Below are positions 1-64,000 of a stretch of DNA of 64,000 nt, piece by piece. How positions within the stretch are numbered: position 1 is the first letter of the stretch; each line of letters begins with the position of its first letter. Source of the DNA: a virus; IMG/VR virus record IMGVR_UViG_3300045988_176028. The stretch is one strand, 5' to 3'. The translations under genes were made by a program, and so were the position numbers. The notes beneath the pieces were generated by a model. It did not search any database. It saw nothing but the letters and a program-made list of their open reading frames with translations, and was not told where the DNA came from.

Positions 1-118
1 GTAATGCGGCCACAAACGGGTGGGCGAAGTGAGTGTCAGAAGTAAAGTATTTGGTCATTGTCTTTTCCTTAAAAAAGATAAGGAGATAGGATTGGCCCCT
101 ATCCCCTAGAATTACGAA

Positions 119-538
119 CTACTTGATGGGAACAGGAACAGCCAACAGCTCATTATTGGCGTTCTGCACGAGAATTTCCGGCGAGTGGAACCGCTTTGCC
201 CAGTGGTCGAACTGTTCCTCTGTAAGACCGGTGTCCTCTCCGCTTTCGGGGTCGAACCCTGAGATGAAGAACGTGCCCGCCATCATTTCCACGATTTGCG
301 AACCGGCCCTGTTATCGAGGTCGTATGCCCTGATTGCACGGTTGAGGCTCCAACTGCCGAGTTTGCCTTCCTCGTTGCAGTAGATGGTGGCTCCGTTTTT
401 GAGGCCGTATGGTTCGATGTAACCGCCTACCTCATGCTGTTTCGCTTCGAGGGTGTTGGGGATGGTTTTGCGAATGGGTTTATCGTCCTGCTTGATGACG
501 AGGATTTCGATGGTTTCCTGCCTGTCGCTCATTTTCAC
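119..538 (-). CDS. DUF3846-like protein (plasmid/phage accessory family)
   Basis: 139-aa ORF. The pattern LEAKQHEVGGYIEPY...IYCNEEGKL...LNRA...AGTFFISG...LTEEQ matches the DUF3846 family as I remember it. AGGAG RBS present. Conserved promoter motif at 549-571. Confidence 0.65.
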   Translation of the reverse strand: MKMSDRQETIEILVIKQDDKPIRKTIPNTLEAKQHEVGGYIEPYGLKNGATIYCNEEGKLGSWSLNRAIRAYDLDNRAGSQIVEMMAGTFFISGFDPESGEDTGLTEEQFDHWAKRFHSPEILVQNANNELLAVPVPIK

Positions 539-548
539 TCCTAGCTTG

Positions 549-571
549 TTTGTGTGAACGATTCCACTATA
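549..571 (-). promoter_or_regulatory. conserved promoter/operator motif, copy P1
   Basis: Gene-sense TATAGTGGAATCGTTCACACAAA, 11 nt upstream of the ATG at 538. Confidence 0.6.
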
Positions 572-1010
572 TCACATCGTGAGAAAGAAGCAAAATCCCG
601 CAAAACCATAAAACACAAACGCCCCTCAATGCCGTGGAAAATACAAAAACCTCCAACAAACGAAAGGGGCAAAACGTTGAAAACCAAAGAATTCAAGGAA
701 GTAACCGTCTGCGAGGACGAAAGCGAAGCATACGAATACTGAAACCACCATTCCGACCCGAACCCATACGATTGTTGCAACCTACACAAAACAGGTGTCC
801 CGCCATTAGGTGACAGTAATAGATTTAGAAAGACAGAAGCCAACTGACAAAAAGAAAGAGTCCGGCTGGTGCTCAAAATCCGCAAAACACCTACCGGACT
901 CTTCTTAGAGGGTAATCTATTCCAAGGTTCGATACTTATATGTGGGACTAACTGTTCCAAGAGTTAGAACCGGCGAACATGGCAATCATTACCGCCATTC
1001 GTTTCCTTGT

Positions 1011-2102
1011 TCAGCTTATCTTCGTGATACCGACAAGATGATTGCCATTCCCGTTGCAAGTCTGCATCCAGTCACCGGAGTCGGGAGCATACTGGGCACC
1101 CTGAACGCTCTGTCCGTTAACCCGATAGGTGGAGCCGTTCATGGTGAACGTCTGACCCGCTTGCAGATTGTTAATCCACGCGCCACCCGTATTGTTGTGT
1201 TGCGCATACACGTGGCCGTTGCCATAGTTCAAGTCCACGATGCCGCCGCCGTCAACCGCGCCTTGGCAGTGGTCTGCGGCAGAAGTCAAATTGCAGGACA
1301 TGGAACTGTAGTAGCCGCGCGGAGTGGACTGGATTGGAGTGTAGGAACCATAGTTGGAACGGGTAGTCGCATAGTTTCCGTTCGTAGTGTCGGACGCCTG
1401 AGAATAGGACGCCGCCACTACGCTCTGCTGACGTTCCTGTCCGATACGGGACTGACGTGCGTTCATATCGTCGGACACCTTGTTAATCAGCTTGTCCAAT
1501 TCGGACACGTCCACGCTCATGGTTTTCACGTCCGTGGATTCCATCAGATACTTGGCCTTCTCCAACAGGTCAGACAGTTTATCGCGATTGTTTTCATCGT
1601 CCACGTTGCCGTTGGATGATTCCAAAATTCTCTTACCCTTATCAACCATATCGGCAAGCTTCTTCCTCATATCATTAAGCTTGTGGGAGGCGATGGCGGT
1701 ATCCACAGATTTGGCCGTCCGGTCGATGGAACGGATAAGAGAGTGAATGCGATTATTGGACTCGACCGTCTTGTCGGTCAGGGATGAAACGGTGAAGACA
1801 GTAGCCTTCTCTTTTTGCGACATGTGGATTTTAGTCGCTTCCGTTAATTGGGATTGCAATGCCTCACGGGCAATACGGGTAGCGTCATCATCGTCACGAG
1901 TGACAATGGTCTTGTTTTGAACGTTTTCCGTATCCTGTTTCAAACGTGCAGTCAGAGTGACTGTATGGTTCAATGCCGTCTCATATTCTTTCCGATTCTG
2001 CATGAACTCATTGGCGGTAGCCGTGTTGGCGGGAATAAGAACCATTGCGATAACCAGTGAGATGAACATGATGGTTCTCATGGTCTTGGTGTTGGTTTTC
2101 AA
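1011..2102 (-). CDS. secreted coiled-coil protein with Cys-containing C-terminal domain, function unknown
   Basis: 363-aa ORF. N-terminal signal-peptide-like segment (MKTNTKTMRTIMFISLVIAMVLIPANTATA), a long charged helical middle, and a Gly/Asn-rich C-terminal domain with a His...TC arrangement. Confidence 0.55.
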   Translation of the reverse strand: MKTNTKTMRTIMFISLVIAMVLIPANTATANEFMQNRKEYETALNHTVTLTARLKQDTENVQNKTIVTRDDDDATRIAREALQSQLTEATKIHMSQKEKATVFTVSSLTDKTVESNNRIHSLIRSIDRTAKSVDTAIASHKLNDMRKKLADMVDKGKRILESSNGNVDDENNRDKLSDLLEKAKYLMESTDVKTMSVDVSELDKLINKVSDDMNARQSRIGQERQQSVVAASYSQASDTTNGNYATTRSNYGSYTPIQSTPRGYYSSMSCNLTSAADHCQGAVDGGGIVDLNYGNGHVYAQHNNTGGAWINNLQAGQTFTMNGSTYRVNGQSVQGAQYAPDSGDWMQTCNGNGNHLVGITKIS

Positions 2103-2162
2103 TTTTTTGCTTTCTTTTTCTTTTTGATTTGGTTTCTTTTTGTGGAATATGTTTTTAAGGCT

Positions 2163-2417
2163 TTAACCTAGGAAAGCCATTTCGTCGGCTAGTTCGTCTT
2201 CGCCTTTTTCTCTGAGTAGGTTTGCCACACCATATCGTTGATTCCAACAACGCACTATGGTGTCCGCTTTTATGTTGGGCGCTCCCCAGACGGTTGGTAG
2301 GATGGAACATTCGTCCGGCTTGTGGCTGATGCCGTAGCATGTTCCGTTTACGGTATTGTCATAGACGAGTCGAACCGGCTTACCGCAGAATGGGCATGGG
2401 GCTAGATGGAAACTCAA
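2163..2417 (-). CDS. Lar-family restriction-alleviation-like zinc-ribbon protein
   Basis: 84-aa ORF with a TTG start 7 nt after AGGAG. N-terminal APCPFCGK...V...Y and later CWNQR match the Lar family layout (CPFCG ... WN.R). Confidence 0.55.
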   Translation of the reverse strand: MSFHLAPCPFCGKPVRLVYDNTVNGTCYGISHKPDECSILPTVWGAPNIKADTIVRCWNQRYGVANLLREKGEDELADEMAFLG

Positions 2418-2517
2418 AGAAGCTCTCCTAATATCTCTTCGATTGGGATGTCTTCTTCCACGTCGATAGTCTTATACAAGGAACGTAGAAATAAGGCAGT
2501 ATTCCAATTTAGGTTTC

Positions 2518-2541
2518 TTTCGTGTGGACACTTCTAGTATA
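2518..2541 (-). promoter_or_regulatory. conserved promoter/operator motif, copy P2
   Basis: Gene-sense TATACTAGAAGTGTCCACACGAAA, about 100 nt upstream of the Lar-like gene. Confidence 0.5.
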
Positions 2542-2696
2542 ACACGTCTTTGGTTTAGTTTTACCGCACCTAGTTCCACTCTGCCGTTGCATGTCGATTA
2601 GTCGAAATACTTCCTCCTCATCCAAATCGACCCAACGCCCGTCGAACGGACTTTGATAGAACTCGTTTTGCGGCAGTGGACGAATCTCACCATCTT

Positions 2697-3287
2697 TCAA
2701 ACGGATTCCTCCCTCTGTTTTCGACATTCACGGAAGACGCGCAGAAGAATCCGCGTAGCCGCCTGTTCCGGAGTCAAACCCTTCAAGTCCAATACCGGAA
2801 TAATGGTGGAACCAACATTCACATGCAGTCCGCCGATAATGCCGTAACAGTAGTCATTATAGGTTCTTAATTCGGCATGGACTCCACGGTACGGCATGGA
2901 AATGTTTTCCACGTCCCCGTTGCAATCCCAGTGGGACCCGCCATGCCGTTCTATCAAATCCAACAATGCGTCTTTGACCTGCGAGCCGAACGTGGAAGCC
3001 GAATATGTGATTTTAGGCGTCACATAGTTCATGCATCCGCAGTTCGGACAAGGATACGGCTGCTGTTGCCCGATTGTTCCACCGTACAGCCGGGTGATAG
3101 GAGTGGAACAGTATCCGCAATCCAGCCTGCCGTTGATAACCATTTTGATACTAACTCCTCTATTCGGTTCCATATTTTTTTTGACGGCTTCACTCGGCGG
3201 CATTCCCGCATATTCGAATACAGGAAGCCCCTCATGGTTGACGTTCACATGCAATCCGTCAGTCCTTCTTCTGTAATCTTTTTGCAC
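2697..3287 (-). CDS. hypothetical zinc-ribbon protein
   Basis: 196-aa ORF with CGYC...CPNCGC. Contains an internal duplicated GLHVNVN / GGLHVNVG segment. Overlaps the stop of the upstream gene, so operon-like. Confidence 0.45.
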   Translation of the reverse strand: MQKDYRRRTDGLHVNVNHEGLPVFEYAGMPPSEAVKKNMEPNRGVSIKMVINGRLDCGYCSTPITRLYGGTIGQQQPYPCPNCGCMNYVTPKITYSASTFGSQVKDALLDLIERHGGSHWDCNGDVENISMPYRGVHAELRTYNDYCYGIIGGLHVNVGSTIIPVLDLKGLTPEQAATRILLRVFRECRKQREESV

Positions 3288-3849
3288 GTCGTTCTTCGGG
3301 AGTGCCGAAACGCTTGTAGTAGCATTCCTTGGAGCAGATGTCGTAGGCTTTCATGCCGGAATAGTAGGGGTATTTTCGACCGCATTCGGCACATGTTCTG
3401 GTGGCCGTAGCCATCATGTTTTTGGCGAAGGCGATGCCCTCCGGAGTTCCAGTTGCGATATACTTGTCACCGCGCTTGACGTAGGTGACGCACCCGTAGT
3501 GGCGGAGCCGTTCCATGCTGGCTTTGGCTGTAGGCTGGGAGACGTAGTTCCAGCCGTATCCTTTGCGGGAGATTTCCTCAAGAATGTTGAACATGTCGTA
3601 TTGGAGGTACTTGCGTTCAGGCTTGTACTGTCCGACATGTGTTTCAACGAACTCGCTGATAGCATCCATGTCGGGGATGAACCAGTCTCCGATGGTGGAG
3701 TAGTGTTCGATTCTTCCGAAGTCTTTCCGGACTAGGGATTCGAGGATTTTCTTGGTTTGCTCCAAGAGGATTCGACTGTTGTCTTCCCGCTTGTCGCGGG
3801 ATGAAATGAATTCCAAGAGACTGTATTCGTCTGCTGTGATGTTGTTCAT
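3259..3849 (-). CDS. hypothetical protein with C-terminal CxxC zinc ribbon
   Basis: Start chosen at the internal ATG 3849 (MNNITADEY...) because GGAG and promoter motif P3 lie just upstream. The longer ORF, which starts at 3969, would begin upstream of the promoter motif. Confidence 0.5.
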   Translation of the reverse strand: MNNITADEYSLLEFISSRDKREDNSRILLEQTKKILESLVRKDFGRIEHYSTIGDWFIPDMDAISEFVETHVGQYKPERKYLQYDMFNILEEISRKGYGWNYVSQPTAKASMERLRHYGCVTYVKRGDKYIATGTPEGIAFAKNMMATATRTCAECGRKYPYYSGMKAYDICSKECYYKRFGTPEERRAKRLQKKD

Positions 3850-3871
3850 GTTCGTCTCCTTTATGAAAGAT

Positions 3872-3894
3872 TTTGTGTGAACAGTTCCAGTATA
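3872..3894 (-). promoter_or_regulatory. conserved promoter/operator motif, copy P3
   Basis: Gene-sense TATACTGGAACTGTTCACACAAA, 23 nt upstream of the ATG at 3849. Confidence 0.6.
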
Positions 3895-4084
3895 GTGCAT
3901 GTTGGCTGAAATGCAAAAAACAAAAAGCCCCAACCCTCCTATCAGGAAGGTCAGGGCTTCTAATCTCAAAGAGATATCAGTCGTCGTTGCGGCGGACAGA
4001 ACGCTTCACTCCAATGAAACCGACACCCATCATTCACAGCCTTCGCCGCCGCCAATCGTCTTATCGACACACGCACGAACGCTT

Positions 4085-5842
4085 TTACAGGGCGAGTATG
4101 GTGACACGCGGATACGGCCTTGCCTTCAACGCGCCGCGGTCGCCCGCGTTGAACCGTTTCATCATCTCCCCGTACCGGTCGGACAGCGCACCCCTCACCG
4201 GCATGTCCACGTGCTCAAGGGAGACGCAGTTGGAGAACATGGCCGGCCCCCTGTCGTCCATCTCTACGTCGGAGGGAAGCTCCAGATTGGAGATGTCCAG
4301 CCTGCGAAGCCGCTCGCAATGCATGAACATGCGATTGATGTCCTTGACCTGCGGCAGCCGCAGTTCCGACAGGTCCAGTTCGGTAATCCGATTCCCCCAC
4401 GAGGCGAACATCTCACGGGCGACCTCCGCGCCGCTCACATCCAATCCGGGCACCTTCAGGCTCGTCACGTCGGGGCCAAGTCGGAACAGACGCTCGCAGT
4501 CCTTCGCGTCCGGGGCCTTCAGGTTGACGATTTCAACGTCCCCGAAGCCCGAATTGTTGAACATCCATGCCAGACTGACGGTCTTCGACATGTCCAGATT
4601 CGTGAAGTCCACCCGGCGCAATGCCCACATGTCCTCGAAGAAGACGCTCATGTCCTCCGGTGCCTTGGAACCCGGCACGAAGCGGATTCCCTCAATCCTG
4701 TTACGGTTGCCTATGTCCGCCCATTTCGGATTGTGGGCAAGCGTGCGCGGTTCGGGGCATCCGTCGCGCCAGTCGAAGGTAAGCACGTAGGTAAGAGCAC
4801 CCGGACGATAGTTCAGCTTCCAGCCGTCCCCTTGGGCTATGAGACTGTTGTCACGATAATGGTTGACGAACCCTCCGGGAAGAGTGCTCCCCTTTGTCTT
4901 CGTGTTCTCGAAGAACATGCTCCCCGCCCCGTAGGCTTGACCGAAATCCACTCGACGGACATTGCTATTATGGGAACGGAGACTCTGCACGCTCGCTCCG
5001 CTTACTGTCGCGTCGGACATCACCGTCTTGTTCAGGAATGCCCTGTCCATCGTCGCGCCGGTCAGATTCACCTTCCGCAGGTCGATGCCTCCCATGTTGG
5101 CTCCGGTCAAATCGGCTCCGGCAAGGTTCACGCGCTCCATGTTCGTGCATTCGAAGACGGCGTTTCGTAGTATCGCATCCGACATGTCTGCCCCGTTGAA
5201 TTGGAACCAGCTTACCTTGGCACGGCTGAAGTCGGCTTCGCGCAGGTCGGCGTTCTCCAGATAGACGGGACGCCCCGCTTTCAGCGTCCCAAGGAACCTC
5301 ATGCGCCGCATGTCGGCGTCGCGGAAAACGGTGTGGCCTAGAGGGGTGCCTGAGTCGATTAGCGAACCCCTCAAATCAGCCCCCGACATGTCTACGTCGC
5401 AAAGGTCAACGCCGGAGAAGTCGAGGTATCGCAGGTCAAGCCCACTCAGGTCACGGCCGCGAAGAACGTTCCCCAAGCGGTAAAGCTCGGTTTCCACGAC
5501 GACGCCCGGACTCGGCCTGCCGACGCGCATGTATCGCGTCAGCCTGATGTCTTCCGGCAGGCCGCGTCCATCGTCCCGGATGTCGGGTGCGTACAGGCGG
5601 ATACCAAGCCCCAGCTTCGTCCCATCGGGGATGCGGCCAATGACCTTGTCGGCGTTCTTTCCGTCGTTCGCAAAAAGTTCCACCAGACGTTGTGCCGTCC
5701 GTCGCACGTTTTCCACGATGCCGGGGGTTTCCGCCCATTCGACCAGCGAAGGCAGTGTTTGGTCGGTGATTTCCCTGTCGGAGAGGTCTCCGTATTCTCT
5801 CACGGAGACTTCCATCGTCTCCGTTCCGTCTGTGATTCTCAT
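4085..5842 (-). CDS. pentapeptide-repeat / BspA-type (DUF285-like) leucine-rich-repeat fusion protein
   Basis: Start at ATG 5842 (MRITDG...), after AAAGGAGAG. The central part has long runs of A(D/N)LxG-type pentapeptide repeats (GADLRGS, NADLREADFSRAKV, GADLTGANMGGIDLRKVNLTGATM). The C-terminal part has repeats of the MF..C..L..LD(L/I)S.L type. Confidence 0.7.
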   Translation of the reverse strand: MRITDGTETMEVSVREYGDLSDREITDQTLPSLVEWAETPGIVENVRRTAQRLVELFANDGKNADKVIGRIPDGTKLGLGIRLYAPDIRDDGRGLPEDIRLTRYMRVGRPSPGVVVETELYRLGNVLRGRDLSGLDLRYLDFSGVDLCDVDMSGADLRGSLIDSGTPLGHTVFRDADMRRMRFLGTLKAGRPVYLENADLREADFSRAKVSWFQFNGADMSDAILRNAVFECTNMERVNLAGADLTGANMGGIDLRKVNLTGATMDRAFLNKTVMSDATVSGASVQSLRSHNSNVRRVDFGQAYGAGSMFFENTKTKGSTLPGGFVNHYRDNSLIAQGDGWKLNYRPGALTYVLTFDWRDGCPEPRTLAHNPKWADIGNRNRIEGIRFVPGSKAPEDMSVFFEDMWALRRVDFTNLDMSKTVSLAWMFNNSGFGDVEIVNLKAPDAKDCERLFRLGPDVTSLKVPGLDVSGAEVAREMFASWGNRITELDLSELRLPQVKDINRMFMHCERLRRLDISNLELPSDVEMDDRGPAMFSNCVSLEHVDMPVRGALSDRYGEMMKRFNAGDRGALKARPYPRVTILAL

Positions 5843-5916
5843 GTTCTCTCCTTTTAGCGTTTCTCTAGCACGTCCGGTAAGCCGTCCGAGCAGGATGGGT
5901 TTGCCGACTGATTGAT

Positions 5917-5939
5917 TTTGTGTAGACAATCCCAGTATA
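5917..5939 (-). promoter_or_regulatory. conserved promoter/operator motif, copy P4
   Basis: Gene-sense TATACTGGGATTGTCTACACAAA, 75 nt upstream of the ATG at 5842. Confidence 0.55.
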
Positions 5940-6053
5940 GATGTTTTTGGAAGAATCGTCAAAAACTATAACGCCAAGCAGACTACAGATACAGAAACCC
6001 CGGCCAACTAATCAAAAGAAAGGAAGGCCGGGGTCTCTAAGGTCAAAAGCCCA

Positions 6054-8717
6054 TCAGGCGTCATTCCGACTGATGGAACGCTCCACTCCAACGAAGCCAA
6101 CACCCATCATCAGAGCGACGATGGACACTGCGGCGATACCCGCCACATCCACGCCGGTGGCGGCAAGATTATCCTCGCCAGTGGCCGTGACGGTCTTATT
6201 GTCGGCGTCCACCTTATATGTGGTGGTCTTATGAGCCTTCTTATCGGCGGTCTCGACCTTGGACTCGTTCTTCTTCGCGGAAATGGTAGCGACCGTCTGC
6301 GAGGAACCATTATCCTTGCCGGTATCGGTCTTGCCAGTGTCCCCCTTGGAAGTTCCAGTGGATGTCGAACCGTTTGGCTTGTCCGAATCATCCGGAGTGG
6401 AAGGCTTGGAAGAATCATCATCGACCGAGAAACCGGGGTCGACGATATCACCCTCGCCCGGCTTGGTGGCGATGCCGTCAAGAGCGTTCTTCGCATCCGT
6501 CAGAGCGGCCTCGGTCTGCTTCTTGTCGGCCTTGGCCTTGTCCAGCTTCGCGTTCGCGTCGGCCAGCGTCTTGTCGGCGTCGGCCTTAGCGGCCTTGGCC
6601 TTGCCCAAGTTGGCTTGAGCGGTCTTCTGCTCGTCCTGCGCCTTGGACAACGTCTTCTCCGCTTCCGTCAGCTTCTTCTGGGCTTCGGCCAGCTTCGCGT
6701 TCGCGTCGGTGTATCCGTCCAGCTTGGCTTGGGCTTCCTTGACCTGCTTCTTGGCTTCGTCCACTGCGGCCTGAGCCTTGTCCACGTTCGACTGGGCGGT
6801 CTTCACCTGCTGGTTCGCGGAGTCGAATTCGCTCTGGGCTTTCTTGGTAGTGGACTGCTTCTGCTCGTACACGGTCTGCTTCGCGTCGGCCTCGTCCTTC
6901 GCCTGAGCGTAGGTGCTATCGGCGGTCTTACCGGCCTTGACTGCGGCATTGTATGCGTCGAGAGCCTTCTGGTAGGCTTCGTCCTTGGCCTTGGCGGTCT
7001 TGGCCGCTTCGCCGGCGGTCTGCTGTGCGGACTGCGCGCGTTCCTGTAGTTCGGCAAGCTCCTGCTGGGCCTGTTGCGCGGCCTTCTTCGCCTCGTTCGC
7101 CTTGTCGAGAGCCTTCTGGTACGTGTCGGCGGCGGAGTCCAGCGCGTTCTTGTAGGAGAGAATCTGCTGACGGTACTCGTCCACGGAAACGCCACTGGTG
7201 TACAGGTATTTCTGGCTGAAGTTCTGTGCGGCGGTCAGCGAACCTGTGATTGCGAAACCGGTGGTGTCGCAATCCGGGTCGATGATGTTCAGATAGTGTC
7301 CGGTCTGCTCGTAGATGTCCGGATACTTCATGTAGATTTCCACGGCGGTCATGTTGCGCAGTTCAGGATTCTTCTCCGCATACTGGTCGAACACGGCCTT
7401 CTCTTCCGTATACCAGCCGTCATACGGGTTCTCGTAACCCCAAGCGAGGTTCTGGGAGGTTCCAGTGAACACGTGCCCAGTATTCTGAGAATACGTATTG
7501 TAGTCGGCGGCAAGCTGCGCGTCGGCGGTGTCCGCATCGTTGACCGTCCACTCCCGCAGTCCGAGGCTACGGCGAATCTCATTGCCCTTGTCAATCATGT
7601 CGAGAGCATCGAGCATGTTCTGCAAGCTGGTTGCGGAGTTTTCCTCACCAATCTTCACCCAATCCTCGTTCTGATACTTGACGAGCTGGTCGAGGGCGAA
7701 CTGGGTGTCCTCGTTCTTGTAACTGGAGGCAAGCTTCCACTGGTAGAAGCCGATGGAGCCGGACGCCAGCTGCTTGTCCGCGTTGTCGGCGGCGGCTTTC
7801 TTCGAATCCGCGTCGGCTTGAGCGGTGTTGGCGGCCGTGTTCTTCGCGTCCGCGTCCTTCTGCTTCTCGCTGATGCCGTTCTTCGCGTCCGAAGCGTTCT
7901 TGTCGGCGGTGGTCTGCGCGGTGTCGGCGTCGTTCTTCGCGGCTAACGCGGCTTCGAGTTCGGCCTTGAGCTGGCTGATGGTCTTCTGGGATTCGTCGGA
8001 CTTGGCCTTGGCGTCCGAAGCGTTCTTGTCGGCCTTGTCCTTGTCGGATTTGGCGGCGGCTTCGTCCTTCTGAGCGGCGGTCAGACTATCGGCCTTCTTC
8101 TGGGCTTCCTGCTGGGCCTTCTTAACCTGCTGGTTGGCGGATTCCAACTGCTTGGTGGTCTGGTCGAGCTGGCTGTTCGCGTCGGAGAGCGCCTGTTGGG
8201 CTTTCTTCTGGTTTTCCGGATTGGTGGCTTCGCTGGCGTTCTGCCGTGCCTGATTCAGATTCGTCTGAGCCTGATTGACGGTGGTCTGCGCGTTCTGAAC
8301 CTGCTGATTGGCGGCGTCCAGAGTGGTCTGGGCGTTGTCCACCTGAGTCTGGGTCTGGTTGACGGTGGTCTGCGCGCTGTCAACGTTGGTCTGTGCCTGA
8401 TTCAGGTTTGTCTGTGCCTGATTGTCGTTGGCTTGGGCTTCGTCCACCTTGGCCTGTCCGTCGGACACGGGGTCTGACTGTGCGGGGGTCGTGGTGGCCG
8501 TAATGGTATTGTCCGGCGTAGTGGCGGTCTGGGAGGTTGCCTGTGTGGCCTGTGCCACGGTGTCCTGAGTCTGGGATACCGCGTTCTGCGCCTGTTCGAT
8601 AGCGCCGTTCACGTCCGGCTGGATATTGTTGCCGTCATCCGCGAACGCGGTGGCCGGTGCGGCGAGTGTCGCAACCGCCACGGTCGTGGCGATGAGCGTC
8701 TTCTTGACGTTTGCCAA
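6054..8717 (-). CDS. cell-wall-anchored (LAATG) coiled-coil surface protein with central CAP/SCP-like domain
   Basis: 887 aa, TTG start after AAAGGAGA. Signal peptide present. Very long Ala/Gln/Lys/Asp coiled-coil repeats. Central segment ...LGL..W...D....A.......GH......NLAWGY...GHYLNIIDP..TTGFA resembles a CAP domain. C-terminus is LAATG plus a hydrophobic helix plus a basic tail, i.e. a sortase signal. Confidence 0.8.
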   Translation of the reverse strand: MANVKKTLIATTVAVATLAAPATAFADDGNNIQPDVNGAIEQAQNAVSQTQDTVAQATQATSQTATTPDNTITATTTPAQSDPVSDGQAKVDEAQANDNQAQTNLNQAQTNVDSAQTTVNQTQTQVDNAQTTLDAANQQVQNAQTTVNQAQTNLNQARQNASEATNPENQKKAQQALSDANSQLDQTTKQLESANQQVKKAQQEAQKKADSLTAAQKDEAAAKSDKDKADKNASDAKAKSDESQKTISQLKAELEAALAAKNDADTAQTTADKNASDAKNGISEKQKDADAKNTAANTAQADADSKKAAADNADKQLASGSIGFYQWKLASSYKNEDTQFALDQLVKYQNEDWVKIGEENSATSLQNMLDALDMIDKGNEIRRSLGLREWTVNDADTADAQLAADYNTYSQNTGHVFTGTSQNLAWGYENPYDGWYTEEKAVFDQYAEKNPELRNMTAVEIYMKYPDIYEQTGHYLNIIDPDCDTTGFAITGSLTAAQNFSQKYLYTSGVSVDEYRQQILSYKNALDSAADTYQKALDKANEAKKAAQQAQQELAELQERAQSAQQTAGEAAKTAKAKDEAYQKALDAYNAAVKAGKTADSTYAQAKDEADAKQTVYEQKQSTTKKAQSEFDSANQQVKTAQSNVDKAQAAVDEAKKQVKEAQAKLDGYTDANAKLAEAQKKLTEAEKTLSKAQDEQKTAQANLGKAKAAKADADKTLADANAKLDKAKADKKQTEAALTDAKNALDGIATKPGEGDIVDPGFSVDDDSSKPSTPDDSDKPNGSTSTGTSKGDTGKTDTGKDNGSSQTVATISAKKNESKVETADKKAHKTTTYKVDADNKTVTATGEDNLAATGVDVAGIAAVSIVALMMGVGFVGVERSISRNDA

Positions 8718-8829
8718 GATTATCTCCTTTGTTTGGTTTCTTTTCCACGTGTGGGGTGGACATTATATTATTTTATATTATCCCCCTTATTGAGGGTTCA
8801 TCCAACTCGCAAGGAAAACCCAAACGAGA

Positions 8830-10156
8830 GGAAAAGCGCCGTGACATTCTCCCCCCGCCTGTGGAGGCGGGGGCTTCCTGCTCAAGAACCCCAGTGGGTT
8901 CAGTATCGACAGGCTATCCCCACATGCCCTGTGGTTCGCACGATTTATGAGTCGTGCTACTCGATGATTCTCATTGCCTCATCCCGAATGTTTCGGGCGG
9001 CGTTCACGTCACGGTCATGCAACACTCCGCATGATGGGCACGCCCATTCGCGGATACTTAAATCCTTGACCAGAGGATTCTTGCAACCGCAGTCGTGGCA
9101 TAGTTGGCTGGATGGATACCATTTGTCCACATGAACCAACTGTTTGCCTTGACGGGCGAGCTTGTATTCCAACATGGTGCAGAACATGCCATACCCGTTG
9201 TCCGACGTGCTTTTAGCCAAACCTTTTCTGGCTTTGCGACCATTGGGGAGATAATGTCCCGGATGTTCGTAGTCTGGTTTCGGCTTGGGTTTCTTCATCA
9301 TGCTTTTCATGTTCAGAGTCTCCACGCCGACCATATCGTATGATGCGACAATCCTGTTGGCTTTCTTACGCTGGTAGTCGCGTCTCTGATTGGAGGTCTT
9401 CTCATACAGTCGGCCGACCCGCTTGCACTGTTTACGCCAGTTGGCGGAACCTTTGACCATATGGGAGAGCTTGCGTTGCTCTCTGGCGAGCTTGTCCTGC
9501 ATTTTCCGATAGTATCCCGGATATTCGGCGTGCTCCCCGTCACTGGAAACATACAGGCCGTGAGACGCGTAGTCCAATCCGACAGTCTTCACCGGCTTCA
9601 CTTTTTCGGGTATTTGGGTCTCGTACTCGAAAAGGATTGTCGCGGTGTATCTTCCGGAAGGGCAATGCTCCACGGTGACGGATTTCAGTTTCCAATCGTC
9701 GGGGATGTGCTTGTGTTGGCGTACCGCCAACCATCCGAGCTTGGGTAGTTTCAACCTCCTTGTCTTGTCATCCAATCTGATGTTGCCGTGGGACAGATTC
9801 GTCGTGTATGTCTTCCTGCCCCGACGTTTCGACTTGTATTTCGGAAAACCTGTTTTCCTGTCCTCGAAGAACCTCTTGTACGCCTTCTCCAATGCGAGTT
9901 GCGCGTTGCAAAGAGCGAAGCCATCCACCTCGCGCAGGAACGGATACGTGTCCTTGTACAAGGCTGGGGTGGGATAGCATGACTCCCAAGTGGTCTGATA
10001 GTGGGCGATGCGGGTTTCGAGCATGAGGTTGTATACGAACCTGACGCAACCGATGGTACGGTTTATCCGCCGTGCCTGTTCTTCGGTGGGGTAGGCGCGG
10101 AATCTGACCGCCGTATGGGCTTTCATACTTATGCCAGTCCTTTCTCGCTTTGGCTT
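8830..10156 (-). mobile_element. IS200/IS605-family element carrying only tnpB (IS1341-like); boundaries approximate
   Basis: The tnpB ORF is followed downstream by a structured region containing the GC hairpin CCCCGCC-TGTGGA-GGCGGGG (8851-8870). No tnpA is present. The ends are not defined by eye. Confidence 0.4.
8957..10126 (-). CDS. tnpB: TnpB (IS200/IS605 OrfB, RNA-guided RuvC-like nuclease family)
   Basis: 389 aa. N-terminus FRAYPTEEQ...I..T.GC.RFVYN is typical of OrfB. C-terminal zinc finger CHDCGC...CPSCG followed by DRDVNAARNI. Confidence 0.85.
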   Translation of the reverse strand: MKAHTAVRFRAYPTEEQARRINRTIGCVRFVYNLMLETRIAHYQTTWESCYPTPALYKDTYPFLREVDGFALCNAQLALEKAYKRFFEDRKTGFPKYKSKRRGRKTYTTNLSHGNIRLDDKTRRLKLPKLGWLAVRQHKHIPDDWKLKSVTVEHCPSGRYTATILFEYETQIPEKVKPVKTVGLDYASHGLYVSSDGEHAEYPGYYRKMQDKLAREQRKLSHMVKGSANWRKQCKRVGRLYEKTSNQRRDYQRKKANRIVASYDMVGVETLNMKSMMKKPKPKPDYEHPGHYLPNGRKARKGLAKSTSDNGYGMFCTMLEYKLARQGKQLVHVDKWYPSSQLCHDCGCKNPLVKDLSIREWACPSCGVLHDRDVNAARNIRDEAMRIIE

Positions 10157-10615
10157 TCAGAAGATATCCTCAACCAAAGAAGTCAACGACTTGCTTGTCT
10201 GGTTCAACTCCCAGAAGCCACGTTCAAATTTCTTGGCCAATTCCATGACCTGTTCGACCTTGTCGAGAAGTATCTTGGCGGACTTGTCAACAGCCTTGAA
10301 AGTGGTGATAGGCACACCATCCCGATACATGGGGATTCGGGCAGTCTCCGTGGGGATTCCAGCCGCGCTTCCATTGTCTCCAGCGTATTGCAGTGAGAGA
10401 TTGTAAGTGAGAGAGAAAGTAGCCTCCTTGACGTATCCTTCTTCGCCCCACATGCATAAGGTCATCTTCCAAGAGCGAGAGAAGGAACGTTCGGGATTGC
10501 AGACATGGCTTTTCGTCCAAACGTACTTGCCTTCCTTGGTGTTCCTTTGAAGGTAGGAAAGGTTTTCTCGGTCATTCCTTTTTTCGAACTCTTCGAGAGT
10601 GGTCTGCTTGTTCAT
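10157..10615 (-). CDS. hypothetical protein
   Basis: 152-aa ORF with promoter motif P5 28 nt upstream. Confidence 0.5.
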   Translation of the reverse strand: MNKQTTLEEFEKRNDRENLSYLQRNTKEGKYVWTKSHVCNPERSFSRSWKMTLCMWGEEGYVKEATFSLTYNLSLQYAGDNGSAAGIPTETARIPMYRDGVPITTFKAVDKSAKILLDKVEQVMELAKKFERGFWELNQTSKSLTSLVEDIF

Positions 10616-10642
10616 GGGTTTGCTCCTTTTTGATTTTCTGTT

Positions 10643-10665
10643 TTTGTGTGAACGATTTCAGTATA
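10643..10665 (-). promoter_or_regulatory. conserved promoter/operator motif, copy P5
   Basis: Gene-sense TATACTGAAATCGTTCACACAAA. Confidence 0.6.
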
Positions 10666-10685
10666 GCATAAAACCTTGGAGCAAA

Positions 10686-11363
10686 TCAACCCAAAGAAGC
10701 CAACTCCACCTCAATCCCTGCCAACTCCTCCAACAAACGCTTACGACGAGCCAACAACAGTCGTTTCCTGCGGACGCCATCGAAAACAGGCTGACCGGAA
10801 GCCACATCATGGGAGTTCACCATATTCCTGCCGGTGGGACTCCCATCTCGATTGTTCCCCAACATGGTCAAATCAGCCACGGTCAGCGAACCATTCCGAA
10901 AACTGAACCCGTTCTCGAACATCACATGTTCAAGCCGTGCGATGTTCAACGCTCCGAACTGGGGAACCGTGGTTCCACTACCGTATTTGATACGACGGGA
11001 TTCACGCAGTCGGGCAAGATAATGCAGAAACTGGGCCAAAGTCAGTTTGGTTAGTTTAGCCAACGAGCCGACGCCAATCGAATACAGTCGAATACGGAAA
11101 TCGGCATCCACTACTCCCTCACGATATAAGACGGAATCCTCCACCGGTCGAAAATCCATTTCGTTCTTCCGTAGACGGTTTCCGACGATACGGGCGCTGT
11201 CGGAGCCAAAGGAACCGACGAACTGCTCTTCGGTCAACGAGGTAATATCCCCGATGATGCGGAGTTTCCTTTTCATCTTGTTGACTCGGAACTTGTCACA
11301 GATTTGACCCCGCGCGTTGGTGAAGAGTTTTTCTATCGGGTCTAGGACGGTTAGCTCGCTCAT
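10686..11363 (-). CDS. hypothetical protein (second gene of the Cys-rich operon)
   Basis: 225-aa ORF, 70 nt downstream of the Cys-rich gene with no motif between them. Two LT..QF-type segments weakly resemble helix-hairpin-helix modules. Confidence 0.45.
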   Translation of the reverse strand: MSELTVLDPIEKLFTNARGQICDKFRVNKMKRKLRIIGDITSLTEEQFVGSFGSDSARIVGNRLRKNEMDFRPVEDSVLYREGVVDADFRIRLYSIGVGSLAKLTKLTLAQFLHYLARLRESRRIKYGSGTTVPQFGALNIARLEHVMFENGFSFRNGSLTVADLTMLGNNRDGSPTGRNMVNSHDVASGQPVFDGVRRKRLLLARRKRLLEELAGIEVELASLG

Positions 11364-11432
11364 GGTTCTTCTTCTCTCGTTTTTTGCATGCGGTAGAGGG
11401 TTCCAAGATTGCGGCCGGAATCCTCTTTAATA

Positions 11433-12032
11433 TCACAGATTCGCACTGTCGATGTTGTCGGCAAGGCAATCAGACAATCGGGCGTTTCCGCCTTGGGTCA
11501 GACGATAATGCTTGAGGAATCTGATTGCATCGTTGACTGTTACCAGTTGAGATGGCTTTGCGTAGTCCTTGTCCAGCGTGCGTTCCAATTCGCAGGTCTT
11601 GCATTCTCCTGCATCTCCAAGGCAGTCCTTGCAGAGTGTGCTACCACAGGTGTCGCACGTGTGCCTACAGGTTTTGTCGATGTATTTGCCGCAGTGTTCG
11701 CAACGTTTCCAGCAGTGGGCGCATTCCAAGGTGCCCTCGCAGTCTTCGCAGCTTGCGGCGTCATCGTCGCAGCAGTATGCGTCGCACTTGTCGCAGGAGT
11801 TCAGGCAATCTTTGCAGAACGTGTTGCCGCAGATGTTGCATCGTTCCGCGTATTTGTCGCAGACGATGTTGTCGCACTTGTAGCACAGGTGGCAGTGGTC
11901 GCAGCAGAAGACGCCTTCGCAGTTGGAGCACTGGTATAGGCAGTCTTCGCAATAGTTTTTGTGGCAGTGGTCGCAGGTGCCGTTGGCTATTGGATTGTTG
12001 AGGACGCAGTAGGAGCATTCGCAGTTGCTCAT
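11433..12032 (-). CDS. extremely cysteine-rich (multi-CxxC) protein, function unknown
   Basis: Start at ATG 12032 (MSNCECSYC...), after AAGGAGAAAAA. About 45 Cys in the first ~150 aa, arranged as repeated CxxC / CxxCxxxC units. The last ~45 aa are Cys-free. Confidence 0.6.
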   Translation of the reverse strand: MSNCECSYCVLNNPIANGTCDHCHKNYCEDCLYQCSNCEGVFCCDHCHLCYKCDNIVCDKYAERCNICGNTFCKDCLNSCDKCDAYCCDDDAASCEDCEGTLECAHCWKRCEHCGKYIDKTCRHTCDTCGSTLCKDCLGDAGECKTCELERTLDKDYAKPSQLVTVNDAIRFLKHYRLTQGGNARLSDCLADNIDSANL

Positions 12033-12067
12033 TTTTTCTCCTTGTTGGGTGTGGATTTCGACCCTTG

Positions 12068-12090
12068 TTTGTGTGGACGATTCCAGCATA
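12068..12090 (-). promoter_or_regulatory. conserved promoter/operator motif, copy P6
   Basis: Gene-sense TATGCTGGAATCGTCCACACAAA, 36 nt upstream of the ATG at 12032. Divergent from cas9. Confidence 0.55.
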
Positions 12091-12141
12091 CCACATAAAT
12101 AAGAGAATTAAGACAGCATGCCAAACAAGTCCCATCAATGA

Positions 12142-12168
12142 TATATATTGGACATGTCCACAAATAAA
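12142..12168 (+). promoter_or_regulatory. palindromic variant of the motif, plus-strand copy upstream of tracrRNA candidate and cas9
   Basis: TATATATTGGACATGTCCACAAATAAAA. It shares TTGGACATGTCCACA-ATAAAA with the copy at 58084-58108. The core TGGACATGTCCA is a perfect palindrome. Confidence 0.5.
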
Positions 12169-12242
12169 AAACCAAGCGCTGTTCGAAAAACGGAAACGAC
12201 ACGCCGGGGTTGCCAGAAGAACACTGTGTGTTATAGTGGGAA

Positions 12243-12331
12243 CCACGGCATATAGTTTAAACAAGTCCGGTGACAGACCGGAATTGACCGTAGAGCGGCG
12301 ATAGGACGCAAGTCCCAATCGCCGCTTTTTT
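12243..12331 (+). ncRNA. tracrRNA candidate A (anti-repeat + nexus-like hairpin + intrinsic terminator)
   Basis: CCACGGCATATAGTTTAAAC pairs over 17 positions (15 Watson-Crick, 2 G:U, 1 bulge) with the 5' end of the repeat read from the minus strand. It is followed by AAGTCCGG-TGACAGA-CCGGAATT, resembling the AAGGC..GUCCG nexus. The hairpin GAGCGGCGAT...ATCGCCGC plus TTTTTT ends at 12331, 30 nt before cas9. Confidence 0.5.
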
Positions 12332-12360
12332 AATGCAGTGCGGAAAGAGAACAACAGACC

Positions 12361-15300
12361 TTGACCGCAAAAACCAATATCCGCTATCGCGTGGGAGCTG
12401 ACGTAGGACTCAACAGTCTAGGATTCTCGGCAATCCAACTCGACGCCAACGGCAACCCAATCACACTACTCAAAACCCTCAGCTACATTCACGACGGCGG
12501 AGTAGACCCAACCCAAAACAAGTCCGGCACCACCCGCAAGGCCATGGCCGGAATCGCCCGACGTACCCGCAACATGCGCAAACGCCGCCGCCACCGTCTC
12601 AACCAACTCGACCGTCAGCTCTACCAACTGGGATATCCGGTGGACGAAGTGCCGGAAAGCGAACACGGACTCTACGAATACTGGAACGTCCGTTCCGCAT
12701 TGGCGACCGCCTACGTCCCCGACAAGGACAAGCGTGACCGGATGATGGTCATGGCTATCCGACATATCGCACGCCATCGCGGTTGGCGCAACTCCTATAG
12801 TCGGGTCGAAACCCTGTTCGAGGACGTGGAGCCGTCCGACCAGTACAAGGATTTGAAACAGCGAGTGGAGACCCGTCTTGGAATGAAACTAGACGAGGAT
12901 ATGACCCCGGCGCAACTCGTCGCATTGACGCTTTCAGACCGTGATGAGAACTTCATGAGGGTTCGTACCAGCACAAAATACGGTGAGGGTGTTCTGCCAA
13001 GCCGTCTCATGCAGTCCGACAATGCGCGTGAACTCCGACGCATCTTCACCGTCCAGCAAGTGCCCGAGGACGTTTGGAAGCCCATCCTGCGTACCGTGTT
13101 CCACTGCGCATCCCCCAAGGGTTCCGCAGAGAAGCATGTCGGAACAGACCCGCTCGACCAGACCCAGAAGAGAGCGTTGAAGGCCAGCATCGCCTTCCAG
13201 AAGTACCGTATCCTCAACGTCATCACCAACCTGCGTATCCGACGCAAAGGCGAAGCATCCCGACCGTTGACCGTCAACGAGAAACAGGATGTATACGAAC
13301 TGCTCACCACCGCCAAGGAAGACTTGGAATGGTTGGACGTGTGCGCCGTGCTTGACATCGAACGCAACGAACTCAAAGGCGTCGGCACCCTCACCCATGA
13401 CGGGGAGGAAAGAATCGGTAACAAGCCACCCGTCTTGGACACTGTCATCCGACTCCACGGCATCAAAAACACCAAGCTCCGCAAGATGATGGACGCATGG
13501 TGGAACACGGCCACCGAGACCGAACAGGCCGCGATGATTCGACTCCTGTCCAACACGGTTGACTTGGACAAGGTGCGCGACCTCATCGAATACGCCTCCC
13601 CCATCGAATTCATCGACGGGTTGGACGAAGACCTGCTCACCCCGTTGGACTCCATCAGTCTTCCAGTCGGACGTGCCGCCTACTCCGAAAAAACCCTCAC
13701 CCGACTGTCCAAACGCATGTTGGAAACGGAAGATGATTTGCATTATGCGATTCGCCACGAGTTCAACGTGCCCGCAGACTGGAAGCTTCCGGTTCCACCT
13801 GTTCAGGAGCCGACCGGCAATCCTGCCGTTGACCGAGTGTTGAAAGCGTTCAACCGTTTCCTCAGCCAGTGCGAACAACAGTATGGCATTCCGGAAAGCA
13901 TCGCCATCGAAACCACGAAGGAATCGTTCTCGTCCATCGCGTTCGGACGCACGCTCGACTATGAGCGCCGTCAACGTCGGGACAAGGACAATCAGACGCG
14001 TGCCGCAATCCGTGAGGATATGAGGAAGCAACTGTCCAACGGCGGAAGCTTCAAAGTCCACGACTACGACATTCGCCGTTGGGAAATCGTCCAATCGCAG
14101 AACAACACATGCCTGTACTGTGGTGCGACCAGTCCACGATTCAGTTTCGATAAGTCGGAACTCGACCATATCGTTCCCCGTCGTGGTGTCGGTTCGGACA
14201 GCAAACGCACCAACATGGCCGCAGTATGCCCCGAATGCAATGCCAACAAGTCGAACATTCCGTTCGCCGTCTGGGTGCATTCCGACTATGCGAAAGCGCA
14301 CGGCATCACCATGAATGATGTCATCGCACGAGTGAACCAGCTGATGTTCCCACCATCCATGAACCGCAAGCAGGTCAGTCAGGTGAAAAAGGCCATCATC
14401 AGCCGACTCAAGCAGACCGAACAGGACGAGCCGTTGGACAATCGTTCCATCGAATCCGTGGGCTGGATGGCCGACGAACTCCACCGCCGACTCGATGGAC
14501 GATACGCCAACAAAACGGTGAAAGTGTCCACGTTCCCCGGCTCCATCACCTATGAGGCGCGACGCGCTTCCGGCATCGACGGGCAAATCCACTTCATCGG
14601 CGCACAGTGGAAGACCCGACTCGACCGCCGACACCATGCGGTTGACGCTTCGGTCATCGCCATGATGAACCAGAGTGTCGCTCTCCGTCTTGCCGAACGC
14701 CACTATCTACGCGAATCCCAACGCCTGTGCGGGACCCCGTTCGGACAGGCGGACTGGAAGCAGTATCCGAATGAGAACACTCCCGGCTACGACCAATACC
14801 AGCAATGGAGCGGACAGATGAAGAATCTGCTCCACCTGTTGAACAAGGGTTTGGACGAGGACACCATTCCGGTCGTTCGGAGCCGCCGCCTCCGCTTGGG
14901 CAACAGCACGGCGCATGATGCGACGGTGAAACCGTTGCAATACGTGCGACTGGGAGACGCCATGCCGACCAGTCTCATCGACCATGCGCTCACCCCGCAA
15001 GTGTGGAAGGCATTGACCGGATTGTCGGATTATGACCCTCAGAATGGTCTGCCCGCTAATCCGAAACGTGTCATCACAGCCTTGGGTGAAGTATGCCATG
15101 CGAAGGATGAAATCGGTTTCCTTCCGGGCAACAATGCCCAATTGTTCGTCAACGGTGGAGCCGCCGATATTGGCGGAACCATCCATCATGCCCGTATCTA
15201 CCGTTGCGAACAGGTGTTGAAGAACGGGAAACGCAAGACGTTCTATGGCATGGTGCGCGTGTTCCAATGCGATTTGATGAAACGCAGGAAGAACACCGAC

Positions 15301-15687
15301 CTGTTCCGAACCCCGTTACATCCCGCCGACGTGTCCATCCGGTATGCGGACGGCAAGGTCAGGGACGCCATCCGACAGGGACACGCAACCTGCATCGCAC
15401 GACTCACCGTCAACGATGAAATCAAGTTGACACCTGAGATGATGAGGGACATGTGTCCTGAATATGCGAACATGTTCCACACAGATTCCGGCGTCGAACG
15501 ACGATTCATCGTGGCCGGCTTCCCCTCCCCTATCCAGTTCAGACTAGTTCCCTCCGTCATTGCAGAAGAAGGATTAAGTAAGATGGTTGAACAAGGTTTG
15601 GAGGTTCCCCCCAAGGTCGAGAAGATGTTCAAACTGCACACCTTCGTTCCAGTGGTCAATAAGATTGGACATGTTTTAGAGCAGTAA
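12361..15687 (+). CDS. cas9: Cas9, type II-C (actinobacterial-size, 1108 aa)
   Basis: RuvC-I motif YRVGADVGLNSLGFSAI. Arg-rich bridge helix GIARRTRNMRKRRRHR. HNH motif ELDHIVPR...CPECNANKSN. RuvC-III motif RRHHAVDASVIAM. Followed directly by cas1 and cas2, with no csn2 or cas4. Confidence 0.95.
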   Translation: MTAKTNIRYRVGADVGLNSLGFSAIQLDANGNPITLLKTLSYIHDGGVDPTQNKSGTTRKAMAGIARRTRNMRKRRRHRLNQLDRQLYQLGYPVDEVPESEHGLYEYWNVRSALATAYVPDKDKRDRMMVMAIRHIARHRGWRNSYSRVETLFEDVEPSDQYKDLKQRVETRLGMKLDEDMTPAQLVALTLSDRDENFMRVRTSTKYGEGVLPSRLMQSDNARELRRIFTVQQVPEDVWKPILRTVFHCASPKGSAEKHVGTDPLDQTQKRALKASIAFQKYRILNVITNLRIRRKGEASRPLTVNEKQDVYELLTTAKEDLEWLDVCAVLDIERNELKGVGTLTHDGEERIGNKPPVLDTVIRLHGIKNTKLRKMMDAWWNTATETEQAAMIRLLSNTVDLDKVRDLIEYASPIEFIDGLDEDLLTPLDSISLPVGRAAYSEKTLTRLSKRMLETEDDLHYAIRHEFNVPADWKLPVPPVQEPTGNPAVDRVLKAFNRFLSQCEQQYGIPESIAIETTKESFSSIAFGRTLDYERRQRRDKDNQTRAAIREDMRKQLSNGGSFKVHDYDIRRWEIVQSQNNTCLYCGATSPRFSFDKSELDHIVPRRGVGSDSKRTNMAAVCPECNANKSNIPFAVWVHSDYAKAHGITMNDVIARVNQLMFPPSMNRKQVSQVKKAIISRLKQTEQDEPLDNRSIESVGWMADELHRRLDGRYANKTVKVSTFPGSITYEARRASGIDGQIHFIGAQWKTRLDRRHHAVDASVIAMMNQSVALRLAERHYLRESQRLCGTPFGQADWKQYPNENTPGYDQYQQWSGQMKNLLHLLNKGLDEDTIPVVRSRRLRLGNSTAHDATVKPLQYVRLGDAMPTSLIDHALTPQVWKALTGLSDYDPQNGLPANPKRVITALGEVCHAKDEIGFLPGNNAQLFVNGGAADIGGTIHHARIYRCEQVLKNGKRKTFYGMVRVFQCDLMKRRKNTDLFRTPLHPADVSIRYADGKVRDAIRQGHATCIARLTVNDEIKLTPEMMRDMCPEYANMFHTDSGVERRFIVAGFPSPIQFRLVPSVIAEEGLSKMVEQGLEVPPKVEKMFKLHTFVPVVNKIGHVLEQ

Positions 15688-15708
15688 CCACCGCTTCTAA
15701 TCGTTTCT

Positions 15709-15766
15709 AAAAAGGAAAGGGTCTACCAAAAACCATCTAAGGTTATCAGTAGACCCTTTCCTTTTT
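15709..15766. terminator. strong inverted repeat between cas9 and cas1 (terminator/attenuator-like)
   Basis: AAAAAGGAAAGGGTCTAC ... GTAGACCCTTTCCTTTTT: an 18-bp perfect stem with a 22-nt loop and a T-run, placed directly before the cas1 RBS AGGAGG. Confidence 0.6.
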
Positions 15767-15777
15767 AGGAGGTTGAT

Positions 15778-16668
15778 ATGGCAAAAGGGTGGCGAGTCAT
15801 CGACTGCACCGCAATGACCGGCAGACTGACCTACAAGCGCGGACAACTCGTCGTGGAACACCACGATACGGAGACGCGGATACCGTTGGCCGATACGGCG
15901 GTGCTGCTGCTCGGTATACAAACAACCGTCTCCACAGCACTATTGCAGCAATTGGCGGTCTTCGACGTGGAAGTGCTCATCTGCCAATGGAATCAGACAC
16001 CAATCGCGGCAATGCAATCATGGAACAAACCCAACACCCGTTCCGCCGCCCGTCAGAACGCACAACAGGAAATGAGCCTACCGGCAAGAAAAGCCGCATG
16101 GCAGAAAATCATACGAGCGAAAATACTAGGACAATCCCACGTACTCGACAAACTCAACTTGGACGGAGGGGAACTCTTAAGAAGTCTAGCCGTCCAAGTC
16201 CACTCCGGCGACCCGAACAACATCGAAGGACAGGCGGCACGCGAATACTGGCATCACATGTTCTCTGAAGAACAATTCCGCCGATTCCCCGGATATGGCG
16301 AAGGGCACAACGCTCAACTCGATTACGCGTACACGGTACTGCGTGGATTCCTGATTAAGTCCATCTGCACAGCGGGACTCTCCCCCACCATCGGCATACA
16401 TCACCATTCAGCCAGCAACTATTTCTGTCTGGCAGACGATTTGATAGAACCGTTCCGACCGGCCATCGACTACCAGATAAGCCAACTACCGGACGGACCG
16501 TTGGACTCGGAAATGAAACAGCAGATAGTGCTGTCCGTCAACAGCCAATTCAACCCAAAAGAACTAACCATCCCATCACTGGTGGACGAATTTTGTGGAC
16601 AATACGCGCAATACTGCGAAGGCTGGCTGGACAAACTACCCGTCCCCGTCTTCGGAAAAAGGCGCTAA
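15778..16668 (+). CDS. cas1: Cas1 integrase
   Basis: 296 aa. Motifs NIEGQAAREYW, NAQLDYAYTVLRG and GIHH....N.F.LADDLIEPFRPAID are typical of type II Cas1. Confidence 0.92.
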   Translation: MAKGWRVIDCTAMTGRLTYKRGQLVVEHHDTETRIPLADTAVLLLGIQTTVSTALLQQLAVFDVEVLICQWNQTPIAAMQSWNKPNTRSAARQNAQQEMSLPARKAAWQKIIRAKILGQSHVLDKLNLDGGELLRSLAVQVHSGDPNNIEGQAAREYWHHMFSEEQFRRFPGYGEGHNAQLDYAYTVLRGFLIKSICTAGLSPTIGIHHHSASNYFCLADDLIEPFRPAIDYQISQLPDGPLDSEMKQQIVLSVNSQFNPKELTIPSLVDEFCGQYAQYCEGWLDKLPVPVFGKRR

Positions 16669-16670
16669 AA

Positions 16671-17012
16671 ATGAAGAGAGATAAGGATAACGGCATGTGG
16701 ACGCTGGTCATGTACGACCTACCCATTACAACGAGAGAGGATGCGGGAGCCGCGAACAGATTCAACCATCTACTCTCTGATTTAGGTTTCGTTCGAGTGC
16801 AATATTCCGTCTATGCAAGATATACCCCCACCCAATCAGGCGGTCGTTCTGCGTTAAAGTATATTCAAGCCGGACTACCTCCCCACGGCAACGTGCGAGT
16901 ACTCTGCGTAACGGACAATCAATGGTCTGATTCACTGAAGTACATCGATAAAAAACAGCAGACCACAGACGAACAGCCGGGGTTACTGACGCTTTTTGAC
17001 GACGAAGAATAG
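16671..17012 (+). CDS. cas2: Cas2
   Basis: ATG is 2 nt after the cas1 stop. MWTLVMYDLP...RF...L...GF.RVQYSVY matches the Cas2 ferredoxin-fold N-terminus. An alternative start at 16695 is possible. Confidence 0.85.
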   Translation: MKRDKDNGMWTLVMYDLPITTREDAGAANRFNHLLSDLGFVRVQYSVYARYTPTQSGGRSALKYIQAGLPPHGNVRVLCVTDNQWSDSLKYIDKKQQTTDEQPGLLTLFDDEE

Positions 17013-17033
17013 TTTAAAAACGTTGATATGAAG

Positions 17034-17066
17034 CCTTTTGCCCAAACTCGTAGTTTGAGCAAAAGG
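17034..17066. repeat. 15-nt inverted partial repeat forming a hairpin with the first CRISPR repeat
   Basis: CCTTTTGCCCAAACT-cgt-AGTTTGAGCAAAAGG. The single non-Watson-Crick position is a G:U pair only in minus-strand RNA. The left arm is the exact complement of the repeat variant at 17501. Confidence 0.6.
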
Positions 17067-17716
17067 TAATACGACATATATTCAAACCTGTTCGCCATAT
17101 GCTATCGTAAGAGTGAGTTTGAGCAAAAGGTAATACGACATATATTCAAACTGATGTCGCACGCGGATTAACGCTCTGGAGTTTGAGCAAAAGGTAATAC
17201 GACATATATTCAAACCACAAGCACACTGAATGTACGTCGTTGAAGTTTGAGCAAAAGGTAATACGACATATATTCAAACTTCAAAAATGGCTATTTTCCA
17301 ACGTTTTAGTTTGAGCAAAAGGTAATACGACATATATTCAAACTGTCCAGTGATTTCCCTCTCCTCACCGGAGTTTGAGCAAAAGGTAATACGACATATA
17401 TTCAAACTAAAAATGAAAGGATTGAAGAAAACATAAGTTTGATTAAAAGGCAATACAACATATATTCAAACCAAAACGGGAACAGGCATTGAACGGTGGG
17501 AGTTTGGGCAAAAGGTAATACGACATACATTCAAACTGCGAGTTTCCCTTCAGTGTGATTAAAAGGCAATACGACATATATTCAAACTGAAGCATTCAGT
17601 GCTTACGCGTCCGAAAAGTTTGAGCAAAAGGCAATACGACATATATTCAAATCAGGCTGCATATTTTCGTCAAAATCGACAAGTATAAATAAGGAAAATA
17701 CGACATATATTCAAAC
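17052..17716. CRISPR. CRISPR array: 11 repeats of 36 bp, 10 spacers
   Basis: Consensus AGTTTGAGCAAAAGGTAATACGACATATATTCAAAC. Repeats start at 17052, 17116, 17180, 17244, 17308, 17372, 17436, 17501, 17552, 17617 and 17681. Spacers are 28-29 nt, except a 15-nt spacer at 17537-17551. Repeats 7-11 carry substitutions and the last is degenerate in its first 18 nt. The pairing logic suggests crRNAs are read from the minus strand. Confidence 0.95.
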
Positions 17717-17847
17717 AAAAATTCAAACAAAATACCTAACAAAGAATAAGCCGGTGTTTCGCCACTCCCACCGGCGAGGAGCTGTTCACACAAAGACGCG
17801 GAGTAGGAGAAGGGTGGAGAGAAAAACACCCGTAGACTCCGCTTTTT
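17681..17847 (+). ncRNA. degenerate terminal repeat plus structured tail (alternative tracrRNA candidate B, or array trailer)
   Basis: The last 20 nt of the repeat are retained exactly (AATACGACATATATTCAAAC). They are followed by an A-rich linker, the hairpin GCCGGTG...CACCGGC, a GCTGTTCACACAAAG motif fragment, and the terminator hairpin GCGGAGT...ACTCCGC plus TTTTT (17798-17847). Confidence 0.3.
17798..17847 (+). terminator. intrinsic terminator downstream of the CRISPR array
   Basis: GCGGAGT-(loop with inner stem GGGTG/CACCC)-ACTCCGC followed by TTTTTG. Confidence 0.6.
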
Positions 17848-18053
17848 GTTTGGCGTTTGACATGGCTTGGTTGTTTCCCATCAGTGAGTTCATGTCGTGA
17901 ACACTGGCATGTATGCGTGAGTCAAGAGGGTGCAAGGCATACGGCTTGCTGACAGTCCTTCATGGATTTCAGGATTGTCGTCCATCGCGCATGTGAGAGT
18001 CATGCCATGGATTGTCCCACGAGCTTTAGGGGTATAAAAAGTGTGGGACTTTG

Positions 18054-18125
18054 TGCGGGAGACGAGATTCGAACTCGCGATACTTGCTTGGAGGGCAAGG
18101 GTGATGACCTTTTCACTACTCCCGC
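18054..18125 (-). tRNA. tRNA-Gly (anticodon UCC), non-canonical C33
   Basis: Hand-folded cloverleaf. Acceptor GCGGGAG/CTCCCGC, T-arm GCGAG-TTCGAAT-CTCGT, anticodon arm CTTGC-CCTCCAA-GCAAG. CCA is not encoded. Confidence 0.7.
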
Positions 18126-18244
18126 AATAGGAGGGGATGGATTGTGTTTGCGGGCTGGAAAGCACTACATGCAGAGAAAAAATGTTTACGACCATTCCAA
18201 ACTATTATGGGATGGAAGACTCGCAATCAGAAACCCATTCCCAG

Positions 18245-18332
18245 CGGAGTCGGAGGGATTCGAACCCTCGAACCGTATGAAACGGTTAACACCTTAGCAG
18301 GGTGCCCCTATCGGCCACTCAGGCACGACTCC
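18245..18332 (-). tRNA. tRNA-Ser (anticodon GCU), long variable arm
   Basis: Acceptor GGAGTCG/CGACTCC, anticodon loop CTGCTAA, variable arm AACCGTTTCATACGGTT, T-arm GAGGG-TTCGAAT-CCCTC. Confidence 0.8.
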
Positions 18333-18371
18333 GAAGTTTCGACACGCCAAAAACAGCCGGTCGAAACTTAG

Positions 18372-18442
18372 CTCCCCATGATGGACTCGAACCACCTCTA
18401 AAGGTTCCAAAGACCCGTGTGCTGCCATTACACTAATGGGGA
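18372..18442 (-). tRNA. tRNA-Gln (anticodon UUG)
   Basis: U1:A72 with G73 discriminator, as in bacterial tRNA-Gln. Anticodon loop CTTTGGA, T-arm GGTGG-TTCGAGT-CCATC. One mismatch at the top of the anticodon stem. Confidence 0.7.
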
Positions 18443-18474
18443 ATGTGCAGACCGTTTTGACGGCCCGCGAATAA

Positions 18475-19320
18475 TTATTTGGATTTTGAAATCAGCTTGT
18501 CAATGTCCGCGCCCAACTGCCTTAACTGGGCGAAAGAGTTGGCGACGTTGTTTTGCGCCGTTTCCTCTCTCTGCTGAGCGGCTTCCATCAGCTTCTTGCT
18601 GTTCGCATCCAATTCGGCGGCATGCTGTTCAGCCTTCTTGGTTCGGAGGTCGATTTCCTGTGACGCCTTGTCCAAACGGTTGACTGCGTCAGCTTCCGCC
18701 TTGCTGATAATCTGTTCGGCTTGTTTCTTGGCCGCGTCCAACTGGATGGCAACCTTATCGTCGGTTTCCTTTTTCAGTTTGGCGCATTCCTGTTCAAGCT
18801 TCTGCTTCTTATCCTGTGCGGCGGTCATCATCTGTCTGGTGGTTTCCGTCGCGGAGTCGAGCCGCTTCTGGGATTCATCCTTGGCCTGTTGGAGAATCTG
18901 TTCGGCTTGCGTGCGGGCCTGTTCCAGCTCCTCACGTTTCTTCGACTCGTAAGTGTTTTTCAACGTTTGGAATTCTTTGCCGAGGCTGGTGCCTAATTCC
19001 TGCATCGGGTTTTCCGACGCTTGACGGGCGTCCTGCAAGTCGGCGTTCAACCGTTCAATCTGCTGGCGGAGGGATTCAGCTTCCTGCTCCCGTTTGCCGA
19101 GTTCGGATTGACGCTTGTCCAAGACCATGTTTTTTTCCGTTAACTGGCGTTGCAGATTCCAAATCTGTGTTTCCAACCCGTTCACGTACTGTTCAACGGA
19201 ATCCTTGCGATAACCGTTGAATCCGGTGGGGAGGTTGAGTGGTTGTACCTGTGGCTGGGTCATTCCTTCCACGGTGAGAGCGTGGGAGGAGATGACCCGT
19301 GTTTCATCAGACATGGTCAT
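18475..19320 (-). CDS. DivIVA-domain coiled-coil protein
   Basis: Start at ATG 19320 (MTMSDETRV...). N-terminal LPTGFNGYRKDSVEQYVNGLETQI matches the DivIVA signature F...RGY....V..F. The rest is a long heptad coiled coil. The longer ORF, which starts at 19713, runs over three tRNA genes and is rejected. Confidence 0.7.
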   Translation of the reverse strand: MTMSDETRVISSHALTVEGMTQPQVQPLNLPTGFNGYRKDSVEQYVNGLETQIWNLQRQLTEKNMVLDKRQSELGKREQEAESLRQQIERLNADLQDARQASENPMQELGTSLGKEFQTLKNTYESKKREELEQARTQAEQILQQAKDESQKRLDSATETTRQMMTAAQDKKQKLEQECAKLKKETDDKVAIQLDAAKKQAEQIISKAEADAVNRLDKASQEIDLRTKKAEQHAAELDANSKKLMEAAQQREETAQNNVANSFAQLRQLGADIDKLISKSK

Positions 19321-19355
19321 TTTGAGTTCCTTCTTTTCTGGTTGAAAAACACGAG

Positions 19356-19428
19356 AGCCTAGAGCGGGGGTCGAACCCGCGACCTTCTGTTCCGGAGACA
19401 GACGCTCTATCCACTGAGCTATCAAGGC
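19356..19428 (-). tRNA. tRNA-Arg (anticodon CCG)
   Basis: D-arm GCTC-AGTGGATA-GAGC, anticodon arm TCTGT-CTCCGGA-ACAGA, T-arm GCGGG-TTCGACC-CCCGC. One U:U mismatch in the acceptor stem. Confidence 0.75.
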
Positions 19429-19485
19429 GATGGGGCGAAACCTATGGGGAATCGCCACTGTAAAGGAAGAACCATTCATGGTTCG

Positions 19486-19568
19486 TGCTTCGGGAGGGAA
19501 TCGAACCCTCACGTCAATATGACAAAGCTTTTTGAGAGCTTCGCGTTTACCTGTTTCGCCACCGAAGC
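19486..19568 (-). tRNA. tRNA-Leu (anticodon CAA), long variable arm
   Basis: Acceptor GCTTCGG/CCGAAGC, anticodon arm AAGCT-CTCAAAA-AGCTT, variable arm GTCATATTGAC, T-arm GAGGG-TTCGATT-CCCTC. Confidence 0.8.
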
Positions 19569-19686
19569 GGGATGAGCCTCCGCAGAGGCTCAGCAGACCG
19601 TTCCCGCGACTGGGCGGGTCGGCTGAAAACTGGAACCGCCATGAGACGGCTCCGAAGCCTTCTCGAACAACCTGTAAGAGAAGTAG

Positions 19687-19757
19687 TATGTCACGCTGGA
19701 ATCGAACCAACATCTACGGTTTTGGAGACCGTGGCTCTACCGTTGAGCTAGTGACAT
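19687..19757 (-). tRNA. tRNA-Trp (anticodon CCA)
   Basis: Acceptor ATGTCAC/GTGACAT, anticodon arm ACGGT-CTCCAAA-ACCGT, T-arm GTTGG-TTCGATT-CCAGC. Confidence 0.75.
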
Positions 19758-20022
19758 ATGGGGTGGGCTACCAACGTAGACGCCACCCTCTCGTTGTCCT
19801 GTAGTTAGCGTCCAAGTCCAACTCGATAGACGCGGCATGGCGGGTTGGATTTTACCGCCAACGGCAAGGTCGTGGGCTGCTAAGTACCCCGTTTCACCGT
19901 TCTTCCCCTTCGGTCATCAACCACCTGATTAAGGCAGGGAAACTCTTATCCTCCACAAGACCATGTAGGATTATTCGAGCAATGCCATCAGTTTCACGGA
20001 CAGCTACCTCCATGAAACCTAG

Positions 20023-20096
20023 CACCCAAGGTTGGAGTCGAACCAACGACGTCCGGTTTAGGAAACCGGCGCTCTATTCCGCTGAGCTACAAGGGT
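20023..20096 (-). tRNA. tRNA-Arg (anticodon CCU), acceptor stem with two U:U mismatches
   Basis: D-arm GCTC-AGCGGAATA-GAGC, anticodon arm CCGGT-TTCCTAA-ACCGG, T-arm GTTGG-TTCGACT-CCAAC. Acceptor ACCCTTG/CTTGGGT pairs at only 5 of 7 positions. Confidence 0.6.
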
Positions 20097-20316
20097 GTAT
20101 GTCTCCGTTCCGCGAGGACACCCGCAACGCGTCTTCCGGATTGGAGTCATTCACATCAGCCGTTCGCTACTTACCATTGTTGCGGGGCAATGGCTTTCTC
20201 TAATGGGATGATGGTGTTTTACGCGCATTCCACGCGGACGCTTTTAATTGCCCATCCAATACGACGAGCCACAGGATTACACTCCCGATTTCCCGCAGTT
20301 ACGCCAACTGCGGTCG

Positions 20317-20389
20317 TGCCCCCCGTGGGATTCGAACCCACAACCCACGACTTAAAAGGACGCTGCTCTAACCATTGAGCTAGAGGGGC
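20317..20389 (-). tRNA. tRNA-Lys (anticodon UUU)
   Basis: Acceptor GCCCCTC/GGGGGGC, D-arm GCTC-AATGGTTA-GAGC, anticodon loop CTTTTAA, T-arm GTGGG-TTCGAAT-CCCAC. One mismatch in the anticodon stem. Confidence 0.75.
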
Positions 20390-20459
20390 GGAACAGGAGG
20401 TGAAGGAACGAAAACCCACCTCCCGCTTGGATTAGTTAAAGGAGAACCATCAAGGTTCG

Positions 20460-20543
20460 TGCTCCGAGAGAGATTTGAACTCTCACACCTTTTCAGGTAA
20501 AGCATTTTGGGTGCTTCGCGTCTACCGATTTCGCCATCAGAGC
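20460..20543 (-). tRNA. second tRNA-Leu-like gene (anticodon CAA), non-canonical C33, long variable arm
   Basis: Acceptor GCTCTGA/TCGGAGC, anticodon arm AAGCA-CCCAAAA-TGCTT, variable arm ACCTGAAAAGGT, T-arm GAGAG-TTCAAAT-CTCTC. Confidence 0.65.
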
Positions 20544-20808
20544 GTCGCGCGATTGAGGGACGTGCGTTTTCGTTCTTACAGAACGACCCATTGATTTTCG
20601 TACCACCCTCCCCGCTTACAAATCAACAAAAGTCAGAGATTGGAGGAAACTGATTTTTTGTTTACAAAGTTTTTCCTTCAAGTTTGGAGAGTCTGTTTTG
20701 CAGGAGTCGCTTAGCACGCACATCAGTTTCCTCTATTTAGAGTTTGGATAAAAGCCCGTAAGGCAATTATCCAAACATTGTTTTGAATACGGTATGCATT
20801 CAAAATCG

Positions 20809-21177
20809 TGGAGCCGGAGGGAATCGAACCCTCGTCCTTGAAAACGTTGATGATGTTTTCTACATGTTTAGCCATCTCATTTATATATGTTGAAAGTTCC
20901 AGTCGAAGAGGCACCCCGGAACAGTTTTGCAACTCAGTCATGAAACGATGAACAGTTGCCGTTCACCGAGTTTTTGCTGTCCTTTCTTTTTCAGAATCGC
21001 CTTACAGCAAATCAGTGACCCTGTTCTTCCTTCACCGTGTTTCAGGCGGCGAGCTGGAAGTTACGCGAAGAATTCGTCTTGGCGTTTATTGTTTGACATG
21101 GATTGATGACGGTTGTCCACGTCAGCCTCCGACATGCTTGCATTATCTTGATTTTCAAGTCGAAACCTGTCGGCCCC
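20809..21177 (-). ncRNA. ssrA: tmRNA (ssrA)
   Basis: 5' end GGGGCCGACAGGTTTCGAC. 3' end GGACGAGGGTTCGATTCCCTCCGGCTCCA. The acceptor stem GGGGCCG/CGGCTCC carries the G3:U70 alanine identity pair. Internal tag frame GCC AAG ACG AAT TCT TCG CGT AAC TTC CAG CTC GCC GCC TGA encodes AKTNSSRNFQLAA plus stop. About 369 nt. Confidence 0.85.
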
Positions 21178-21228
21178 AAAATGCCGTCTTCCTTCCGGTT
21201 TTCCGTCCGAGCTTCCCATAGGTGTGGT

Positions 21229-21318
21229 TCAGAACCAATAGAATGGTTGGCTGGGATTTCCAGCCGGAAGGTTGACAGCGGTTTTGCCTGTCATGGTTTT
21301 GTCTTCAAGCGTTTTCAT
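21229..21318 (-). CDS. possible 29-aa micro-ORF upstream of ssrA
   Basis: AGGAGAAGC-ATG; MKTLEDKTMTGKTAVNLPAGNPSQPFYWF; stop 52 nt before the tmRNA 5' end. No other support. Confidence 0.2.
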   Translation of the reverse strand: MKTLEDKTMTGKTAVNLPAGNPSQPFYWF

Positions 21319-21620
21319 GCTTCTCCTAGAACTTCCAATTGAACTGGTTTTCTGGTTTTGGATAGGCGTGATAGTTCCTGAAGATTCGACCATGATGGGC
21401 AAGTCTTCATATCGAACATGATTTGATGGGCTTTAAGTCCTATCGAACCATGTTTCCTTATCTCTATTCATTTTTCAAACGGGCGGCAACATTCAGGGAG
21501 TGTTCCTTACTGGGTAAGGTCTTTACCCCGGTTGCCTTGGTGACTGTTCCAGTAGCGGGCTGGATATGAGAAGCGGTCTTCTCACAGTCTGTTCGCGCGT
21601 GATGTTTTTATTGAACCTCG

Positions 21621-21643
21621 TTTGTGTGAACACTGCCAGTATA
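21621..21643 (-). promoter_or_regulatory. conserved promoter/operator motif, copy P7 (points toward ssrA and the tRNA cluster)
   Basis: Gene-sense TATACTGGCAGTGTTCACACAAA. There is no ORF of 60 aa or more downstream before ssrA. Confidence 0.55.
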
Positions 21644-21773
21644 GCAGTTCTAGGAAACGTGTCAAATCAGAAACGAAAAACAAGGTTTTCCAAGGCGTGT
21701 CGCCCTCAAAAACCTTCCACACCAGCCTTGGAAACTTGGACAACAACGTCGCTCACAGGCTACACTCCCCTAC

Positions 21774-22046
21774 ATGCAGTCCAAGCAAATACGAGAAGCA
21801 ACCACAGTCGCATATATAGAAGACCAGCTCAAGTCGGAAGACCCCACTCTCATACAGTCGGCCACGGGGAATCTAGCCAGACTGTATGGAATGACCACGC
21901 TCTCCCAACTGACCGGTTTGGCGAGGCCATCCCTCTACCGAAGCCTATGCGGTCAAGGAAACCCATCCTTCCAAACCATGTGCAGGGTATTGGACGCCAT
22001 GGGGTACACAGTCACGGTGAAGCGTAAGGAGACGGAACATGAGTGA
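21774..22046 (+). CDS. HigA/addiction-module-antidote-like HTH protein (no toxin partner seen)
   Basis: 90 aa. ...LARLYGMTTLSQLTGLARPSLYRSLCGQGNPSFQTMCRVLDAMGYTVTV matches the antidote-family pattern (G..R..LY+.L...GNP.F.T...VL.A.G). Overlaps the repA start in ATGAGTGA. Confidence 0.55.
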   Translation: MQSKQIREATTVAYIEDQLKSEDPTLIQSATGNLARLYGMTTLSQLTGLARPSLYRSLCGQGNPSFQTMCRVLDAMGYTVTVKRKETEHE

Positions 22047-23094
22047 CAGGCAAGTGGAACAGAACGCTCTAGACATTGACATACCCGGCATGGAGTTGGA
22101 TGTTCGACGGGTCAACCTGTTGGACGATATAGAAGCCCGCGAGCCGAACAGTATGGAAATATGGTATGGGCATTCCATTCTCACCGCCACACTGTTTCCA
22201 CCAGCCCAACCGTCCGATGATGTGGATTTCGTCAGCAAGTCGAACGGACGGTTGGAATACATGCTTGAAGCTGGCGTGACGGGTGATGGGGATGATAGGA
22301 AACGCCGGTTCCCGTTCGGCAAATATCCGAGACTGTTGATGGCTTGGATGGCTAAGCAGATTCGTGCGGCGAAAGGCCATAAGACGAGGAATGTTGACCC
22401 GGAGACGAAGACCATCACCATTCCAAGCATCTACCAGTTGTGTGAGGAAATGGGATTGCCGCATGGCGGGCGTACCGCGAAGAGCGTGCAGGAACAGTTG
22501 GAACTGTTGTTGGCTTGCCGTATCAGTATTCGCGCGTCCGGCACGGGCAAGGGGTTGAATGTGAGGGATACGGCCTATCTGCCTATCGTTCAGGCCGTGC
22601 GCATTATCAATGATGAGAAGAATGTGGGCTATTCCGGTGCCACGTTCCGTCTGACCGATGAAGTGTATGAACGGTTGAGTCGTGAGTCGGCTCCGTTCGA
22701 TACGAGAGTGTCCACTTACCTTTTGAAAGGCAGGTCGGTCATGCCTTACGACATTTACATTTGGCTGACTGGCAGTATGAAGAATCTTCGCCGTGACCTT
22801 CCGGTGAGTTGGGATTGGCTGTATGAACGGTTCGGAGACCAGATTGCGGTCAAGAAGTCTTTTCGGCGCATGTTCCGTCAATCGTTGGAGAAGGTCAAGA
22901 AGGTGTATCCGGGGTTGAATGTTGAGTGTCCAACGTATGAGGATTACATTATTCTGCATCCGAGTCCCACGTCGGTTCCTACCCGTGCTGTCCGTGAGGT
23001 TGAGGTGGGTGCTAATGGGGATGTGTTCGAGGTGGCTTTGCATTCGTTGCAATCGGTTCAACGGAAAGGTGTACGAAAGGCCACGTCAGATTGA
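22039..23094 (+). CDS. repA: RepA-family plasmid replication initiator (paralog 1)
   Basis: 351 aa. KYPRLLMAWM..., ...YDIYIWLTGSM......VSWDWLYERFG......FRRMFRQSLEKVKKVYPGL follows the RepA C-terminal-domain pattern shared with the two genes at 54.4-56.3 kb. An iteron field starts at its 3' end. Confidence 0.7.
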   Translation: MSDRQVEQNALDIDIPGMELDVRRVNLLDDIEAREPNSMEIWYGHSILTATLFPPAQPSDDVDFVSKSNGRLEYMLEAGVTGDGDDRKRRFPFGKYPRLLMAWMAKQIRAAKGHKTRNVDPETKTITIPSIYQLCEEMGLPHGGRTAKSVQEQLELLLACRISIRASGTGKGLNVRDTAYLPIVQAVRIINDEKNVGYSGATFRLTDEVYERLSRESAPFDTRVSTYLLKGRSVMPYDIYIWLTGSMKNLRRDLPVSWDWLYERFGDQIAVKKSFRRMFRQSLEKVKKVYPGLNVECPTYEDYIILHPSPTSVPTRAVREVEVGANGDVFEVALHSLQSVQRKGVRKATSD

Positions 23095-23519
23095 GTTGAC
23101 CGTGGCCTTTCGGACACCTTGGAGAGTATTGGTGTCTGAAAGGCCATGTGTGGGCGGGTGTCTGCGTGGCTTTTCGGACACCTTTCGCATGGCTTTTCAA
23201 ACACCTCCCAACGGGTTGAACGGTTTCTCGACGTGGCCTTTCACGCACCCTCGTATACGCTACGGATTGCACGCGCCTTTCCAGCTTTAATTTATCCACT
23301 AGTTTTTCGTTGGAATTTCAACCATTCCACACGCTTATCCACATTTCCACAGGCAGAACGTCAAACATTCCGTGGACTAACAGGCACCTTTAGTGGCGTT
23401 TCAAACACCATGACGATTATGAATCATGCCGGACATGGACTATCAAACACCATCAGCATGGACTATCGAACACCCTTTTATGGGGTTTCCGACACCTTTC
23501 CGTGGACTAACAGGCACCT
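23063..23519. repeat. iteron field (about 12 copies of an ~18-bp unit), putative oriV 1
   Basis: Unit is approximately (C/G)RTGGCNTTTC(G/A)(G/A)ACACC. Examples: GTGGCCTTTCGGACACC 23102, GTGGCTTTTCGGACACC 23166, ATGGCTTTTCAAACACC 23189, GTGGCCTTTCACGCACC 23233, GTGGCGTTTCAAACACC 23393, GGACTATCAAACACC 23447, GGACTATCGAACACC 23460, GGGGTTTCCGACACC 23482. Inverted copies at 23063-23087 and 23131-23148. CGTGGACTAACAGGCACCT occurs twice (23371, 23501). Confidence 0.7.
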
Positions 23520-23606
23520 CGCATGGTAGAAAAACCGTTACGGGAGTAAGGCTCAACCGGCATGGTTATATATTATATGCTCATAGTTTCTTATAGTTTC
23601 TTATCA

Positions 23607-23711
23607 GGGGACCCTCGAACCGCCGAAGCGACACTTCGGTAGGCGGGGAACAAGTCCCTTCAGGAAACCCTTGCCGCGAGACAAGGGAATCCCCCGGCTT
23701 CGGCCGTGGGG
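23607..23711 (+). other. GC-rich multi-hairpin element next to oriV 1 (possible structured RNA or DNA element)
   Basis: GGGGA...TCCCC closes two hairpins (CCGCCGAAG..CTTCGG.AGGCGG and CCCTTG-CCGCGAGA-CAAGGG), followed by CGGC-TTCG-GCCG. Preceded by an AT-rich stretch and the tandem repeat ATAGTTTCTT x2. Confidence 0.3.
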
Positions 23712-23771
23712 AGGAAGTCAAAGTTCCGGTTTTCCGAGCCAAGGAATCAACCGGTGCGAAATACTGGAAAC

Positions 23772-24281
23772 ATGAGACTCCTATACAAAATCACAAGCTT
23801 ATATCGCAAAGCCCGTTGGCTCATGTGGCTGGCTGGAATGTTGCCCACCACGCTCATTCCCCTGCTGGGTTACGGAATGCACGCTTTGAACATCGCAAAG
23901 GATAGGCAGGAGTTGGCGACAGATAATCCGGAGCTTGCTTCGGAGGAGACGACTGGCTCCCTATTTGATTGGATGACCGGCGAGACGGTGGGAAGAATCA
24001 TTGGAATCATTACGATTCTTGGCATTATTTTCATCCTACTGTTGATTATATTGCAAATCTTCTCGTTCATTGGTGCCCGAACGTCAGTATCCGGAACAGA
24101 CCATGACACGGCCACCAAGGAGGCCAACCGTAGGCAAGCAGACTTGGGCGAAATGGACGTGGAGCCGAATGATGGGGACGTGGCCTTTCAAACACCTTCC
24201 CAATCGAAGCCAAAAAGGAAAGGCAAGCCGAAACCGGCTCCCGCCACTGAGGGCAACGAGGATGACTGGTTCATCGACTAG
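23772..24281 (+). CDS. hypothetical membrane protein
   Basis: Two predicted TM helices (WLMWLAGMLPTTLIPLLGYG and IIGIITILGIIFILLLIILQIF) and a Lys/Pro-rich tail. The start is uncertain; the ORF track begins at 23706. Confidence 0.4.
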   Translation: MRLLYKITSLYRKARWLMWLAGMLPTTLIPLLGYGMHALNIAKDRQELATDNPELASEETTGSLFDWMTGETVGRIIGIITILGIIFILLLIILQIFSFIGARTSVSGTDHDTATKEANRRQADLGEMDVEPNDGDVAFQTPSQSKPKRKGKPKPAPATEGNEDDWFID

Positions 24282-24326
24282 TCTGAATGGTGTTTAAAAA
24301 GCCACGCGCCGACCGGCTCGTGCGGA

Positions 24327-24869
24327 CTATTTTCCTAGTTCGCTGAGCTTGGTCGGCGCTTTCTTATGTTTGAGCGGCAACGGTTTCCCGTCCGTCTGAT
24401 TATAGACGCAGTAGTTGCCGTTGTCGGTTTTGTGGATTACCACGTTGACCTGCCGGTTGTCCTTCGTGTAGACGGAGCATTCGGCGTCCACACCGTTCTC
24501 GATGTCCTTCATTGAGTCCACGGTGTATTCGCCCCGTCTCGCGGAATGTATTATCCCTTTGGTTGTTGGGATACTACTGTCTGTATCGGAGTACTCCTTG
24601 TGTGTGCAGTTGATGCTGGACAGTCCGTACACGTATTCCAAGCTTTGGTTGAGGGACGGGGCTTTCGGCATTTTCACCGTGGTCGCGGTGACGAACGAGA
24701 GGAAGAACACGAGAACGGAAACAGTCGAAACCAGTGTCCGACCCTTGTTCACAGCGAAAGCGCCGACAACAAGAGCAATGACACTAACGATAATGAGAGA
24801 ACTGATAATAAAATCGCCCGTACTCGCTTGGTCGGCAACCTCCTGCCAAGCGGAGAAATCCGCTGTCAC
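24327..24869 (-). CDS. two-TM membrane protein with small extracytoplasmic domain (paralog of 30368-30811)
   Basis: 180 aa. Same layout as the 147-aa protein at 30368-30811: short N-terminus with F..W, two TM helices, a beta-rich Cys-containing domain, and a KAP(T/S)K tail. Confidence 0.5.
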   Translation of the reverse strand: MTADFSAWQEVADQASTGDFIISSLIIVSVIALVVGAFAVNKGRTLVSTVSVLVFFLSFVTATTVKMPKAPSLNQSLEYVYGLSSINCTHKEYSDTDSSIPTTKGIIHSARRGEYTVDSMKDIENGVDAECSVYTKDNRQVNVVIHKTDNGNYCVYNQTDGKPLPLKHKKAPTKLSELGK

Positions 24870-25645
24870 TTCTGAACCTTTTCCAGTCGGGTGGACAGTT
24901 CCGCCAATCCGTCGATGATTTTATTCTCCTCCACGGTTTTCCTCCCACCGGCTCGACCGTCACGGAAGCGTTTCTCGCACTCGCCCATACCCCTGCGGAT
25001 ATCCTCATTGGTGATGCCATAGGCGATAGCGAACGTTCCCAACGCTTCCACCACGTCGCAATACTCTTCGACCAACCGACTGTAAATCCGCTTGTCGGAA
25101 GTGCCGTCGGCAACCCAATCCATTCCCACTGCGGCGAGTTCAGCAGACTCCTCCAACAGTTTCCGCCCCTGCCGGTCGGATGGTTCCGCATATTCCGGAG
25201 CGAATGTTCTGACGGTGCCAAGACTAGCCAACCCGTGTTCAGTCATTTCCACGCCACGCCCGATGAACTTGTAGCCGGGATTCTGTTCGCAATAGTCGCG
25301 CACGTCACGCAACCATTGGATAGCATTGGGGATACTCCCCCAGCGGATGACCTTCCCCGTGTTGTCGAGGAAGTATTTCTGTTCCAATTCGTTGATGGAT
25401 TTTTTTTCGATTTCATCCAACGCTTCGTCAATAATGTCCTTGACCACGATGGCGGACTTGCCGTGCAGGTCTGTGGTGGGGCGCACATGGAACGCTTGGA
25501 AGAAATCGGAATAGTTGAAGGTCGGATTACAGGAAGTGCCTACCATATCCAAATTTTCCAGTCCACGGTCTTGCCAATCGCAAGCGACCATGAACACCAT
25601 ATCGTCCGGAATGTCGGAACGGACTATCGCAATATCGTAACTCAA
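24866..25645 (-). CDS. hypothetical protein with MazG-like NTP-pyrophosphohydrolase C-terminal domain
   Basis: 259 aa. The C-terminal LLEESAELAA....D.......LVEEYCDVVEALGTFAIAYGI resembles the EExxE...E..D helix pair of MazG-like proteins. The N-terminal ~150 aa have no recognisable family. Confidence 0.45.
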   Translation of the reverse strand: MSYDIAIVRSDIPDDMVFMVACDWQDRGLENLDMVGTSCNPTFNYSDFFQAFHVRPTTDLHGKSAIVVKDIIDEALDEIEKKSINELEQKYFLDNTGKVIRWGSIPNAIQWLRDVRDYCEQNPGYKFIGRGVEMTEHGLASLGTVRTFAPEYAEPSDRQGRKLLEESAELAAVGMDWVADGTSDKRIYSRLVEEYCDVVEALGTFAIAYGITNEDIRRGMGECEKRFRDGRAGGRKTVEENKIIDGLAELSTRLEKVQK

Positions 25646-25941
25646 ATCGCACCTATTCTTTCAAAGAGTGCCCAACAGAACATGATAAAAAGGATTGTCG
25701 CCATGATGATGAACGCCACCATCAGGGCGACGGCCAAATGATAAAGGAACCGCCAGCCGTAGATTCGTACTCCCAGCCAACGTTTCTGCCCCGAAGTGTA
25801 GGAGTGTTCCAAAAACGCTTTTTCCAAGAGCGTGACGGAACGGTCGAACAATACCGCCATCGTGTGCGACATGAGCACACCGGCTATACAACCTATGCTC
25901 AATACCAGTCGGACGAGTATGCCAGCCATGATTCCATTCAT
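25642..25941 (-). CDS. hypothetical membrane protein
   Basis: Internal ATG start at 25941 (MNGIMAGILV...). Three hydrophobic helices. 4-nt overlap with the upstream gene. Confidence 0.4.
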   Translation of the reverse strand: MNGIMAGILVRLVLSIGCIAGVLMSHTMAVLFDRSVTLLEKAFLEHSYTSGQKRWLGVRIYGWRFLYHLAVALMVAFIIMATILFIMFCWALFERIGAI

Positions 25942-26204
25942 TCCTCTAAGTTCAGTACCGCCAGCTCGCAATCCAATCGTCGGGCAATGTCCAGTTTGGT
26001 ACCGGAGAGTCGGAATTGCGTGCCGACGGCGGTTCCGTTTCGATACTTTTGGGCGACCATATTCGACTGGATGTGAATGATGTTCCGTGCATGCTTGTAA
26101 CGCCACACGTTGCCTCCACCATCACTGTCGAGGTTCATTCTCATGTTACGGTAGAAGTCCACGTTGTCGTACAGGTCTCGGGGGGTTAACGGGTCAGTCT
26201 GCAT
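25938..26204 (-). CDS. hypothetical protein
   Basis: 88-aa ORF in an operon context with overlapping stop/start codons. Confidence 0.4.
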   Translation of the reverse strand: MQTDPLTPRDLYDNVDFYRNMRMNLDSDGGGNVWRYKHARNIIHIQSNMVAQKYRNGTAVGTQFRLSGTKLDIARRLDCELAVLNLEE

Positions 26205-26391
26205 CGAGCATTTCCTTCCACTTTTCCAATTCGTTCAAATCGATAGAGAATTGTTTATGTTCGGTGCAGTCGGAAAAGTCGATGGTCAGATACGGTTTTC
26301 CACGGAAAGTGTCACTGGACACGATGACGGTGTCACTGCCCAGTCCGCCCTTCTCATGTAACAGTTTGTAATATTTTTTATCCGGAACCAT
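26194..26391 (-). CDS. hypothetical protein
   Basis: 65-aa ORF in an operon context. Confidence 0.4.
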   Translation of the reverse strand: MVPDKKYYKLLHEKGGLGSDTVIVSSDTFRGKPYLTIDFSDCTEHKQFSIDLNELEKWKEMLDAD

Positions 26392-26415
26392 CGGCTTTCC
26401 CTTTCTAATATCAGG

Positions 26416-26646
26416 TCAGGAGAGTTTGACCAGAATTCCGTAAGCGATGATGAGAACGAACCAGACGACAGCCGCCACTACCGTCCAACGGTTCAGGTTC
26501 TTTTCCGCCACGCCCGAGCTTCCCGCCGAACCTGTCAACGATTCAGCGAAATTCGAGAAACCGCCTCCCTCGCCTTTGTGCATGAGAATGAGGGGAACGA
26601 GCATGAGACTCAACACGGCGATGAATCCAAGAAGGATATGTTTCAT
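26416..26646 (-). CDS. secG: SecG-like preprotein translocase subunit (paralog on accessory DNA)
   Basis: Start at ATG 26646 after AAGGAG. 76 aa. MKHILLGFIAVLSLMLVPLILMHKGEGGGFSNF.....GSAGSSGVAEKNLNRWTVVAAVVWFVLIIAYGILVK matches the actinobacterial SecG layout (TM - H.KGGG.S..F - GS..V.EKNL.R.T - TM). Confidence 0.75.
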   Translation of the reverse strand: MKHILLGFIAVLSLMLVPLILMHKGEGGGFSNFAESLTGSAGSSGVAEKNLNRWTVVAAVVWFVLIIAYGILVKLS

Positions 26647-26648
26647 AA

Positions 26649-27065
26649 TTACTGCTCCTTTGTTTTGTTGTAGAAGACCAGACTTTTCCATCCGCTCGCA
26701 AGCCGCCAATGTTCGCCCGGCAACCGCATAAGCAACGGTTGCAGGATGCCTTCGACGATGAGCTGGTCTAGTGACCCGTGTACGGCGACCGTCCGTCCTC
26801 GCACGATGGTGCCGTCCACGGTGACGGCCTTGACCATGCGGCTGTCCAAAACCTTCGGTTCGACGTTCTCCCAGTCGAGGTCGGCGGGCTGGTCTTCCTG
26901 CGAGTCCAAGGCGGCTTTAGCGAGACGGCGGAACGAGTCATGTATCGCGTCCATCTGCCCGTCCCACAAGTCTCGTATCTGTTCTTCGCTCGGATTGAAG
27001 TCGGCCCAGTTGGTTTGCGCGGCGAAGACCGCAATTGCGGTTTTTTCGATGCGTTCATCCGGCAT
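26649..27065 (-). CDS. hypothetical protein
   Basis: 138-aa acidic ORF between the secE-like and secG-like genes. Confidence 0.45.
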   Translation of the reverse strand: MPDERIEKTAIAVFAAQTNWADFNPSEEQIRDLWDGQMDAIHDSFRRLAKAALDSQEDQPADLDWENVEPKVLDSRMVKAVTVDGTIVRGRTVAVHGSLDQLIVEGILQPLLMRLPGEHWRLASGWKSLVFYNKTKEQ

Positions 27066-27327
27066 AGAATTTTCCTTCCTTACTGCAATCCAACACCTGC
27101 AATGCGCTCACATGGTCGGCTTCCTCCAATAGGCCGGACGGGGCTTTCATGATGATGGGCACCATGACTCCCATGTAGACGCCTATCGCCCCACCGGGAG
27201 CTATGATGATGGTTCCGTCCACGACGGTGCCGTTGTCGAATCGGGCGATGACGCGTTGCCCTTCGAGTTCGGTCGTTGTGGCATGCCGCCAGTCCACGGG
27301 ATTGTAGACGATGCCTTCGCCGCCCAT
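27055..27327 (-). CDS. hypothetical protein
   Basis: Internal ATG at 27327 overlaps the secE-like stop (ATGA). 90 aa. Confidence 0.4.
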   Translation of the reverse strand: MGGEGIVYNPVDWRHATTTELEGQRVIARFDNGTVVDGTIIIAPGGAIGVYMGVMVPIIMKAPSGLLEEADHVSALQVLDCSKEGKFYAG

Positions 27328-27578
27328 CAGCCGAACACCCACAATGTCAGCTTGCCCAGTCCGAAGTCCATTCCTGAGACAAGCGCCATGAGCAGCAGCA
27401 CGAAGATTCCGGACGCGACGCACCAGCCCGCCCATTCGCGGACGGTGGGCGTGACTACCTTGCGGATTTCGGCCACAACCTGTTTGACGAAACGGATGAC
27501 GCCGAGGAATCCTTGACCGATTCTGACGAACGGATTGTTTTTCCCATCGGCAATGACGGGCGTGGCTTTCTCAACCAT
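27327..27578 (-). CDS. secE: SecE-like preprotein translocase subunit (paralog on accessory DNA)
   Basis: 83 aa. RFVKQVVAEIRKVVTPTVREWAGWCVASGIFVLLLMALVSGMDFGL matches the SecE signature (F...V..E(L/I)RKV.WPT..E + TM + D), with Trp replaced by Thr in the WPT position. Confidence 0.7.
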   Translation of the reverse strand: MVEKATPVIADGKNNPFVRIGQGFLGVIRFVKQVVAEIRKVVTPTVREWAGWCVASGIFVLLLMALVSGMDFGLGKLTLWVFG

Positions 27579-27789
27579 AGATTTCCTTCCATTGAATCAG
27601 ACCGTCGATAATTTTCGCGGCGGTTCGATTGTCCAAATATTTCTTATTCAAGTCTTCCTTATAGCGGACTACGGGAGGGCAGTTTTCGAGGTTTTTCACG
27701 TTATTAAGGTCGGACTGGTCGGTGAGTTTGAGAATTAGTCGAATCTGAGCTTCCGTGGCCTTGCGTTTCTGTCCCGCGTAAATCATCAT
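27571..27789 (-). CDS. hypothetical protein
   Basis: 72-aa ORF in an operon context. Confidence 0.4.
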   Translation of the reverse strand: MMIYAGQKRKATEAQIRLILKLTDQSDLNNVKNLENCPPVVRYKEDLNKKYLDNRTAAKIIDGLIQWKEIYG

Positions 27790-28271
27790 TGCTCTCCCCG
27801 GCCAGAGTGGTGGACGTTTGTCGTTCGGAAGTGTTCCGATAACAGGTCTTTCGTGTTTTTTCTTAATTGGGCTGACGCGAGTTCCTGCACTTGAGAGACC
27901 GCTATCACATAGTCGGTCAGCTGGCTGGCGAATTCCTTATCATGATGGCGTCGAGCCAGTTCGCAGACAGCGTCGATTGCCGAAGTGTGGAAAATGTCCG
28001 ATACTGGTTCGATGTAGTCACCGTCTGCCATGAGGGCACGGTATTCGAATCGGTTTCCGCAGTTGATTTCCCGAACCATGCCGTAGTCCTTACCGTCAAC
28101 CACGACTTGATAGTCTTTAGTTTTGCTGGAGGATTGCGTGTAGCAGGGGAAGTTGATGGCAGACAGTGTTGCCGAATACTGGTCTTGTACCATCGCCAGT
28201 TCTTCGTCCACCCAGCCGAGTGAACGTAGTTGGATGGGGTTTGCCGGTTTTTTGGGGTTTTGTTTTTCCAA
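27786..28271 (-). CDS. hypothetical protein (first gene of the secE/secG-containing operon)
   Basis: 161-aa ORF with promoter motif P8 21 nt upstream. Confidence 0.5.
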   Translation of the reverse strand: MEKQNPKKPANPIQLRSLGWVDEELAMVQDQYSATLSAINFPCYTQSSSKTKDYQVVVDGKDYGMVREINCGNRFEYRALMADGDYIEPVSDIFHTSAIDAVCELARRHHDKEFASQLTDYVIAVSQVQELASAQLRKNTKDLLSEHFRTTNVHHSGRGEQ

Positions 28272-28291
28272 GCTTTCCTCCCAAAGACTGC

Positions 28292-28315
28292 TTATGTGTG
28301 GACTTATCCAGTATA
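28292..28315 (-). promoter_or_regulatory. conserved promoter/operator motif, copy P8
   Basis: Gene-sense TATACTGGATAAGTCCACACATAA. Confidence 0.55.
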
Positions 28316-28346
28316 GCAGAGTTTTCTTCGGAAGGAAAGCCGACGT

Positions 28347-28610
28347 TCAGGCGAGAATGTTCAACGACTTGAAAAGCGTGTCCGCCAGATGATTGCCTCC
28401 ACCGTTGAGGCAAACCACCACATATTGGGGCAGGTTCACGAAATTCAGGCTTTCCACACGTAGACCATCCTCGGTCTTTTCCATACGGTATTCCAATTCG
28501 CCGTCGATGGTGGTTCCGCTTACGGTGATGGCGATAGCCCTTTTACCGGCCAGTTCCTCGATAGGCTTGTCCATCCAATCGGAAATGGTCTCGTGTACGT
28601 CAGTATGCAT
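28347..28610 (-). CDS. hypothetical protein
   Basis: Start at ATG 28610 after GGAGGA. 87 aa. Confidence 0.4.
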   Translation of the reverse strand: MHTDVHETISDWMDKPIEELAGKRAIAITVSGTTIDGELEYRMEKTEDGLRVESLNFVNLPQYVVVCLNGGGNHLADTLFKSLNILA

Positions 28611-28626
28611 ATAATCCTCCAAGACT

Positions 28627-29184
28627 CTACTTATTACTCGCGTCCGCGAACAGTATGGCACTGCCTTCATTATGAAGCTTGTCCGCTTGGCGTTTGATAT
28701 CGCTCGTCGTATACCAGAAAGTGAATTCGGTCGGGTCGGTTCCGGTAATCAATTCCTCAACCATGTTGATTCCCCAAGATGGAATGGTGTCGTATACGCG
28801 GTACAAGTCAAGTTTCTTCACATCCTTGTCCACGATGCCGCCGACGTGGATGCCGTGGGGCGCATCCCCCAACGGATGATAGTCAGCGAGCACGCTGATG
28901 GCGTGTGCGACTTCGTCCCGAATCTCCTCAAGGGTTTCCAATTTCAGTGGACATTCCTCGCTGAACAGTGGAAGGTAATGTTCTTGGGCGAGCCAGAATG
29001 GGAACTCCTCCAAATCGTACTTGTCCATGTCGTGACGACTCAACGGCTTCTCATAGTCGATGATTGCGGTGAGCTTGCCGGTCGGGTCAGCCAGTGGACG
29101 CTCGTGAATGGAGATGAGTTTTTCGTCGGGATACTGATGGTCGTATAGCGACTTGGTGTAGGCGTATGAGTATTTTTTGGTCAA
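28627..29184 (-). CDS. hypothetical protein
   Basis: 185-aa ORF with a TTG start. Promoter motif P9 lies 20 nt upstream. Confidence 0.45.
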   Translation of the reverse strand: MTKKYSYAYTKSLYDHQYPDEKLISIHERPLADPTGKLTAIIDYEKPLSRHDMDKYDLEEFPFWLAQEHYLPLFSEECPLKLETLEEIRDEVAHAISVLADYHPLGDAPHGIHVGGIVDKDVKKLDLYRVYDTIPSWGINMVEELITGTDPTEFTFWYTTSDIKRQADKLHNEGSAILFADASNK

Positions 29185-29203
29185 CGATTGTCCTTCACTC
29201 TTG

Positions 29204-29227
29204 TATGATGTGAATGTTTCCAGTATA
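29204..29227 (-). promoter_or_regulatory. conserved promoter/operator motif, copy P9
   Basis: Gene-sense TATACTGGAAACATTCACATCATA. Confidence 0.5.
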
Positions 29228-29247
29228 GCAGAGGGAACGGTGAAACG

Positions 29248-29529
29248 TCAGCGGTCAGTGACCTTGACTTTGTTATACGCAAGAATCGACTCGAACAGTC
29301 GGAGTGGATTGCGGGAGTCCAGCTTGTACTGATGGTGATTCCTCGCGGTTTCCGTTTCGAGGAATCGTCCGCTCTCGGACGGCTCTTCCACAATCATGGG
29401 AACCCAACGCCATTTCTCACGGCCTTTGCTGTTCTCCCAGACGATTTCCCCGTTTTCCAATACCCGCTTGTAGGCGGTCTTGTCGGGGAATGACGAGTCT
29501 ATTCGTGCGACTAGATTCAATCGGCTCAT
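29248..29529 (-). CDS. hypothetical protein
   Basis: 93-aa ORF. ATGA overlap with the upstream small ORF. Confidence 0.4.
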   Translation of the reverse strand: MSRLNLVARIDSSFPDKTAYKRVLENGEIVWENSKGREKWRWVPMIVEEPSESGRFLETETARNHHQYKLDSRNPLRLFESILAYNKVKVTDR

Positions 29530-29681
29530 GGTTTAATTCCTTCTTCTCTCAGTTCTTCATAGTCTTGCGGCGTGAGGAAAAGCCAAGCTCCACAGTAGGG
29601 ACACTTGACCCTATTGGCATCGACGGTGTTCTTGCAATACCAGCAGGTGACGTACCATCCGTTTACATATCGGTTTTGCAT
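29526..29681 (-). CDS. 51-aa zinc-ribbon protein (below the ORF-track cutoff)
   Basis: GGAGCAACA-ATG; MQNRYVNGWYVTCWYCKNTVDANRVKCPYCGAWLFLTPQDYEELREEGIKP, with a CxxC...CxxC pair. Confidence 0.35.
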   Translation of the reverse strand: MQNRYVNGWYVTCWYCKNTVDANRVKCPYCGAWLFLTPQDYEELREEGIKP

Positions 29682-29842
29682 TGTTGCTCCTTTTTCTTGA
29701 AATCAGAAGACAGTGGTCTTCTAATTTTCGCAAAGAAGTCGATGACTTCGATAAGATAGAGGAACATTTCAAGCAGGACAAAGAAAACGAATCCCAGTAC
29801 GTCAAAAGTCCAGTTTTTCAGTTTTTTGAATATGTTGGACAT
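29663..29842 (-). CDS. 59-aa membrane protein
   Basis: Start at ATG 29842 after GGAGAG. One TM helix (FDVLGFVFFVLLEMFLYLI). Promoter motif P10 lies 21 nt upstream. Confidence 0.35.
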   Translation of the reverse strand: MSNIFKKLKNWTFDVLGFVFFVLLEMFLYLIEVIDFFAKIRRPLSSDFKKKEQQCKTDM

Positions 29843-29862
29843 TGCTCTCCTTGTCTTAATAG

Positions 29863-29885
29863 ATTGTGTGAACAACCCCAGTATA
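29863..29885 (-). promoter_or_regulatory. conserved promoter/operator motif, copy P10
   Basis: Gene-sense TATACTGGGGTTGTTCACACAAT. Confidence 0.55.
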
Positions 29886-29958
29886 ACCAAAAAAAGCAAG
29901 ACTGGCAATCACGCCAAAAACCGGAAAACAAACAGGCTAATCGTATCTTCAGGCAACA

Positions 29959-30189
29959 TCAGCGGATTACTTTCTCGCTCTGATTTGGCACTTCCAACGG
30001 CATAGAACCCGAATATCCCAACTGTTCCTCGCAGTGTGCGATGACGGCTTGCAACGCGAACCGTTCCCCTACAAGAAAATTCTCGTCCGAAGCGGTGGGA
30101 ATCATCTCGTTGATTCGGGCTATCTGTTCCTTGCACCAGTCTATGGTGTCATGCAGGGTTTTGTCTTTCTGAGTGACGTTCACCGCCAT
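29959..30189 (-). CDS. hypothetical protein
   Basis: 76-aa ORF. Confidence 0.35.
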   Translation of the reverse strand: MAVNVTQKDKTLHDTIDWCKEQIARINEMIPTASDENFLVGERFALQAVIAHCEEQLGYSGSMPLEVPNQSEKVIR

Positions 30190-30367
30190 CTTGTTTTCCT
30201 TTCTTCTGTTAACGGGGCTAAAATCGACTTTTTGTTGAAAATGACCCCGTTAACTTTCATTTTTCTGACGATAGGGGTCAATGTCGGCGTTTTCGACCAT
30301 GCGTCCGTAGTCTTGACAACGGCACATGGATTGGATTTTTCGCATGTACTTTGGGTCTGCCATTGAT

Positions 30368-30811
30368 TCAGTCCTTCTTGGACGGGGCTTTCGTCAAGAC
30401 CGGCTTGACCAGATTCCCTTGAGAATCGTACACTCTGACGGTGTTCTTCTCCGAGTCGCCTACCACGGTGATGACCTGCCTCTTACGACCATGATTGGAG
30501 TAAGCCACGCACGGGGTGTCTCCGTCCCGCACGTCACCAACCCCTTTGCATTGTACGGATTCGTACCCGTAGGATGTAGCCAATGCTTCCTCGAAGGTCG
30601 GGTGCTGGGTCTTCTCCGCTCCCAGCGTCATAATCAACGCCACTACACTGATAATGCATCCTACTTCTAACAGTCCGCCTACGATTTTCTTAATCTTTTT
30701 ATCGTTAAATAAAAAGATAATTCCGGAAATGAAGGTCACTGTTATAACCAAGGTAAGAAACGCCGCAAAAAGAGCGAAAGGGTCTTGACTCCACTCGTTG
30801 AAATCTACCAT
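30368..30811 (-). CDS. two-TM membrane protein with small extracytoplasmic domain (paralog of 24327-24869)
   Basis: 147 aa with the same architecture as 24327-24869. Confidence 0.5.
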   Translation of the reverse strand: MVDFNEWSQDPFALFAAFLTLVITVTFISGIIFLFNDKKIKKIVGGLLEVGCIISVVALIMTLGAEKTQHPTFEEALATSYGYESVQCKGVGDVRDGDTPCVAYSNHGRKRQVITVVGDSEKNTVRVYDSQGNLVKPVLTKAPSKKD

Positions 30812-30817
30812 GTTTTA

Positions 30818-31198
30818 CTACTCCTTCTGATTTTGGTTTTGTTGAGGTGGAACCACTTCCAATCGGAAGGTTCTCTTGACGTTTGCCTTAATCTTGTATC
30901 TGCCGTTCTTGTCGGTGACGCTTCTGGCGGGATTGCCGACACTATCTTTGTAGGGAGTGCCATCGTCATGGACGACCGTGACCGTCACGTTGGGAACGGG
31001 ATTGCCCTGCCAGTCGGTGACGGTGGCCTCTAAGGTGATTGACCGTCCCCAGATTTCGGTTTTCAACCGATTGAGTCCATTTGTCAATGGTGGTGCGACG
31101 ATTAGTCCGATAACGCTTAATGCCACGACCAGTTGAGCTAGGCTCAAAACCAGTCGTGTCCAGAGTAGGATACCGTCGGTTCTATCATTTTCGTTCAC
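30818..31198 (-). CDS. membrane-anchored protein with carboxypeptidase-regulatory/Cna-B-like beta domain
   Basis: 126 aa. One TM helix, then ...VTD.QGNPVPNVTVTVVHDDGT........TDKNGRYKI. Confidence 0.45.
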   Translation of the reverse strand: MNENDRTDGILLWTRLVLSLAQLVVALSVIGLIVAPPLTNGLNRLKTEIWGRSITLEATVTDWQGNPVPNVTVTVVHDDGTPYKDSVGNPARSVTDKNGRYKIKANVKRTFRLEVVPPQQNQNQKE

Positions 31199-31683
31199 TT
31201 CCGGCCTGTCCTGCTCAACTCGAAACCGTCGAGATACAACTGGAACAGGCTCACATATTGGCCGTCTTCTATATCATCCTCCGGTTTTGCGTACAGTTGA
31301 GTGTTCAGAACCGCGACCGGCAGACCGGTATGCTCCTCCTGTTCGATGTGGAAGGGTATTTCCTCCTGACCGTGAGCGTTCTCGCGGACTGCCACACCGT
31401 AATCACCCACCTGTGGTTGGGTGGATGAACTGCTATCGTCAATATCCTCATAGGTGAGATAGAACGGCAGAAGCAGTGGATTGGGAACATTCTTCAACGG
31501 GATAAATTCTATACCGGCCTGTTGGGAGTGCTGTTGGCAGACGCCACTGTAACTGTCCCCTTCACCGTAATCCGGCCAGTGGCGGATTGCCACGATGGGT
31601 TTACTGCACGGGTATATTTGACCGTCCGAGTCAACCATGGTTTGGGCGCAACCTACGTCAATGAGTTCCTTAAGATTCAACAT
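31195..31683 (-). CDS. hypothetical acidic protein
   Basis: Start at internal ATG 31683 (MLNLKELID...). The longer 276-aa reading overlaps the upstream gene in another frame and has an Arg/His-rich, unprotein-like composition. Confidence 0.45.
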   Translation of the reverse strand: MLNLKELIDVGCAQTMVDSDGQIYPCSKPIVAIRHWPDYGEGDSYSGVCQQHSQQAGIEFIPLKNVPNPLLLPFYLTYEDIDDSSSSTQPQVGDYGVAVRENAHGQEEIPFHIEQEEHTGLPVAVLNTQLYAKPEDDIEDGQYVSLFQLYLDGFELSRTGRK

Positions 31684-32060
31684 GATTCGTCTTCTTCCAA
31701 GAGTTTTTCGCAGATGTGAATTATGTCGCCGTAGGAATTGTGGCCTCCTTGTTCGTCGGGTGACGGTGACTCGTCTGGGGAGGTGAGGTTCCGTATCATA
31801 CGGTTGTAGCGGAGTTCTTTTTTCTTCTTGTTCGCATAGTCGATGATTTCCATGAGTGCGGCTGTCCGACTGTCTGTGGTCGGTTGGACTCCATACTGTT
31901 TGACGCGGGCGATGGTGAATTCGTAGGCTGTGGTGAGGCCGTCGTAGAAAGTGTATTTTTCCAGCAGTTCCCCGTCCGGGGTTTCGGAATCTTTGACGGC
32001 TTTGTCCCATTGTTGTTCCAACCATGATATGAGGTCGGTTTCTGGTTCTGACTGACTCAT
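31677..32060 (-). CDS. hypothetical protein
   Basis: 127-aa ORF. Promoter motif P11 lies 27 nt upstream. Confidence 0.45.
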   Translation of the reverse strand: MSQSEPETDLISWLEQQWDKAVKDSETPDGELLEKYTFYDGLTTAYEFTIARVKQYGVQPTTDSRTAALMEIIDYANKKKKELRYNRMIRNLTSPDESPSPDEQGGHNSYGDIIHICEKLLEEDESC

Positions 32061-32086
32061 GTAGTGGTTCCTTTTTATGCGAATGC

Positions 32087-32111
32087 TTTATGTGTGGACA
32101 TCCCCACTATA
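32087..32111 (-). promoter_or_regulatory. conserved promoter/operator motif, copy P11
   Basis: Gene-sense TATAGTGGGGATGTCCACACATAAA. Confidence 0.5.
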
Positions 32112-32135
32112 CCACAATCAGTTGAGTGACCCTAA

Positions 32136-32489
32136 TCAGATGATATCATCCAAAGACTCGAACACGTCCTCCAAAAACTCCAATTCCAGTTTCTTCTCCG
32201 AAGCGTCTCGACCATTCTTCTCGTCGGCACGAATCACAGACTCCAACACCTGACGTTTCAAATTCAAACGGTCGTAGACGGCCTCACCCAACTGTCGGCG
32301 CGAATCGACGGGATACCTTCTGTTCAGAACATCCCTCACCTGTTCCGACACGTCATCATCCGGCAAGCCGATGAACACTCCCCCACGGTCGTTGAACTGG
32401 AAGGATGGGAGCGGGTCGTATTCACTGTCCCGCGAGAAAACCAGACCGTATTCGTCGTTACCGTTATCCTCGAAATCGACGTTCAACAT
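32136..32489 (-). CDS. hypothetical acidic protein
   Basis: Start at internal ATG 32489 (MLNVDFEDNG...). 117 aa. Confidence 0.4.
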   Translation of the reverse strand: MLNVDFEDNGNDEYGLVFSRDSEYDPLPSFQFNDRGGVFIGLPDDDVSEQVRDVLNRRYPVDSRRQLGEAVYDRLNLKRQVLESVIRADEKNGRDASEKKLELEFLEDVFESLDDII

Positions 32490-32511
32490 TATCTTGTGCT
32501 TCTTTTGTTTT

Positions 32512-32697
32512 TCAGTCCGTGTTGCTGTCGGAAATGTAATACACCGTCTCATTGTCGGTCATTTTGCGGCCTTCTATGAGATAACTCGCGCCGCAAGCGC
32601 AGTTAACATGTCCCACCACATCGGAAGTCCAGTGTATGTCCAGAACATTCAATATCTTGCCGCACTTGGAACAATGCCATTCACCCGCCATCCTCAT
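32512..32697 (-). CDS. 61-aa zinc-ribbon protein
   Basis: CSKCG...CACG pattern. Confidence 0.35.
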   Translation of the reverse strand: MRMAGEWHCSKCGKILNVLDIHWTSDVVGHVNCACGASYLIEGRKMTDNETVYYISDSNTD

Positions 32698-32702
32698 TCT
32701 CC

Positions 32703-33329
32703 TTATCTCCTAAAGTCGCTAGGTAGAGCCAAGTTCTTGACTCTGCTTGTATATCCGACTGCCGCGCGTCCTTCGTCGGTCAGCTCGTCATACAAATCGT
32801 CCATCCAGTATTTGCGTTTCAGCAATCCCATTCCTTGCAGACGCTTGCTCAATTCCTCCGGTTGAACAATCATGAGAGGACGATGATGGGAAAGCGTGTT
32901 GAAGTCCTCCTCACTCAACAGCATGGGCACATCGTCGTTTTGGATGGCGTCACGAAGTTTTTCGGCCTGACTTGAATATCCATCAGCCCTTTTGACCAGA
33001 TTGTCCGGCATGGGAGTATCATCCCCGCTAAGCTTCTTCCAACCGTCGCGCACGTCCTCGGCTTTCCGCTCGTACTGGTTGGCAAGACGGCGTATCAGTT
33101 CGTGGCGGAACTCTTTGTAGAAAACAGTCTCAAAAACATTATCTTTCTCGCCAGCCCAAATGGTGAAACGGAACCCTTTCTTATCGTATTCGAGTCCTCC
33201 GCCGAACTCTCCGAAGTGGAATTCCGGCATTCCATCATCTCGCTCGTCCAATACGGCTTCGACACCCATCGAATTCAGTTCGTGTTCCAAATCGCGCAGG
33301 TCGGATAGCAGTTGTTCAAGGTCAAGCAT
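32703..33329 (-). CDS. hypothetical protein
   Basis: 208-aa ORF. Confidence 0.45.
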   Translation of the reverse strand: MLDLEQLLSDLRDLEHELNSMGVEAVLDERDDGMPEFHFGEFGGGLEYDKKGFRFTIWAGEKDNVFETVFYKEFRHELIRRLANQYERKAEDVRDGWKKLSGDDTPMPDNLVKRADGYSSQAEKLRDAIQNDDVPMLLSEEDFNTLSHHRPLMIVQPEELSKRLQGMGLLKRKYWMDDLYDELTDEGRAAVGYTSRVKNLALPSDFRR

Positions 33330-33394
33330 GGTTCACCACTTCCTTGCGTAGGATTCCATGATGTCCGCGTCGAATTGGGTCGATGAGCTTAATA

Positions 33395-33616
33395 TCATCC
33401 GTTACCATAGATTTTTCCTCCCTCGTCTTTGATGCCTTTTTCGACCAGACTGACAATCGCATACAGGTCGATGCTGCCGTGTTCGCCCACATGGACGATG
33501 CCGGTGTCCTTATCGACCGTTGCCGTCTCGTATAGTCCGTCGCTGAGCCAGCCGCGTTCATTGTTAGCGTCTTCACAGAGCAGTTCCACCGCTCGTTTGT
33601 TCGGAAAATATTCCAT
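33395..33616 (-). CDS. hypothetical protein
   Basis: 73-aa ORF. The competing frame 33322-33834 has an Arg/Cys/Trp-rich composition and is less plausible. Confidence 0.35.
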   Translation of the reverse strand: MEYFPNKRAVELLCEDANNERGWLSDGLYETATVDKDTGIVHVGEHGSIDLYAIVSLVEKGIKDEGGKIYGNG

Positions 33617-33625
33617 CTCAACCCC

Positions 33626-34180
33626 TTAGTCCTTGTCCAGTTGCCACACGTCGGCCAGCATGTGCAATGCGGTCTGACGGCGCGTCTCATACGGACTGCC
33701 AAGCTTCTCACACAGCAGCCATCCTTTGAACACGGACACCGGGTCGCGTTCGGGGTATTTGTTGAAGTACTCGCAAACATGCATGTACCGTTCGGCCATA
33801 TCATCGGTGTCCTTCGCCATCTGTTCGTCGCCAATCGTGTTCCGCCACCATTCAGCGGTCTTGTCGAACTGGTCTTTCAGCCACATGAGCCGGTCGGTGC
33901 GCGGCATGGGCGCGGCCAGCAGACGGGCCAGTTCTGCCAATGCCTGTTCCTCACCCATGTCGGACGTATTGAGGACGGTGTTATCCTCGGCTAGCTCGTA
34001 CTGCGTGCGGACGATGCGGATAGTGTCGCGGTCGGGAAGGTTGACGGTAATCTCGTATCGTGCTTGGGGGTCGTACGCGGTGATGCGTCCGAATTGGCGG
34101 TCGTTGACCACATGCCAGTCCGGCAGTGTGTGTGCAACGGTGTTGAGGCCGTTACGTGTTTTCATTTTTGTCAGTTCCAT
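33626..34180 (-). CDS. hypothetical protein
   Basis: 184-aa ORF. Confidence 0.45.
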   Translation of the reverse strand: MELTKMKTRNGLNTVAHTLPDWHVVNDRQFGRITAYDPQARYEITVNLPDRDTIRIVRTQYELAEDNTVLNTSDMGEEQALAELARLLAAPMPRTDRLMWLKDQFDKTAEWWRNTIGDEQMAKDTDDMAERYMHVCEYFNKYPERDPVSVFKGWLLCEKLGSPYETRRQTALHMLADVWQLDKD

Positions 34181-34515
34181 TCCTTCGGGGCGACGACAAT
34201 CCAGCCGTTTGACAGCGGGTATACTTCGCAGGGTTCGTCCGAGTCCAAATCGTCGTCCAACGGGTTCCAGTCTTCGAGACCGTCGTGGGCGATTTCGTCG
34301 TTGAGTGCCCCGCTGTGGATGCGTTCGGTTTCGACGTGGACATCCTCTGAGGGGAGGAATAGGAACGAGAATGGTTCGAGCATTGGTTCGAAAAGATACG
34401 GCAGTCCGTCCTTGGCTCCCCAGTTGGCGACCATGTTCATGTGTCGTCCGTCATCCGTTTCCACGAGGATTATTCCCGATTCCTGTCCAGTGAGGTCGTG
34501 CAGGTTGATGGTCAT
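34171..34515 (-). CDS. hypothetical acidic protein
   Basis: Start at ATG 34515 after AAGGAGAAAAA. 114 aa. Promoter motif P12 lies 22 nt upstream. Confidence 0.45.
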   Translation of the reverse strand: MTINLHDLTGQESGIILVETDDGRHMNMVANWGAKDGLPYLFEPMLEPFSFLFLPSEDVHVETERIHSGALNDEIAHDGLEDWNPLDDDLDSDEPCEVYPLSNGWIVVAPKEWN

Positions 34516-34536
34516 GTTTTTCTCCTTGGATTTAAC

Positions 34537-34561
34537 TTTTTGTGCGAACAACTCCAGTATA
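34537..34561 (-). promoter_or_regulatory. conserved promoter/operator motif, copy P12
   Basis: Gene-sense TATACTGGAGTTGTTCGCACAAAAA. Confidence 0.55.
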
Positions 34562-34627
34562 ACCCACAAAAACAGGATTGTCAAACGGAAAGACAAGCAA
34601 GGTTCCCCACCCTAGAAAATGACGAAA

Positions 34628-34666
34628 ACAAAAAAGGGAACTTGTACGTTTCCTGTACAAGTTCCC
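34628..34666 (-). terminator. intrinsic terminator after 34679-35254
   Basis: Minus-strand GGGAACTTGTAC-AGGAAAC-GTACAAGTTCCC followed by TTTTTTGTTTT. Confidence 0.65.
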
Positions 34667-34678
34667 TCAATTAGGAAA

Positions 34679-35254
34679 TCAATCCCAGTTGCACATGAAG
34701 TAGCCATTGGGGTCGATACCATCGACAAGATGGGCAGTGGCGCAATCATTCACGGTGAACATAGGGCGGGGCTTCACGTCATAATCACCCCTGATGCGTT
34801 TGTTTTTCAACTCCTCCCCCACGAAGCAGTTCTTGACGGGAACCACACGCCCACCCTGCGGGGAGCAGGTGGCACCATCCACGACCTTGTAGGCGAGCTT
34901 GCGGACGTTGACGCTTTTGCCGGTCTTGCTGACCTTGGTTACTTGATAGAAGTCCACGAGGGTCATGCTGTAACCCCAAGAGCTGACAAAGATGTCCCCC
35001 ACATGCACTTCCACGTCGGTGGTGGAGGTCTGTGGCTTGCGGCGTTCCTCTTCGGTGCCGTTGATGCGGAAGTTCTCACGAGTGAGCCAAGGGTAGGTCT
35101 TGATGGCCTTGTCGATGAAGTTCTCGACGCCCTTCATGGTTCGCCAGTGCTTGCGTCCGCTGAGGTAATTGCGGCTAGTGATGTTGAGGAAGTCGTTGGT
35201 GACGTCCACCCAACGATTGGTGTGTTTGCTGATTTGGACTTCAAGGCTGAGCAT
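34679..35254 (-). CDS. hypothetical protein, paralog family MLSLE (copy 1)
   Basis: Start at ATG 35254. 191 aa. Shares MLSLE.., W(R/K)TM(K/R)G(V/L)ENF..K, (E/R)(N/D)F(R/K)I.G.E, VGD(I/V).. and ..Y(Q/E)V(T/V)KVS..GK(S/T)V..R.L with 36747-37274. Confidence 0.55.
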   Translation of the reverse strand: MLSLEVQISKHTNRWVDVTNDFLNITSRNYLSGRKHWRTMKGVENFIDKAIKTYPWLTRENFRINGTEEERRKPQTSTTDVEVHVGDIFVSSWGYSMTLVDFYQVTKVSKTGKSVNVRKLAYKVVDGATCSPQGGRVVPVKNCFVGEELKNKRIRGDYDVKPRPMFTVNDCATAHLVDGIDPNGYFMCNWD

Positions 35255-35292
35255 TTTTGTCTCCTTTATGTGTGGTGGGTTTTCAACCCCTG

Positions 35293-35315
35293 TTTGTGTG
35301 AACAATTCCAGTATA
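35293..35315 (-). promoter_or_regulatory. conserved promoter/operator motif, copy P13
   Basis: Gene-sense TATACTGGAATTGTTCACACAAA (consensus copy). Confidence 0.6.
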
Positions 35316-35394
35316 AGCTATGTTTAAACAAAAGTCAACCCAGAAAAACAGGGGCACAGTTCACCCAAGCAGACCATGACCCAGAGCCTAAAAC

Positions 35395-35706
35395 TCACCG
35401 ACCAGCCAAGGCGATGGAACGAACCATGGAGTCCAGACTTTCGCCTCCCAACGATTTGGTCACATAGTAGCTGTCGTTGTCGAGGTCAAGCCAATAGACG
35501 ACCTCGTTCTTGTCCTTATGGTACTCAGAGAAGATATAGCGTTCATCCGGCTCGCTTTTTGGAGACGATTCCTTATGCTCGTCGTAGACGTGCTTCCAGT
35601 GCTCTTTCGTCAGCTTATTATGTCGAATACACAGCAGAGCGGTGTCATCATCGCTCCAGAATTCCAGTTCGACATCAAACGGCTGGATGGTGTCGCTGAT
35701 ATTCAT
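35395..35706 (-). CDS. hypothetical protein
   Basis: Start at ATG 35706 after AGGAGAAC. 103 aa. Confidence 0.45.
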   Translation of the reverse strand: MNISDTIQPFDVELEFWSDDDTALLCIRHNKLTKEHWKHVYDEHKESSPKSEPDERYIFSEYHKDKNEVVYWLDLDNDSYYVTKSLGGESLDSMVRSIALAGR

Positions 35707-35742
35707 AGGGGTTCTCCTTTTTTGCTTGGCTTGTTCGGCCTT

Positions 35743-35765
35743 TTTGTGTGAACAATTCCAGTATA
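35743..35765 (-). promoter_or_regulatory. conserved promoter/operator motif, copy P14
   Basis: Gene-sense TATACTGGAATTGTTCACACAAA. Confidence 0.6.
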
Positions 35766-35832
35766 CCACATGATTGGATGAAAAACAAAGGCGACCAGTC
35801 CTAAAAGACCGTCACCCTAAAAAGCCTCTCAA

Positions 35833-36414
35833 TCAGTCATGAAAATCGACAAACCAGACACGAGCGGAAGAATCATTCCCCAGCCTCTCAAACAGAGCAT
35901 CCCTTGACACGGGGAACCACACCCCACCTTCGTAACCGTCATTGTCGCAGACAACGCTCACATTGCAGTCCAACAGCTCTCTGACCTCGGAATCACCGTC
36001 GCTGTAACGTTCTTTGAGTTCGCCGCAGGTGATTCCCTGAAGCCCGCCTACCATTTCCTCCCAACGACCGCCGAACTCATACCAGTCGTAGAACGAATCG
36101 TCGTTGAAAGTAGATACCACATCGCCGTCTTCGTTCAGACTGTACCCACAGTATTCGGCATAGGCTTCGAGCGCTTCTTCATCATTCAATGCCAGTCGGC
36201 GTTCCGCTTTCCCGAAGGCTTCGCTCGTTCTGTCGTGCTGGTTTTCGCCCTCGCGTTCAATTAGACGCCTGTCGTTCTCTCGATTGTCCTTCAGGAATTC
36301 GTCCCGCGTGTAGAGGACGTATTCCTCGACTTCCTCGTATTCGCTGTATGGGTCGATGATGGCTTCGGCTTCGCTGGTGTTGTTGCCTCCGATGACTGCG
36401 CCTAGGAAGTGCAT
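35833..36414 (-). CDS. hypothetical highly acidic protein
   Basis: Start at ATG 36414 after AAGGAGAAAAA. 193 aa, strongly Asp/Glu-rich, with a YDWYEFGGRW motif. Confidence 0.45.
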   Translation of the reverse strand: MHFLGAVIGGNNTSEAEAIIDPYSEYEEVEEYVLYTRDEFLKDNRENDRRLIEREGENQHDRTSEAFGKAERRLALNDEEALEAYAEYCGYSLNEDGDVVSTFNDDSFYDWYEFGGRWEEMVGGLQGITCGELKERYSDGDSEVRELLDCNVSVVCDNDGYEGGVWFPVSRDALFERLGNDSSARVWFVDFHD

Positions 36415-36454
36415 TTTTTCTCCTTGTTTTTTGGTGGGGTCGTCAAACCTTTTG

Positions 36455-36477
36455 TTTGTGTGAACAATTCCAGTATA
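36455..36477 (-). promoter_or_regulatory. conserved promoter/operator motif, copy P15
   Basis: Gene-sense TATACTGGAATTGTTCACACAAA. Confidence 0.6.
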
Positions 36478-36694
36478 CATCATAGAAAAGGAAAACGCGC
36501 CAGCATAACAAAAGAGATAGAAAGGCATGATTGCCGCCATTGTTAAAAGCCGTCGGGAACGGTTTCCATGCTTTCGGGAAAAACGTTTGTGTTTCCGTTC
36601 GTTCTGACGTGGTTGCCACGGTATCGTGGTTCAGAAAAAATGTATGGTAGCACCCAAAAAGACAAGGTTTTCAGATAGCTTTCCCCAAAACAAC

Positions 36695-36741
36695 AAAAAA
36701 GCCGGAAGCTTGAGGTTTTTTCCTTTGGTTTCCGGCTTTTT
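36695..36741. terminator. bidirectional intrinsic terminator
   Basis: AAAAAAGCCGGAA ... TTCCGGCTTTTTC, directly after the stop of 36747-37274. Confidence 0.6.
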
Positions 36742-36746
36742 CTGTT

Positions 36747-37274
36747 TTAGTCGTTGTGGTCTTCCATTGACCCGTAGACTGCTTCTTTCATATCCATTGG
36801 GTGCGCGTATTCGTAGGTGCTGATTTTCACGTAGGGTTCGCCGTCATTGTCTACGAGGACGCGATGGCTGTCAGGTTTGCCCGCGAACCGGTTTTCGCTG
36901 GTCACGTCGGGGTAGACGGTGCATCCGGCGATGTCGTTGGGGCTTCCATCATAATTCTTGCGGAGTGGGCGGATTTGCACGGTCTTGCCACTGGGGCTGA
37001 CCTTGACCACTTCGTAGTAGCTGTTGAGAATCATGTCGTAGCCGTAGACGGAGTGGAGCACGTCTCCCACTTTGAGGGTTCCCACCGCCTTGGTGTTGTC
37101 CTTGCGGGATTCTTCGCCTTTGATTTTGAAGTCTTCGAGCGTGTAACCGTTATAATCCATGACTTTTTGGCGGAAGTTTTCAAGCCCACGCATGGTCTTC
37201 CAAGTACGACGGTAGGTGCCTTGGTAGGTGCGTTCGCCTTGGCTGTTCTTAGTCCAAAGTTCAAGGCTGAGCAT
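36747..37274 (-). CDS. hypothetical protein, paralog family MLSLE (copy 2)
   Basis: 175 aa. See 34679-35254. Confidence 0.55.
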   Translation of the reverse strand: MLSLELWTKNSQGERTYQGTYRRTWKTMRGLENFRQKVMDYNGYTLEDFKIKGEESRKDNTKAVGTLKVGDVLHSVYGYDMILNSYYEVVKVSPSGKTVQIRPLRKNYDGSPNDIAGCTVYPDVTSENRFAGKPDSHRVLVDNDGEPYVKISTYEYAHPMDMKEAVYGSMEDHND

Positions 37275-37304
37275 TTTGGTTCTCCTTTTTGTTTGCAGTC
37301 TTCG

Positions 37305-37327
37305 CTTGTGTGAACAATTCCAGTATA
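37305..37327 (-). promoter_or_regulatory. conserved promoter/operator motif, copy P16
   Basis: Gene-sense TATACTGGAATTGTTCACACAAG. Confidence 0.6.
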
Positions 37328-37393
37328 CCTCATGCGAGAACAGCCAAAAAACGGTGAGTCGGAACTTTTCAATTATGATTCAGCCACAAGGGT

Positions 37394-37744
37394 TTAGAAA
37401 TCTTTTCTTCTCGCCCTCAAATAGGACTTAATCGTTTTACGGGGTACTTCTCTGTTAGAAAACAGCACGTCGTGACTGTTAAGTCTGACTAACACCAAAG
37501 AGACCACATCGTTGTCCACGTAGTAAATCAGTAATAGGTCTGATTCCACGTGCAATTCGCGGAAACCTTTCCAATCACCGGTCAGCTCGTGGTCGGAATA
37601 CTTGGTTTTGAGTAGGTCAACATCGTTTTCGATAAGAGCTTGAAGAGGTTCGCGAATCTTGTTAATGTCGTAATGCTTCTTTTTCAGCCGTTTGATGTCA
37701 TTGTCGAACGGCTGAATGGTTTCCAACGTTCGTTTACAAAGCAT
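37394..37744 (-). CDS. YafQ/RelE-family type II toxin (mRNA interferase)
   Basis: 116 aa. F.NDIKRLKKK..D..K....L..L........KY.DHELTGDWKGFRELHVESDLLLIY.......L.LVRLNSHDVLF follows the YafQ pattern. Confidence 0.75.
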   Translation of the reverse strand: MLCKRTLETIQPFDNDIKRLKKKHYDINKIREPLQALIENDVDLLKTKYSDHELTGDWKGFRELHVESDLLLIYYVDNDVVSLVLVRLNSHDVLFSNREVPRKTIKSYLRARRKDF

Positions 37745-38024
37745 TGAGATAATCCATCATGTCGTTTACGTTTTGGGAAGAGTGGGTGTACTCATGATTC
37801 AACGCCTGACGGCGAGCCTCCTCATTGCGCAATGCTTCCACTTCGCATTCAAGCTCACGGAAATGCCTGTAATCATGCTCGTTCAGTATGAAATAGGTTG
37901 GCCGATTGTTTTTCATGACTGTGACCGGAGAATCGTCTGCCACTTTTGAAAACTCCGCGCTTGCGGTTCCTCTTCCAAAACGACTGATGGGAACCATTGT
38001 CTCCACCGGTATTGTCAACTGCAT
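37734..38024 (-). CDS. Phd/YefM-like antitoxin
   Basis: Start at ATG 38024. 96 aa. N-terminus ...ISRFGRGTASAEFSKVADDSPVTVMKNNRPTYFILNEHDY has the Phd/YefM layout. 11-nt overlap with the toxin gene. Confidence 0.6.
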   Translation of the reverse strand: MQLTIPVETMVPISRFGRGTASAEFSKVADDSPVTVMKNNRPTYFILNEHDYRHFRELECEVEALRNEEARRQALNHEYTHSSQNVNDMMDYLNAL

Positions 38025-38157
38025 TTTTCCTCCCTTATGTTTGCATGTAAAAATACATGCTATCACATGAGGTGGCTAAAAATCTCAGCAAAAACAAAAA
38101 GGCTGGACGGGGAGCCGTAATGTTCCCTATCCAGCCTTTTCACTTATCTGCCGTAAC

Positions 38158-41100
38158 CTACTTCTTGTGGCGTGCGGTCACGGTCGTGTTTCCGCGACAG
38201 TGGGCGAGCATCAATCCCATTCCCACGAGTGTGAACAGAATGACCGTCATGATAGGCGTGTTCACACCGGTTTGGGCGAGTTGGCGAATCGTCTTCACGA
38301 TGGCCGGTGTCGCCGGTGGAATGTACGAGTTGGTGAACTCAGGTTGGGTTCCAGTGGTTGTGACCATGCTGGGGGTTGTGGTCGGATTGTTCTCATCCTC
38401 ACCGGCATCCCCGTCGGTCTTGTCGGCCTTAGCGGTCGGCATGACGGGCATGGTGCTGGAATCCTTCGCCGTATCGTCCGTCGGGTCGTATTGGACTTTG
38501 GCGGTCAGGTTGCCTTGCAGGTTGTCGCTTACGGTGACGGTCACGTGATGTTCCGTCTTGTCGTAGGTGACGTTCTTCTCGCCGGTGTTCTTCTCGCGAA
38601 TCACATACCGGTATTCACCGCAATCATCCACTCCATCATTGTCTCTACCGTAGGTGAGCGGCTTGAACTGGATGTTGCCCTGCTTGTCGTTCTTCTCACT
38701 GTCGATGACATTGCCCTTGTCGTCCACAAGTTCGAACTCGAATTCGTAGGCTTGCAGTTCACGTCCGGTCAGATTCTTCTTGGCCGACAGTTCGACCAAC
38801 ACGTCTTCCGGCTGGTACGTGTTCTGGAAGAGGATGCTCTTTTCGCTGGCTTTGCCGTTGGAGTAGGCGACGCTGGCGGCGAGCTTGTGGCTCTTCGTGT
38901 CCTCGGTGACGGTGATGGTGACGGTGTGGCTGGTGGTGTCGTAGGCGACGCCGCCCAATGTTCCGTCCTGTTCGTCAACCGTGTACGTGTACACGCCGGT
39001 CTTGTCGAACGTGAGCTTGTCGAATTCGAGGGTCCCGTCGCCTTCGCGTGCAGTTACCTTGTCGGATTGCGCGTCGCGTGGAACGCGGGCGAACTGTTTG
39101 GCTTGGAGCAGGTTGCCGTTGGAATCCTTCAATTCGGCGGAGAATTCGTTGTCGTTCAGGTCACGTCCGGTCAGATGTTTGGCCGCTTCGAGTCGCACGC
39201 TAACCGGTGTCGGAGTATACGTGTTGTCAAATCGGATGTCATTGGTCTGACGGTCGGCGGTGGCAGCGAGCATGCCGTCTTGGTCGGTGACGGTGACGGT
39301 CACATCGTATTCCTGAGTGGAGTAGCCGATGGTCTTGTCCGTTCCGGCGAGTTCCTTCACGTGATACGTGTATACGCCGGGCATGGTGTAGACCATTTGA
39401 CCGAATGTGAAACCGCTTCCCTTGTTGGACACGGTTTGCGTTCCGTTTTGGCTTCCGACTGGCATTGGCATGTCGTTCATGCTGATGGCGTTGCCGTCCG
39501 CGTCGCGTGCGGATACCGCGTTCAACTGGAACTTGAATTCACCGTCCTGCGGAACGCGGCTGGTTGCCGTATCCGTGTTGACGATGTTTTTCACGCCGCT
39601 GATAGAGTATCCGACGTTCTTCGGACTGTAATGGTTGGTGAACGTGATGTTCTTGCCGTTAGCGCCGGTGGTCGGGGTGACGGTCTTGGATACGACGGTC
39701 AGCTTGCCCGTATGGTCAACATCCTTGACCACGTAGGTGATGGTCGCAACCGTCCCGTCCTTCGTGACGCCCGGAACGGTCGTATCCTGCTCCGACATGG
39801 TGAACACGTAGGTGCCTACGAGCGGGAACGACAGTTGGTCGAATCGGATGTTGCCCTGCCGGTCGTTCCGTTTCGTCTGGTCGGCGTTCGACACGTTGGC
39901 GGGCGCGGACTGTTGTTGGAGCGTGAATGCGAAGTCTTCGCCCTTGAGCGTGTACTTGTTGCCCTTGGGGGAGGTCATCTTCTTCACTGCGGTCGGATTG
40001 TCCGTGGCGGGTTGGGCATGGTACGTGTTGGTGAATTCCGGAATGTTGGTTCCGTTATCATACTTCACGTCGGCCAACAGTTGGCCTTCGCCATTGTCGG
40101 TGACGGTGACTTTCACATGATGTTTCGTAGCATCATAGGTGACGCCGCCCCTGTCGCCGTGGACTTCGCTGAGCGTGTAGTCGTACACTCCCGTCTTCTT
40201 GTAGGAGATGGTGTCGAACAGGATGTTGCCCTGCTGGTCGTTGGTTTTCACCGTTCCAGCCTGACCGCCTGTCTTGTCCTCGACGCATTTGAACTCGTAT
40301 TGTCCGGCTTGCAGTTGGATGCCTGTATGGTCGGGGTCGTTGAGGGTCTTGTGCGCACGGAATTGTACGCTGACCGGCTTCGCCTGATACGTGTTCGTGA
40401 ACGTGGTCGGATAGGCCGCGTTCGTTCTGGTTTGGGCTTTCAACTGTCCGGTCAAATCGTCGGTGACGGTGATTTGCCACATTCCCATGTGGGAATCGTA
40501 GTTGACGCCGCCCGCCGACTGGCGGACTTCACGCACCGTGTAGGTGAACGTGCGGGTTTTGGCACCGTTCAACTGTTGGGCGGTGAACGTCAACGGTTGG
40601 AAGCTGATGTTTCCGTTTTGGTCGGCGTTCACGGTTTGCAACGGCTTGCCTACCGCCTGCTCGTTGTCGAACAGTTGGAATTGGAAGTCGGTGAGTTTCG
40701 CATGGCTGGCGTTCTTGTTGTCGAACGTCTTGTGTGCGGTGAGGCTCACGGTCACGTCCTTCGGCTGATACGTGTTGTGGAAGACCGGGGTCTTGTTCGT
40801 ATTGTCGTAAGAGGTGGAGGTTTTCAACTGTCCGTAACCGTTGTCGGTGACGTTGACGTGCATGGCGTGGACGGTCTGGTCGTAGGTGATGCCTTTGAAC
40901 TGTCCCGTCTTTTCCACGATACGGTAATCGTGTTCACCTACCGTATTGTAGGCGAGCTTGTCGAAGGTTAAGGTTCCGTCCGCATTGTTGGTCTTGGATT
41001 GGATGGTCTTGCCATTCTTGTCCTGCAATTCGAATGTGAACTCGTTGGCGTTCAACAGGCGGAGCGTGTGCTTCGGATTGTCGATTACCTTGCTGGCTTT

Positions 41101-44100
41101 CGGCGTGACGGACACAGGCTGGCTGGAATACGAGTTGACGAACTGGCCGTTGTCAATGGTCTTGCCATTCTTCATGGAGATGGCCGGATTGATGAGCGAG
41201 GCTTTCAACTGTCCACTGTTATCGTCGGTGACGGTCACAGTCCATACGGCGTAATGGTCGTCATATTTGACGCCCGCCGCACCCGTGTTGCGTTCACGAA
41301 CCGAATAAGAGAAGGTGTCCTTGTCTTTGCCGTTCAGCTTCGCCTTGGTGAACAGGAGCGGAGAGAACTCCACTTTGCCGTCCGCGCTGGCGTTCACGGT
41401 TTGGATAGGAGTTCCGGTCGCCTTGTCGTTCGCATACAGGTCGAATTGGAAGTCGGTAATCTTGGTGGCCGACTGGTCTGCGTTCGTGAACAGTTTGCTT
41501 GCCACGATACGGGCTTGCGTATCCTTCGGAGCATACGTGTTCGTGAACTGGACGGTGTCGGATTGAATTCCATTATTGGACACGTTGGCCGTGACATGAC
41601 GGTCGAACGTGTTCAAATCGTCGGTGACGGTGACGGTCAGTATCCAAACACGGTCATCATACGTGACTCCAGCATTGTCTCCCTTGCGTTCCTTCACCTC
41701 ATACTGGTAAGTGCCTTCCTGAGTGAACGCGCCGGTGTTAATTCTGACTGTCTGGGTCTTGTTGTCGGTGAACGCGATGGAGGATGGCACCGCGCTCTTC
41801 GGAGCATTGTTCAACGGGGTGATGTCCGCGACATACTTGTCTTTTTCAGTCCAAGCGCCGTTCGGACGACCGTTCAACACTTTGACCGCTTTGACGGCGA
41901 CCGGAACCGTGGGCATGACCATGCCGTAAATGCCGTGGTCTTCGTTCAGGTCTTCGTAGATGGCGGCAGTCATCTTGTTCAATGCGGGGAAATCCTTTAA
42001 TGGGATTACTCCGGCAATCATGTTGCCGTCCGCATCATCCTCCTCATCACTATCGGAATCGGTCGCCTCGCTGGCGTCCTTCGCGTTTTTGACGGTCGTA
42101 TGATGCCCGTGCCATGTAATGCCGGTTTTCGGCGTGAACCTGAGCTTGTAGCCGCTACCGGCTGGAATGGAACCTATCTCGTAGCGTCCGTTCTTGTCGG
42201 TCAGAGTGGCGCAGGGTTTGCCGTCCACACTGGTGACGGTCTTACCCTTCTTGTCCAAGAGGGTCACGGTCACGTCGGAGAGAAGACGGTCCGAATCCTG
42301 TCGGATGCCATCATGATTGACGTCGAACCATGCGACACCGTTGACCTTGCGCTCGACTATCTGGGTCAGGGCGTCAACCTTGTTGTCACCGTCAGCCCAC
42401 CGGTTCATGTACACGTCGCCCGCACTATTATTGGTGGGTTTGATGCCCAGTGTGAAGTCGTAGCGGGCGTTGGCGGGAAGGCTGGGCGACGTGAACGCCC
42501 ATGCCACCGGCTGGTCACAGCCGTCGGGGATGACGACCTTGCCGGTCGTCGCATCCACTTTCGCTTCCGTCCACTGTTCGACCTGTTCGCGGGTTATCTT
42601 CGTCGCATCCACGTTCCGCCACTTCGGGTCGGTGGTGAAGTAGACTTTGACGCCGCTCATGCTCGCGCCCGCACCGGCCTTGACCGACAGTCCTGTCAAT
42701 GTGTATTCGCCGTGATAGTCGGACTGTCCCAACCCCTTGTAGGGCATGATGTCAACCGCATACGGGGCGGGTTTCGCGTCACGGCTGAAGTTGCCCAGCA
42801 TATTCACGAATCCAAGATTCGACTGGGTCTCGTTCAACAGGGTCTTCGCACGGGTCGCAAGACTGGACGCGTGCGTACGCGACACGCGGATGGTGTAGGC
42901 GGCGGTCTGACCGTAGGCGGCGGACGGGGTGCCCATCCACCGTTTCGACCTGATTTCCGTGTTCACCGTATACTGCTGGTTGTTCTTCGCGTCCGTCTCC
43001 GGGTCGGACGGCTCTCCGATGGTGGTGGAGAATCTGACGAGCGTGTCCGTCCCGTCCGCCTTCACTCCGTTGACCGTGTACTCCAATGTGGTTGTTCCGT
43101 CCTTGTTTGGGGTGACGGTCGGCGTGACGGGCGTGCCGCCGGTGACAACGCCCTGCGTTTGTCCTGAATCAGTGTCCTTGTATTCTCCGCCCACGGTCGA
43201 TGAGCCGTCCGTGTAGGTCAGACCCTTGGGCAGTGTGACCTTGATGTGGTAGTCGGTCAGATAGTCGCCGCCGGTGCTGCTGTCGCCGGTCTTGGCGGTC
43301 GCGTTTATCACCCAGTCGGCGTGACGCTGTTCCTTGTCCAAATCGTAGATGGTCTTCGACACGGTGTTGGCCGTGTCTTTCTGGCTGGTGTGGATGCCGA
43401 TTGCCGGACGTTCGCCCACGACGTACAGGGTGTCGCCCTTGTTGTTTCCGCCGGTGTCGCCGCCCTGATATACGCCGTCGTCGCTGAACGTGGCCTTCAG
43501 ATAGGTTTTGCCGTCGTAGTGGAGGCTGGGCTTGCCTAGTTGTTTGACGAGGCTCGTGTAGTCGTCGCCGGTGATGGAGCGCGCGTATGCCGTCCACGTG
43601 GTCAAATCGTCCTCAATGTCGAGGTTGGCTTTCTTGGCGAGGTCGTTGCGTGTCCAGTAGTCAACCTGTCCGGTGGTCTGCGCCGTCCTGCCTGCGGTCT
43701 TGTCGTTGACCTGCATGGGGAGCGTGGCGCCGACGCTGATACGTGAATCGTATGACGTGTTGGCGGTATCCCATACGCGTGTGTCGATTATCTGCGCGGC
43801 GAGTACTTTGCCATGCTTGGCAGCCTGAGCGTATGTCGGATACCAGTCGAAATCATCATAGTCGGCCTTGGCTTGCGCGGTGTCGGTGGAGAAGTTGACG
43901 CCGTTGGGCAATACGCCCCATATGACGGGTTCCATGCCGTCATTGGTGCGGGTGTCCGACCACCAGAAGCGCGCGCCCCACGTGCTGTAGCTGTCGTGGA
44001 CGGTGTATGGTTGGTCGGGATTGTCGCTTGCGGACAACGGGGTGAGGATGTCGGGGTCCCATTTGACCAAGTGGACGCCGAGCACCCTGCCGTTGCCGGT

Positions 44101-45990
44101 CGAATTCAGTTTGTTTTCGGCTGCGGTGACGATGCCGAACTTGGTGTTTTCCAACACTCGGTCGGAACCTTTGTATCTTTCCGCGTCCTGCCAGCGTCCG
44201 GTGGTCGCGTTGTCGCAACGTCCGACGGTGCGGGTGGATGCGTTCGTGTAGTACATGCTCTGGATGAATGCTCCGGGCAGTCTTACTGTCCAGTTGCCTG
44301 ATGCCAAGTCGTCGTCGGCGACCGATTGGTTCGTGTTCGTATCGGACGTGTCGAGCGTCATGCCGGATACGCTGGTGGCCGACAGTGCGGTATCGGTGAT
44401 GGTCACGTTGCCGGTCTGGTCTTTGCCATAATACTGGGCGGCGGTCTTGCCGTCCGTGGTGGCGGTGGGGAGGATGAACGTGAACTCGTCCACGTGCAGT
44501 GCGGCTACCTGCTGTTGGGTGAGGGAGCCGTCCATGTATGCGGTGGAGCATTTGCCGAATGAGGTGTACTGTCCGGCGTTGGCGCACGGGTAGTTCAACG
44601 TGTCGTAGCCGGTGAAGCTTACGTTGACGGTGGTGCCTTTGTCGGTAATGGTGCCGTCGTCGTAGACGGTGGTTCCGTCGTTGACGGACTCCTTATCCAC
44701 GGTGATGGAGCTGGGGAAACTACCATTGTGGTCGAACGAGTCGCGCTTCCTGTTGTGAGTGCTCTTTCCGTTCCACTTATAAGTGGTGGTTTGGTGGATT
44801 CTGTCCCAAAGTATCGGCTGCCATTGCTTTTCACCCGCATGCTTCGCATGCTTGTCGTCGTCGTCCTGAAACACGCTGGACACGTTCAGCTTGTAGCCGA
44901 TGCTTCCGGTGGGCACTTCGATGCCCTTCAACCCCTTCGACCTGTCCTTCCAACGCATCGCGGTACGGACGAGCACATGCAGTTGGCGTCCCTGAATCTT
45001 GCCTTTGCCTTTGTTTGGCGCGGTAGCGTCACCCGTATTGAAATCGTAGGTGCCGCCGCCCGTAATTTGGTATTGCAGGCTTATGTTCAGGTTGAGTTTC
45101 GCGCTTACGGTCACGTCCTTTGGCGTGTCCGACATTGCCTTGTGTGTTCCGGTGTCGGTGGGATTGTTCTTATTCCATGCTGTCCACGCCTGTACGGTCG
45201 GGCGGAATTTGTATCCGTGTGGCGCGGCTTTGACTTTGACCGCGAGCTGGATGGCGCTGGTGCCGGGGTTGACGGTCGGACTGTTGGAAGTCGGCTCCAA
45301 CAGGCGATAGCAGGTGTACACTTGCGTCTTCACACCGTTGATGGTTTCGGTCGTGAGTTTCGGCTGATAGCCGGGAGTCTGGTCTACCCAACCCATTTGG
45401 TCGGTGTCGAACGTGACCTTATCCGCCGGATAAGGCAGTTCGAAATGGAAGCCGACACGGGTACGCTTGTAATAGTCCATGGTCGAATCCGGGGTGACGG
45501 TGTAATCGTAGTCGTAGATTACATCATCGAACGAGCGGACTATATCATTGCTCGCGTCCTTATCGTCGCCACGCTCATTGTCATTGTCGAATGGTGCGGT
45601 TCCAGTGACTCGGTCGGTTAGTTTGAGTTTCGACACGTATGCGGTGTCCGTGTCGAGCATGTCATGAATGGTAACGTCTTTAGCATCTTCCGGAGCGGAT
45701 TGCGCTCGGATACTAGTGTCGGCGTGAACGTCCGACTGTGTTTGACTGTCAGCATTACTACTGCCGGTAATGTCTGACTGGGTGTTGCCACTATTAGTGT
45801 CGGCGTTCCCACTATTACTGGTGTCGGCTTGGACTTGCGTGGACGAATCCACCGTCAAATCGTCAGCCAAAGCGGTAGACGCGGACAATGCGCCACCACC
45901 GAACATTGTCGCCGTAGCCAAGATAAGCGCGGCAACCTTTCTCAGGCCGGGTTTCATAACCTTGAGCTTCCCTTCTGGAGAGTGTGTCAT
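38158..45990 (-). CDS. giant LAxTG-anchored adhesin with about 10 pilin-isopeptide (FctA/Spy0128-like) repeat domains and an SdrD-B-like domain
   Basis: 2610 aa. Signal peptide (the true start may be the second Met, MKPGLRK..., at 45957). Repeated ~110-aa modules (F.F.L.....G......N...G...F..L.F...G.Y.Y.V.E.....GV.YD......V.VTD...G.L) ending in F(T/Q)NTY.PK. VAWFDVNHDGIRQ...TDKNGRYEI resembles an SdrD B-type domain. The C-terminus is LAQTG plus a TM helix plus a basic tail. Confidence 0.9.
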   Translation of the reverse strand: MTHSPEGKLKVMKPGLRKVAALILATATMFGGGALSASTALADDLTVDSSTQVQADTSNSGNADTNSGNTQSDITGSSNADSQTQSDVHADTSIRAQSAPEDAKDVTIHDMLDTDTAYVSKLKLTDRVTGTAPFDNDNERGDDKDASNDIVRSFDDVIYDYDYTVTPDSTMDYYKRTRVGFHFELPYPADKVTFDTDQMGWVDQTPGYQPKLTTETINGVKTQVYTCYRLLEPTSNSPTVNPGTSAIQLAVKVKAAPHGYKFRPTVQAWTAWNKNNPTDTGTHKAMSDTPKDVTVSAKLNLNISLQYQITGGGTYDFNTGDATAPNKGKGKIQGRQLHVLVRTAMRWKDRSKGLKGIEVPTGSIGYKLNVSSVFQDDDDKHAKHAGEKQWQPILWDRIHQTTTYKWNGKSTHNRKRDSFDHNGSFPSSITVDKESVNDGTTVYDDGTITDKGTTVNVSFTGYDTLNYPCANAGQYTSFGKCSTAYMDGSLTQQQVAALHVDEFTFILPTATTDGKTAAQYYGKDQTGNVTITDTALSATSVSGMTLDTSDTNTNQSVADDDLASGNWTVRLPGAFIQSMYYTNASTRTVGRCDNATTGRWQDAERYKGSDRVLENTKFGIVTAAENKLNSTGNGRVLGVHLVKWDPDILTPLSASDNPDQPYTVHDSYSTWGARFWWSDTRTNDGMEPVIWGVLPNGVNFSTDTAQAKADYDDFDWYPTYAQAAKHGKVLAAQIIDTRVWDTANTSYDSRISVGATLPMQVNDKTAGRTAQTTGQVDYWTRNDLAKKANLDIEDDLTTWTAYARSITGDDYTSLVKQLGKPSLHYDGKTYLKATFSDDGVYQGGDTGGNNKGDTLYVVGERPAIGIHTSQKDTANTVSKTIYDLDKEQRHADWVINATAKTGDSSTGGDYLTDYHIKVTLPKGLTYTDGSSTVGGEYKDTDSGQTQGVVTGGTPVTPTVTPNKDGTTTLEYTVNGVKADGTDTLVRFSTTIGEPSDPETDAKNNQQYTVNTEIRSKRWMGTPSAAYGQTAAYTIRVSRTHASSLATRAKTLLNETQSNLGFVNMLGNFSRDAKPAPYAVDIMPYKGLGQSDYHGEYTLTGLSVKAGAGASMSGVKVYFTTDPKWRNVDATKITREQVEQWTEAKVDATTGKVVIPDGCDQPVAWAFTSPSLPANARYDFTLGIKPTNNSAGDVYMNRWADGDNKVDALTQIVERKVNGVAWFDVNHDGIRQDSDRLLSDVTVTLLDKKGKTVTSVDGKPCATLTDKNGRYEIGSIPAGSGYKLRFTPKTGITWHGHHTTVKNAKDASEATDSDSDEEDDADGNMIAGVIPLKDFPALNKMTAAIYEDLNEDHGIYGMVMPTVPVAVKAVKVLNGRPNGAWTEKDKYVADITPLNNAPKSAVPSSIAFTDNKTQTVRINTGAFTQEGTYQYEVKERKGDNAGVTYDDRVWILTVTVTDDLNTFDRHVTANVSNNGIQSDTVQFTNTYAPKDTQARIVASKLFTNADQSATKITDFQFDLYANDKATGTPIQTVNASADGKVEFSPLLFTKAKLNGKDKDTFSYSVRERNTGAAGVKYDDHYAVWTVTVTDDNSGQLKASLINPAISMKNGKTIDNGQFVNSYSSQPVSVTPKASKVIDNPKHTLRLLNANEFTFELQDKNGKTIQSKTNNADGTLTFDKLAYNTVGEHDYRIVEKTGQFKGITYDQTVHAMHVNVTDNGYGQLKTSTSYDNTNKTPVFHNTYQPKDVTVSLTAHKTFDNKNASHAKLTDFQFQLFDNEQAVGKPLQTVNADQNGNISFQPLTFTAQQLNGAKTRTFTYTVREVRQSAGGVNYDSHMGMWQITVTDDLTGQLKAQTRTNAAYPTTFTNTYQAKPVSVQFRAHKTLNDPDHTGIQLQAGQYEFKCVEDKTGGQAGTVKTNDQQGNILFDTISYKKTGVYDYTLSEVHGDRGGVTYDATKHHVKVTVTDNGEGQLLADVKYDNGTNIPEFTNTYHAQPATDNPTAVKKMTSPKGNKYTLKGEDFAFTLQQQSAPANVSNADQTKRNDRQGNIRFDQLSFPLVGTYVFTMSEQDTTVPGVTKDGTVATITYVVKDVDHTGKLTVVSKTVTPTTGANGKNITFTNHYSPKNVGYSISGVKNIVNTDTATSRVPQDGEFKFQLNAVSARDADGNAISMNDMPMPVGSQNGTQTVSNKGSGFTFGQMVYTMPGVYTYHVKELAGTDKTIGYSTQEYDVTVTVTDQDGMLAATADRQTNDIRFDNTYTPTPVSVRLEAAKHLTGRDLNDNEFSAELKDSNGNLLQAKQFARVPRDAQSDKVTAREGDGTLEFDKLTFDKTGVYTYTVDEQDGTLGGVAYDTTSHTVTITVTEDTKSHKLAASVAYSNGKASEKSILFQNTYQPEDVLVELSAKKNLTGRELQAYEFEFELVDDKGNVIDSEKNDKQGNIQFKPLTYGRDNDGVDDCGEYRYVIREKNTGEKNVTYDKTEHHVTVTVSDNLQGNLTAKVQYDPTDDTAKDSSTMPVMPTAKADKTDGDAGEDENNPTTTPSMVTTTGTQPEFTNSYIPPATPAIVKTIRQLAQTGVNTPIMTVILFTLVGMGLMLAHCRGNTTVTARHKK

Positions 45991-46200
45991 GAAAACGGGA
46001 GAAGGGCTGAAAAGAAGCCCCCCCCCCGCGCGTTTTTTGATTGTTCAGTTATAAGTATGGAAAGCTGGTCTCAAGTACGGTTTGCAGGAGAGTTCCCAAG
46101 GCCAGCCTTCCGATTTTTGCCCGCTCCGACCATGCTTCTTCCAATCTTTGGCAACTGGTTGAAGCATGGTTTCATGTCGGGGAGGGCAAGGCTTTATCTG

Positions 46201-49200
46201 TTATTCGGCTTTATGGGCCGGTTTCTTCTTGTCCGGGTCGGATTCGGTTTCGGTCTCGGCATTGGATTGACCGTCGGAGGATTCTTCGGTCTGGCTTGCG
46301 GTCTTACGTTTGCCAAGCTTCTTGACGGCCATGGCCAACAGTCCGCCGACTGCGGCGAGCACGATGATGACCAGTCCGATGATTCCGGTGTTCACGCCGG
46401 TCTGCGCGAGGTCGCTTACGCCAGCGGTTCCAGCGCCTCCGAACAGTTTCTTGGTGACGTGAACCTTGTAATCCTTGGACACGAGTCCATCTCCGGATGT
46501 GACGGTGAGTGTCGCATCGGCACCATTCTTGTTGATGGTGATGCTCATTCCCGAATCCTTGTCGTATTGACCTACGACCGTCCACTTGTCGGGATTGTCC
46601 ACAGCCACTTCGTAGGAGGTTTTGTTCGGGTCGAATCCGTTAATGAGCTTGCCGTCCACGGAGATGCCGGTGAGTTCCGCCTTGTGGGTGGCGGCGGTGA
46701 TGTAGGTGACGGTGTAGTCATGTTGGGTGAACGTATTGCCGTCCGGAGAGAGCACGCTGACCGTATACGTGTAGGTCATGCCCTTGTGGGAACTGGACAC
46801 TACGGCGCTTTGGCCAACCTTCGTCTCATAGGAGAAGGTGCCGCCTTCCGGAATGTCGAATTTGTCGGATGTGACGGGCACATACTTGCCGTCCTTGCCA
46901 ACGTAACCGACGGATGCGAGACTCGTGTCAGTCTGAGAGTCTGGTGTCTTGACCGGAGACTGTTCCACCGGCTCCTTCGGCTGGAATTCGGTGACGGCGG
47001 TTTTGACAGGACGGGTTACGGTCACACTGTAGGTGCGGCTTGCTCCCGTGGCGGTGTCGGTGACTGTCCATTCCTGTCGGTTGGATTGTGCGCTTTGGGT
47101 CACGTTTCCGGCTTTGACGGTTACTCCTGCCGGGGCTTCCGGTAGCAGGTAGGCGCTGGTGTTCGCGTCTTTCAATGCGACCACATAGTCGAGCCTGTTC
47201 GGATTCCAATTGTCGATGAGCGTGCCTTTTTCGGCTTTGCCGGTGAGATTCACGTAGATGCCGTTGAGTTTGGCGGGACTGTCCGGTTGGATGTCGGAGG
47301 TTTGGAAGTTGACTCGTACCGTGTAGTCCACGCCGTTCACGTTGACTGTGATGATTCGGCTGGTGCCGTCAACACTCAGTTTCGGACGGGATACTTCCGC
47401 GTCGAGACCATGTTCGGCGGAGAGGGAGAAGGAGTCCTTCGCGTCGGAGGCGGGAAGGTCAACGACTTTCTGATGGTTCTCATCAAAGTCCGTCTTATTG
47501 ATTTCGTAACTCTTGGACTTGCCGTCGGAGGAAGTCTGGGTGAGCGTCATCTTCGTGAAGTTCTTATCCTCGGGACGAACGTCTCGGGTTCCCACCGTGT
47601 AGGCTTGTTCAATCTTGTTGCCGTGTCCGTCATCGACGGTCACGGTTCCCTCTGCTGTTCCGGAGAGCACGACGATATTATGCTCGTTGTCGGCACCCAC
47701 CATGGTCTTGGGAGTGGATTCCCATTTGACGGTGGCTTTGTCCTTGTTGGACAGTGTGACCTCATGGTAGGAAGGACTGTTGTCCTTGTCGGACAGGCCC
47801 GTTGCGGAATATCCGGCGTGATAGGAACCATCTTCGTACTTGCTGAAAGGAGTCCCCTTATCGGTGCCATTGTTCAACGTGATTTCCTCGCCAATCGAAT
47901 ATTCGAATGGTACGGTGATGTCGAACTGCGGCAAGCCTTTATCCGGGTTCGCGTCGGCATGGTAGACGGCTGTGCCGGATACGATTGCTGTGCCGAGCTT
48001 ATCGCCCGAAGTGATGTGTTGTTCCCTGAAGGTCGGTTCAATCGTAAACTTGGTGTTGTCGTCTTCGTTCAGTGAGCCGATGGTCACGGTGGTCGGACGG
48101 ACGTTCACGGTCGGAGTGGTGAGGGACTGGTTACCACCCGCGTTCGGAAGATTTATGAGCGGAATCTGCTTATCTCCAACCTGCGCGTACCAAGTGTTGG
48201 TACGTGAATAATCTCCCAAGTTGACGGTCATATGCCAGATTTTGGTTTGTTCGGTCTGAACGTCCGTGTACTCGTAGTTGCCTGTGGCGACGCCGGTTGC
48301 GGATGTCACGTGAGTGGCGTTGTCCACGCTGACGTTCCATGCGATGTTCAGGCTTTTGCCGTTGGACAGTTTGACTGTCTTGACCTCATTGCCGTCCTTG
48401 TCAACGACCTTGCGGTCTTTGCTCACATGATAGGACTTGTTGGCGGGCACATTGGCTACGGCTTCCACGGTTCCGTCCGGGTTTTCTCCGGATACGGTGA
48501 ACTGGGTGCCGTCGGCCAGAGTGATGTTCTCACCCGTGGAATATTTGAACTGGATGGAAACGTCGAACGCCGGATTGCCGTTCTTAGCGCCGACATGGTA
48601 GACGGCTGTGCCGGTCACGTCCACTTTGGCGAACGTGCCGTTGGCTGTGAGGCGTACGTCCTTCAGGTCGCCGTGGTTCAACGTGAACGTGTCGTCGGAG
48701 TCGTTCGTACGCACGGTGATACGTCCCGGAACCTTGTCGGACGGTTCGCTGGCCGTGTAGGATTGGTCGCCGGTTTCCGGATTGTTCGTGAACTGGAACG
48801 TCTTCCCTTCTACCTCACCGCTCCAAGTGTCGGTACGGGAGTAGGATTGGTTGACTTGAATCGTCCACTCGTATTCGGCTTTGGTTTCCGGGTCGATGGT
48901 CTTGTACTTCTGGTTGACGGTTCCCACGACGGTGGTCACATGGGTTTTGGAGTCAGTGGTCTTAGACCATGTGATTGGCAGTTCTGTGCCGTCGGACAGT
49001 TTCAGGCTGGTGATTTCCCTGCCGTCCTTGCCGACGACCTTGCCCGCCTTGTTGACGGTGTAGTCCTTGTTCGCGTAGTCCAACACGGCGGTCCTGCCGT
49101 TCTGTCGGATGGTGAACGGGGTGCCGTCCTTCAAGGTGACTTCCTTGCCGTAATCCTTCGTATAGTTCACGGTCGCGGCGAATTCGGGGAGGATTCCTCC

Positions 49201-50217
49201 TGCTTCCTTGGAGTATCCGGCTGTGCCGGTCTCGTGAATCATGCCGAGTTTGCCCGCGCCGGTGGTGGCTCCCGGCGTGATGGTCGGATTGGTGAGGGTC
49301 ACGTTGCTGCCGTTGCTGCCGGTAACTTCCAGTCGTTGAGGAATGGTGTTGCCGGTCATGGACGCGAGCTGTTTTCCATCCTCGTCGGATGTGGTGAATG
49401 GGATGTCGTTGCCCTCATAGTTAGTTGACCAGCTGGCGGTGTTGGATGCGGTCACGCTCGTGTGCGTGTTCCAACCGTAGGCGTCGATTCGGGTTCCGCT
49501 GTCCCAGTTGAAGTCCATGATTTCGACTCTGGCGGTCGCGGTTCCGGTTTTGGTGACGGTGTAGCCGTTCCTGTAATCGTATGTGGGTTTCGACCAGTCG
49601 ATTGCGGCTGTGGTGCCGTCCGACAGGCGGACGGTGTTTTCGGACGGATTGCCGTCCTTGTCCAAGGTCACGCCGTTCAGTGTGGCGTTCGCGGTGTTGG
49701 TGTCGCCTTGCACGACGAACTTCGTCCCGTTCTTTAGGGTGACTTCCTTGCCGTAGGTTTCGTCCACGTTCACGGTCAGTGTGACCTTGCGGCTTACGGT
49801 GTCAGACTCATCGAATGTGCCATTGTAGGTGACGGTGCCGGTCAGATGGCTGACGCCGACTTTACTGTGGTCGATGTTGAGGGTCGGGGTTTCAGCAGAC
49901 AATGCGATAGGCTTGTCCTCGCCGTCAAGCGTGGCGGTGGCGGCTTCCAACGGGTCGCCGTCGTACTTGTCGATGGTGGCCGTATAGTTGCCGTCGCCGT
50001 CCTTCTCGTAGGTGACGGTCTGCTTTCCGTAGGTGGTTTGGAGTTTACGGCTTGTCGTGGTGGTCTCGCCGCCGGAAGTGGATAGCGGGGTCGTCGTATT
50101 GGCGTCGTCAACGGCCAACGCCGTCACAGCTCCCGTTCCCATGGAGCCGACGGCCATCACGGCAGCAAGACCCACGCCACCGATTTTCTTGGCGGCATTG
50201 TTCCAATTGTCACTCAT
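46201..50217 (-). CDS. LAxTG-anchored repetitive surface protein with cadherin-like beta-sandwich domains
   Basis: 1338 aa. Signal peptide present. Five to six ~130-aa repeats (...YGKEVTLK(N/D)GT.F.V...). The C-terminal segments LNGIYVN....NW.PNRLDYVV and LTGISVDGK.INGFDPNKTSYEV are typical of cadherin-like beta-sandwich domains. Ends with LAQTG plus a TM helix plus a Lys-rich tail. Confidence 0.88.
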   Translation of the reverse strand: MSDNWNNAAKKIGGVGLAAVMAVGSMGTGAVTALAVDDANTTTPLSTSGGETTTTSRKLQTTYGKQTVTYEKDGDGNYTATIDKYDGDPLEAATATLDGEDKPIALSAETPTLNIDHSKVGVSHLTGTVTYNGTFDESDTVSRKVTLTVNVDETYGKEVTLKNGTKFVVQGDTNTANATLNGVTLDKDGNPSENTVRLSDGTTAAIDWSKPTYDYRNGYTVTKTGTATARVEIMDFNWDSGTRIDAYGWNTHTSVTASNTASWSTNYEGNDIPFTTSDEDGKQLASMTGNTIPQRLEVTGSNGSNVTLTNPTITPGATTGAGKLGMIHETGTAGYSKEAGGILPEFAATVNYTKDYGKEVTLKDGTPFTIRQNGRTAVLDYANKDYTVNKAGKVVGKDGREITSLKLSDGTELPITWSKTTDSKTHVTTVVGTVNQKYKTIDPETKAEYEWTIQVNQSYSRTDTWSGEVEGKTFQFTNNPETGDQSYTASEPSDKVPGRITVRTNDSDDTFTLNHGDLKDVRLTANGTFAKVDVTGTAVYHVGAKNGNPAFDVSIQFKYSTGENITLADGTQFTVSGENPDGTVEAVANVPANKSYHVSKDRKVVDKDGNEVKTVKLSNGKSLNIAWNVSVDNATHVTSATGVATGNYEYTDVQTEQTKIWHMTVNLGDYSRTNTWYAQVGDKQIPLINLPNAGGNQSLTTPTVNVRPTTVTIGSLNEDDNTKFTIEPTFREQHITSGDKLGTAIVSGTAVYHADANPDKGLPQFDITVPFEYSIGEEITLNNGTDKGTPFSKYEDGSYHAGYSATGLSDKDNSPSYHEVTLSNKDKATVKWESTPKTMVGADNEHNIVVLSGTAEGTVTVDDGHGNKIEQAYTVGTRDVRPEDKNFTKMTLTQTSSDGKSKSYEINKTDFDENHQKVVDLPASDAKDSFSLSAEHGLDAEVSRPKLSVDGTSRIITVNVNGVDYTVRVNFQTSDIQPDSPAKLNGIYVNLTGKAEKGTLIDNWNPNRLDYVVALKDANTSAYLLPEAPAGVTVKAGNVTQSAQSNRQEWTVTDTATGASRTYSVTVTRPVKTAVTEFQPKEPVEQSPVKTPDSQTDTSLASVGYVGKDGKYVPVTSDKFDIPEGGTFSYETKVGQSAVVSSSHKGMTYTYTVSVLSPDGNTFTQHDYTVTYITAATHKAELTGISVDGKLINGFDPNKTSYEVAVDNPDKWTVVGQYDKDSGMSITINKNGADATLTVTSGDGLVSKDYKVHVTKKLFGGAGTAGVSDLAQTGVNTGIIGLVIIVLAAVGGLLAMAVKKLGKRKTASQTEESSDGQSNAETETESDPDKKKPAHKAE

Positions 50218-50394
50218 TCAATGTCCTATCCGAAATGTGAAACGTTTCCTTTGCGGATTTCGTCTACCACCTTAGCGGACATGTATGCCGTCAACCTCGT
50301 ATAGGTGGGAAAATACCTTGAAAAAAATTTCAGGGTGGACGGTATCCAGACTTTTGCCGGATTGTCCACCCCGAAAAAATCGTTTTGGGAAATG

Positions 50395-51840
50395 TCATGC
50401 CCTCTGGGGAAGGTTCGCTTTAAGCAGGGGTTCGGTGTCGGTGTGGTGTCCGCGCTTGTTGTACCAAGACACGACGCTCATGCCGCTGGCCTTGTCGCGT
50501 AGGGTGATGCCGTACTGTCCCTCATGCTTGCCGGTGCCGACATGCACGGCTTGGGCGGGTACCGGATTGTTCTGGTGCGAATAGTTGAACATGCTACGGA
50601 ATCCGTCGGCGTCGTTCGCCTCGTATCCGACACGGGAACCGTATCCGTCGTAAAGGGTGTTGGTATGCTCTCCGCGAACCGCGAAGGACACTTCCTTGTC
50701 CTGATGGCGCATTTCGATGCTGTCCTGTGGAATGTTCATGTTGCCGGTCTTACGGCGCATGAGCTTGGCGGCGCTTTCGCTGTCCACCGGATGATAGTAG
50801 TTGGATGCGGCTTTGTTTCGACGGTCTGCGACTTTCGACTTGTAGTCCGCGTACTCCTTGTCGCTGCTGAACTCGCCACGGGCCTTCTCGACCTCGGTGC
50901 CTTTGTTGTTCATTTCGATGGTTCCCCAAGAGGTCACATGGTCTCCACTGGTCTTATTGCGGTAGAACTCCTTGCGGAAGTGCAGGGCGTTCTGCGGATG
51001 GCCGTTCGCCTGTTTGCCGGTACCGGCGCTGATGGCGCATTGCACGTCGTCCAGTCCTTCGGCTTGCATGGCGCGGGTCATTCGGGTCAAATCGTCGCCC
51101 GGAACGATAGCCATTGGGGAGCCACCCTCATTATGCGGGCGGGGGGCACGTTTCAGAAGACCGGTCTTCGAGTCTCGCTTCAAGGCTGGTGCGACGTGCG
51201 TCTTGCCTTCCTTGTCCATGTAGACGAACACTTCTGCGGAACGCGCGTCGGCATTGTTCAGACCAAGCTTATTCTCGTAGTAGTGGCGGGCTTTGACCTC
51301 CGCCTCCGCGAAGTCCTTCGGGTCGATGTGGTACACCTTCGCGTTCTCGCCTTCGAACGCGGCACGGTTGACCTGCTCGTTCGTTCGGGCGTTCAGGGTG
51401 TCGTACACCTTACCGTCCTTACGCCCCTCCAATTGTGCGGCACGACCGCCGAAACTGGTCTCGTCCAACGGCAGGTTCTCGCTGACCGGCTGGAACTTGT
51501 TTCCACGACACATGCTCAACGTGTGTTCCGGGGCCTCACGGTCATGGTTGATGACTCCGAAGCAGGTGTTGCCGGTGGACGCAATGGCGAGCTGTTCGCC
51601 GTCCTCGGTGCCGGTGATATGCACTCGTTCGTGAACCTCATGGTTTTTGAGCGTGCTGAAATTACGTCCGCTCGCGCCGACGTGCATCATCTCATAGCCG
51701 CTGGGCATTTGGGAGAGATTGTTCTTGTAGTACTTGCGCACGTTGCCGCGACGGTCAACGTACTCATGCCAGCCGACAGTCAAACCCCATTCAGTCCACT
51801 GTCCGATGGGGTTTCGCGGCTGTGCCGGATTGTAGGCCAT
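50395..51840 (-). CDS. hypothetical protein, 481 aa
   Basis: Long ORF with normal composition. N-terminal NPAQPRNPIGQW motif. No family recognised. Confidence 0.55.
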   Translation of the reverse strand: MAYNPAQPRNPIGQWTEWGLTVGWHEYVDRRGNVRKYYKNNLSQMPSGYEMMHVGASGRNFSTLKNHEVHERVHITGTEDGEQLAIASTGNTCFGVINHDREAPEHTLSMCRGNKFQPVSENLPLDETSFGGRAAQLEGRKDGKVYDTLNARTNEQVNRAAFEGENAKVYHIDPKDFAEAEVKARHYYENKLGLNNADARSAEVFVYMDKEGKTHVAPALKRDSKTGLLKRAPRPHNEGGSPMAIVPGDDLTRMTRAMQAEGLDDVQCAISAGTGKQANGHPQNALHFRKEFYRNKTSGDHVTSWGTIEMNNKGTEVEKARGEFSSDKEYADYKSKVADRRNKAASNYYHPVDSESAAKLMRRKTGNMNIPQDSIEMRHQDKEVSFAVRGEHTNTLYDGYGSRVGYEANDADGFRSMFNYSHQNNPVPAQAVHVGTGKHEGQYGITLRDKASGMSVVSWYNKRGHHTDTEPLLKANLPQRA

Positions 51841-51884
51841 GTCTTGTCCTTCCTCGACCTGATTCCTCCCCGAACGGGAGGTTT

Positions 51885-51907
51885 TTCCAACATCAGATTC
51901 CAGTCTA
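51885..51907 (-). promoter_or_regulatory. degenerate copy of the motif (P17)
   Basis: Gene-sense TAGACTGGAATCTGATGTTGGAA. Only the -10-like part and GGAAT are conserved. Confidence 0.35.
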
Positions 51908-51944
51908 CAATCCTCAAGGTCTATAAAAGGCGAAAGAAGGTAAT

Positions 51945-52238
51945 CTACCGGTTTTTCTTACGCTTCGACTTCTTGGGAAAATGGTCGGAAACGTGGACGA
52001 ACACGGTTTCAGCGAACACGCCCACATCCTTGGTGAGAATCCTCAAACCCTTCCACAGCAATCGTCCCCACGTCTCCCCCAATATCCAGAAGCCTACTAT
52101 CAGGCCGAAAAGGGACAGGATGGATTCACGAATGTCCAGTCTGCCATCTGCGGGAACGTCGAACGACATGTAGATGACGGTCGCAAACAGGATACTCGCC
52201 CCGAGCAGGGTCTTGCCCAATACGCTTTTCCAACTCAT
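51945..52238 (-). CDS. hypothetical membrane protein
   Basis: 97 aa, two TM helices, Lys-rich tail. Confidence 0.4.
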   Translation of the reverse strand: MSWKSVLGKTLLGASILFATVIYMSFDVPADGRLDIRESILSLFGLIVGFWILGETWGRLLWKGLRILTKDVGVFAETVFVHVSDHFPKKSKRKKNR

Positions 52239-53269
52239 TTCAACCTCCGGTCGTGTTCCTCCCAGCTCGCGTCCGCTGAATCCGCTATCGCTTCCAACAT
52301 TTGGAACCCGTCCGGCACGGGGAACACGAGCAGTCTGACCAAATGCCGTCCGCCATGGTTCAGATTCTTAGACCGGACGAACGCCACGCCCTTGCAATAG
52401 TTCGACGTGGTGCCATGCCATGCGCCGACGTTCGTTCCCGCTTTCAGAATCGCGTTCACGCTTTCTGCGGTATTGTCCGGGTCGGCCTGCGCCACGCCAT
52501 ACGGGTAGGCGATGCTGGCGATGACGATGTACTTGCCGTACCCGCAGTAGGGTTGGCGTTTCCAACACTCCTCCGCGTAGGCGATGAGCTGTGAGCCGAC
52601 CTTCTCACGCACGCCCAACGTGTTGCCCCTACCCCACGTGGTCGCCTTGCGTTGACCATGCTGGCGGGCTTTCAAATCCGAATCCGTGTAATTGCTGGTA
52701 ATCCAGATTTTGTCCGGCACGCTGAACTTCACCTCATAGCCGTCACACCATGCGGGACGCTCCCCCACGGGAATGTTCCTCCACATGCCGACCACGCTCG
52801 ACGCCAATCCGCCCGTAATCTGATACTGCGGGTTCTCGTCGGAAATCGGAATGATGAGAATGTCCAGCAGATAACAGCCGGAAGGCGCTTCGATGGGCGA
52901 TTGCAGGTAGATGGTCGAATGCCGGTGCAGACTATCATCATCGTCCCACAGGCGCACGTCGGAACCGGCGTCGATTATCGGCTTCACGGTTTCGGCGGCT
53001 CGTGCTGGGAACACGTTCCCGCCGTGGGGTGCCGACACCGTGACCACGGCCAGAAACCGTTCCACCTTCCACGCCTGTTTCATCGTTTTCAGATTCCGCC
53101 ACTTGTCTTTCGCATACCGACGGATTCTCGCACGCCGTAAGGCACGCGTCTTTTCGGTCTGCACGGTGTCGGTGCCGCTCCACCATTCGACGGGGATGGT
53201 GATGGTCAGACGGTATCCGCCGCGTTTAACCGCTACGGTTTGACGAACCATGACGCTCCTCCGAACCAT
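52235..53269 (-). CDS. hypothetical protein with two RusA-like (Holliday-junction-resolvase-like) modules
   Basis: 344 aa. Two segments, ...VVTVSAPHGGNVFPARAAETVKPIIDAGSDVRLWDDDDS and ...IVIASIAYPYG.AQADPDNTAESVNAILKAGTNVGAW, resemble the RusA core (D.DN..K...DA....G...DD). The start is uncertain (alternative Met at 53251). Confidence 0.35.
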   Translation of the reverse strand: MVRRSVMVRQTVAVKRGGYRLTITIPVEWWSGTDTVQTEKTRALRRARIRRYAKDKWRNLKTMKQAWKVERFLAVVTVSAPHGGNVFPARAAETVKPIIDAGSDVRLWDDDDSLHRHSTIYLQSPIEAPSGCYLLDILIIPISDENPQYQITGGLASSVVGMWRNIPVGERPAWCDGYEVKFSVPDKIWITSNYTDSDLKARQHGQRKATTWGRGNTLGVREKVGSQLIAYAEECWKRQPYCGYGKYIVIASIAYPYGVAQADPDNTAESVNAILKAGTNVGAWHGTTSNYCKGVAFVRSKNLNHGGRHLVRLLVFPVPDGFQMLEAIADSADASWEEHDRRLK

Positions 53270-53418
53270 GACGATTCTCCGAACGGACGGTGGCTGCCGG
53301 ACTCATGCACGCCCAGACAGTGCTGGCACATGGTCTCCCCGTCGTATGGGGTTTTCCTGACGCCGCAGCGGACGCAACGGCTGGTTCCCTTGTCGGTCGG
53401 ATGCAGTGTGAATCTCAT
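53233..53418 (-). CDS. 61-aa zinc-ribbon protein
   Basis: CVRCG...CQHC pattern. Overlaps the annotated start of the downstream gene. Confidence 0.3.
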   Translation of the reverse strand: MRFTLHPTDKGTSRCVRCGVRKTPYDGETMCQHCLGVHESGSHRPFGESSWFGGASWFVKP

Positions 53419-53690
53419 TTTCGGCTCCCCATCTCCAATGCGCTGATATCGGCTTTTAGAAGGTCGATGATGTCCTTACGGGTATGGTTGGTCTCGATTT
53501 TGCCGGAAACCCCGTGAAGGGCCTTTAAAGCGACGATACGGTCATGTTCGGCAAGCCACTCATCGTAATCCTTTTCGTCTGCGGGAAGACCGGTCTGAAC
53601 GTAGGCACCATCGCAATACCGGCCACGAACGGTCTCATCATCAAGAGGCCGAACCGGCGAACCAGTCGGAAGCGCGATAGGCAAAAGCAT
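53415..53690 (-). CDS. hypothetical protein
   Basis: 91-aa ORF. Degenerate motif copy P18 lies 22 nt upstream. Confidence 0.4.
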   Translation of the reverse strand: MLLPIALPTGSPVRPLDDETVRGRYCDGAYVQTGLPADEKDYDEWLAEHDRIVALKALHGVSGKIETNHTRKDIIDLLKADISALEMGSRK

Positions 53691-53711
53691 GTTTTCTCTT
53701 TTCCGCTAGCC

Positions 53712-53732
53712 AATGTGGACTAATCCAGTCTA
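53712..53732 (-). promoter_or_regulatory. degenerate copy of the motif (P18)
   Basis: Gene-sense TAGACTGGATTAGTCCACATT. Closest to copy P8. Confidence 0.4.
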
Positions 53733-53999
53733 ACGGAAACAACATTGGAAGAATCTGAAAAGCACGGAAATACGACGAAGAGAAAAAACAGCGAAACGGG
53801 AGGGGCGGGCTTTTTCTTCTTTAGGGAACCCGGGGTAAAGGATTCTCGCTTGTTAACGGTTCACACGGTTTCAGATTTTATCCGGTTTTCTTAAGCAATG
53901 AGAAAAGCCAGTGAGCGGTAATCTAAGTTAAGGATTAACCCGTCTCCATTCCCCGACATAGGGGGGTCACGTCTGTTGGCCTCTACCCAGCAAAAGCAT

Positions 54000-54100
54000 T
54001 TTTCCTATATTTTTTGCTTTTTCAAATTTTTTAAAATTTGAGCCCATATATATTATGTATTAGTTATGTATGTTATGTATATTTATGGGGATGCCTGAAA
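54000..54100. other. AT-rich stretch with short direct repeats (candidate DNA-unwinding element of oriV 2)
   Basis: TTTTCCTATATTTTTTGCTTTTTCAAATTTTTTAAAATTT..., then TTATGTAT repeated three times. Confidence 0.45.
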
Positions 54101-54134
54101 GCCCTTGTGGCAGTAAGGCTGAGAGACTGTTCTT

Positions 54135-54258
54135 ATATTCAAATTGTGAACTTTTCATATTCAAATTGTGAACTTTCATATCTAAATCATAAACTTTTAT
54201 ATTCAAATCATAAGTCAAAAATAGGCAAAAAATGTTTTTCCATACTCAAATTGTGAAC
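54135..54258 (+). repeat. iteron set of oriV 2 (5 copies, 21-22-bp phasing)
   Basis: ATATTCAAATTGTGAAC at 54135 and 54157, ATATCTAAATCATAAAC at 54178, ATATTCAAATCATAAGT at 54199, ATACTCAAATTGTGAAC at 54242. Lies 140 nt upstream of the repA paralog. Confidence 0.7.
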
Positions 54259-54395
54259 AATAGGGTGCTGTAGACAGTGTTGTTGAAAACCTCATAAAAT
54301 ACAGCCCACAGCCTACAATAAAGAAAAAGAGAACCCCTCTGCAATAGGCAGAACAGGGGGGTTCGCTAAAAACCAGAGTAAAAGGAAGTGGTTTC

Positions 54396-55304
54396 ATGTC
54401 CAATGATACACCAGCCGTCAACAAAAAAGACATCAGCTATTCCCCTAGCCTCATGTCGCAGATTGCCATGTTCCCTCTCAAGAACCCCGGTGACGTCCGA
54501 TTCGTGGAAAGGACGAACGGATGCGTGTCCGTGGCGGTAATGCAATCGATGTGGGGTTGGACATATGGGAAGATACCCCGCCTATTTCTGATTTATACTC
54601 GTTCTTTGGTGCAAACAGGCTCCGACAAAGTGGATATGGAGCACCATATCGTCAAGATAGATAAGTCTTTCCACTTATTCTGTGAACAGGTTGGATTGGC
54701 GGCTGGAACCAGTGTCAAAGATGTCGAACAGTCTCTTCTTTGCTTATCCGGAACGACTTTCACGATTTCCCTAATCGGCAAAAGTCCTAATGGGAGACAT
54801 TTCATAGAGGGGCGTAACCTACGTCTTGTGAGTCAATTCCATCTGCGTTTCAATAACTCCAAGTTCGACTATCCGGGTTTTAAAGATGATGGAGACCCGT
54901 CTTCTTATATCCAGTTCTCTGAGGAGATGTGGAGTATGTTCACTGACAATCCGGTGCCGTTGAACAAGAGAATCACCTTCGAGCTTGGCAAGTCGGCTAG
55001 AGCATTGGATATCTACCAGTGGCTTGCCTATAGAGCTTATGGGTTGAAGAAGCCTTTGTTTGTTCCATGGCAGTCTCTCAAGGCTCAATTCGACATATCG
55101 GATACGCCCATGTATTCATTTAAACAAAAGTTCAGTAGAGCCTTAAACAAGGTATGTAAGGCTTGGCCTGAAATCAAAGTCATATGCGGGAAAAACGGGC
55201 TAACCTTATACCCCTGCAAGAGTTCTCTGGACTCCGAGGAACCAGTCCAAAAGACTCCCCAACCGGTGAAGCCAAGGCAGGTGGAACTAAACCCGTTTGC
55301 CTAA
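54396..55304 (+). CDS. repA: RepA-family plasmid replication initiator (paralog 2)
   Basis: 302 aa. YGKIPRLFLIY and RALDIYQWLAYRAYGLKKPLFVPWQSLKAQFDISDTPMYSFKQKFSRALNKV match the RepA C-terminal-domain pattern. Confidence 0.75.
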   Translation: MSNDTPAVNKKDISYSPSLMSQIAMFPLKNPGDVRFVERTNGCVSVAVMQSMWGWTYGKIPRLFLIYTRSLVQTGSDKVDMEHHIVKIDKSFHLFCEQVGLAAGTSVKDVEQSLLCLSGTTFTISLIGKSPNGRHFIEGRNLRLVSQFHLRFNNSKFDYPGFKDDGDPSSYIQFSEEMWSMFTDNPVPLNKRITFELGKSARALDIYQWLAYRAYGLKKPLFVPWQSLKAQFDISDTPMYSFKQKFSRALNKVCKAWPEIKVICGKNGLTLYPCKSSLDSEEPVQKTPQPVKPRQVELNPFA

Positions 55305-55400
55305 TCCAGCCTTCTCAATGAGTAGAAACGTATTCTCCTGTTTTCTATCGTCGGGCTTACACGTGGCAAACCGTTAATTAGTTAAGAAAAGAGCGGTCAT

Positions 55401-56291
55401 ATGATTGACAATAGCAACGAAGGCTACCTTCTGAAAGTTGCCGACAATCTGAAACTTATACCCATCGCTGGCGTCTTCCCTATAGAGAATACGGGAGCTG
55501 AGTTCTTTGAGAAAAGGAACGGAACGGTCACGGTCAATATTGCCCCGGAAAGAGGAAAGTGGGCTTATGGGAAGATTCCTAGGCTTATTCTTCTCTACTT
55601 GAGTTCTTTAATCATGGAAAGGTCTGAGAAAGTCGATTTCGACAAAAAGACTATAGTCTTTAACGAATCATTCCGTTCTTTTTGCAAGCACTCTGGCCTA
55701 ACATATTACGGCGGTTTGGCCGAAAAAGTAGACGAGATGCTGAATCGTATACTGAATACGACTATCCAGTTTAGGGGCCGGTTCGACGCGAAGGAAGAAC
55801 GAATACTGGCCGTGGGAAACTATCGGATTTTCGATTACGGAGAATTCCACTTTCACGACGTGGACACTTCTCGGAAAACATATATCAGATTATCTGACTT
55901 GCTGTGGCGGATTCTTACGGAGAATTGCGTCCCCTTGAACAGAGGTATCGCCGCCCAATTAGGACGTTCCCCCAGAGCTTTGGATATCTACCAGTGGCTT
56001 GCCTATCGAACATATGCCCTGAAAAAGCCCGTCGTCGTTTCTTGGGAGAATCTTCGGAGTCAGTTCGATTCAGCGGATACGCCGATGTACTCTTTCAGAC
56101 GGAGGTTTTGCCGGTCGTTGGAGAAGGTGTCGGACGCGTGGCCGGAGCTGGCGACTTCCGTTGGGGAAAAAGGATTGACGCTCTATCCCAGCAGAAGCTC
56201 CCTCACTTCGGGAAAAGGAAAGGAAAAGGCTTTCGGACAGGGGGCCGTCTCTTCCGCAAAGGAGTCCGCCATGACGGAAAACCCGTTCTAA
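55401..56291 (+). CDS. repA: RepA-family plasmid replication initiator (paralog 3, tandem to paralog 2)
   Basis: 296 aa. YGKIPRLILLY and RALDIYQWLAYRTYALKKPVVVSWENLRSQFDSADTPMYSFRRRFCRSLEKV are clearly paralogous to 54396-55304. Confidence 0.75.
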   Translation: MIDNSNEGYLLKVADNLKLIPIAGVFPIENTGAEFFEKRNGTVTVNIAPERGKWAYGKIPRLILLYLSSLIMERSEKVDFDKKTIVFNESFRSFCKHSGLTYYGGLAEKVDEMLNRILNTTIQFRGRFDAKEERILAVGNYRIFDYGEFHFHDVDTSRKTYIRLSDLLWRILTENCVPLNRGIAAQLGRSPRALDIYQWLAYRTYALKKPVVVSWENLRSQFDSADTPMYSFRRRFCRSLEKVSDAWPELATSVGEKGLTLYPSRSSLTSGKGKEKAFGQGAVSSAKESAMTENPF

Positions 56292-56292
56292 C

Positions 56293-56334
56293 AAAAAGCT
56301 TGGGGCACCGGTTTTTCGATGCCCCAAGCTTTTT
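56293..56334. terminator. bidirectional intrinsic terminator
   Basis: AAAAAGCTTGGGGCA-(12 nt)-TGCCCCAAGCTTTTT, between convergent genes. Confidence 0.7.
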
Positions 56335-56357
56335 GTTGGGAAACGGAGGGGAAAGAG

Positions 56358-57272
56358 CTATGCGACAACGTCGTTGTACATGGCGAAGTTTTGCGCGTCG
56401 GCCATATCCCATGCTGTGAATTCGACTTCCTTCAAGGACTTGTCGTATCCGCAGTTTCGGAGCGCGTAGCGTGCCGCCGCGTCGATGCCTTTGCCGTAGT
56501 GCCCGTCGGCTTCCGCCTTGTCACGGAGTTCGGCAATGCCATGCAAGGCCGCGCTGATAGCCATTCCGGCCATTTTCGTCACGTCATTGTCCGCGCTGAT
56601 GGAGAACGGTTGCCAATCGCATGCGCCGCTTTTCTCGAACACCCAGAATTGCATAGCCACAGGCTTGCGTCTGGTGCGTTGGAATGCTTCCGCCGGACAG
56701 TTCGCAACCGCCTGACGGTAGAACGACGCCTGAATGTGATAACCGTATTCGATGACATGCTTGTGGAAGTCCGTGGCGCTGGCACTGCTCGCGGTCTTCA
56801 AATCCACGAGATAGTCAACGCCGGTCGGAATCAAATCCGGCTTGGCTTTCAATCCCAAGCCGGTATCGTCATCCGTCCACACGATGCACTGTTCGCATGT
56901 GCCTTTGCCGATAAGGTCGTACATGTCGGGACGGGAGTCGATGATGTTCTGCTTCATGCGTTTGAGCAACTGCATATCCTTGTAGGATACGACGATGTTG
57001 TCCATCGCCTCTTGCGCTTCACGCCATGCTTTGTTGGCTTTGTTTTGGAAGGTCTGCCCCTCGTCAAGGCATACGACCTCGCTCGTGTTCAACAGGTAGG
57101 CGTGGAATGCGGTTCCGAACTTCATCGCGTCAGTCGGCGTATGGTCGCCCAACAGTCGGTCGTAAGCCCATTCCTTCGGATTTTTCAGGAACGCTTTCAA
57201 CTGGCTCTGGTCGAGCGCGTCCATGGCGAAGTATTCCTCGTCGGTCGCGTCGATGATTTTCGCTTGGCTCAT
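56358..57272 (-). CDS. PD-(D/E)XK-family recombination exonuclease (RecE/Cas4-like fold)
   Basis: 304 aa. GTAFHAYLL ... KAKPDLIP.GVDYLVDLKTA ... YGYHIQASFYRQA matches the G..H / D...(D/E).K / Y..Q..Y layout of phage/plasmid PD-(D/E)XK nucleases. Confidence 0.6.
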   Translation of the reverse strand: MSQAKIIDATDEEYFAMDALDQSQLKAFLKNPKEWAYDRLLGDHTPTDAMKFGTAFHAYLLNTSEVVCLDEGQTFQNKANKAWREAQEAMDNIVVSYKDMQLLKRMKQNIIDSRPDMYDLIGKGTCEQCIVWTDDDTGLGLKAKPDLIPTGVDYLVDLKTASSASATDFHKHVIEYGYHIQASFYRQAVANCPAEAFQRTRRKPVAMQFWVFEKSGACDWQPFSISADNDVTKMAGMAISAALHGIAELRDKAEADGHYGKGIDAAARYALRNCGYDKSLKEVEFTAWDMADAQNFAMYNDVVA

Positions 57273-57278
57273 GGAGGA

Positions 57279-57941
57279 TTACTCCTCTTCGTCTCCGGTG
57301 ATGGAAGTGTCTTCGCCTCGCGCTTCGGCGTCGGCCTTGACCGCGTCTTCGTCGGGCAGATGCACTTCGACCTTGTTGGTTTCGGCGTTCTGGAAGATAA
57401 CAGGCTCCTCATAGTCGATGGGTTCGCCGGTCTGCGGGTCGAACTCCGGCTGGAGCTTCATGTTGTCAACGTAGTTGTAGGGGTTTCCATCGGCTTCGGC
57501 CTGTGCCCGGTCGATTTCCTCCCACGCGTCCTGCCATGCGGCGTACTCCTCCGCATAACCCGGATATGGTTCGATGTGGCGAATCTCCCAGTCGAGGAAT
57601 TGTTTATCGGTGATGGGCTGGGATGGTTCGAAACTGTTGGTCAGAGAGTCCGGAATCGGAACCGTGTATGATGCTCGGTTCCTTTCCTCCTCCTCGTCGG
57701 TCATCGGTTCGTCGAATACTACTTCGGAGTGGCCGTAATCGGTTGCCATTTTGGTCTTCTTTCTGATTTGCGCGGACATTTCCAAATATTGGACGGTTTC
57801 CAACCACATGCCGTGTGGCATTTCAAGTGGGTTTTTCTCCCACCGTTTATATGTGCTTGTTGACACGTCCAGTACTTCGGCTGTTTCAGCCTGTGTTTTT
57901 CCCGCTTGTATTCGAAGGTTGCGTAATGAGATGTTTCCCAT
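57279..57941 (-). CDS. XRE-family HTH protein with acidic C-terminal half
   Basis: 220 aa. N-terminal LRNLRIQAGKTQAETAEVLDVSTSTYKRWEKN is a classic Cro/CI-type HTH. Confidence 0.65.
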   Translation of the reverse strand: MGNISLRNLRIQAGKTQAETAEVLDVSTSTYKRWEKNPLEMPHGMWLETVQYLEMSAQIRKKTKMATDYGHSEVVFDEPMTDEEEERNRASYTVPIPDSLTNSFEPSQPITDKQFLDWEIRHIEPYPGYAEEYAAWQDAWEEIDRAQAEADGNPYNYVDNMKLQPEFDPQTGEPIDYEEPVIFQNAETNKVEVHLPDEDAVKADAEARGEDTSITGDEEE

Positions 57942-57964
57942 TTTTTAGACAACTCCTTTCCTAC

Positions 57965-57983
57965 AAGTTTCAACCCAACTATA
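57965..57983 (-). promoter_or_regulatory. degenerate copy of the motif (P19)
   Basis: Gene-sense TATAGTTGGGTTGAAACTT, 24 nt upstream of the HTH gene. Weak match. Confidence 0.3.
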
Positions 57984-58083
57984 GCATTGGTTCACTTTTG
58001 AGCCAAATCGTATGATTGAGTATGCTGATAATCGTTGAAATTCAAGGGGACACGCTTGATTTCACAATAGTTCAAATATGACC

Positions 58084-58108
58084 TATACTTGGACATGTCC
58101 ACATAAAA
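58084..58108 (+). promoter_or_regulatory. palindromic variant of the motif, plus-strand copy upstream of the SSB-like gene
   Basis: TATACTTGGACATGTCCACATAAAA. Shares a 15-nt identical core with 12142-12168. Confidence 0.5.
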
Positions 58109-58221
58109 GAACTGACTTCCTCCACTCATGTCAGAGCATGTTCAAACTGTTTCCCGAATGGAAAAGGTTCATGCCTGATATTGGTGTGAGAGGAAAACGA
58201 AAATAAAGGAGAAAGCCAAAA

Positions 58222-59343
58222 ATGGCAGAGCAAGAGCAGTCCGCGTCAGTGCCGTCCACGCTCGACGTGTTCCTCCCCCATATCACTCTTGGACGTTGCT
58301 CCCTCTTCGAGCCTTACGTTTTCAAGCAGAGCGACGATGACAAGAACAAGGACAAGACTCCAAGCAAGCCGTCCTACATGTTCCGTGCGATTCTCGACAA
58401 GCGTCGTGACAGTGCTATCATCAAGAAGATTTCCGGCTATCAGAACGCATATATCGAAGAGCTGAAAGCCAAGCGCATGTTCGACAAGCGTGCCGCAATC
58501 CACTTCGCCCTCGTTGACTGCGATAGTGAGGAAGTCGAGGACAAGGACACCGGCGAACTGGTAATCATGTCCGAACGTGATTCCTCGCTGAGGGGCAAGT
58601 ACATGCTTTCCGCCAAGTCTCGCGCAACCGAACCGCCGAGCGTAGGCTGGGTCGATGACAAGAACATCCTCCACCCCATGCCGAAACATTTCATCGTGAA
58701 CGAGGAAGACCCCGATTCCGTTGAAGAGTACGAACGCCGACTCGACTTCTGGAAAGACAAGGTGTATGCGGGACAGTATGCGAGTGCCGTGCTTCGTCTT
58801 TCCGGCTGGCATCAGGCCAAGATTGGTCAGGGTGTGACCGGTCGAATCAAGAGCGTTGTCATTATCGGCGGTGGTACTCCGGCTGGCATCATGTCCCTTG
58901 AGGATGCTTTCACCGAAGAGCAGATTGCTGAAATGGTCGCATGGCGTGACCAGATGGTGCCGGATTACGAGTCGGGCGACGACCCGTGGAACAAGCGTGT
59001 CAAGCTTCGTTCCAGTTCTGACGTTGACGATTATGCTGAGGATGACGATGTGGAGGAAGAGGAGACTCCGAAGCCGCGTCGCAAGGCGAAGCCGGTCAAG
59101 CCGGTCGAACCGGAACCGGAAGAAGAGGACGACTACGAGTATGAGGAGGAGGCTCCGAAGCCGCGTCGTAAGACCAAGCCCGCCCGTAAGGTGAAGCCGG
59201 TCGAACCGGAAGAGGAATACGACGGCGTGGAGGAAGAGGAGGTTCCCGCTCCCCGACCGCGTAAGACCCGTAAGCCTGTCAAGGAAACGGTCGAAGACGA
59301 TTACGACTCCGACTTTGACGAGGGTGCGGACACCGAATGGTGA
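58222..59343 (+). CDS. gp2.5/DUF2815-like single-stranded-DNA-binding protein with repetitive basic/acidic C-terminal tail
   Basis: 373 aa. N-terminal ...ITLGRCSLFEPYVF.......SKPSYMFRAILDKRRDSAIIKKI follows the DUF2815 pattern (V.LS....FEP ... KYS..L.I.K.D). The C-terminus has three PKPRRK.KP.K(P)VEPE-type repeats and ends in an acidic tail with a terminal aromatic residue (DSDFDEGADTEW), as in T7 gp2.5-type SSBs. Confidence 0.5.
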   Translation: MAEQEQSASVPSTLDVFLPHITLGRCSLFEPYVFKQSDDDKNKDKTPSKPSYMFRAILDKRRDSAIIKKISGYQNAYIEELKAKRMFDKRAAIHFALVDCDSEEVEDKDTGELVIMSERDSSLRGKYMLSAKSRATEPPSVGWVDDKNILHPMPKHFIVNEEDPDSVEEYERRLDFWKDKVYAGQYASAVLRLSGWHQAKIGQGVTGRIKSVVIIGGGTPAGIMSLEDAFTEEQIAEMVAWRDQMVPDYESGDDPWNKRVKLRSSSDVDDYAEDDDVEEEETPKPRRKAKPVKPVEPEPEEEDDYEYEEEAPKPRRKTKPARKVKPVEPEEEYDGVEEEEVPAPRPRKTRKPVKETVEDDYDSDFDEGADTEW

Positions 59344-59355
59344 TTGACTGATTCT

Positions 59356-59408
59356 AAAGAGTTATCCCAACCTACAAGTTTCTGTTGTAGGTTGGGATAA
59401 CTCTTTTT
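59356..59408. terminator. bidirectional intrinsic terminator
   Basis: AAAGAGTTATCCCAACCTACA-(9 nt)-TGTAGGTTGGGATAACTCTTT plus TT. 21-bp perfect stem between convergent genes. Confidence 0.75.
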
Positions 59409-59411
59409 AGG

Positions 59412-62096
59412 CTAGAACATCACGCCGCTGTTGCCGTCACCACCGGTGGACGGTTGCGACGGTGTAGCCGGTGTGGATGGAGTCGATGGTGTGGACGGGG
59501 TTGACGGCGTGGACTGCTGTTGCCTTGGAGCCGTATACTGCCGTTGCGGCGTATACGTGTACGTGTATTGCCGTTGCGGCGTGTAAGTCGGCTGGGACTG
59601 CTGTTGCTGTTGGGCCTGCTGATTTTTGGCCTCCTCCTCGGCTTTCTTCTTATCCTCTTCCGCCTTCTTCGCATTATCCGCGTCGGTCTTGGCCTTGCTG
59701 ACCTTGCCCACCACATCTTGCAGACTGGACACCGCCTTGTTGGCGTCGGCCACATTGTCAGCCGTCACCTGCGTATCTTTCCACTGTTTGACGAGACTGT
59801 TCATGGTCTTCTTATCCGACGAATCCGGAGCGTCGCCAAGTTTTCCGGCTTGGTCGATGAGACTCTTCAACTTATTGGACACGTCCACGCTCTTCGACTG
59901 CAACGCCTTCCGATACGCGTTGTCGGTCGCCTTGTATTGAGCGTTCAACGCCTTCATTTTCTTGCCGATTGCCGCTTCGGTCATCGGATTTCCTTCCGTG
60001 GCCTTGCTGAGCTTGTCACACTCCCCCAGCGTGGTCTTGTCGTCCTTCACGAGACTGTTCTTGATTTCCTTAATCAGGTCTTTCGCGTCGGCCACACGCT
60101 TGTCCCAATTGTTTTGGGCTTTCGTGAGCGAATCCTGCTTCTTTTGGATTTCAACCTGCCGGGCCTTCTCGGCTTGGGCGTGAGTGTATGTCGAATAAGC
60201 GTAATAGCCACCACCGCATAGAAGCGCGATACCGGCCAGAATCACCACGACCATGATAATGATTTTACGGATTCTGCCACCATCGCCTTCACCGTCGGTG
60301 GTGTTTTCGGCTTCGGCATCATCCGCATAATCCGGCAGTTCGCCGTCGAATTGTTGCGGCGGAAAACCGGAGGACTGTTCTACGGGCGTACTGTCGAACT
60401 GGTTTGCCTGTATACTGTCATCCCAGAAACCGTCATCCTCCTGTTGTGGCGCGGATTGTTGTTGCTGGGGTGCCGACTGTTCCTGACCGTTGGAACCATC
60501 CTCCCACCATTGGCCTTCACCATGGTCGTTGAAGATGCTGTTTCGACGGTAGAAGTCATCATCCGGCTGGTTGGACTGTTCGCCGTTCTGCTGGTTCGCC
60601 GGTTCGGTGTCGGATTGGCTCACCGGCGTATTGTCGTACTGGTTTTCCTGTCCGCCGTCGAATGGGCTTGCCTGTCCGCCGTCATCCGGTTCAGGCTGTT
60701 GGGCTGGAATCTCATCTCCCCAAATATCATCGTAGGCTACCGGAGCGGCGTTCTGTCCATACGGCGAATTGTCGTCACTGCTCCCCCATATATCCGGCTC
60801 GTTGGACGGCTGGCTTTCCGGCATACCGTTCAACTGGTTTGCTGTTTCGCCTGTGGGATTGTCTCCCCAAATATCCTGCTCACCGTCCGACTGGATTGCC
60901 TGTCCGCTGTCCGACTGTTGAACCGGCTGAACGTCGGATTCATCTCCCCAGAAGTCTTGTTCGCTGGCCTGCCTGTCCGCCGTTTCACCATTCGACTGTT
61001 GGACTTGCCTGCCTGTGGGATTGTCTCCCCAGATATCCTGTTCGCCGTTCTGTTGGAACGCCTGAACGTCATCGGACTGTTGTTCAGGCATACTGGTCTG
61101 CTGTTGCGCCGGTTCGCCGGTATTCCAGAAATCATCATTTGACTGGTTTGCCGTTTCGCCGTTCGACTGTTGCGCCTGACCGTCGGCATACTGTTGTTCC
61201 GGCGAATCAACACTCCAAATATCCGCTTGACTGTCCTGCTGGCTGGCCGGATAATCGGCTTGTTGCGGTTCCGCCTGTTGTGGCATGTCATCCATCCGCC
61301 AGATGGAATCCTGTTCCGCCTGTCCAACGTTCTGCCTGTCCGCCGTTTCGCTGTTCTGTCGCCCATCCGGATTGACGGTATTCTGTCCTACCGTGGAGGC
61401 ATCGGACTGTTCCCGCATGTTCCACATGGAGAACGGGTCTATGTCATCTTCAGACTGCTGGTTTCCCGCTACACCGGTTTGCTGTTCTGCCGGTTCGCCG
61501 TAAAACTGTTGTTCCTGCTGGAAAGCTGACTGCTCTTCCGTTCCAACAGCCGACTGTCCGACCGGCTCACCGTAGTATTGCTCAGCCGGTACGCCGTTTT
61601 CGACGGGGGACTGTCCGACCGGCATACCGGAATCCTGTTCAACCGTTTCGCCTGTATCGGACGATGGGGAACCCCACGGGTCTTCCAACAGACTGTCGAT
61701 ATCGATGGAATCCTCATCGACCGTACCATCATTCTGCTGGCTGACCGGTTTCACATCGACCGGCTCCACCGGTTGACTGTTGAAACGTGGAGGCGGCGTT
61801 GTGGAGGACTGGTTTTCACTATCGGACGGTACGGCGTCATTCCGTTCCGCCTGTCCACCGTTCCGCCTGTTCGACGTACCATCATCGTTCCGGGAAGACG
61901 ATTCTCCACTCGACTGCTTCGCCGTCGCACTGTTTTTCTTCCTCACAGTCGAAGAGGTGTTCCGCTTCGCCGGAGACTTCTTTTTCCTGCCCGCCGGTTT
62001 AGCGGCGGACTGCTCCACCGGCATGTCGGACATGTCCATCAAAAGAGACTCATCCAACCGGTTGTTGCCAATCAGAAAATCATCCTGCTCAGACAT
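59412..62096 (-). CDS. large low-complexity membrane protein (Gln/Asp/Glu-rich tandem repeats, one TM helix, coiled coil, Pro/Thr/Ser tail)
   Basis: 894 aa. Repeats of the (D/E)(I/F)WGD.....Q.....NGE(T/Q)A(D/N)(R/Q) type. TM segment IIIMVVVILAGIALLCGGGYYAY. C-terminal TYTPQRQY repeats and TPSTPSTPSTPS. Lies next to the FtsK-like translocase gene. Confidence 0.65.
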   Translation of the reverse strand: MSEQDDFLIGNNRLDESLLMDMSDMPVEQSAAKPAGRKKKSPAKRNTSSTVRKKNSATAKQSSGESSSRNDDGTSNRRNGGQAERNDAVPSDSENQSSTTPPPRFNSQPVEPVDVKPVSQQNDGTVDEDSIDIDSLLEDPWGSPSSDTGETVEQDSGMPVGQSPVENGVPAEQYYGEPVGQSAVGTEEQSAFQQEQQFYGEPAEQQTGVAGNQQSEDDIDPFSMWNMREQSDASTVGQNTVNPDGRQNSETADRQNVGQAEQDSIWRMDDMPQQAEPQQADYPASQQDSQADIWSVDSPEQQYADGQAQQSNGETANQSNDDFWNTGEPAQQQTSMPEQQSDDVQAFQQNGEQDIWGDNPTGRQVQQSNGETADRQASEQDFWGDESDVQPVQQSDSGQAIQSDGEQDIWGDNPTGETANQLNGMPESQPSNEPDIWGSSDDNSPYGQNAAPVAYDDIWGDEIPAQQPEPDDGGQASPFDGGQENQYDNTPVSQSDTEPANQQNGEQSNQPDDDFYRRNSIFNDHGEGQWWEDGSNGQEQSAPQQQQSAPQQEDDGFWDDSIQANQFDSTPVEQSSGFPPQQFDGELPDYADDAEAENTTDGEGDGGRIRKIIIMVVVILAGIALLCGGGYYAYSTYTHAQAEKARQVEIQKKQDSLTKAQNNWDKRVADAKDLIKEIKNSLVKDDKTTLGECDKLSKATEGNPMTEAAIGKKMKALNAQYKATDNAYRKALQSKSVDVSNKLKSLIDQAGKLGDAPDSSDKKTMNSLVKQWKDTQVTADNVADANKAVSSLQDVVGKVSKAKTDADNAKKAEEDKKKAEEEAKNQQAQQQQQSQPTYTPQRQYTYTYTPQRQYTAPRQQQSTPSTPSTPSTPSTPATPSQPSTGGDGNSGVMF

Positions 62097-62131
62097 CTGC
62101 GAAACACCTCCAGACTATGATGGTCGGACTC

Positions 62132-63979
62132 TTACAAGCCCTGCTGTGCGGACTCTTTGGCAAGACTACGAGCGGCGGCTACCGCGCTCACGTGGGGCAC
62201 GTCAACTCCAGCCGCATACAGTTTGCTCGCATGAGCTGCGGCGGCGGCACCTTTCAACGGTTCGTCCCGGTCTGCCACGTCACGACCGTCTTCACCGAAT
62301 CCGCCTTCGGTCTCCAACCGGCTGGGGGAGTGGCTGTCATCCTCGTACATGGCACCGTCGTCGGGTTTTTCTGCGGCGGCGGGCACGGCCACGATGATGT
62401 CATCCCATGACCAGTGACCGGCCTCATCATTGCCTTTCGGGGGATTGTTCTCCAACATGTGCTCGCGAAGGATATCGCTCCAGCTTTTCCCATGCTTGTG
62501 GTCGTCCTCGTAGAAGCCCTTGTAAACGCAAGCCTCCTGACCGACAAGCTCGGCTATGCCGCAACCACGGGACACTCCAGCCTCGATAAGATAACTCGGC
62601 ACAGTTGGAGCGTTCTTCGCATCATTCAGCACGGTGCCACGAACGGTATCGTTGACCTTGTCGCCCAACAGAATCTTCGACGGAAGATTGGTCCGGACAC
62701 TCGGGTCAAGACCATTCTGGCTGGTTGCGGACTGGGCCGCATACATGAAGAAGATACCGCTGAAACGAACCGTCTGGCAGATTTTCAGCAACGCCATATA
62801 ATTCATCGCACGGATACCCTTCTCGTATTCGGCTTTGATACGGGTCGGATTATCCTTCGACAATCCCGGCGGAACGGTCAACGGTGCCGCCCATTGCGCA
62901 ATCTCATCGCACACCAACAGAATCGGCGGATACTGTTTACGGACTGCCTCCGGCAGACCCCACCAATTCTCCTTGCCATACTGGTTGATGACATTCGCAC
63001 GAACCGTGCTCAAGTCCAGAATGTGTTGCAAGGTGGCCGCGCAGGATTCCATGCTGTCGCAACCCCAACCATGGTCGATGACCCACGGACGGCACCATTT
63101 GAAATCGACGCTCTTGTACTTGTCGTCGCATACCGCGAGTTGGCATCCGGCTGATACTGCGGCATATACAAGACAGTTGATGACCACACTCTTACCGCCA
63201 TTGGAAGCGCCCGCGACCAGCACTCCGGACGCGTCCTTCCAATCGTTGTACAACAGGTCACCGGTCTCACGTCCACGGTCGGGAAGCTTCATACCAAAGT
63301 AGGCGTGGCGCAAATCGCTTTTCTTCCAGAACTCCTTCGGCGGATTGATGACCGCAGGGAAGGTCGGCGGCACTCCCGGATACACGGTGATGACACCGTT
63401 CTCGGCATCAGCCTTGAAGAACCAGCCTTCACCGCCGATAATCTCAACGGTCTCCTGAATCTTCGTATCATGCTTGGAAGGACGATACGTGGCCGCATTG
63501 CCTTTGATACGGATTTTCCAACCACCCTCAGCGGTCGGCGTCAGACGAATAAGCCACGGATACTTCTGCAAGCCCAACGCCTCAGCGAACTGTTGGCGAA
63601 TCGAAATGGTCTTATCGTCCATCAACTGCAACAGCACGACGCTCTTGGAACTGGTGCGCGGAATGAAATCGATTACCTTCCATGTCATGCCCGGCACATG
63701 TTTGATGGTCGGGTCTGTACTGTTGGCATAATTCAGTTCGATACGGGCGACGGTATCCTTCTGACGGGCTTCGCCCATACAGTCGGCGGCGTCGATTTCA
63801 TCACCGTGTGCCATACCCTCCGTGAGAAGCTTCTGCATCTCCTTATCGTCGGTAGACATAGCCATCGGAGCGATGTAGGCGTAGAGTCCGTCCGGGCTGA
63901 TGCTGTCAATGAGATAGCCTTCATATTTTTCAGGCTGGCGTGCGGCCTTCTCCTGAATTTTTCGGGTCAGACGCATCAT
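62132..63979 (-). CDS. FtsK/SpoIIIE-family DNA translocase (conjugative-transfer type)
   Basis: 615 aa. Walker A VLVAGASNGGKSVV, Walker B PPILLVCDEIAQW. Size and context fit plasmid transfer ATPases of Gram-positive bacteria. Confidence 0.8.
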   Translation of the reverse strand: MMRLTRKIQEKAARQPEKYEGYLIDSISPDGLYAYIAPMAMSTDDKEMQKLLTEGMAHGDEIDAADCMGEARQKDTVARIELNYANSTDPTIKHVPGMTWKVIDFIPRTSSKSVVLLQLMDDKTISIRQQFAEALGLQKYPWLIRLTPTAEGGWKIRIKGNAATYRPSKHDTKIQETVEIIGGEGWFFKADAENGVITVYPGVPPTFPAVINPPKEFWKKSDLRHAYFGMKLPDRGRETGDLLYNDWKDASGVLVAGASNGGKSVVINCLVYAAVSAGCQLAVCDDKYKSVDFKWCRPWVIDHGWGCDSMESCAATLQHILDLSTVRANVINQYGKENWWGLPEAVRKQYPPILLVCDEIAQWAAPLTVPPGLSKDNPTRIKAEYEKGIRAMNYMALLKICQTVRFSGIFFMYAAQSATSQNGLDPSVRTNLPSKILLGDKVNDTVRGTVLNDAKNAPTVPSYLIEAGVSRGCGIAELVGQEACVYKGFYEDDHKHGKSWSDILREHMLENNPPKGNDEAGHWSWDDIIVAVPAAAEKPDDGAMYEDDSHSPSRLETEGGFGEDGRDVADRDEPLKGAAAAAHASKLYAAGVDVPHVSAVAAARSLAKESAQQGL

Positions 63980-64000
63980 ATCGTCGGGATTGTGCGCGTC

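Follow-up and report, generated by a model that had tools for sequence, protein, structure and literature searches.

A repeated promoter-associated motif has been known since 2024 from the Bifidobacterium megaplasmid pMP7017 (Dineen et al. 2024, Microb Biotechnol 17:e14405; PMC10832533). It was described there as a 34-bp sequence, AWAYATGYTATACTGAATATGTCCACATAAAAWA, with 19 copies and ~24% of the coding capacity, and was read as marking a plasmid-specific regulon with a presumed transcription factor site, the factor not being named. It was in front of strongly transcribed plasmid genes, those with the highest expression, that the motif promoters first came to light, and the conserved block is not used by bifidobacterial chromosomes (PMC10832533). 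The tmRNA of pMP7017, which lies behind one of these promoters, is highly transcribed in established cells, so motif promoters, which the original prediction suggested might be switched together on entry into a new host, are not silent at steady state.

Regulons of other elements offer further comparisons, whose features (for L5 gp71, P1 C1, kor, and GcvB) are part of the general literature. The "stoperators" of mycobacteriophage L5 gp71 and the operators of phage P1 C1 are asymmetric sites of 13 to 17 bp, tens of which are spread over the element; they lie in narrow gaps between genes and face one way with respect to transcription, with some promoterless sites inside operons; their distance to the -10 is not fixed, and the repressor is known. 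In the RK2 KorA/KorB and R388 ArdK/StbA/KorA regulons, one plasmid repressor acts on many promoters by way of operators that overlap the -10 or +1. These kor-type regulons give coordinated, overshoot-type expression after transfer, and their operators are dimer-bound palindromes, ~5 to 12 in number.

The window, the whole 64-kb stretch of DNA analysed here, belongs by its sequence to a conjugative Bifidobacterium megaplasmid of the pMP7017 family (~220 to 240 kb in size and common in metagenomes), in the B. adolescentis lineage; its RepA has an identical match in RefSeq, a B. adolescentis protein. The window and pMP7017 are syntenic, with 30 to 88% protein identity. They carry the same motif, sharing register, the TATACT -10, and the start-site block, with 12 of the 17 positions after the -10 identical; in both it is multicopy, lies 5' of start codons, has no counterpart in chromosomes, and covers the tmRNA/tRNA region together with genes for cargo, defence, and CRISPR-Cas. 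The two differ in consensus (GGAATTGTTCACACAAA in the window versus GAATATGTCCACATAAAA on pMP7017), in the extent of conservation (ending at about +12 in the window but running on to the ribosome-binding site on pMP7017), in host lineage (B. adolescentis versus B. longum or B. breve), and in the CRISPR system under the motif (type II, with Cas9 and tracrRNA, versus type I-E). A re-scan of pMP7017 gave ~25 copies. Among 185,579 species-representative genomes, the multicopy motif occurred only in a plasmid-like assembly of B. callitrichidarum, the other 16 matches being singletons, and it was present in dozens of IMG/VR contigs of 40 to 205 kb. The B. callitrichidarum assembly has 20 to 21 good copies, with a conserved noncanonical element, GGCGTGTC, at -36 to -29. 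Three lineages with orthologous proteins only 30 to 60% identical retain the block but not its flanks, a pattern that suggests long-term selection.

An iterated position weight matrix (PWM) scan of the window recovered 17 strong ungapped copies scoring 30 to 45 bits, the next-best score being 11, and a search for TATACTGGAATTGTTCACACAAA that tolerated up to 3 mismatches gave 12 matches compared with 0 in 100 shuffles. The strong copies (16 on the minus strand and 1 on the plus strand) are all intergenic, versus an intergenic share of 14.6% of the window (p ~6e-15), and all 17 are co-directed with the next gene; in 13 of them the start codon follows the -10 at 39 to 63 nt. The repeated upstream motif of the original prediction is thus borne out, at a count far above chance (17 strong copies versus 0 expected) and with none of the strong copies inside genes. 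Also as first described, the four adjacent copies from 35293 to 37305, beside paralogous genes, are identical or one base apart, and the second plus-strand copy (58084) is real; it carries a 1-nt insertion, reading TATACT-t-GGACATGTCCACATAAAA. With this copy and a genuine weak one at 53732(-), the 23-bp repeat marks ~19 promoters on a large Bifidobacterium conjugative plasmid. In the following list, the first T of the -10 is the higher coordinate on the minus strand and the lower one on the plus strand.

549..571 (-), motif copy TATAGTGGAATCGTTCACACAAA, promoter of a DUF3846 gene (119-532)
2519..2541 (-), motif copy TATACTAGAAGTGTCCACACGAA, 124 nt 5' of ORF 2163-2417
3872..3894 (-), motif copy, promoter of ORF 3259-3849
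5917..5939 (-), motif copy, promoter of gene 4085-5842 for a pentapeptide-repeat protein
10643..10665 (-), motif copy, promoter of ORF 10157-10615
12068..12090 (-), motif copy with TATGCT -10, promoter of Cys-rich ORF 11433-12032, back-to-back with the 12144 copy
12144..12166 (+), motif copy TATATTGGACATGTCCACAAATA, transcript start leading into the tracrRNA-like RNA 5' of cas9
21621..21643 (-), motif copy 5' of tmRNA (20806-21177) and nine clustered tRNA genes, not followed by a ribosome-binding site
28293..28315 (-), motif copy heading a run of small genes including secE (27327-27578) and secG (26416-26646)
29205..29227 (-), motif copy GGAAACATTCACATCAT, weakest of the strong set, promoter of ORF 28627-29184
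29863..29885 (-), motif copy, promoter of ORF 29663-29842
32089..32111 (-), motif copy TATAGTGGGGATGTCCACACATA, promoter of ORF 31677-32060
34539..34561 (-), motif copy with consensus TTGACA -35, promoter of ORF 34171-34515
35293..35315 (-), exact consensus copy with TTGACT -35, promoter of ORF 34679-35254
35743..35765 (-), exact consensus copy, promoter of ORF 35395-35706
36455..36477 (-), exact consensus copy, promoter of ORF 35833-36414
37305..37327 (-), one-mismatch copy, promoter of ORF 36747-37274 (paralogue of 34679-35254)
53710..53732 (-), weak copy TAGACTGGATTAGTCCACATTGG, promoter of ORF 53415-53690
58084..58108 (+), 1-nt-insertion copy TATACTtGGACATGTCCACATAAAA, promoter of the DUF2815/Enc34 SSB-like gene 58222-59343

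Each unit consists of a near-consensus extended -10 sigma-A promoter, TRTGnTATACT, followed by an asymmetric block of 11 to 12 nt, GTYCACAYAAA, that begins exactly 6 nt past the -10. The hexamer is followed by G (TRTGn-TATACT-G), and the C at its fifth position is nearly invariant. A perfect -35 box (TTGACA or TTGACT) at 17-bp spacing is present in several copies, but the -35 is not conserved, and a promoter with an extended -10 of this kind should fire without an activator. Among the unique sites with a recognisable -10, the spacing to the block is 6 nt in 187 of 191 and 7 nt in the remaining 4, and the first base of the block is G in 178, A in 13, and a pyrimidine in 0 of 191. Because it is always a purine and stands at a fixed 6 nt from the -10, this base is the predicted transcription start; the distance from the block to the ATG varies from 27 to 85 nt. 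Two of the three copies originally called degenerate (51885 and 57965) are backbone promoters that keep the -10 and GGA without the downstream block, which suggests a module separable from the -10; the third is the weak copy at 53732(-). Within lineages, similarity extends to poorly constrained spacer bases (GGAATT versus GAATAT), so that identity is due in part to concerted evolution and not to recognition. An element-wide promoter set with a -10 and a conserved start-site block, as proposed, is supported, being plasmid family specific and far beyond chance. A conserved dyad in the block was rejected: the information profile is asymmetric, with the center as conserved as the flanks, and GGAA-N3-TTC, earlier read as an inverted half-site, is absent in pMP7017 (GAATATGTCC) and in B. 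callitrichidarum (GTAAnnGTCC). The palindromic core proposed for the plus-strand copies does exist as the 12-bp TGGACATGTCCA at 12144 and 58084, but relatives L114 and L115 have lost it from their orthologous promoters.

Annotation confirmed the labels given to Cas9, SecG, SecE, tmRNA, the tRNAs, the Enc34/DUF2815 SSB-like protein, and the XRE-type helix-turn-helix (HTH) protein, whereas the "Lar-like" gene had no Pfam match and no tblastn match with pMP7017 Lar. Placing Cas9 under the motif was an overstatement: the 12144 copy does lie 5' of cas9, but a second promoter, a structured RNA, and a terminator intervene.

12210..12340 (+), second sigma-70-like promoter, then tracrRNA-like RNA, hairpin, and U6 terminator, just 5' of the cas9 start at 12361
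12361..15687 (+), cas9, 1108 aa
15778-16668, cas1, 3' of cas9
17052-17716, CRISPR array with 11 repeats of 36 nt, after cas1
17784..17794 (+), orphan block GTTCACACAAA without a -10, between two convergent terminator hairpins (CRISPR trailer and tRNA operon 3' end)
57279..57941 (-), XRE-type HTH protein, 220 aa, family specific, divergent from the 58084 promoter, candidate regulator

The second promoter reads TTGCCA-16-TATAGT with TG (10 of 12 matches), and the tracrRNA-like RNA is highly structured (z = -6.7). A transcript from 12144 meets the terminator after this RNA, and cas9 would therefore need read-through. The motif also heads the noncoding tmRNA/tRNA operon.

Some blocks inside operons lack a -10, as does one inverted copy 75 nt 5' of a motif promoter; these promoterless loci number ~6 versus ~2 expected, and they fit extra operators or roadblock sites. 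The minus-strand RNA at 17784-17794, where the tRNA operon has its 3' end, is the antisense of the leader block and reads UUUGUGUGAAC, then an anti-SD-like AGCUCCUC, a hairpin, and a U-tract. On pMP7017, positions 147846-147856 read UUUAUGUGGAC, followed by a hairpin and U8, and two of the three orphan blocks are units of block, standard untranslated region (UTR), ribosome-binding site, and ATG lacking a -10. The HTH coding sequence of pMP7017 has received a copy of one such unit, which precedes an internal ATG in the same frame.

We tentatively favor a start-site operator for a plasmid-encoded regulator, at a probability of about 0.4. The block would be a cis-regulatory element read as DNA, on the start site, by a plasmid-encoded sequence-specific protein, while the host housekeeping sigma factor would use the extended -10. 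The bound protein would throttle or coordinate ~19 promoters here and ~25 on pMP7017. Its targets would be the tmRNA/tRNA operon, the CRISPR-Cas RNA genes, and genes of the cargo and establishment type. Such an arrangement would resemble the asymmetric, orientation-dependent operators of P1 C1 and L5 gp71, or the -10-overlapping RK2 KorA operators. It differs from the phage sites in its invariant spacing, in having only a candidate regulator, and in the high activity of several promoters in established cells, and from the kor type in its asymmetric block and ~19 to 27 copies, both repression and zygotic induction being only putative. The high steady-state expression of pMP7017 motif genes implies that any repression is partial. 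Counting for an operator are the number and placement of the copies, the published reading for pMP7017, the coupling of spacing and +1, the use at the tmRNA/tRNA operon, the separable block, the promoterless block sites, the family restriction, and the cross-lineage conservation. Against it count the asymmetry and the lack of a conserved dyad, XRE-type repressors usually binding palindromes, the share of identity owed to concerted evolution, and the orphan units without a -10, which look more like an RNA-level module.

That RNA-level reading, a shared 5' leader in which every regulon transcript would open with the 11-nt block, acting in RNA, is a serious and live rival, possible though rather doubtful. 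The block could be a tag for a plasmid- or host-encoded RNA-binding protein, a 5'-end stability determinant, or the target of a plasmid-encoded antisense seed, with C/A-rich mRNA sites pairing with a G/U-rich small-RNA seed, as for GcvB. Its purine start and fixed spacing place it at the extreme RNA 5' end, it is A/C-rich, single stranded, and unstructured in the predicted UTRs, and on pMP7017 conservation runs through the whole 28- to 36-nt UTR. The orphan units inside operons agree with this, as does the single own-variant antisense site that each main lineage has beside a terminator hairpin on a transcribed strand. In GcvB-type regulons a G/U-rich seed pairs with C/A-rich elements of 5' UTRs, and the megaplasmids likewise have a C/A-rich single-stranded element, here of 11 nt, in many 5' UTRs and one G/U-rich complement beside a terminator hairpin per lineage; the megaplasmid element differs in being promoter tied at the extreme 5' end, and its small RNA is putative. 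However, the tmRNA/tRNA operon has the block without a ribosome-binding site, so that the block is not a translation element as such; the distance from block to ribosome-binding site is variable (27 to 85 nt), and no conserved RNA structure is common to the UTRs. C at +3 in 6 of 17 window copies would give a C-A mismatch with the putative seed, the antisense sites equally allow a reading as T-rich terminator tails or second DNA operators, the window-type orphan is seen only in near-identical relatives, and the pMP7017 RNA-seq paper reports no small RNA at these sites.

The repeat might instead need no dedicated factor, being a very strong portable cassette for host RNA polymerase (extended -10, G-rich discriminator, purine start, and A/C-rich initial transcript easing promoter escape); duplication and gene conversion would have spread it and maintained its uniformity within each plasmid. 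The near-consensus TRTGnTATACT promoters, the high expression of pMP7017 motif genes, the lineage-specific bases at weakly constrained positions, the four adjacent copies beside paralogous genes, and the gene-conversion patch in the pMP7017 HTH gene all point this way. We consider it unlikely, given that the same 11-nt block is >90% identical across lineages with proteins at 30 to 60%, an agreement that gene conversion within one plasmid cannot produce. Nor is a specific 11-mer demanded by general promoter-escape requirements; the near-invariant C of the -10 exceeds sigma-A needs, and bifidobacterial chromosomes do without the block, with only singleton matches in species-representative genomes. 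Far less probable still is dedicated machinery, in which a sigma factor, a protein that remodels sigma (e.g., WhiB-like), or an RNA polymerase encoded by the plasmid would use the 23-bp unit as its promoter, much as T7-like polymerases use promoters spanning -17 to +6. Conservation does extend across the start site for ~23 bp, as it does in single-subunit polymerase promoters, a WhiB-family gene lies inside the pMP7017 regulon, and the B. callitrichidarum element at -36 to -29 is noncanonical. The upstream half, however, is a textbook housekeeping extended -10, several copies having perfect -35 boxes, the complete pMP7017 annotation contains no sigma factor or RNA polymerase, and no WhiB homologue was detectable in the window; this part of the original prediction is not upheld.

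If the block is a start-site operator, the HTH protein at 57279-57941 is the best regulator candidate in the window, albeit a weak one. Its N-terminal domain has the standard XRE repressor fold, and its gene is found only in these megaplasmids, located between motif promoters. In B. callitrichidarum, the syntenic slot between the PD-(D/E)XK and DUF2815 genes holds no HTH gene, despite the good motif copies there. The spacer between the HTH and DUF2815 genes in the window has five same-strand GTYCA boxes within 280 bp, and in relative L114 a motif copy is the HTH gene's own promoter.

The window matches Bifidobacterium megaplasmids. Twenty-five of its proteins are 30 to 88% identical, in conserved order, to proteins of pMP7017 from B. 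breve, and the two share the syntenic block FtsK - DUF2815 - HTH - PD-(D/E)XK - RepA, with secE/secG and the tmRNA/tRNA cluster also present. A RefSeq protein bearing the name of Bifidobacterium adolescentis has the same sequence as the window RepA and was located on at least 1,000 contigs, ranging up to 239 kb; the exact window HTH protein occurs on metagenome contigs of 218 to 231 kb and is indexed in 3,525 blocks of a metagenome collection. From the pMP7017 matches, the RepA identity, and the contig data, the window is assigned by homology to a conjugative megaplasmid of ~220 to 240 kb, a member of the pMP7017 family in the B. adolescentis lineage that is very common in metagenomes. A phage origin was rejected, as a megablast search against 50,697 phage records gave no match to the window. 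Dozens of bifidobacterial megaplasmid contigs of 40 to 205 kb (L039-L126 among the loci compared) are catalogued as viral genomes in IMG/VR.

Genes and arrays carried by the window.
Window: Cas9, Cas1, and a CRISPR array of 11 x 36-nt repeats
Window: TnpB gene and an FctA-domain surface protein of 2,599 aa
Window: secE and secG
Window: tmRNA and nine tRNA genes
Window: three RepA_C genes and FtsK-like backbone genes

The 23-bp repeated unit named in the original prediction is real. Allowing up to 3 mismatches, the 23-mer matched 12 times in the 64-kb window, always on the minus strand, against 0 matches in 100 dinucleotide-preserving shuffles. A position-weight matrix, seeded from the 12 pattern matches and then iterated, returned 17 copies scoring 30 to 45 bits, the next best window position scoring 11; 16 of these strong copies are on the minus strand and one is on the plus strand, at 12144 (copies are named by the first T of the -10 hexamer). 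The predicted placement upstream of start codons was borne out: all 17 strong copies are intergenic, while intergenic sequence makes up 14.6% of the window (p ~6e-15), and every copy is gene-sense and aimed at the next gene, with 39 to 63 nt between the -10 and the start codon in 13 of the 17. A second plus-strand copy, at 58084, is also genuine and was missed by the ungapped scan because it has one extra base between the -10 and the downstream block. Among three copies described beforehand as degenerate, 53732(-) is a true weak copy, but 51885 and 57965 keep only the -10 and a GGA/GGG and lack the downstream block. The window total is 17 strong copies, one gapped copy, and one weak copy. The paralogues at 34679-35254 and 36747-37274 both begin MLSLE, with an identical motif copy in front of each, so that promoter and gene may have been duplicated locally as a unit. 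The motif was also considered as a recombination or mosaic boundary and rejected in that role; homology breakpoints between the window and its relatives are intergenic, and motif enrichment at them is not significant (8 of 42 versus 12.6% expected).

RNA sequencing of pMP7017 had already brought out such a motif, first at six highly expressed genes and then at 13 more (Dineen et al. 2024, PMC10832533). It was predicted to drive 56 genes, or ~24% of the coding capacity, among them type I-E cas genes, a WhiB-family gene, and ssb; homologues of pMP7017 also had it, and bifidobacterial chromosomes did not (PMC10832533). That study names no factor, gives start sites as approximate, and presents the role of the motif as a prediction (PMC10832533). 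With the window-derived matrix, ~25 copies were found again on pMP7017. The pMP7017 consensus overlaps the TATACT -10 and runs on as G-N5-GTCCACATAAAA, a description that the window motif fits; the window consensus, TATACTGGAATTGTTCACACAAA, stands in the same register, with TATACTG and GTYCACAYAAA common to both and identity at 12 of the 17 positions that follow the -10. The window motif is a further lineage of the pMP7017-family motif: highly non-random and biologically meaningful, a real pattern but one already in the literature.

Scanning species-representative genomes with the exact consensus gave no match, and a degenerate pattern was therefore needed. Among genomes sampled at one per species (n = 185,579), that pattern was multicopy only in B. 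callitrichidarum TRI 5, in which the motif contigs also carry plasmid-backbone homologues; 16 further matches, in unrelated taxa, were single copies, a number that chance would account for. In IMG/VR, more than 30 contigs of 40 to 205 kb together had at least 75 stretches that matched, and from these came 229 sites (191 unique), either of the window or the pMP7017 type or, in a few cases, intermediate.

The information content of the motif falls into two conserved blocks with three variable bases between them. The upstream block reads TRTGn-TATACT-G(G/A)A, with the TATACT hexamer in 13 of 17 window copies and TG at -15/-14 in 9 of 17 window, 17 of 25 pMP7017, and 135 of 191 IMG/VR copies. The -35 region is unconserved, with perfect TTGACA/TTGACT boxes, spaced at 17 bp, in a few copies. 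The TRTG extended -10, or "-16 region," is the standard promoter of Gram-positive housekeeping sigma factors, and by sequence criteria the upstream half of the motif is a standard extended -10 promoter of the sigma-A (sigma-70) type. Of the 191 unique sites that show a recognizable -10, 187 have the downstream block, GT(T/C)CACA(C/T)AAA, starting exactly 6 nt beyond it, and 4 have it 7 nt beyond. The predicted +1, the first base of the block, is a purine throughout the 191 IMG/VR sites (178 G, 13 A), as would be predicted for a transcription start. Block-to-ATG distances range from 27 to 85 nt, and one motif copy heads the tmRNA/tRNA operon, where there is no ribosome-binding site. The fixed spacing from the -10, the purine start, the floating distance to ATG, and the tmRNA copy together tie the block to the initiation of transcription and not of translation. 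The block also behaves as a separable add-on, since the backbone promoters at 51885 and 57965 retain the -10 and discriminator without it.

In B. callitrichidarum, every motif copy (loci L012, L017-L019, L022, L026, L029, L030, and L034) is accompanied by a second conserved element, GGCGTGTC, at -36 to -29, the usual place of a -35 box, and the TG extension is missing from these copies. Three intergenic sites of the window, 12205(-), 18348(-), and 21694(+), contain this exact 8-mer, and a GACACGC(C/T) form lies in the spacer between the HTH and DUF2815 genes in most lineages examined. The GACAC within this element was considered as a possible WhiA motif. Further likenesses considered as possibilities were that of TTGTTCACAC to the 1390 region of 16S rRNA and those of the motif to a LexA/Cheo box, to a CRP-like TGTGA-N6-TCACA site, and to an MmeI-type restriction-modification site.

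An inverted half-site within the start region had been proposed, and the comparison did not sustain it. The information profile is asymmetric, the central CC/TC of the block is conserved as strongly as its flanks, the left arm of any dyad is weak, and GGAA-N3-TTC is absent from the pMP7017 and B. callitrichidarum copies. At the orthologous DUF2815 promoters, the relatives L114 and L115 have TGGAATCGTCCA and TAAGACTGTCCA in place of the perfect palindrome TGGACATGTCCA of both plus-strand copies. A dyad operator of a dimeric repressor of the KorA/KorB, CI/Cro, or LexA type, with symmetric half-sites and a less conserved center, was accordingly rejected. An inner dyad, TGGA-N4-TCCA, was discarded as well, as the lineages have only a weak TGnA-N4-TnCA repeat in common, neither main lineage pairs correctly at the third position, and the perfect palindrome is lost in the orthologues. 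The upstream arm of an outer dyad, TRTGT(-17 to -13)/ACAYA(+5 to +9), is the extended -10 itself and is missing in B. callitrichidarum; an apparent compensatory A-T to G-C change in this dyad between pMP7017 and the window amounts to a single "event" only. Stems of the form GGGTT...AACCC occur in some window and B. callitrichidarum 5' untranslated regions (UTRs) and are not general, and pMP7017 UTRs are unstructured, which excluded a conserved 5' UTR hairpin. A Frpo-type single-stranded-DNA promoter was rejected on inspection of the sequence, with a stem of only 3 to 4 bp within the motif and no extended inverted repeat around the copies.

The reading that we favor, with a probability of about 40%, is that the block is a start-site operator, read by a plasmid-encoded regulator that would act at the transcription start site. 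Conservation of the same 11-mer in three lineages whose orthologous proteins are 30 to 60% identical counts for a trans-acting reader, as does the fact that chromosomes do not use the block. Features of asymmetric element-wide repressor sites of the L5 stoperator or P1 C1 type are present, namely, one orientation relative to transcription, many copies, and some copies without a promoter; as a putative repressor of such sites, a family-specific XRE HTH protein is encoded next to motif promoters. A dedicated sigma factor or polymerase, an option raised in the original prediction and comparable with T7-like enzymes and their 23-bp promoters, is barely credible: the -10 is of the host type, perfect -35 boxes occur occasionally, and no such gene is annotated on the complete pMP7017.

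That the motif is an intrinsically strong promoter cassette kept uniform by gene conversion seems unlikely. The spacer bases are weakly constrained and lineage specific (GGAATT versus GAATAT) and, with a conversion patch in pMP7017, argue that concerted evolution probably contributes to the identity of the copies. The patch, ~35 nt in the pMP7017 HTH gene (L003 7051-7085, pMP7017 107051-107085, compared with L038 20175-20210 of B. longum), consists of "block + UTR + RBS" before an in-frame internal ATG (Met69). In the B. longum orthologue the block is missing, but AAGGAG-N7-ATG is kept. The patch points to gene conversion and would perhaps provide an internal start for an isoform without the HTH. 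On pMP7017 the motif is found among the most highly expressed genes, and the motif-driven tmRNA is "highly transcribed," while most motif-driven cas genes fall below threshold (PMC10832533), so that motif promoters are neither uniformly silent nor uniformly strong. The next most likely reading after the operator, itself somewhat doubtful, is a 5' RNA leader common to the transcripts, perhaps with an antisense partner.

Orphan blocks, which have no -10, occur at ~6 loci in 1.12 Mb, compared with ~2 expected. Two are sense-oriented "block + UTR + RBS" units within operons. Two others adjoin terminator hairpins.

Orphan blocks next to terminator hairpins.
Window 17784-17794: orphan block where the CRISPR trailer and the tRNA operon end, with a convergent terminator hairpin on either side
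pMP7017 147846-147856: orphan block 75 nt upstream of a motif promoter, adjoining a terminator hairpin

The window block belongs to a module at 17740-17850 in which two convergent terminator hairpins surround GAGGAGCT-GTTCACACAAA. At least nine related contigs (L089, L112, L119-L122, and L124-L126) have this module at the trailer ends of different CRISPR arrays, and its right-hand hairpin shows compensatory changes in L112. Orphan blocks may be extra DNA operators or roadblock sites or, if RNA is made from the opposite strand, antisense seeds to the leader. In the most specific form of the latter idea, the +1 to +11 block would be a common 5' RNA "tag" on ~20 to 25 plasmid transcripts, read by a plasmid-encoded antisense seed and not as a DNA operator. 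In the window, the seed would consist of G/U-rich UUUGUGUGAAC with the anti-Shine-Dalgarno-like AGCUCCUC after it, in a minus-strand RNA at 17784-17794, where the motif-driven tmRNA/tRNA operon has its 3' end and a hairpin stands on either side; the pMP7017 counterpart would be UUUAUGUGGAC, immediately 5' of the terminator hairpin at 147846-147856. We regard this proposal as highly improbable; if true, a single small RNA would have feedback control over a quarter of the megaplasmid, including the CRISPR-Cas RNAs. A promoter-less in-operon block is also seen after the tandem heptads ATCCACA-ATCCACA at L002 10340-10400 (pMP7017 60340-60400) and on five IMG/VR contigs, and it is kept across pMP7017-type contigs.

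For the start-site operator, the tentative candidate reader is the HTH protein (57279-57941, minus strand, 220 aa), an XRE-type protein of the HTH_3 family that is confined to these megaplasmids, with one per plasmid. Its gene is divergent from the motif-bearing promoter of the DUF2815 gene (58222-59343, plus strand), and the 280-bp spacer between them (57942-58221) contains five same-strand GT(T/C)CA boxes versus ~0.5 expected, one of which overlaps the HTH promoter region. In L114, the HTH gene's own promoter is a motif copy. The AlphaFold model of the protein has a pLDDT of 66; its N-terminal XRE domain weakly resembles SinR, Aca1, ClgR, and C-proteins, with no PDB match at an E value of ≤0.001, and the C-terminal domain of the model gave no PDB match. 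B. callitrichidarum has 20 to 21 good motif copies, yet no HTH gene lies between its PD-(D/E)XK and DUF2815 genes, and both divergent promoters in that slot carry the motif. The idea that the recognition helix of the HTH protein covaries with the form of the block was set aside, as the independent lineages are too few and both block variants occur within one plasmid. Bifidobacterium is a key gut genus that carries these common megaplasmids, and one promoter type appears to govern about a quarter of megaplasmid genes, the supply of tmRNA and tRNA, and the CRISPR-Cas RNAs. Knowledge of the block reader would explain how the cargo of a 200-kb plasmid is coordinated, and perhaps its establishment after transfer, and would supply a ready-made plasmid-specific expression switch for bifidobacterial genetics.

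The motif had been predicted to lie upstream of cas9, and a copy is indeed present at 12144(+), 217 nt from the cas9 start, but a second promoter, a structured RNA, and a terminator intervene.

Features of the CRISPR-Cas region.
12210-12340, plus strand: tracrRNA-like gene, very stably folded (z = -6.7), with a TG-extended promoter of its own (TTGCCA-16-TATAGT) and, at 12306-12340, a terminator formed by a long hairpin and U6
17034-17716 region: CRISPR array, a 36-nt repeat (AGTTTGAGCAAAAGGTAATACGACATATATTCAAAC) in 11 copies separated by 28-nt spacers

The sequence at 12210-12340 looks like a tracrRNA gene with two promoters, of which that at 12144 would make the long form; expression of cas9 from 12144 would need read-through. 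A comparable long/short arrangement from two promoters is that of the S. pyogenes tracrRNA, the one here being read from sequence. The last repeats of the CRISPR array are degenerate, each repeat ends in a -10-like TATATT, and a 15-nt anti-repeat-like sequence (17034-17048) lies just 5' of the first repeat.

Elsewhere in the window, the segment 54000-56300 has a GC content of 43% versus 53% overall and contains two adjacent RepA_C-type genes (54396-55304 and 55401-56291); at this position, relatives have one or two such genes or an IS605 insertion (L005-L010). A YafQ-family toxin gene with a small antitoxin-like gene upstream (37394-37943), homologous to the YafQ system of pMP7017, is directly downstream of the giant FctA adhesin gene (38158-45957).

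Follow-up and report, generated by a model that had tools for sequence, protein, structure and literature searches.

In the chromosomal type II-C system of Bifidobacterium bombi, the tracrRNA is encoded upstream of cas9 on the plus strand and the PAM is NNG (PMC4521832). In Neisseria meningitidis and Campylobacter jejuni, transcription of the arrays runs against that of the cas operon, and repeat degeneracy predicts the wrong orientation for them (PMC3737331). [quoted passage not shown] 2022, PMC9071438). The type I-E system of the Bifidobacterium breve plasmid pMP7017 is transcriptionally silent in culture (PMC10832533), which means that plasmid-borne systems in this family can be dormant.

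Here we describe a complete type II-C CRISPR-Cas9 locus on a large plasmid, with cas9, cas1, cas2 and an 11-repeat array, in a 64-kb stretch of DNA (the window; Table 1). Type II-C is new for the pMP7017-like plasmid family because pMP7017 itself carries type I-E. On sequence and comparative grounds, we consider it very probable that the locus belongs to the actinobacterial Cas9 branch as an ordinary and probably functional type II-C system, seated beside the tRNA, tmRNA and repA genes of a distant pMP7017 relative.

Table 1. Features of the locus and its surroundings, in window coordinates
Feature	Position	Strand	Details
pMP7017-family promoter motif	12137-12172	+	core TATATTGGACATGTCCACA at 12144-12162; -10 TATATT at 12144-12149
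Conserved box GACACGCCG	12198-12206	+	possible regulator site; directly 5' of the tracrRNA -35 region
Putative tracrRNA promoter, sigma-70-like	12210-12237	+	TTGCCA-16-TGtTATAGT; TG-extended TATAGT
tracrRNA, ~88 nt	12244-12331	+	from duplex, fold, conservation and covariance model; 5' end inferred from the promoter
Anti-repeat	12245-12262	+	bulged G12255; G:U at 12248 and 12258
AAG and nexus-like hairpin	12266-12282	+	
Terminator hairpin	12295-12325	+	followed by U6 at 12326-12331
cas9 RBS GGAAAGAG	12343-12350	+	
cas9	12361-15687	+	1108 aa; TTG start; TIGR01865, 193 bits
cas1 (type II)	15778-16668	+	TIGR03639 cas1_NMENI, 233 bits
cas2	16671-17012	+	TIGR01573, 52.9 bits; start ATG 16671 or 16695
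Conserved stretch from cas2 to first repeat (AAAAACGTTGATATGAAGC...)	17013-17051		kept in L001-L007 and L010
CRISPR array	17052-17716	-	11 repeats of 36 nt, 64-nt period; 10 spacers
Spacer 2	17152-17179	-	28/28 match in an Eco57I-type methylase gene of a small integrative element
Terminator after array, GC hairpin then TTTTTGTTT	17796-17852	+	conserved in L001 and L010; function inferred
9 tRNAs and tmRNA	18053-21177		860 nt from repA

The cas operon, the array and the carrier

The first-pass annotation had reported cas9 with intact RuvC I/III and HNH motifs, cas1, cas2 and eleven repeats, with neither csn2 nor cas4, and each of these points holds. In Cas9, RuvC-I (VGADVG, D14), RuvC-II (IAIETT, E517), HNH (ELDHIVPR/CNANKSN, D602/H603 and N627) and RuvC-III (RRHHAVDA, H758/H759 and D762) are all intact. 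The best match among solved structures is AnaCas9 (4OGC, E = 6e-210), and CdiCas9 (6JOO, E = 2e-194) is also among the closest, both over nearly the full length. The protein is 81-99% identical to the Cas9 of a clade found only in metagenomes and 48-49% identical to chromosomal Cas9 of Bifidobacterium; a survey of 185,579 species-representative genomes yielded no close relative. Between cas9 and the array there are no ORFs other than cas1 and cas2 (the product of the latter being 105-113 aa long in relatives), and no ORF for csn2 (II-A) or cas4 (II-B) lies within or adjoining the cas operon. ORFs upstream of the operon gave no Pfam match.

The first repeat stands 40 nt past cas2. The six cas2-proximal repeats are identical and the last five of the eleven, at the far end, are mutated; in the crRNA sense (minus strand) the repeat reads GTTTGAATATATGTCGTATTACCTTTTGCTCAAACT. 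Spacers are 28-29 nt long, except for one cut to 15 nt. The stretch between cas2 and the first repeat is a probable leader for spacer integration, since it is conserved, the repeats adjoining it are perfect and a shared old spacer is distal, the single spacer common to the related loci L001 and L010 being found at a distal position in L010. Sequence and comparative evidence point to the cas2-proximal end as the place where new spacers would be inserted. Related plasmids with the same repeat have nearly wholly different spacer sets, and acquisition therefore appears to be recent.

Judged by its genes, the carrier is a large Bifidobacterium plasmid distantly related to pMP7017. The window RepA is 56% identical over 88% of the protein to pMP7017 RepA, a verified replicase (B7017_p0146), and two further RepA_C paralogues, an FtsK-like ATPase and a large isopeptide adhesin are encoded in the window. 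A manA motif scores 39.6 bits, below the Rfam threshold of 55.2, with E = 7e-8. No partition genes were identified in the 64-kb window, and its lineage is absent from PLSDB.

A tracrRNA gene in front of cas9

The RNA gene at about 12244-12331(+) is almost certainly a tracrRNA, since it precedes cas9 in all of ten related metagenomic loci (L001-L010), where changes in the repeat are matched by changes in its anti-repeat and compensatory substitutions are seen in its first hairpin. The plus strand at 12243-12262 reads CCACGGCATATAGTTTAAAC, and the pairing proposed earlier with nucleotides 1-17 of the minus-strand repeat was reproduced: 15 Watson-Crick pairs, 2 G:U pairs (U12258 and G12248) and the bulged G12255. 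Cofolding of repeat and anti-repeat, one of the suggested checks, gave -20.5 kcal/mol for the tracr(+)/crRNA(-) duplex and -12.2 kcal/mol for the opposite strand combination. The nexus-like hairpin described after the anti-repeat is likewise in place, followed by the linker AUUGACCGUAGA and by the GC hairpin and U6, ending at 12331, 29 nt before cas9. The 3' part (hairpin and terminator) folds with -33.7 kcal/mol (z = -6.3). A covariance model of the tracrRNA matches this site only within the window. Rfam returned no match at 12000-18000 even at E <= 1; this is not counted against a tracrRNA because Rfam holds no model for the tracrRNAs of this clade.

On the window sequence alone, the 17-bp match to the repeat does not exceed chance expectation. 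In a G:U-tolerant local alignment, the site scores 27, a value exceeded at three other positions and equalled at about nine, and the scores of 30 shuffled repeats are 26-35; by plain identity to the repeat, 12243-12262 falls outside the top ten matches in the window. The significance of the element comes instead from its position, its downstream structure and the comparison with related loci. The first-pass annotation had taken the G:U asymmetry between the strand combinations as a sign of selection at the RNA level. The asymmetry is true in the window but weak alone, as the match is at chance level and relatives with all-Watson-Crick pairing show none.

Across the related loci, anti-repeat classes track repeat classes. 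The window has CATATAGTTTAAAC with ...CATATATTCAAAC, L001 has CAAGCTTCAATC with ...GCAGTCTTCCAATC, L006 has ...GTTCGAAC with ...TCCGAAC, and L008 has AGACATATAGTTCAAAC with AGACATATATTCAAAC. Between the two repeat classes, cognate duplexes range from -16.5 to -22.4 kcal/mol, against -7.4 to -11.9 for non-cognate ones; within the ATATAT class, duplex energies do not separate the window from L006 and L008. In near-identical loci, the anti-repeat is the sole part of the element that changes, and it does so to fit the new repeat. Additionally, pairing of the nexus hairpin is preserved by double changes in L007 and L008. Because the repeat is complementary to a plus-strand tracrRNA, the crRNAs must, on this pairing, come from the minus strand; the crRNA orientation opposite to the cas genes that had been proposed is further supported by the co-variation in the ten relatives.

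The tracrRNA would start at about 12244 because a sigma-70-like promoter stands directly upstream, with 10 of 12 matches and a TG before the -10 box, which is kept as TAT(A/C)GT in all relatives. The box GACACGCCG occurs once in the window, and each of the ten relatives, even the divergent L008, has it in the corresponding position. Further upstream lies a palindromic motif, previously considered specific to this element and a possible driver of both tracrRNA and cas9. It matches the published 34-bp motif AWAYATGYTATACTGAATATGTCCACATAAAAWA of pMP7017 (PMC10832533). Its core occurs 10 times in the window (0.05 expected) and three times near repA of pMP7017, and the motif is conserved upstream of cas9 in L001-L007, L009 and L010. 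A long transcript that crosses the tracrRNA gene and continues into cas9 probably starts from it, so the proposed role may stand for cas9 and a long tracrRNA form; the tracrRNA, however, also has a promoter of its own.

Taken together, sequence and comparison suggest that a tracrRNA of about 88 nt is made from its own promoter and stops at the strong terminator. Since no promoter was found between this terminator and the cas9 start codon, cas9-cas1-cas2 would depend on read-through transcription that starts at the tracrRNA promoter and/or the plasmid-family motif. The array would be read from the minus strand toward cas2, yielding crRNAs composed of a spacer and GUUUGAAUAUAUGUCGU..., whose duplex with the anti-repeat is predicted to have lower and upper stems of 7 and 10 bp separated by a one-base bulge. 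Cas9 loaded with crRNA:tracrRNA would then cleave matching DNA beside a 3' PAM, and the system may serve the plasmid against rival mobile elements.

Spacer targets and alternative readings

The perfect match of spacer 2 was found in 11 human-gut metagenome contigs, and in none of them do repeats flank the matching site. The target island resides in Bifidobacterium chromosomes of the B. pseudolongum group, has a GC content of 50% and encodes an integrase, Rep_OBD, an AAA/FtsK-like ATPase and an Eco57I/BsuBI restriction-modification pair. A spacer of L010 matches the same island at 25 of 28 positions, with every mismatch PAM-distal. In the minus-strand model, both protospacers have G at PAM position 3, and the 3' PAM of the window Cas9 is possibly NNG, as judged from two protospacers of two different Cas9 variants with differing C-terminal domains. 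The spacer search that had been suggested thus yielded one protospacer and no target for the other eight of nine full-length spacers. The first-pass annotation had viewed the system as a weapon between mobile elements. At least one spacer is indeed aimed at a small integrative element carrying restriction-modification, but no window spacer matched the phages and plasmids searched.

A locus complete in sequence could still be dormant or decaying, carried along without being expressed or acquiring spacers. The five degenerate repeats and the truncated spacer, the eight spacers of no known target, the untranscribed type I-E array of pMP7017 in culture and the relative L008, which has lost cas1 and retains two repeats, all lend themselves to this reading. 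We nevertheless regard it as unlikely, given the intact catalytic motifs, the identical cas2-proximal repeats, the spacer turnover among same-repeat plasmids and a perfect match to an element circulating in gut samples. More doubtful still is a phage-borne Cas9, with a very large phage or a phage-plasmid as the carrier in place of a conjugative plasmid. The tRNA array and tmRNA, a Gp2.5-like single-strand-binding protein in the window and T4-type RNA ligase and kinase genes upstream in relatives are common in huge phages; however, pMP7017 has the same tRNA, tmRNA and RNA ligase content, and the window RepA resembles the experimentally verified replicase of this conjugative plasmid. Moreover, the large ORFs of the 64-kb window include no capsid, portal, terminase or tail family, the sole structural-type match being a weak tape-measure hit (E = 5e-4), and 50,697 phage records showed no similarity to the window beyond one tRNA. 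RepA and these negative results bear out the earlier description as plasmid-like DNA.

Two other readings concern the RNAs. If the array were transcribed from the plus strand like the cas genes, it would pair with a different tracrRNA and the upstream element would be something else. The repeats degenerate far from cas2, which is the promoter-distal end in most CRISPR types, and a plus-strand terminator stands between the array and the minus-strand tRNA operon. Promoter-like sites within the window repeats are on the plus strand only (TTGAGC-16-TATATT in each intact repeat); nothing convincing as a minus-strand array promoter was found in the window, and no conserved one is evident within its repeats. 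This plus-strand site is, however, absent from the L001 and L006 arrays; L001, L006 and L010 have a TATACT box in every repeat. Outside the array, complements to the 5' part of the plus-strand repeat are chance matches inside genes only, changes in the upstream element follow those of the repeat in a way that demands minus-strand crRNAs, and degeneracy is misleading about orientation in N. meningitidis and C. jejuni too (PMC3737331). We therefore hold plus-strand transcription to be very improbable. Slighter yet is the chance that the conserved RNA is only a 5' leader or attenuator of cas9 with an accidental resemblance to the repeat. The chance-level match within the window would fit it, as would a terminator lying 29 nt ahead of the start codon; with no promoter between the two, it acts as a gate on cas9 transcription. 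Yet near-identical loci differ in the anti-repeat alone, changed to fit a new repeat, and the order of anti-repeat, AAG-hairpin, linker and terminator is that of tracrRNAs across the clade. The attenuator and tracrRNA roles are compatible, not mutually exclusive.

Comparison with known systems

The tracrRNA in front of cas9 with a minus-strand array, the reading preferred here, is the rule in this Cas9 clade and not unusual. Chromosomal type II-C loci of Bifidobacterium and other Actinomycetota (B. bombi, Briner et al. 2015, PMC4521832; L011-L090) have the same order cas9-cas1-cas2-array, and about 40 of 66 with arrays share the layout of the window. Their tracrRNA is encoded on the cas9 strand, 100-250 nt upstream of that gene, with a -10 box 7-8 nt before the anti-repeat, an AAG-hairpin nexus and a terminator directly before cas9, and their repeats are also 36 nt long. 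The short anti-repeat matches the cas-distal end of the plus-strand repeat, and crRNAs would therefore be minus-strand in the chromosomal loci and the window alike. In contrast, their Cas9 shares only 48-49% identity with that of the window, their repeats are unrelated in sequence, the covariance model of the window tracrRNA found no match in 40 chromosomal loci, and the window is set apart by its 28-nt spacers and plasmid carrier.

By precomputed Pfam assignments, the Cas9 proteins of Actinomyces naeslundii (4OGC/4OGE) and Corynebacterium diphtheriae (6JOO) have the same domain set as the window Cas9, although they are from other species and chromosomal. In the type II-C systems of N. meningitidis and C. 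jejuni, too, the array is read against the direction of the cas genes, and new spacers appear to be inserted at the downstream end with respect to crRNA transcription; their Cas9 proteins have low similarity to that of the window (E ~1e-17). Each repeat in these two species reportedly carries its own promoter (Zhang et al. 2013; Dugar et al. 2013).

The RepA proteins of pMP7017 and its B. longum homologues (Bottacini 2015; Dineen 2024, PMC10832533) are 53-56% identical to the window RepA. As in the window, pMP7017 has a tRNA array, tmRNA and manA motif beside repA and on the opposite strand to it, the 34-bp promoter motif and RNA ligase genes nearby (on the window side, in relatives), and its size is similar to that of the relatives' contigs (202-217 kb). 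It differs in its type I-E system, in its tmRNA tag (AKTNSSRNFQLAA in the window against ANTVSSSRFTLAA) and in its nucleotide sequence, which shows no similarity except at an IS200/IS605 end. As for plasmid-encoded CRISPR-Cas in general (PMC9071438), the only target found here is another mobile element and not a virus; the differences lie in a Cas9 effector and in a target that is integrative instead of being a plasmid.

The cas locus and the assignment of its tracrRNA

The proteins encoded by the locus exceed the cut-offs of the NCBIfam models for type II Cas9, type II Cas1 and Cas2, and the RuvC-I, RuvC-II, HNH and RuvC-III motifs of Cas9 are all intact. Neither csn2 nor cas4 was found at the cas9 locus, which is assigned to type II-C by its gene content. 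In the array, the six repeats nearest cas2 are identical to one another, the five distal repeats carry substitutions, and one spacer is shortened to 15 nt. A spacer common to two related loci is the fourth in L001 and distal in L010. The pristine cas2-proximal repeats and this distal position therefore indicate that new spacers enter next to cas2, where the crRNA transcription unit would end.

Features of the window and of the spacer 2 target island
Feature	Position	Strand	Remarks
TnpB, IS200/IS605 family	8957-10126	-	
Palindromic family motif (core)	12144-12162		faces cas9; sixty-odd nt upstream of the tracrRNA promoter
cas9	12361-15687	+	1108 aa; TTG start after RBS GGAAAGAG
cas1	15778-16668	+	
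cas2	end at 17012	+	
CRISPR array	17052-17716		eleven 36-nt repeats, 64-nt period
Nine tRNAs and tmRNA	18053-21177	-	tmRNA tag AKTNSSRNFQLAA; directly beside the array
manA RNA motif	19829-20000		below Rfam threshold (39.6 bits vs 55.2; E = 7e-8)
RepA	22039-23094		56% identical to pMP7017 replicase, 53% to replicases of the B. longum homologues
Surface protein/isopeptide adhesin	38158-45990	-	2610 aa; nine Spy0128-like isopeptide domains
21-bp tandem repeat	54135-54208		3.5 copies; AT-rich dip (GC 0.43), just upstream of the RepA_C paralogues
Two adjacent RepA_C paralogues (ORFs)	54396-55304, 55401-56291		
FtsK/SpoIIIE-like ATPase	62132-63979	-	
Target island, ~7.5 kb (loci L102-L105)	about 6400-13600		
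Target island (locus L091)	2100-9300		

The first-pass annotation had proposed a tracrRNA upstream of cas9 that pairs with the repeat read from the minus strand. Its candidate sequence agrees with the window, and positions 12245-12262 do pair with nt 1-17 of the minus-strand repeat through 15 Watson-Crick and two G:U pairs, with one bulged G. Cofolding, which it had suggested as a check, gave a duplex of -20.5 kcal/mol, against -12.2 in the opposite strand combination. A promoter scan located TTGCCA, a 16-nt spacing and a TG-extended TATAGT at 12210-12237, and the transcript is therefore predicted to start near 12244. The 3' part (12263-12331) forms a 6-bp hairpin right after AAG and a long GC hairpin with U6, and its fold has a z of -6.3 against shuffles.

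The repeat/anti-repeat match is nevertheless not above chance in the window alone, and the window by itself is no proof of a tracrRNA. By plain identity the site falls outside the top ten matches to the repeat; in a G:U-tolerant alignment it scores 27, with three other positions higher, several tied, and shuffled repeats reaching 26-35. A duplex-energy scan of the whole window for anti-repeats did not discriminate either, GC-rich gene segments outscoring the true site, and Rfam holds no family matching the tracrRNA or the repeat. Because the alignment scans remained at chance level, we no longer counted the in-window match as evidence and turned to related loci instead.

Relatives of the window Cas9 at 81-99% identity came exclusively from metagenome assemblies, where their contigs reach 217 kb, and one cluster of the clade has about 2,000 member sequences. 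We retrieved ten loci of this clade (L001-L010), and in every one of them the tracrRNA element precedes cas9 at the equivalent position, by 21-29 nt. From AAG to U6 the scaffold of L001 is identical to that of the window; the anti-repeats differ (CATATAGTTTAAAC in the window, CAAGCTTCAATC in L001), and the repeats differ correspondingly (...CATATATTCAAAC and ...GCAGTCTTCCAATC). Two more matched repeat/anti-repeat pairs come from L006 and L008. Between the two repeat classes, cognate duplexes range from -16.5 to -22.4 kcal/mol and non-cognate ones from -7.4 to -11.9; within the ATATAT class, which includes the window, L006 and L008, the window repeat pairs no less well with the anti-repeats of L006 and L008 (-18.6 and -17.4 kcal/mol) than with its own (-17.9). 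Pairing in the first hairpin is maintained by double substitutions in L007 (CCAG/CTGG) and L008.

As far as sequence can carry it, this comparative evidence settles the tracrRNA assignment. Since the anti-repeat has the sense of the plus-strand repeat and both promoter and terminator are on the plus strand, the crRNAs are predicted to be minus-strand transcripts. The structural reading of the first-pass annotation was thus correct, on the basis of the comparison and not of the in-window match. The G:U asymmetry that it had taken as a sign of selection on the RNA is true for the window but absent in relatives whose pairing is entirely Watson-Crick.

The relatives also differ in ways that touch the rest of the locus. 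Nucleotide identity between the window and L001 is 87-98% upstream of cas9 and across the larger part of the gene, and falls to 68-82% in the presumed PAM-interacting 3' end of cas9 and to 70-81% in cas1 (15301-17716 compared); their repeats and anti-repeats are of different classes. This pattern suggests that the PAM domain, the adaptation genes and the repeat/anti-repeat were exchanged as one module. In the GC-rich relative L008 (2183-6000; Cas9 84% identical), cas2 follows cas9 directly without cas1, only two repeats are present, one of them degenerate, and a Fic-domain gene lies upstream. This locus has the appearance of a reduced form that no longer acquires spacers but has retained a matched tracrRNA. 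Divergent from the tracrRNA/cas9 promoter region of the window is an ORF of 218 aa (11433-12089, minus strand), extremely cysteine-rich with many CxxC pairs and without a Pfam match; several relatives have ORFs of similar size at the same position.

Expression of cas9 and the array

No promoter-like site was found by the promoter scan between the tracrRNA terminator and cas9, from which we infer that cas9 must depend on read-through. The palindrome upstream, described by the first-pass annotation as an element-specific motif, is real, but it had already been published as the 34-bp motif lying over the -10 box of highly expressed genes of the Bifidobacterium breve megaplasmid pMP7017 (Dineen et al., PMC10832533). 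Its core occurs ten times in the window against 0.05 expected and is also present near repA of pMP7017; the copy before cas9 is conserved in most relatives and could yield a longer transcript whose 5' part would include the tracrRNA. A GACACGCCG box (12198-12206) shortly before the tracrRNA -35 region on the plus strand occurs once in the window and is kept in all ten relatives, including L008. It may be a regulator site; a role as a Cas9 self-target, like that of the long tracrRNA form in S. pyogenes, was set aside for want of a consistent PAM.

The window repeats are without the TATACT box present in those of L001, L006 and L010, and no convincing minus-strand promoter was found at the distal end of the array. 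Read-through from the minus-strand tRNA operon is possible, the array being immediately downstream of it. Plus-strand promoter-like sites within the window repeats were discarded as array promoters, as they are not conserved in relatives. A non-coding stretch of ~300 nt (17740-18052) separates the array from tRNA-Gly; L001 and L010 conserve it well, and L006 in part. The advantage of its minus-strand fold over shuffles is only modest (z = -2.2), and it has no Rfam match.

Spacer targets, carrier replicon and significance

In the spacer search suggested by the first-pass annotation, the 48 spacers of the window and three relatives had no match in 50,697 phage or 72,556 plasmid records; one target, an integrative element, was found elsewhere. 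The 22-nt seeds of eight window spacers had no match in IMG/VR, and against the window and related loci the spacers gave weak partial matches only. A metagenome scan run with spacer 2 alone returned 28/28 matches in eleven human-gut contigs, without repeats beside the match. The protospacer lies inside an Eco57I-type methylase gene, on an island that also encodes a tyrosine integrase, a Rep_OBD protein, an AAA/FtsK-like ATPase, an HTH protein and a BsuBI/PstI-type endonuclease. As a gene set this resembles the small integrative conjugative elements known from actinomycetes. The island, of 50% GC, is flanked by the ATP synthase operon and by sugar-utilisation genes in chromosomes whose AtpA is 96-98% identical to that of the B. 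pseudolongum group. Spacer 13 of L010 agrees at 25/28 positions with the ATPase gene of this island, and all three mismatches are PAM-distal if the crRNA is a minus-strand transcript. Read in crRNA sense, the protospacers are followed on the 3' side by CTGTTTAAAG (spacer 2) and CCGTCATAAA (L010 spacer 13), both with G at position 3; these two sites, from two Cas9 variants, provisionally indicate an NNG-type PAM, as in B. bombi.

The tRNA and tmRNA genes raised the possibility that the carrier is a huge phage. This was rejected, as no virion genes were found among the large ORFs of the window and RepA points to pMP7017, in which tRNA array, tmRNA and repA follow one another in the same order, an RNA ligase is close by, and the tRNA, tmRNA and manA set is published. 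The carrier is best placed in the pMP7017 megaplasmid family, on a deep branch. Counting repA, the window has three RepA_C genes, and the tandem repeat beside two of them looks like an iteron-type origin; the adhesin and the FtsK-like ATPase would fit Gram-positive conjugation and adhesion functions. At the nucleotide level the carrier is absent from PLSDB and the phage collection, and its only link to cultured bacteria is the 160 nt adjoining TnpB, an IS end 89-91% identical to B. longum megaplasmids. Whereas pMP7017 carries a type I-E system, the window carries type II-C, which is new cargo for this family; class 2 systems are reported to be poorly represented on plasmids (PMC9071438).

The proposal that the system is a weapon between mobile elements is consistent with the spacer 2 target, although this is no proof. 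A broader account, which we consider rather unlikely, combines a Cas9 wired into the plasmid regulon, modular swaps and warfare between mobile elements. Here cas9 would be expressed only by terminator read-through from the family motif, coupling tracrRNA and Cas9 at levels set by a plasmid regulator. Repeat/anti-repeat, cas1-cas2 and the end of Cas9 that contacts the PAM would move together, as one module, between otherwise near-identical plasmids, insulating each plasmid's system from the II-C system of the host and from the systems that rivals carry. It would be directed at small integrative elements whose restriction systems would otherwise keep the plasmid out.

What is new is the Cas9/tracrRNA lineage, its home on a pMP7017-like megaplasmid, and a first target, an integrative element with a restriction-modification system. 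For a Cas9 clade so far seen only in gut metagenomes, a well-supported guide-RNA design is now available (crRNA, tracrRNA and provisional NNG-type PAM); a candidate sgRNA would consist of spacer, GUUUGAAUAUAUGUCGU, GAAA and 12245-12331. The enzyme can thus be tested directly and might serve for editing bifidobacteria. In addition, the pMP7017 family is broader than its cultured examples and able to carry type II-C besides type I-E, and the locus is a specific instance, open to testing, of a plasmid-borne Cas9 directed against an integrative element bearing restriction-modification genes.

Comparison with other type II-C systems

A Cas9 alignment scanned against 185,579 species-representative genomes gave 80 loci with at most 49% identity, all of them from Actinomycetota and mostly Bifidobacteriaceae. 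An array is present in 66 of these loci; in about 40 of them, the closest counterpart of the repeat beyond the array is on the cas9 strand, 100-250 nt upstream of that gene, and corresponds to the last ~15 nt of the plus-strand repeat. By eye, the chromosomal loci share the order of -10 box, 7-8 nt, 13-18-nt anti-repeat, AAG, hairpin, TTGA(A/T)TGCT and terminator, and in Corynebacterium cas9 starts only about 20 nt past the terminator. A covariance model of the tracrRNA had no match in 40 chromosomal II-C loci, and homology to their tracrRNAs rests on this layout by eye, not on the model.

The tracrRNA position and opposite array orientation, singled out by the first-pass annotation as unusual, prove to be standard for actinobacterial and other II-C systems, and the known working of such systems is unchanged by the window locus. 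In B. bombi, for which an NNG PAM is reported, the II-C tracrRNA is "upstream of the 5' end of cas9 on the positive strand" (Briner et al., PMC4521832). The arrays of N. meningitidis and C. jejuni are transcribed opposite to the cas operon, and repeat degeneracy mispredicts their orientation (Chylinski et al., PMC3737331), as it does for the array in the window.

Follow-up and report, generated by a model that had tools for sequence, protein, structure and literature searches.

The tmRNA gene and its surroundings

The minus strand of the DNA analyzed here, a 64-kb stretch referred to as the window, encodes a tmRNA (ssrA) gene that is preceded by a long structured leader with its promoter, followed by an array of tRNA genes, and oriented divergently from the gene of a RepB-type replication initiator. 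The features of the locus are:

18053..20543 (−): nine tRNA genes, identified by ARAGORN and Rfam, none of which encodes CCA
19829..20000 (−): manA-like RNA motif within the tRNA array (RF01745; 39.6 bits, below the gathering score of 55.2; E = 8e-8)
20700..20805 (−): two hairpins directly 3' of the tmRNA, without a U-run (z = -4.1)
20806..21177 (−): tmRNA (ssrA) gene of 372 nt, identified by ARAGORN and Rfam RF00023
21042..21083 (−): tag reading frame with the resume codon GCC, AKTNSSRNFQLAA and a TGA stop (ARAGORN gene positions 95-136)
21093..21124 (−): PK1 hairpin upstream of the resume codon, from the Rfam alignment, with the family-invariant block CAACCGT.ATCAA
21178..21637 (−): structured 5' leader from the motif promoter to G1 of the tmRNA, recognized by folding and conservation
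21183..21279 (−): long imperfect hairpin, present in the window-type clade only, ending 5 nt before G1 and followed by AUUUU
21229..21318 (−): micro-ORF of 29 aa (inner 21-aa version at 21229-21294) with a conserved Shine-Dalgarno site and ATG
21621..21643 (−): plasmid-family promoter motif TATACTGGCAGTGTTCACACAAA, comprising the -10 and downstream part of the promoter
21638..21665 (−): near-consensus promoter TTGACA-16-TGcTATACT with an extended -10 TG
22039..23094 (+): RepB-type replication initiator (Pfam RepA_C), divergent from the tmRNA
23068..23520 (no strand assigned): iteron field with at least 11 20-mers of type CGTGGCCTTTCGGACACCTT; further copies at 24179-24307

ARAGORN called a full-length tmRNA at 20808-21177 (−) with the tag AKTNSSRNFQLAA*, and the Rfam model RF00023 covered 20806-21177 (−) over model positions 1-374 of 374 (118.7 bits; E = 9.3e-46). 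A sequence-only reading of this DNA had claimed a minus-strand tmRNA with all hallmarks of the family, to be checked by ARAGORN or an Infernal-type search with the Rfam model; the score lies far above the gathering score of 47 bits, and the two programs and the raw sequence all confirm the claim. The RNA begins with GGGGCCGACAGGTTTCGAC. Its tRNA-like domain has an acceptor stem of 7 bp that includes the alanine identity pair G3·U70, and the T-arm bears a loop of the GGUUCGAUUCC type, which in the raw sequence reads GGTTCGATTCC. The identity pair, which had also been noted, recurs in the related sequences, as G3 pairs with U in 18 of 18. At its 3' end the gene reads CTCCACGA, an ending common to all 18 plasmid relatives (18/18), and therefore does not encode the 3' CCA. 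The tmRNA family is not known to require that CCA be encoded. Since it is absent from the nine tRNA genes as well, CCA would have to be added to these RNAs after transcription.

The tag frame (GCC AAG ACG AAT TCT TCG CGT AAC TTC CAG CTC GCC GCC TGA) starts with an Ala resume codon and closes with a hydrophobic degron of the ...LAA type and a stop. Within the invariant PK1 block, and thus beyond the reach of covariation, a candidate for the second, knot-forming stem, 3-4 bp long (CGG/CCG), was recognized by eye. The PK2-PK4 region aligns poorly to RF00023, with low posterior probabilities and one element deleted, and the overall alignment accuracy is 0.57. The two hairpins directly downstream of the gene probably serve in processing and not in termination; between the tmRNA and the first tRNA, no site resembling a terminator was called.

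The tRNA array, whose nine genes had likewise been noticed beside the tmRNA and were all recovered, comprises Leu-CAA (two copies), Lys-UUU, Arg-CCU, Trp-CCA, Arg-CCG, Gln-UUG, Ser-GCU, and Gly-UCC. Codon usage in the window ORFs (AAA 30%, CAA 34%, GGA 27%, TTG 25%, AGG 11%) fits this set, and the tRNA content varies between variants of the plasmid. The closest described arrangement is that of the megaplasmid pMP7017, whose tmRNA is highly transcribed and adjoins repB and a tRNA array, and for which a 34-bp promoter motif has been described (Dineen et al., 2024; PMC10832533); the manA motif likewise occurs in its tRNA region (PMC10832533).

The promoter at 21638..21665 is the sole promoter-like site upstream of the tmRNA and is located 443 nt upstream of G1. 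The motif that overlaps it had been called element-specific and described as pointing toward the tmRNA, and it is indeed real: six copies within three mismatches are found in the window, all on the minus strand, against none expected by chance, and more than 54 stretches occur in IMG/VR contigs of the family. It is the orthologue of the 34-bp motif AWAYATGYTATACTGAATATGTCCACATAAAAWA of pMP7017, with the core TATACTG...TGT.CACA.AA matching the published form (PMC10832533). Its position relative to the tmRNA is -455 to -466 throughout the window-type relatives, as against -331/-347 in pMP7017 and the related locus L050; the counterpart promoter of pMP7017, TTGCCA-17-TATACT, is found 326 nt upstream of its tmRNA.

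Conservation of the tmRNA and its leader

The tmRNA is present in 10 of 10 metagenomic copies of the locus (97.6-99.7% identity) as well as in IMG/VR contigs of the family, and six of six family plasmids in PLSDB contain both leader and tmRNA. For structural comparison, 18 distinct plasmid tmRNA sequences from five sublineages were used. RNAalifold applied to a MAFFT alignment of these 18 sequences did not show helix 2 or PK1 in canonical form, as an offset of one column separates the two deep clades in the alignment; constrained cofolding of each sequence was employed instead and recovered the canonical acceptor stem, T-arm, and helix 2. Both-sided changes occur in one acceptor-stem pair (pair 6) and in three pairs of the T-arm, each in seven sequences. 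Helix 2a is built from CUUGAAAAU/GUUUUCAAG in one clade and from UAGCCUGC/GCAGGCUA in the other, and the PK1 stem has been replaced between clades yet kept, with CUGACGUGG/CCAUGUCA(A) opposed to GGCAAGG/CCUUGCC in full covariation. Within the window-type clade the central helix and helix 5 covary, and nested helices with compensatory changes follow downstream of the tag. The tag itself consists of 13 codons plus stop in 18 of 18 relatives, with synonymous changes between ACG and ACT and between CGT and CGC. As G3·U70, the T-arm, helix 2, the PK1 hairpin, and the 13-codon tag were kept through many compensatory changes, the gene must be under selection, and at the level of sequence comparison purifying selection on the tmRNA structure is demonstrated.

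It is accordingly very unlikely that the gene represents a hitchhiking or decaying copy devoid of current function. Three observations would suit such a copy: the middle of the molecule fits the Rfam model poorly, position 21016 of the window is A instead of the G of the commonest variant, which creates an A·C mismatch in a covarying stem, and the pMP7017 orthologue (NZ_KM406416.1, 120,876-121,272; Bifidobacterium breve megaplasmid) is missed by ARAGORN. That orthologue is, however, found by Rfam, so a negative ARAGORN result is unreliable for this plasmid family, and it is highly transcribed (PMC10832533). A decaying gene would moreover be at odds with the invariant tag length, the near-consensus promoter, and the occurrence of the tmRNA in every family member examined, be it metagenomic (10/10), in PLSDB (6/6), or among the IMG/VR contigs. 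Above all, the covariation that preserves the helices across five sublineages largely refutes this reading.

The leader is a new point of this analysis. With a length of 320-455 nt in the family, it is a conserved, strongly structured RNA: the 455-nt fragment at 21178-21632 folds with a minimum free energy of -143.1 kcal/mol (z = -6.7), column identity across sublineages amounts to 91%, and its helices show compensatory changes across both deep clades. A search of the leader against Rfam yielded no family at E ≤ 1. In the long hairpin at 21183..21279, one pair is retained in the relative L058 by a double change, U>C / A>G. The leader of the B. adolescentis type thus combines an invariant Shine-Dalgarno site and AUG with a subsequent terminator-like hairpin that ends at G1 of the tmRNA.

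Two other interpretations of this region were rejected. The start site of the micro-ORF is invariant in the window-type lineage, but a conserved small protein is not encoded, as the relatives L058 and L075 differ in frame and peptide and the pMP7017 clade lacks the ORF. A plasmid origin is not located in the leader either, since the iterons and the minimal replicon of pMP7017 are situated on the other side of repB, as they are in the window, and pMP7017 can do without the region 5' of the repB promoter (PMC8313286).

Replicon type and relationship to pMP7017

The proteins of the window (53% GC) are named Bifidobacterium adolescentis in NCBI. Independent gut metagenomes contain circularly permuted contigs of ~220 kb, the full-length ones clustering at 202-231 kb, and the tmRNA locus is found at very different offsets in independent contigs of this size range. 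RepB was detected in 1547 blocks of the metagenome collection on at least 1000 contigs. Besides repB, the window contains two further RepA genes, which raises the number of RepA_C genes to three, and transfer genes of the FtsK/SpoIIIE type. A HigA-like antidote gene (21774-22046) is positioned directly beside the tmRNA module, and a YafQ toxin gene is also present in the window. Housekeeping genes and integrases were not found in the 64 kb; in the absence of an integrase from the window, the tmRNA was ruled out as an integration site. The gene order RepA, FtsK/SpoIIIE, DUF2815-like, HTH, PD-(D/E)XK, plus SecE/SecG, matches pMP7017. The suspicion that this was plasmid-like accessory DNA thus proved correct and can be made more specific: RepB, iterons, gene order, and the circularly permuted ~220-kb contigs identify a megaplasmid of the pMP7017 type, and the element is a conjugative-type B. 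adolescentis megaplasmid of ~220 kb. Both the tmRNA gene and its plasmid context are thereby established.

The two plasmids share the RepB-type replicase divergent from the tmRNA, followed by the tRNA array with its manA-like motif, the family promoter motif 330-460 nt upstream of the tmRNA, the PK1 block, the resume context ACGCCAA, the CTCCACGA 3' end, a 13-codon tag ending in L-x-A, the lack of smpB, and 20-mer iterons 3' of repB (for pMP7017: PMC8313286). They differ in most details of these elements. The tmRNAs have ~73% column identity with most helices rewritten, measure 372 nt in the window and 397 nt in pMP7017, and encode the tags AKTNSSRNFQLAA and ANTVSSSRFTLAA, respectively. The window leader is 455 nt long and possesses an extra 3' hairpin and the micro-ORF, whereas that of pMP7017 comprises ~330 nt. 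Nine tRNAs contrast with 18-20 in pMP7017, a GC content of 53% with 57%, a type II CRISPR system (Cas9) with type I-E, and the host B. adolescentis with B. longum/B. breve. RepB shares 56% identity with the pMP7017 replicase across 311 aa (E = 6e-127), and for the remaining RepA proteins the identity to their pMP7017 counterparts is 34-36%, so that the cut-off of at least 70% identity by which Dineen et al. (2024) defined the pMP7017 backbone is not reached. Megablast of positions 17500-22500 gave no match to any PLSDB plasmid, and the kinship emerged only through the RepA protein search. The window plasmid is a separate, diverged lineage of the pMP7017 plasmid type. Seven more distant RepB loci from other Bifidobacterium and from Pseudoscardovia, obtained by a RepB alignment scan of genome contigs, have no tRNA or tmRNA within 10 kb.

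A gene for SmpB, which the sequence-only reading had not seen in the window, was not detected there by tblastn with E. coli SmpB (best E = 8.6) or among 67 window ORFs compared with Pfam. Its proposed search of the remaining replicon gave the same result in complete pMP7017 (best tblastn E = 3.0) and in 747 kb of IMG/VR family loci (best tblastn E = 0.10); these loci, anchored on the promoter motif, sample the rest of the replicon with ~152 kb of unique additional sequence and represent a pan-sequence sample rather than one closed molecule. As a control, the E. coli query does detect actinobacterial SmpB. Given the lack of smpB in the window, pMP7017, and the ~152 kb of family sequence, the plasmid RNA must use the SmpB, AlaRS, and CCA-adding enzyme of the host. 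The core claim, that accessory DNA of the plasmid type carries an ssrA gene next to a tRNA array but no smpB, therefore withstood every test.

Contigs of this family are listed as viral genomes in IMG/VR, and a few replication and recombination genes of the window are phage-like (a Gp2.5/Enc34-like SSB, an exonuclease VIII-like nuclease, and Lar), as would be expected if the element were a huge phage or phage-plasmid and the tmRNA an ordinary phage-type auxiliary gene. We nevertheless consider this highly improbable: among 59 window ORFs compared with PHROGs there were no capsid, portal, terminase, or tail matches but for one weak tape-measure match (E = 5e-4), the element has an iteron replicon with RepA/RepB and FtsK/SpoIIIE transfer genes, and its relative pMP7017 is an experimentally conjugative plasmid with ~1 copy per chromosome (PMC8313286, PMC10832533). 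For annotation, it deserves notice that plasmids of this family are listed as viral contigs in IMG/VR. A related member of the RepB cluster does occur on a 615-kb contig, which could reflect integration or misassembly, but a chromosomal contig with the cell's only ssrA can practically be dismissed: no contig above 1 Mb carries RepB in any of the 1547 blocks, the contigs of 202-231 kb are circularly permuted, plasmid replication and iteron features are present, and the 64-kb window lacks both housekeeping genes and smpB.

Proposed function and known systems

We regard it as probable that the plasmid encodes a functional one-piece tmRNA as part of a conserved, repB-proximal "translation module" of leader, tmRNA, and tRNA array, and that the benefit lies in ribosome-rescue capacity. 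Transcription from the plasmid-family motif promoter would yield the long structured leader and the tmRNA and probably proceed into the first tRNAs. The steps after transcription are deduced from the tmRNA family: RNase P-type processing would free G1, the 3' end would be trimmed, and a host enzyme would add CCA; host AlaRS would then charge the plasmid tmRNA via G3·U70, and host SmpB and EF-Tu would bring it to stalled ribosomes, where translation might resume at GCC and append AKTNSSRNFQLAA as an LAA-type degron for host proteases. The earlier proposal of a different fate for tagged proteins is unsupported, as the tag ends in the canonical ...LAA and those of the relatives in LVA or LTA.

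B. adolescentis has a GC content of ~59%. The additional rescue capacity would be co-expressed with tRNAs that serve A-ending codons, or G-ending ones read by a tRNA with C34, and together these RNAs may reduce the translational burden of a plasmid that has 53% GC. That stalls at rare codons recruit tmRNA is established, as reportedly found by Roche and Sauer in 1999. Extra trans-translation capacity appears the most likely role of the plasmid tmRNA.

Alternatively, tmRNA and tRNA array might mainly constitute an RNA-level insurance against nucleases, with general translation support being secondary; they could make up for host tmRNA or tRNAs lost to cleavage by toxins or defence systems, or remove non-stop ribosome complexes caused by the plasmid's own mRNA-interferase toxins. 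Ribosome-dependent toxins of the RNase type are indeed found on these plasmids (YafQ in the window; modules of the RelE/ParE and HigA/HigB types on pMP7017), the HigA-like antidote gene at 21774-22046 adjoins the module, and HigB cleaves the tmRNA of M. tuberculosis (PMC3912914). Furthermore, an RNA ligase gene directly follows the tRNA array of pMP7017, and the differing tRNA content of plasmid variants is what might suit an arms race. In the window, however, neither an RNA-repair gene nor a partner toxin adjoins the module, and the tRNA-like domain and tag region are kept in standard form, with no obvious escape changes in the plasmid sequence. Such insurance as the main function is therefore unlikely, and the counter-defence role put forward in the sequence-only reading is speculative; ribosome rescue in support of translation remains the preferred reading.

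A rather speculative extension concerns the leader, which might conceivably be a new cis-regulatory or processing RNA that gates the tmRNA-tRNA operon according to the translational state of the cell or the regulon of the plasmid, although we deem this doubtful. If true, the plasmid would sense and buffer its own translational burden, which goes beyond carrying a spare ssrA; in any case, the structured leader is a concrete, testable lead.

The view that a few large phages are the main known source of extra ssrA copies has been superseded by the publication of the pMP7017 tmRNA in 2024 (PMC10832533), and in view of that paper the finding of a tmRNA is by itself expected. The ~220-kb lineage attributed to B. 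adolescentis was not found described in the literature searched and is very common in human gut metagenomes. Plasmid-borne tmRNA is thus no peculiarity of pMP7017 but a conserved, selected core feature of a wider Bifidobacterium megaplasmid family, which supports the idea that large plasmids of high-GC gut Actinomycetota carry an RNA-only translation module of tmRNA and tRNAs that relies on host proteins.

Compared with the chromosomal one-piece tmRNA (RF00023), the window gene has the same tRNA-like domain, G3·U70 pair, T-arm, helix 2, PK1 hairpin, Ala resume codon, ...LAA degron, and stop inside helix 5. It differs in being plasmid-borne and unlinked to smpB, in its atypical PK2-PK4 region, and in the long structured leader under a plasmid-specific promoter that precedes it.

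Among mobile elements, mycobacteriophages of the Bxz1 type (cluster C) reportedly carry a tmRNA and large tRNA sets and rely on host SmpB, and huge phages with tmRNA and large tRNA sets are said to have been described by Al-Shayeb et al. in 2020. The window plasmid resembles these phages as a mobile element that combines a tmRNA with a tRNA array and depends on host SmpB, but unlike them it has no virion module in the 64 kb tested. Its tmRNA had no blastn match in 50,697 phage records, and megablast of positions 17500-22500 together with tmRNA blastn against phage and plasmid collections retrieved nothing beyond a tRNA-Arg match in Vibrio phages. Within the Actinomycetota, a megaplasmid or chromid copy of the tmRNA is also known from pCPAA3 (567 kb) of Curtobacterium pusillum (PMC10832533), which like the window plasmid carries the gene on an extrachromosomal replicon. 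In contrast to the window plasmid, which contributes RNA only, pCPAA3 (CP018784.1) has a gene for an SmpB homologue as well (tblastn E = 1e-25) and therefore represents a self-contained rescue system on a chromid-sized replicon.

The tmRNA gene and its probable host partners

ARAGORN predicts a tmRNA on the minus strand at 20808-21177 with the tag peptide AKTNSSRNFQLAA*, and the Rfam tmRNA model RF00023 aligns in full to 20806-21177 (minus strand; 118.7 bits, gathering score 47, E 9.3e-46). Two independent programs thus uphold the gene that a sequence-only reading had proposed here, and the hallmarks listed in that reading are all present in the raw sequence: the 5′ end GGGGCCGACAGGTTTCGAC, the T-loop GGTTCGATTCC, an acceptor stem in which G3 faces U, and the tag frame GCC AAG ACG AAT TCT TCG CGT AAC TTC CAG CTC GCC GCC TGA. 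The gene ends in CTCCACGA; CCA is not encoded, nor is it in any of the nine neighbouring tRNA genes. The fit to the Rfam model is poor in the PK2-PK4 region, and in PK1 the stem that forms the knot is short and does not vary. The window differs by one base from the commonest metagenomic variant, carrying A for G at 21016, which leaves A mismatched with C in a stem that covaries among relatives (G-C, or A-U in the related plasmid locus L075).

Metagenomic contigs, IMG/VR and PLSDB yielded 18 distinct tmRNA sequences in five sublineages, and all family members examined have the gene. They form two deep clades, the window type and that of the megaplasmid pMP7017; identity to the window is 79-99.7% in its own clade, and column identity to pMP7017 is about 73%. 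All 18 sequences keep G3·U; pair 6 of the acceptor stem is either C-G or U-A, and the clades differ by swaps at three of five T-arm pairs. Helix 2a reads CUUGAAAAU/GUUUUCAAG in the window vs. UAGCCUGC/GCAGGCUA in pMP7017, with one A-U pair turned into G-C in L054 of the pMP7017 clade. The PK1 hairpin has been rewritten between the clades around an invariant loop block (CAACCGT.ATCAA) and resume context (ACGCCAA), and within the window-type clade double changes occur in the 10-bp central stem and helix 5. In L075 the penultimate tag codon changes from GCC to GTC (Ala to Val) and its pairing partner changes to match. The tag has 13 codons throughout, with synonymous changes, and ends in LAA, LVA or LTA. 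As judged from these alignments, the tmRNA structure is maintained by compensatory change; a decaying copy is excluded because helices and tag have been preserved through compensatory and synonymous substitutions.

The absence of smpB from the window, noted in the initial reading, holds in tblastn with E. coli SmpB (best E 8.6) and in a Pfam search of 67 window ORFs, none of which belongs to the SmpB family. The search was extended to family loci totalling 747 kb, of which about 152 kb are unique sequence outside the window (best E 0.10), and to complete pMP7017 (best E 3.0, none annotated); with the same query, SmpB of actinobacteria is recovered from other replicons (E 1e-22 to 1e-29). Because these searches of plasmid sequence were negative, we infer that the plasmid RNA relies on host SmpB, AlaRS, EF-Tu, RNase P and CCA-adding enzyme. 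In contrast, the Curtobacterium megaplasmid pCPAA3, one of the replicons on which this query detected SmpB, carries both tmRNA and SmpB.

Promoter motif and structured leader

The motif TATACTGGnAnTGTTCACACAA, singled out earlier as element-specific, indeed occurs six times in the window, always on the minus strand, where no copy is expected by chance; related IMG/VR contigs contain it in more than 54 stretches. It is the orthologue of the published 34-bp motif of pMP7017, which overlaps the −10 element of 19 promoters and was regarded by its authors as restricted to pMP7017-type plasmids (Dineen et al., 2024; PMC10832533). Besides the copy upstream of the tmRNA, five are present:

Further motif copies
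3872-3894, minus strand, motif copy
35293-35315, minus strand, motif copy
35743-35765, minus strand, motif copy
36455-36477, minus strand, motif copy
37305-37327, minus strand, motif copy

These correspond to the published pMP7017 "regulon" motif, and each lies 20-45 nt upstream of the Shine-Dalgarno site and ATG of a small minus-strand gene. The motif promoter TTGACA-16-TGcTATACT (21665-21638, minus strand) is the only promoter-like site upstream of the window tmRNA; in pMP7017, TTGCCA-17-TATACT, 326 nt upstream of the tmRNA, is likewise the only such site. Relative to the tmRNA, every window-type relative has the motif at −455 to −466; in pMP7017 and the related L050 it lies at −331/−347. 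Leader, tmRNA and first tRNAs are likely co-transcribed, since no terminator-like site was called between the tmRNA and the first tRNA and the two hairpins 3′ of the tmRNA lack U-runs.

The leader between this promoter and the first tmRNA nucleotide, G1, spans 21178-21637 (minus strand). A 455-nt fragment of it (21178-21632) folds at −143 kcal/mol (z = −6.7), and with 91% column identity across the window-type sublineages the leader is more conserved than the tmRNA itself. Several helices are still paired in both deep clades via double changes: 95% of helix cells are paired, vs. 34-45% with slid partners, and 8 of 22 pairs are changed on both sides, vs. 0-2 in the slid controls, figures whose support is limited by the few independent lineages and by a structure derived from the same sequences. 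Strong folding, high conservation and helix-preserving double changes all argue that the leader is more than a spacer. A replication origin was rejected as its function, as the iterons and minimal replicon of pMP7017 lie on the far side of repB and the window iterons do likewise. In the window-type clade the final ~100 nt fold into a single long hairpin, which stops 5 nt short of G1 and has AUUUU after it; a short ORF, starting from an ATG that is invariant together with its Shine-Dalgarno site, runs through this hairpin in a frame that is not conserved. No Rfam family matches the leader at E ≤ 1.

A prevalent megaplasmid with a variable tRNA array

Gene content marks the window as plasmid DNA: it has genes for three RepA_C proteins and for FtsK/SpoIIIE-type proteins as well as toxin-antitoxin genes, and no phage structural genes were found in it.

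Replication features
22039-23094, RepA_C protein (RepB-type gene)
54396-55304, RepA_C protein
55401-56291, RepA_C protein
23068-23520 and 24179-24307, iteron field 3′ of the RepB-type gene, at least 11 20-mers of type CGTGGCCTTTCGGACACCTT in both orientations

By analogy with pMP7017, the iteron field is probably the plasmid origin. The start of the RepB-type gene is overlapped by a HigA-like "addiction module antidote" gene (21774-22046, plus strand; PF21716, E 3e-15) with no partner toxin upstream, and this orphan may regulate repB.

Gut metagenome assemblies with exact copies of window proteins number in the hundreds to thousands, RepB being present in 1547 blocks of the metagenome collection. 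The longest RepB-locus contigs cluster at 202-231 kb, and their very different locus offsets are as expected of an approximately 220-kb circle opened at random positions; across the 1547 blocks, no RepB-bearing contig exceeds 1 Mb. NCBI and UniRef label window-type proteins as Bifidobacterium adolescentis. Two very large genes within 38158-50217 are conserved exactly across hundreds of metagenomes:

Large genes
within 38158-50217, minus strand, 2610-aa surface protein with nine FctA isopeptide domains
within 38158-50217, minus strand, 1338-aa protein without family match (in 498 blocks)

IMG/VR lists the family contigs L036, L042, L044, L045 and L058-L108 (up to 204,736 bp), as well as pMP7017 itself (L055), as viral genomes. 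These are probably misclassified megaplasmids, given that virion genes were undetected in the window.

The nine tRNA genes reported beside the tmRNA proved real in ARAGORN and Rfam searches (18053-20543); they comprise Lys-UUU, Gln-UUG, Gly-UCC, Leu-CAA (two copies), Arg-CCU, Arg-CCG, Ser-GCU and Trp-CCA. The array contains further elements, and a complete type II CRISPR-Cas locus (12361-17716, plus strand) directly adjoins it:

Elements in and beside the tRNA array
12361-15687, plus strand, Cas9 (1108 aa)
15778-16668, plus strand, Cas1
16695-17012, plus strand, Cas2
17052-17716, CRISPR array of about 11 36-nt repeats GTTTGAGCAAAAGGTAATACGACATATATTCAAAC, 64-nt spacing
18475-19320, minus strand, 281-aa coiled-coil ORF, weak DivIVA similarity (E 1e-3)
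19829-20000, minus strand, manA-like RNA RF01745 (39.6 bits, below the gathering score of 55.2; E 8e-8)

The manA-like RNA sits between tRNA-Arg(CCU) and tRNA-Trp. The coiled-coil ORF is called as a gene in every metagenomic copy and is followed by a near-consensus promoter (18503-18474) that precedes the last three tRNAs. The tRNA content varies among otherwise near-identical copies (loci L018, L020-L023, L036 and L075 vs. window 18000-20600), L036 having tRNA-Thr(UGU) and tRNA-Ser(CGA), neither of which is in the window's array; tmRNAs at least 97% identical stand beside these varying arrays.

Likely role and relation to pMP7017

Plasmid genes make appreciable use of codons that the carried tRNAs would read (AAA 30%, CAA 34%, GGA 27%, TTG 25%, AGG 11%). 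The plasmid has a GC content of 53%, and that of the host species is about 59%. Stalling at rare codons is a well-known trigger of tmRNA tagging. On the most parsimonious reading, the plasmid carries a translation module made of RNA alone, which would lessen the ribosome sequestration due to the plasmid. For pMP7017, Dineen et al. reached the same conclusion on the match of tRNAs and codons (PMC10832533). An unsupported possibility is that the module's role relates to RNA-cleaving toxins or defences. YafQ/RelE-type toxins encoded by the plasmid itself produce non-stop complexes, and in M. tuberculosis tmRNA is cut by HigB (PMC3912914). The suggested "different fate" of tagged proteins is unsupported because the degron end is canonical.

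Beyond this translation module, the nearest curated plasmids are the pMP7017-family megaplasmids of B. breve and B. longum, which share the gene order RepA, FtsK, FtsK, hypothetical, DUF2815-like, HTH, PD-(D/E)XK, small SecE/SecG homologues, YafQ toxins and giant sortase-type surface proteins. The tmRNA-adjoining RepB is 56% identical to the experimentally defined pMP7017 replicase (PMC8313286), which is likewise divergent from a tmRNA. The CRISPR system of pMP7017, however, is type I-E, whereas that of the window plasmid is type II. No PLSDB plasmid matches the window at the nucleotide level, which indicates a separate lineage of the same plasmid type. We found no description of the B. adolescentis lineage in the literature searched; the window plasmid represents this lineage of pMP7017-type megaplasmids, which is both diverged and very prevalent.

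The overall observation of the sequence-only reading is thus confirmed and its interpretation supported. Both the plasmid tmRNA and the motif are already published for pMP7017, whose 397-nt, highly transcribed tmRNA (tag ANTVSSSRFTLAA) lies between the replicase gene and a 20-tRNA array that likewise contains a manA motif (PMC10832533); the structured leader is the sole point at which the present plasmid takes us beyond that literature.
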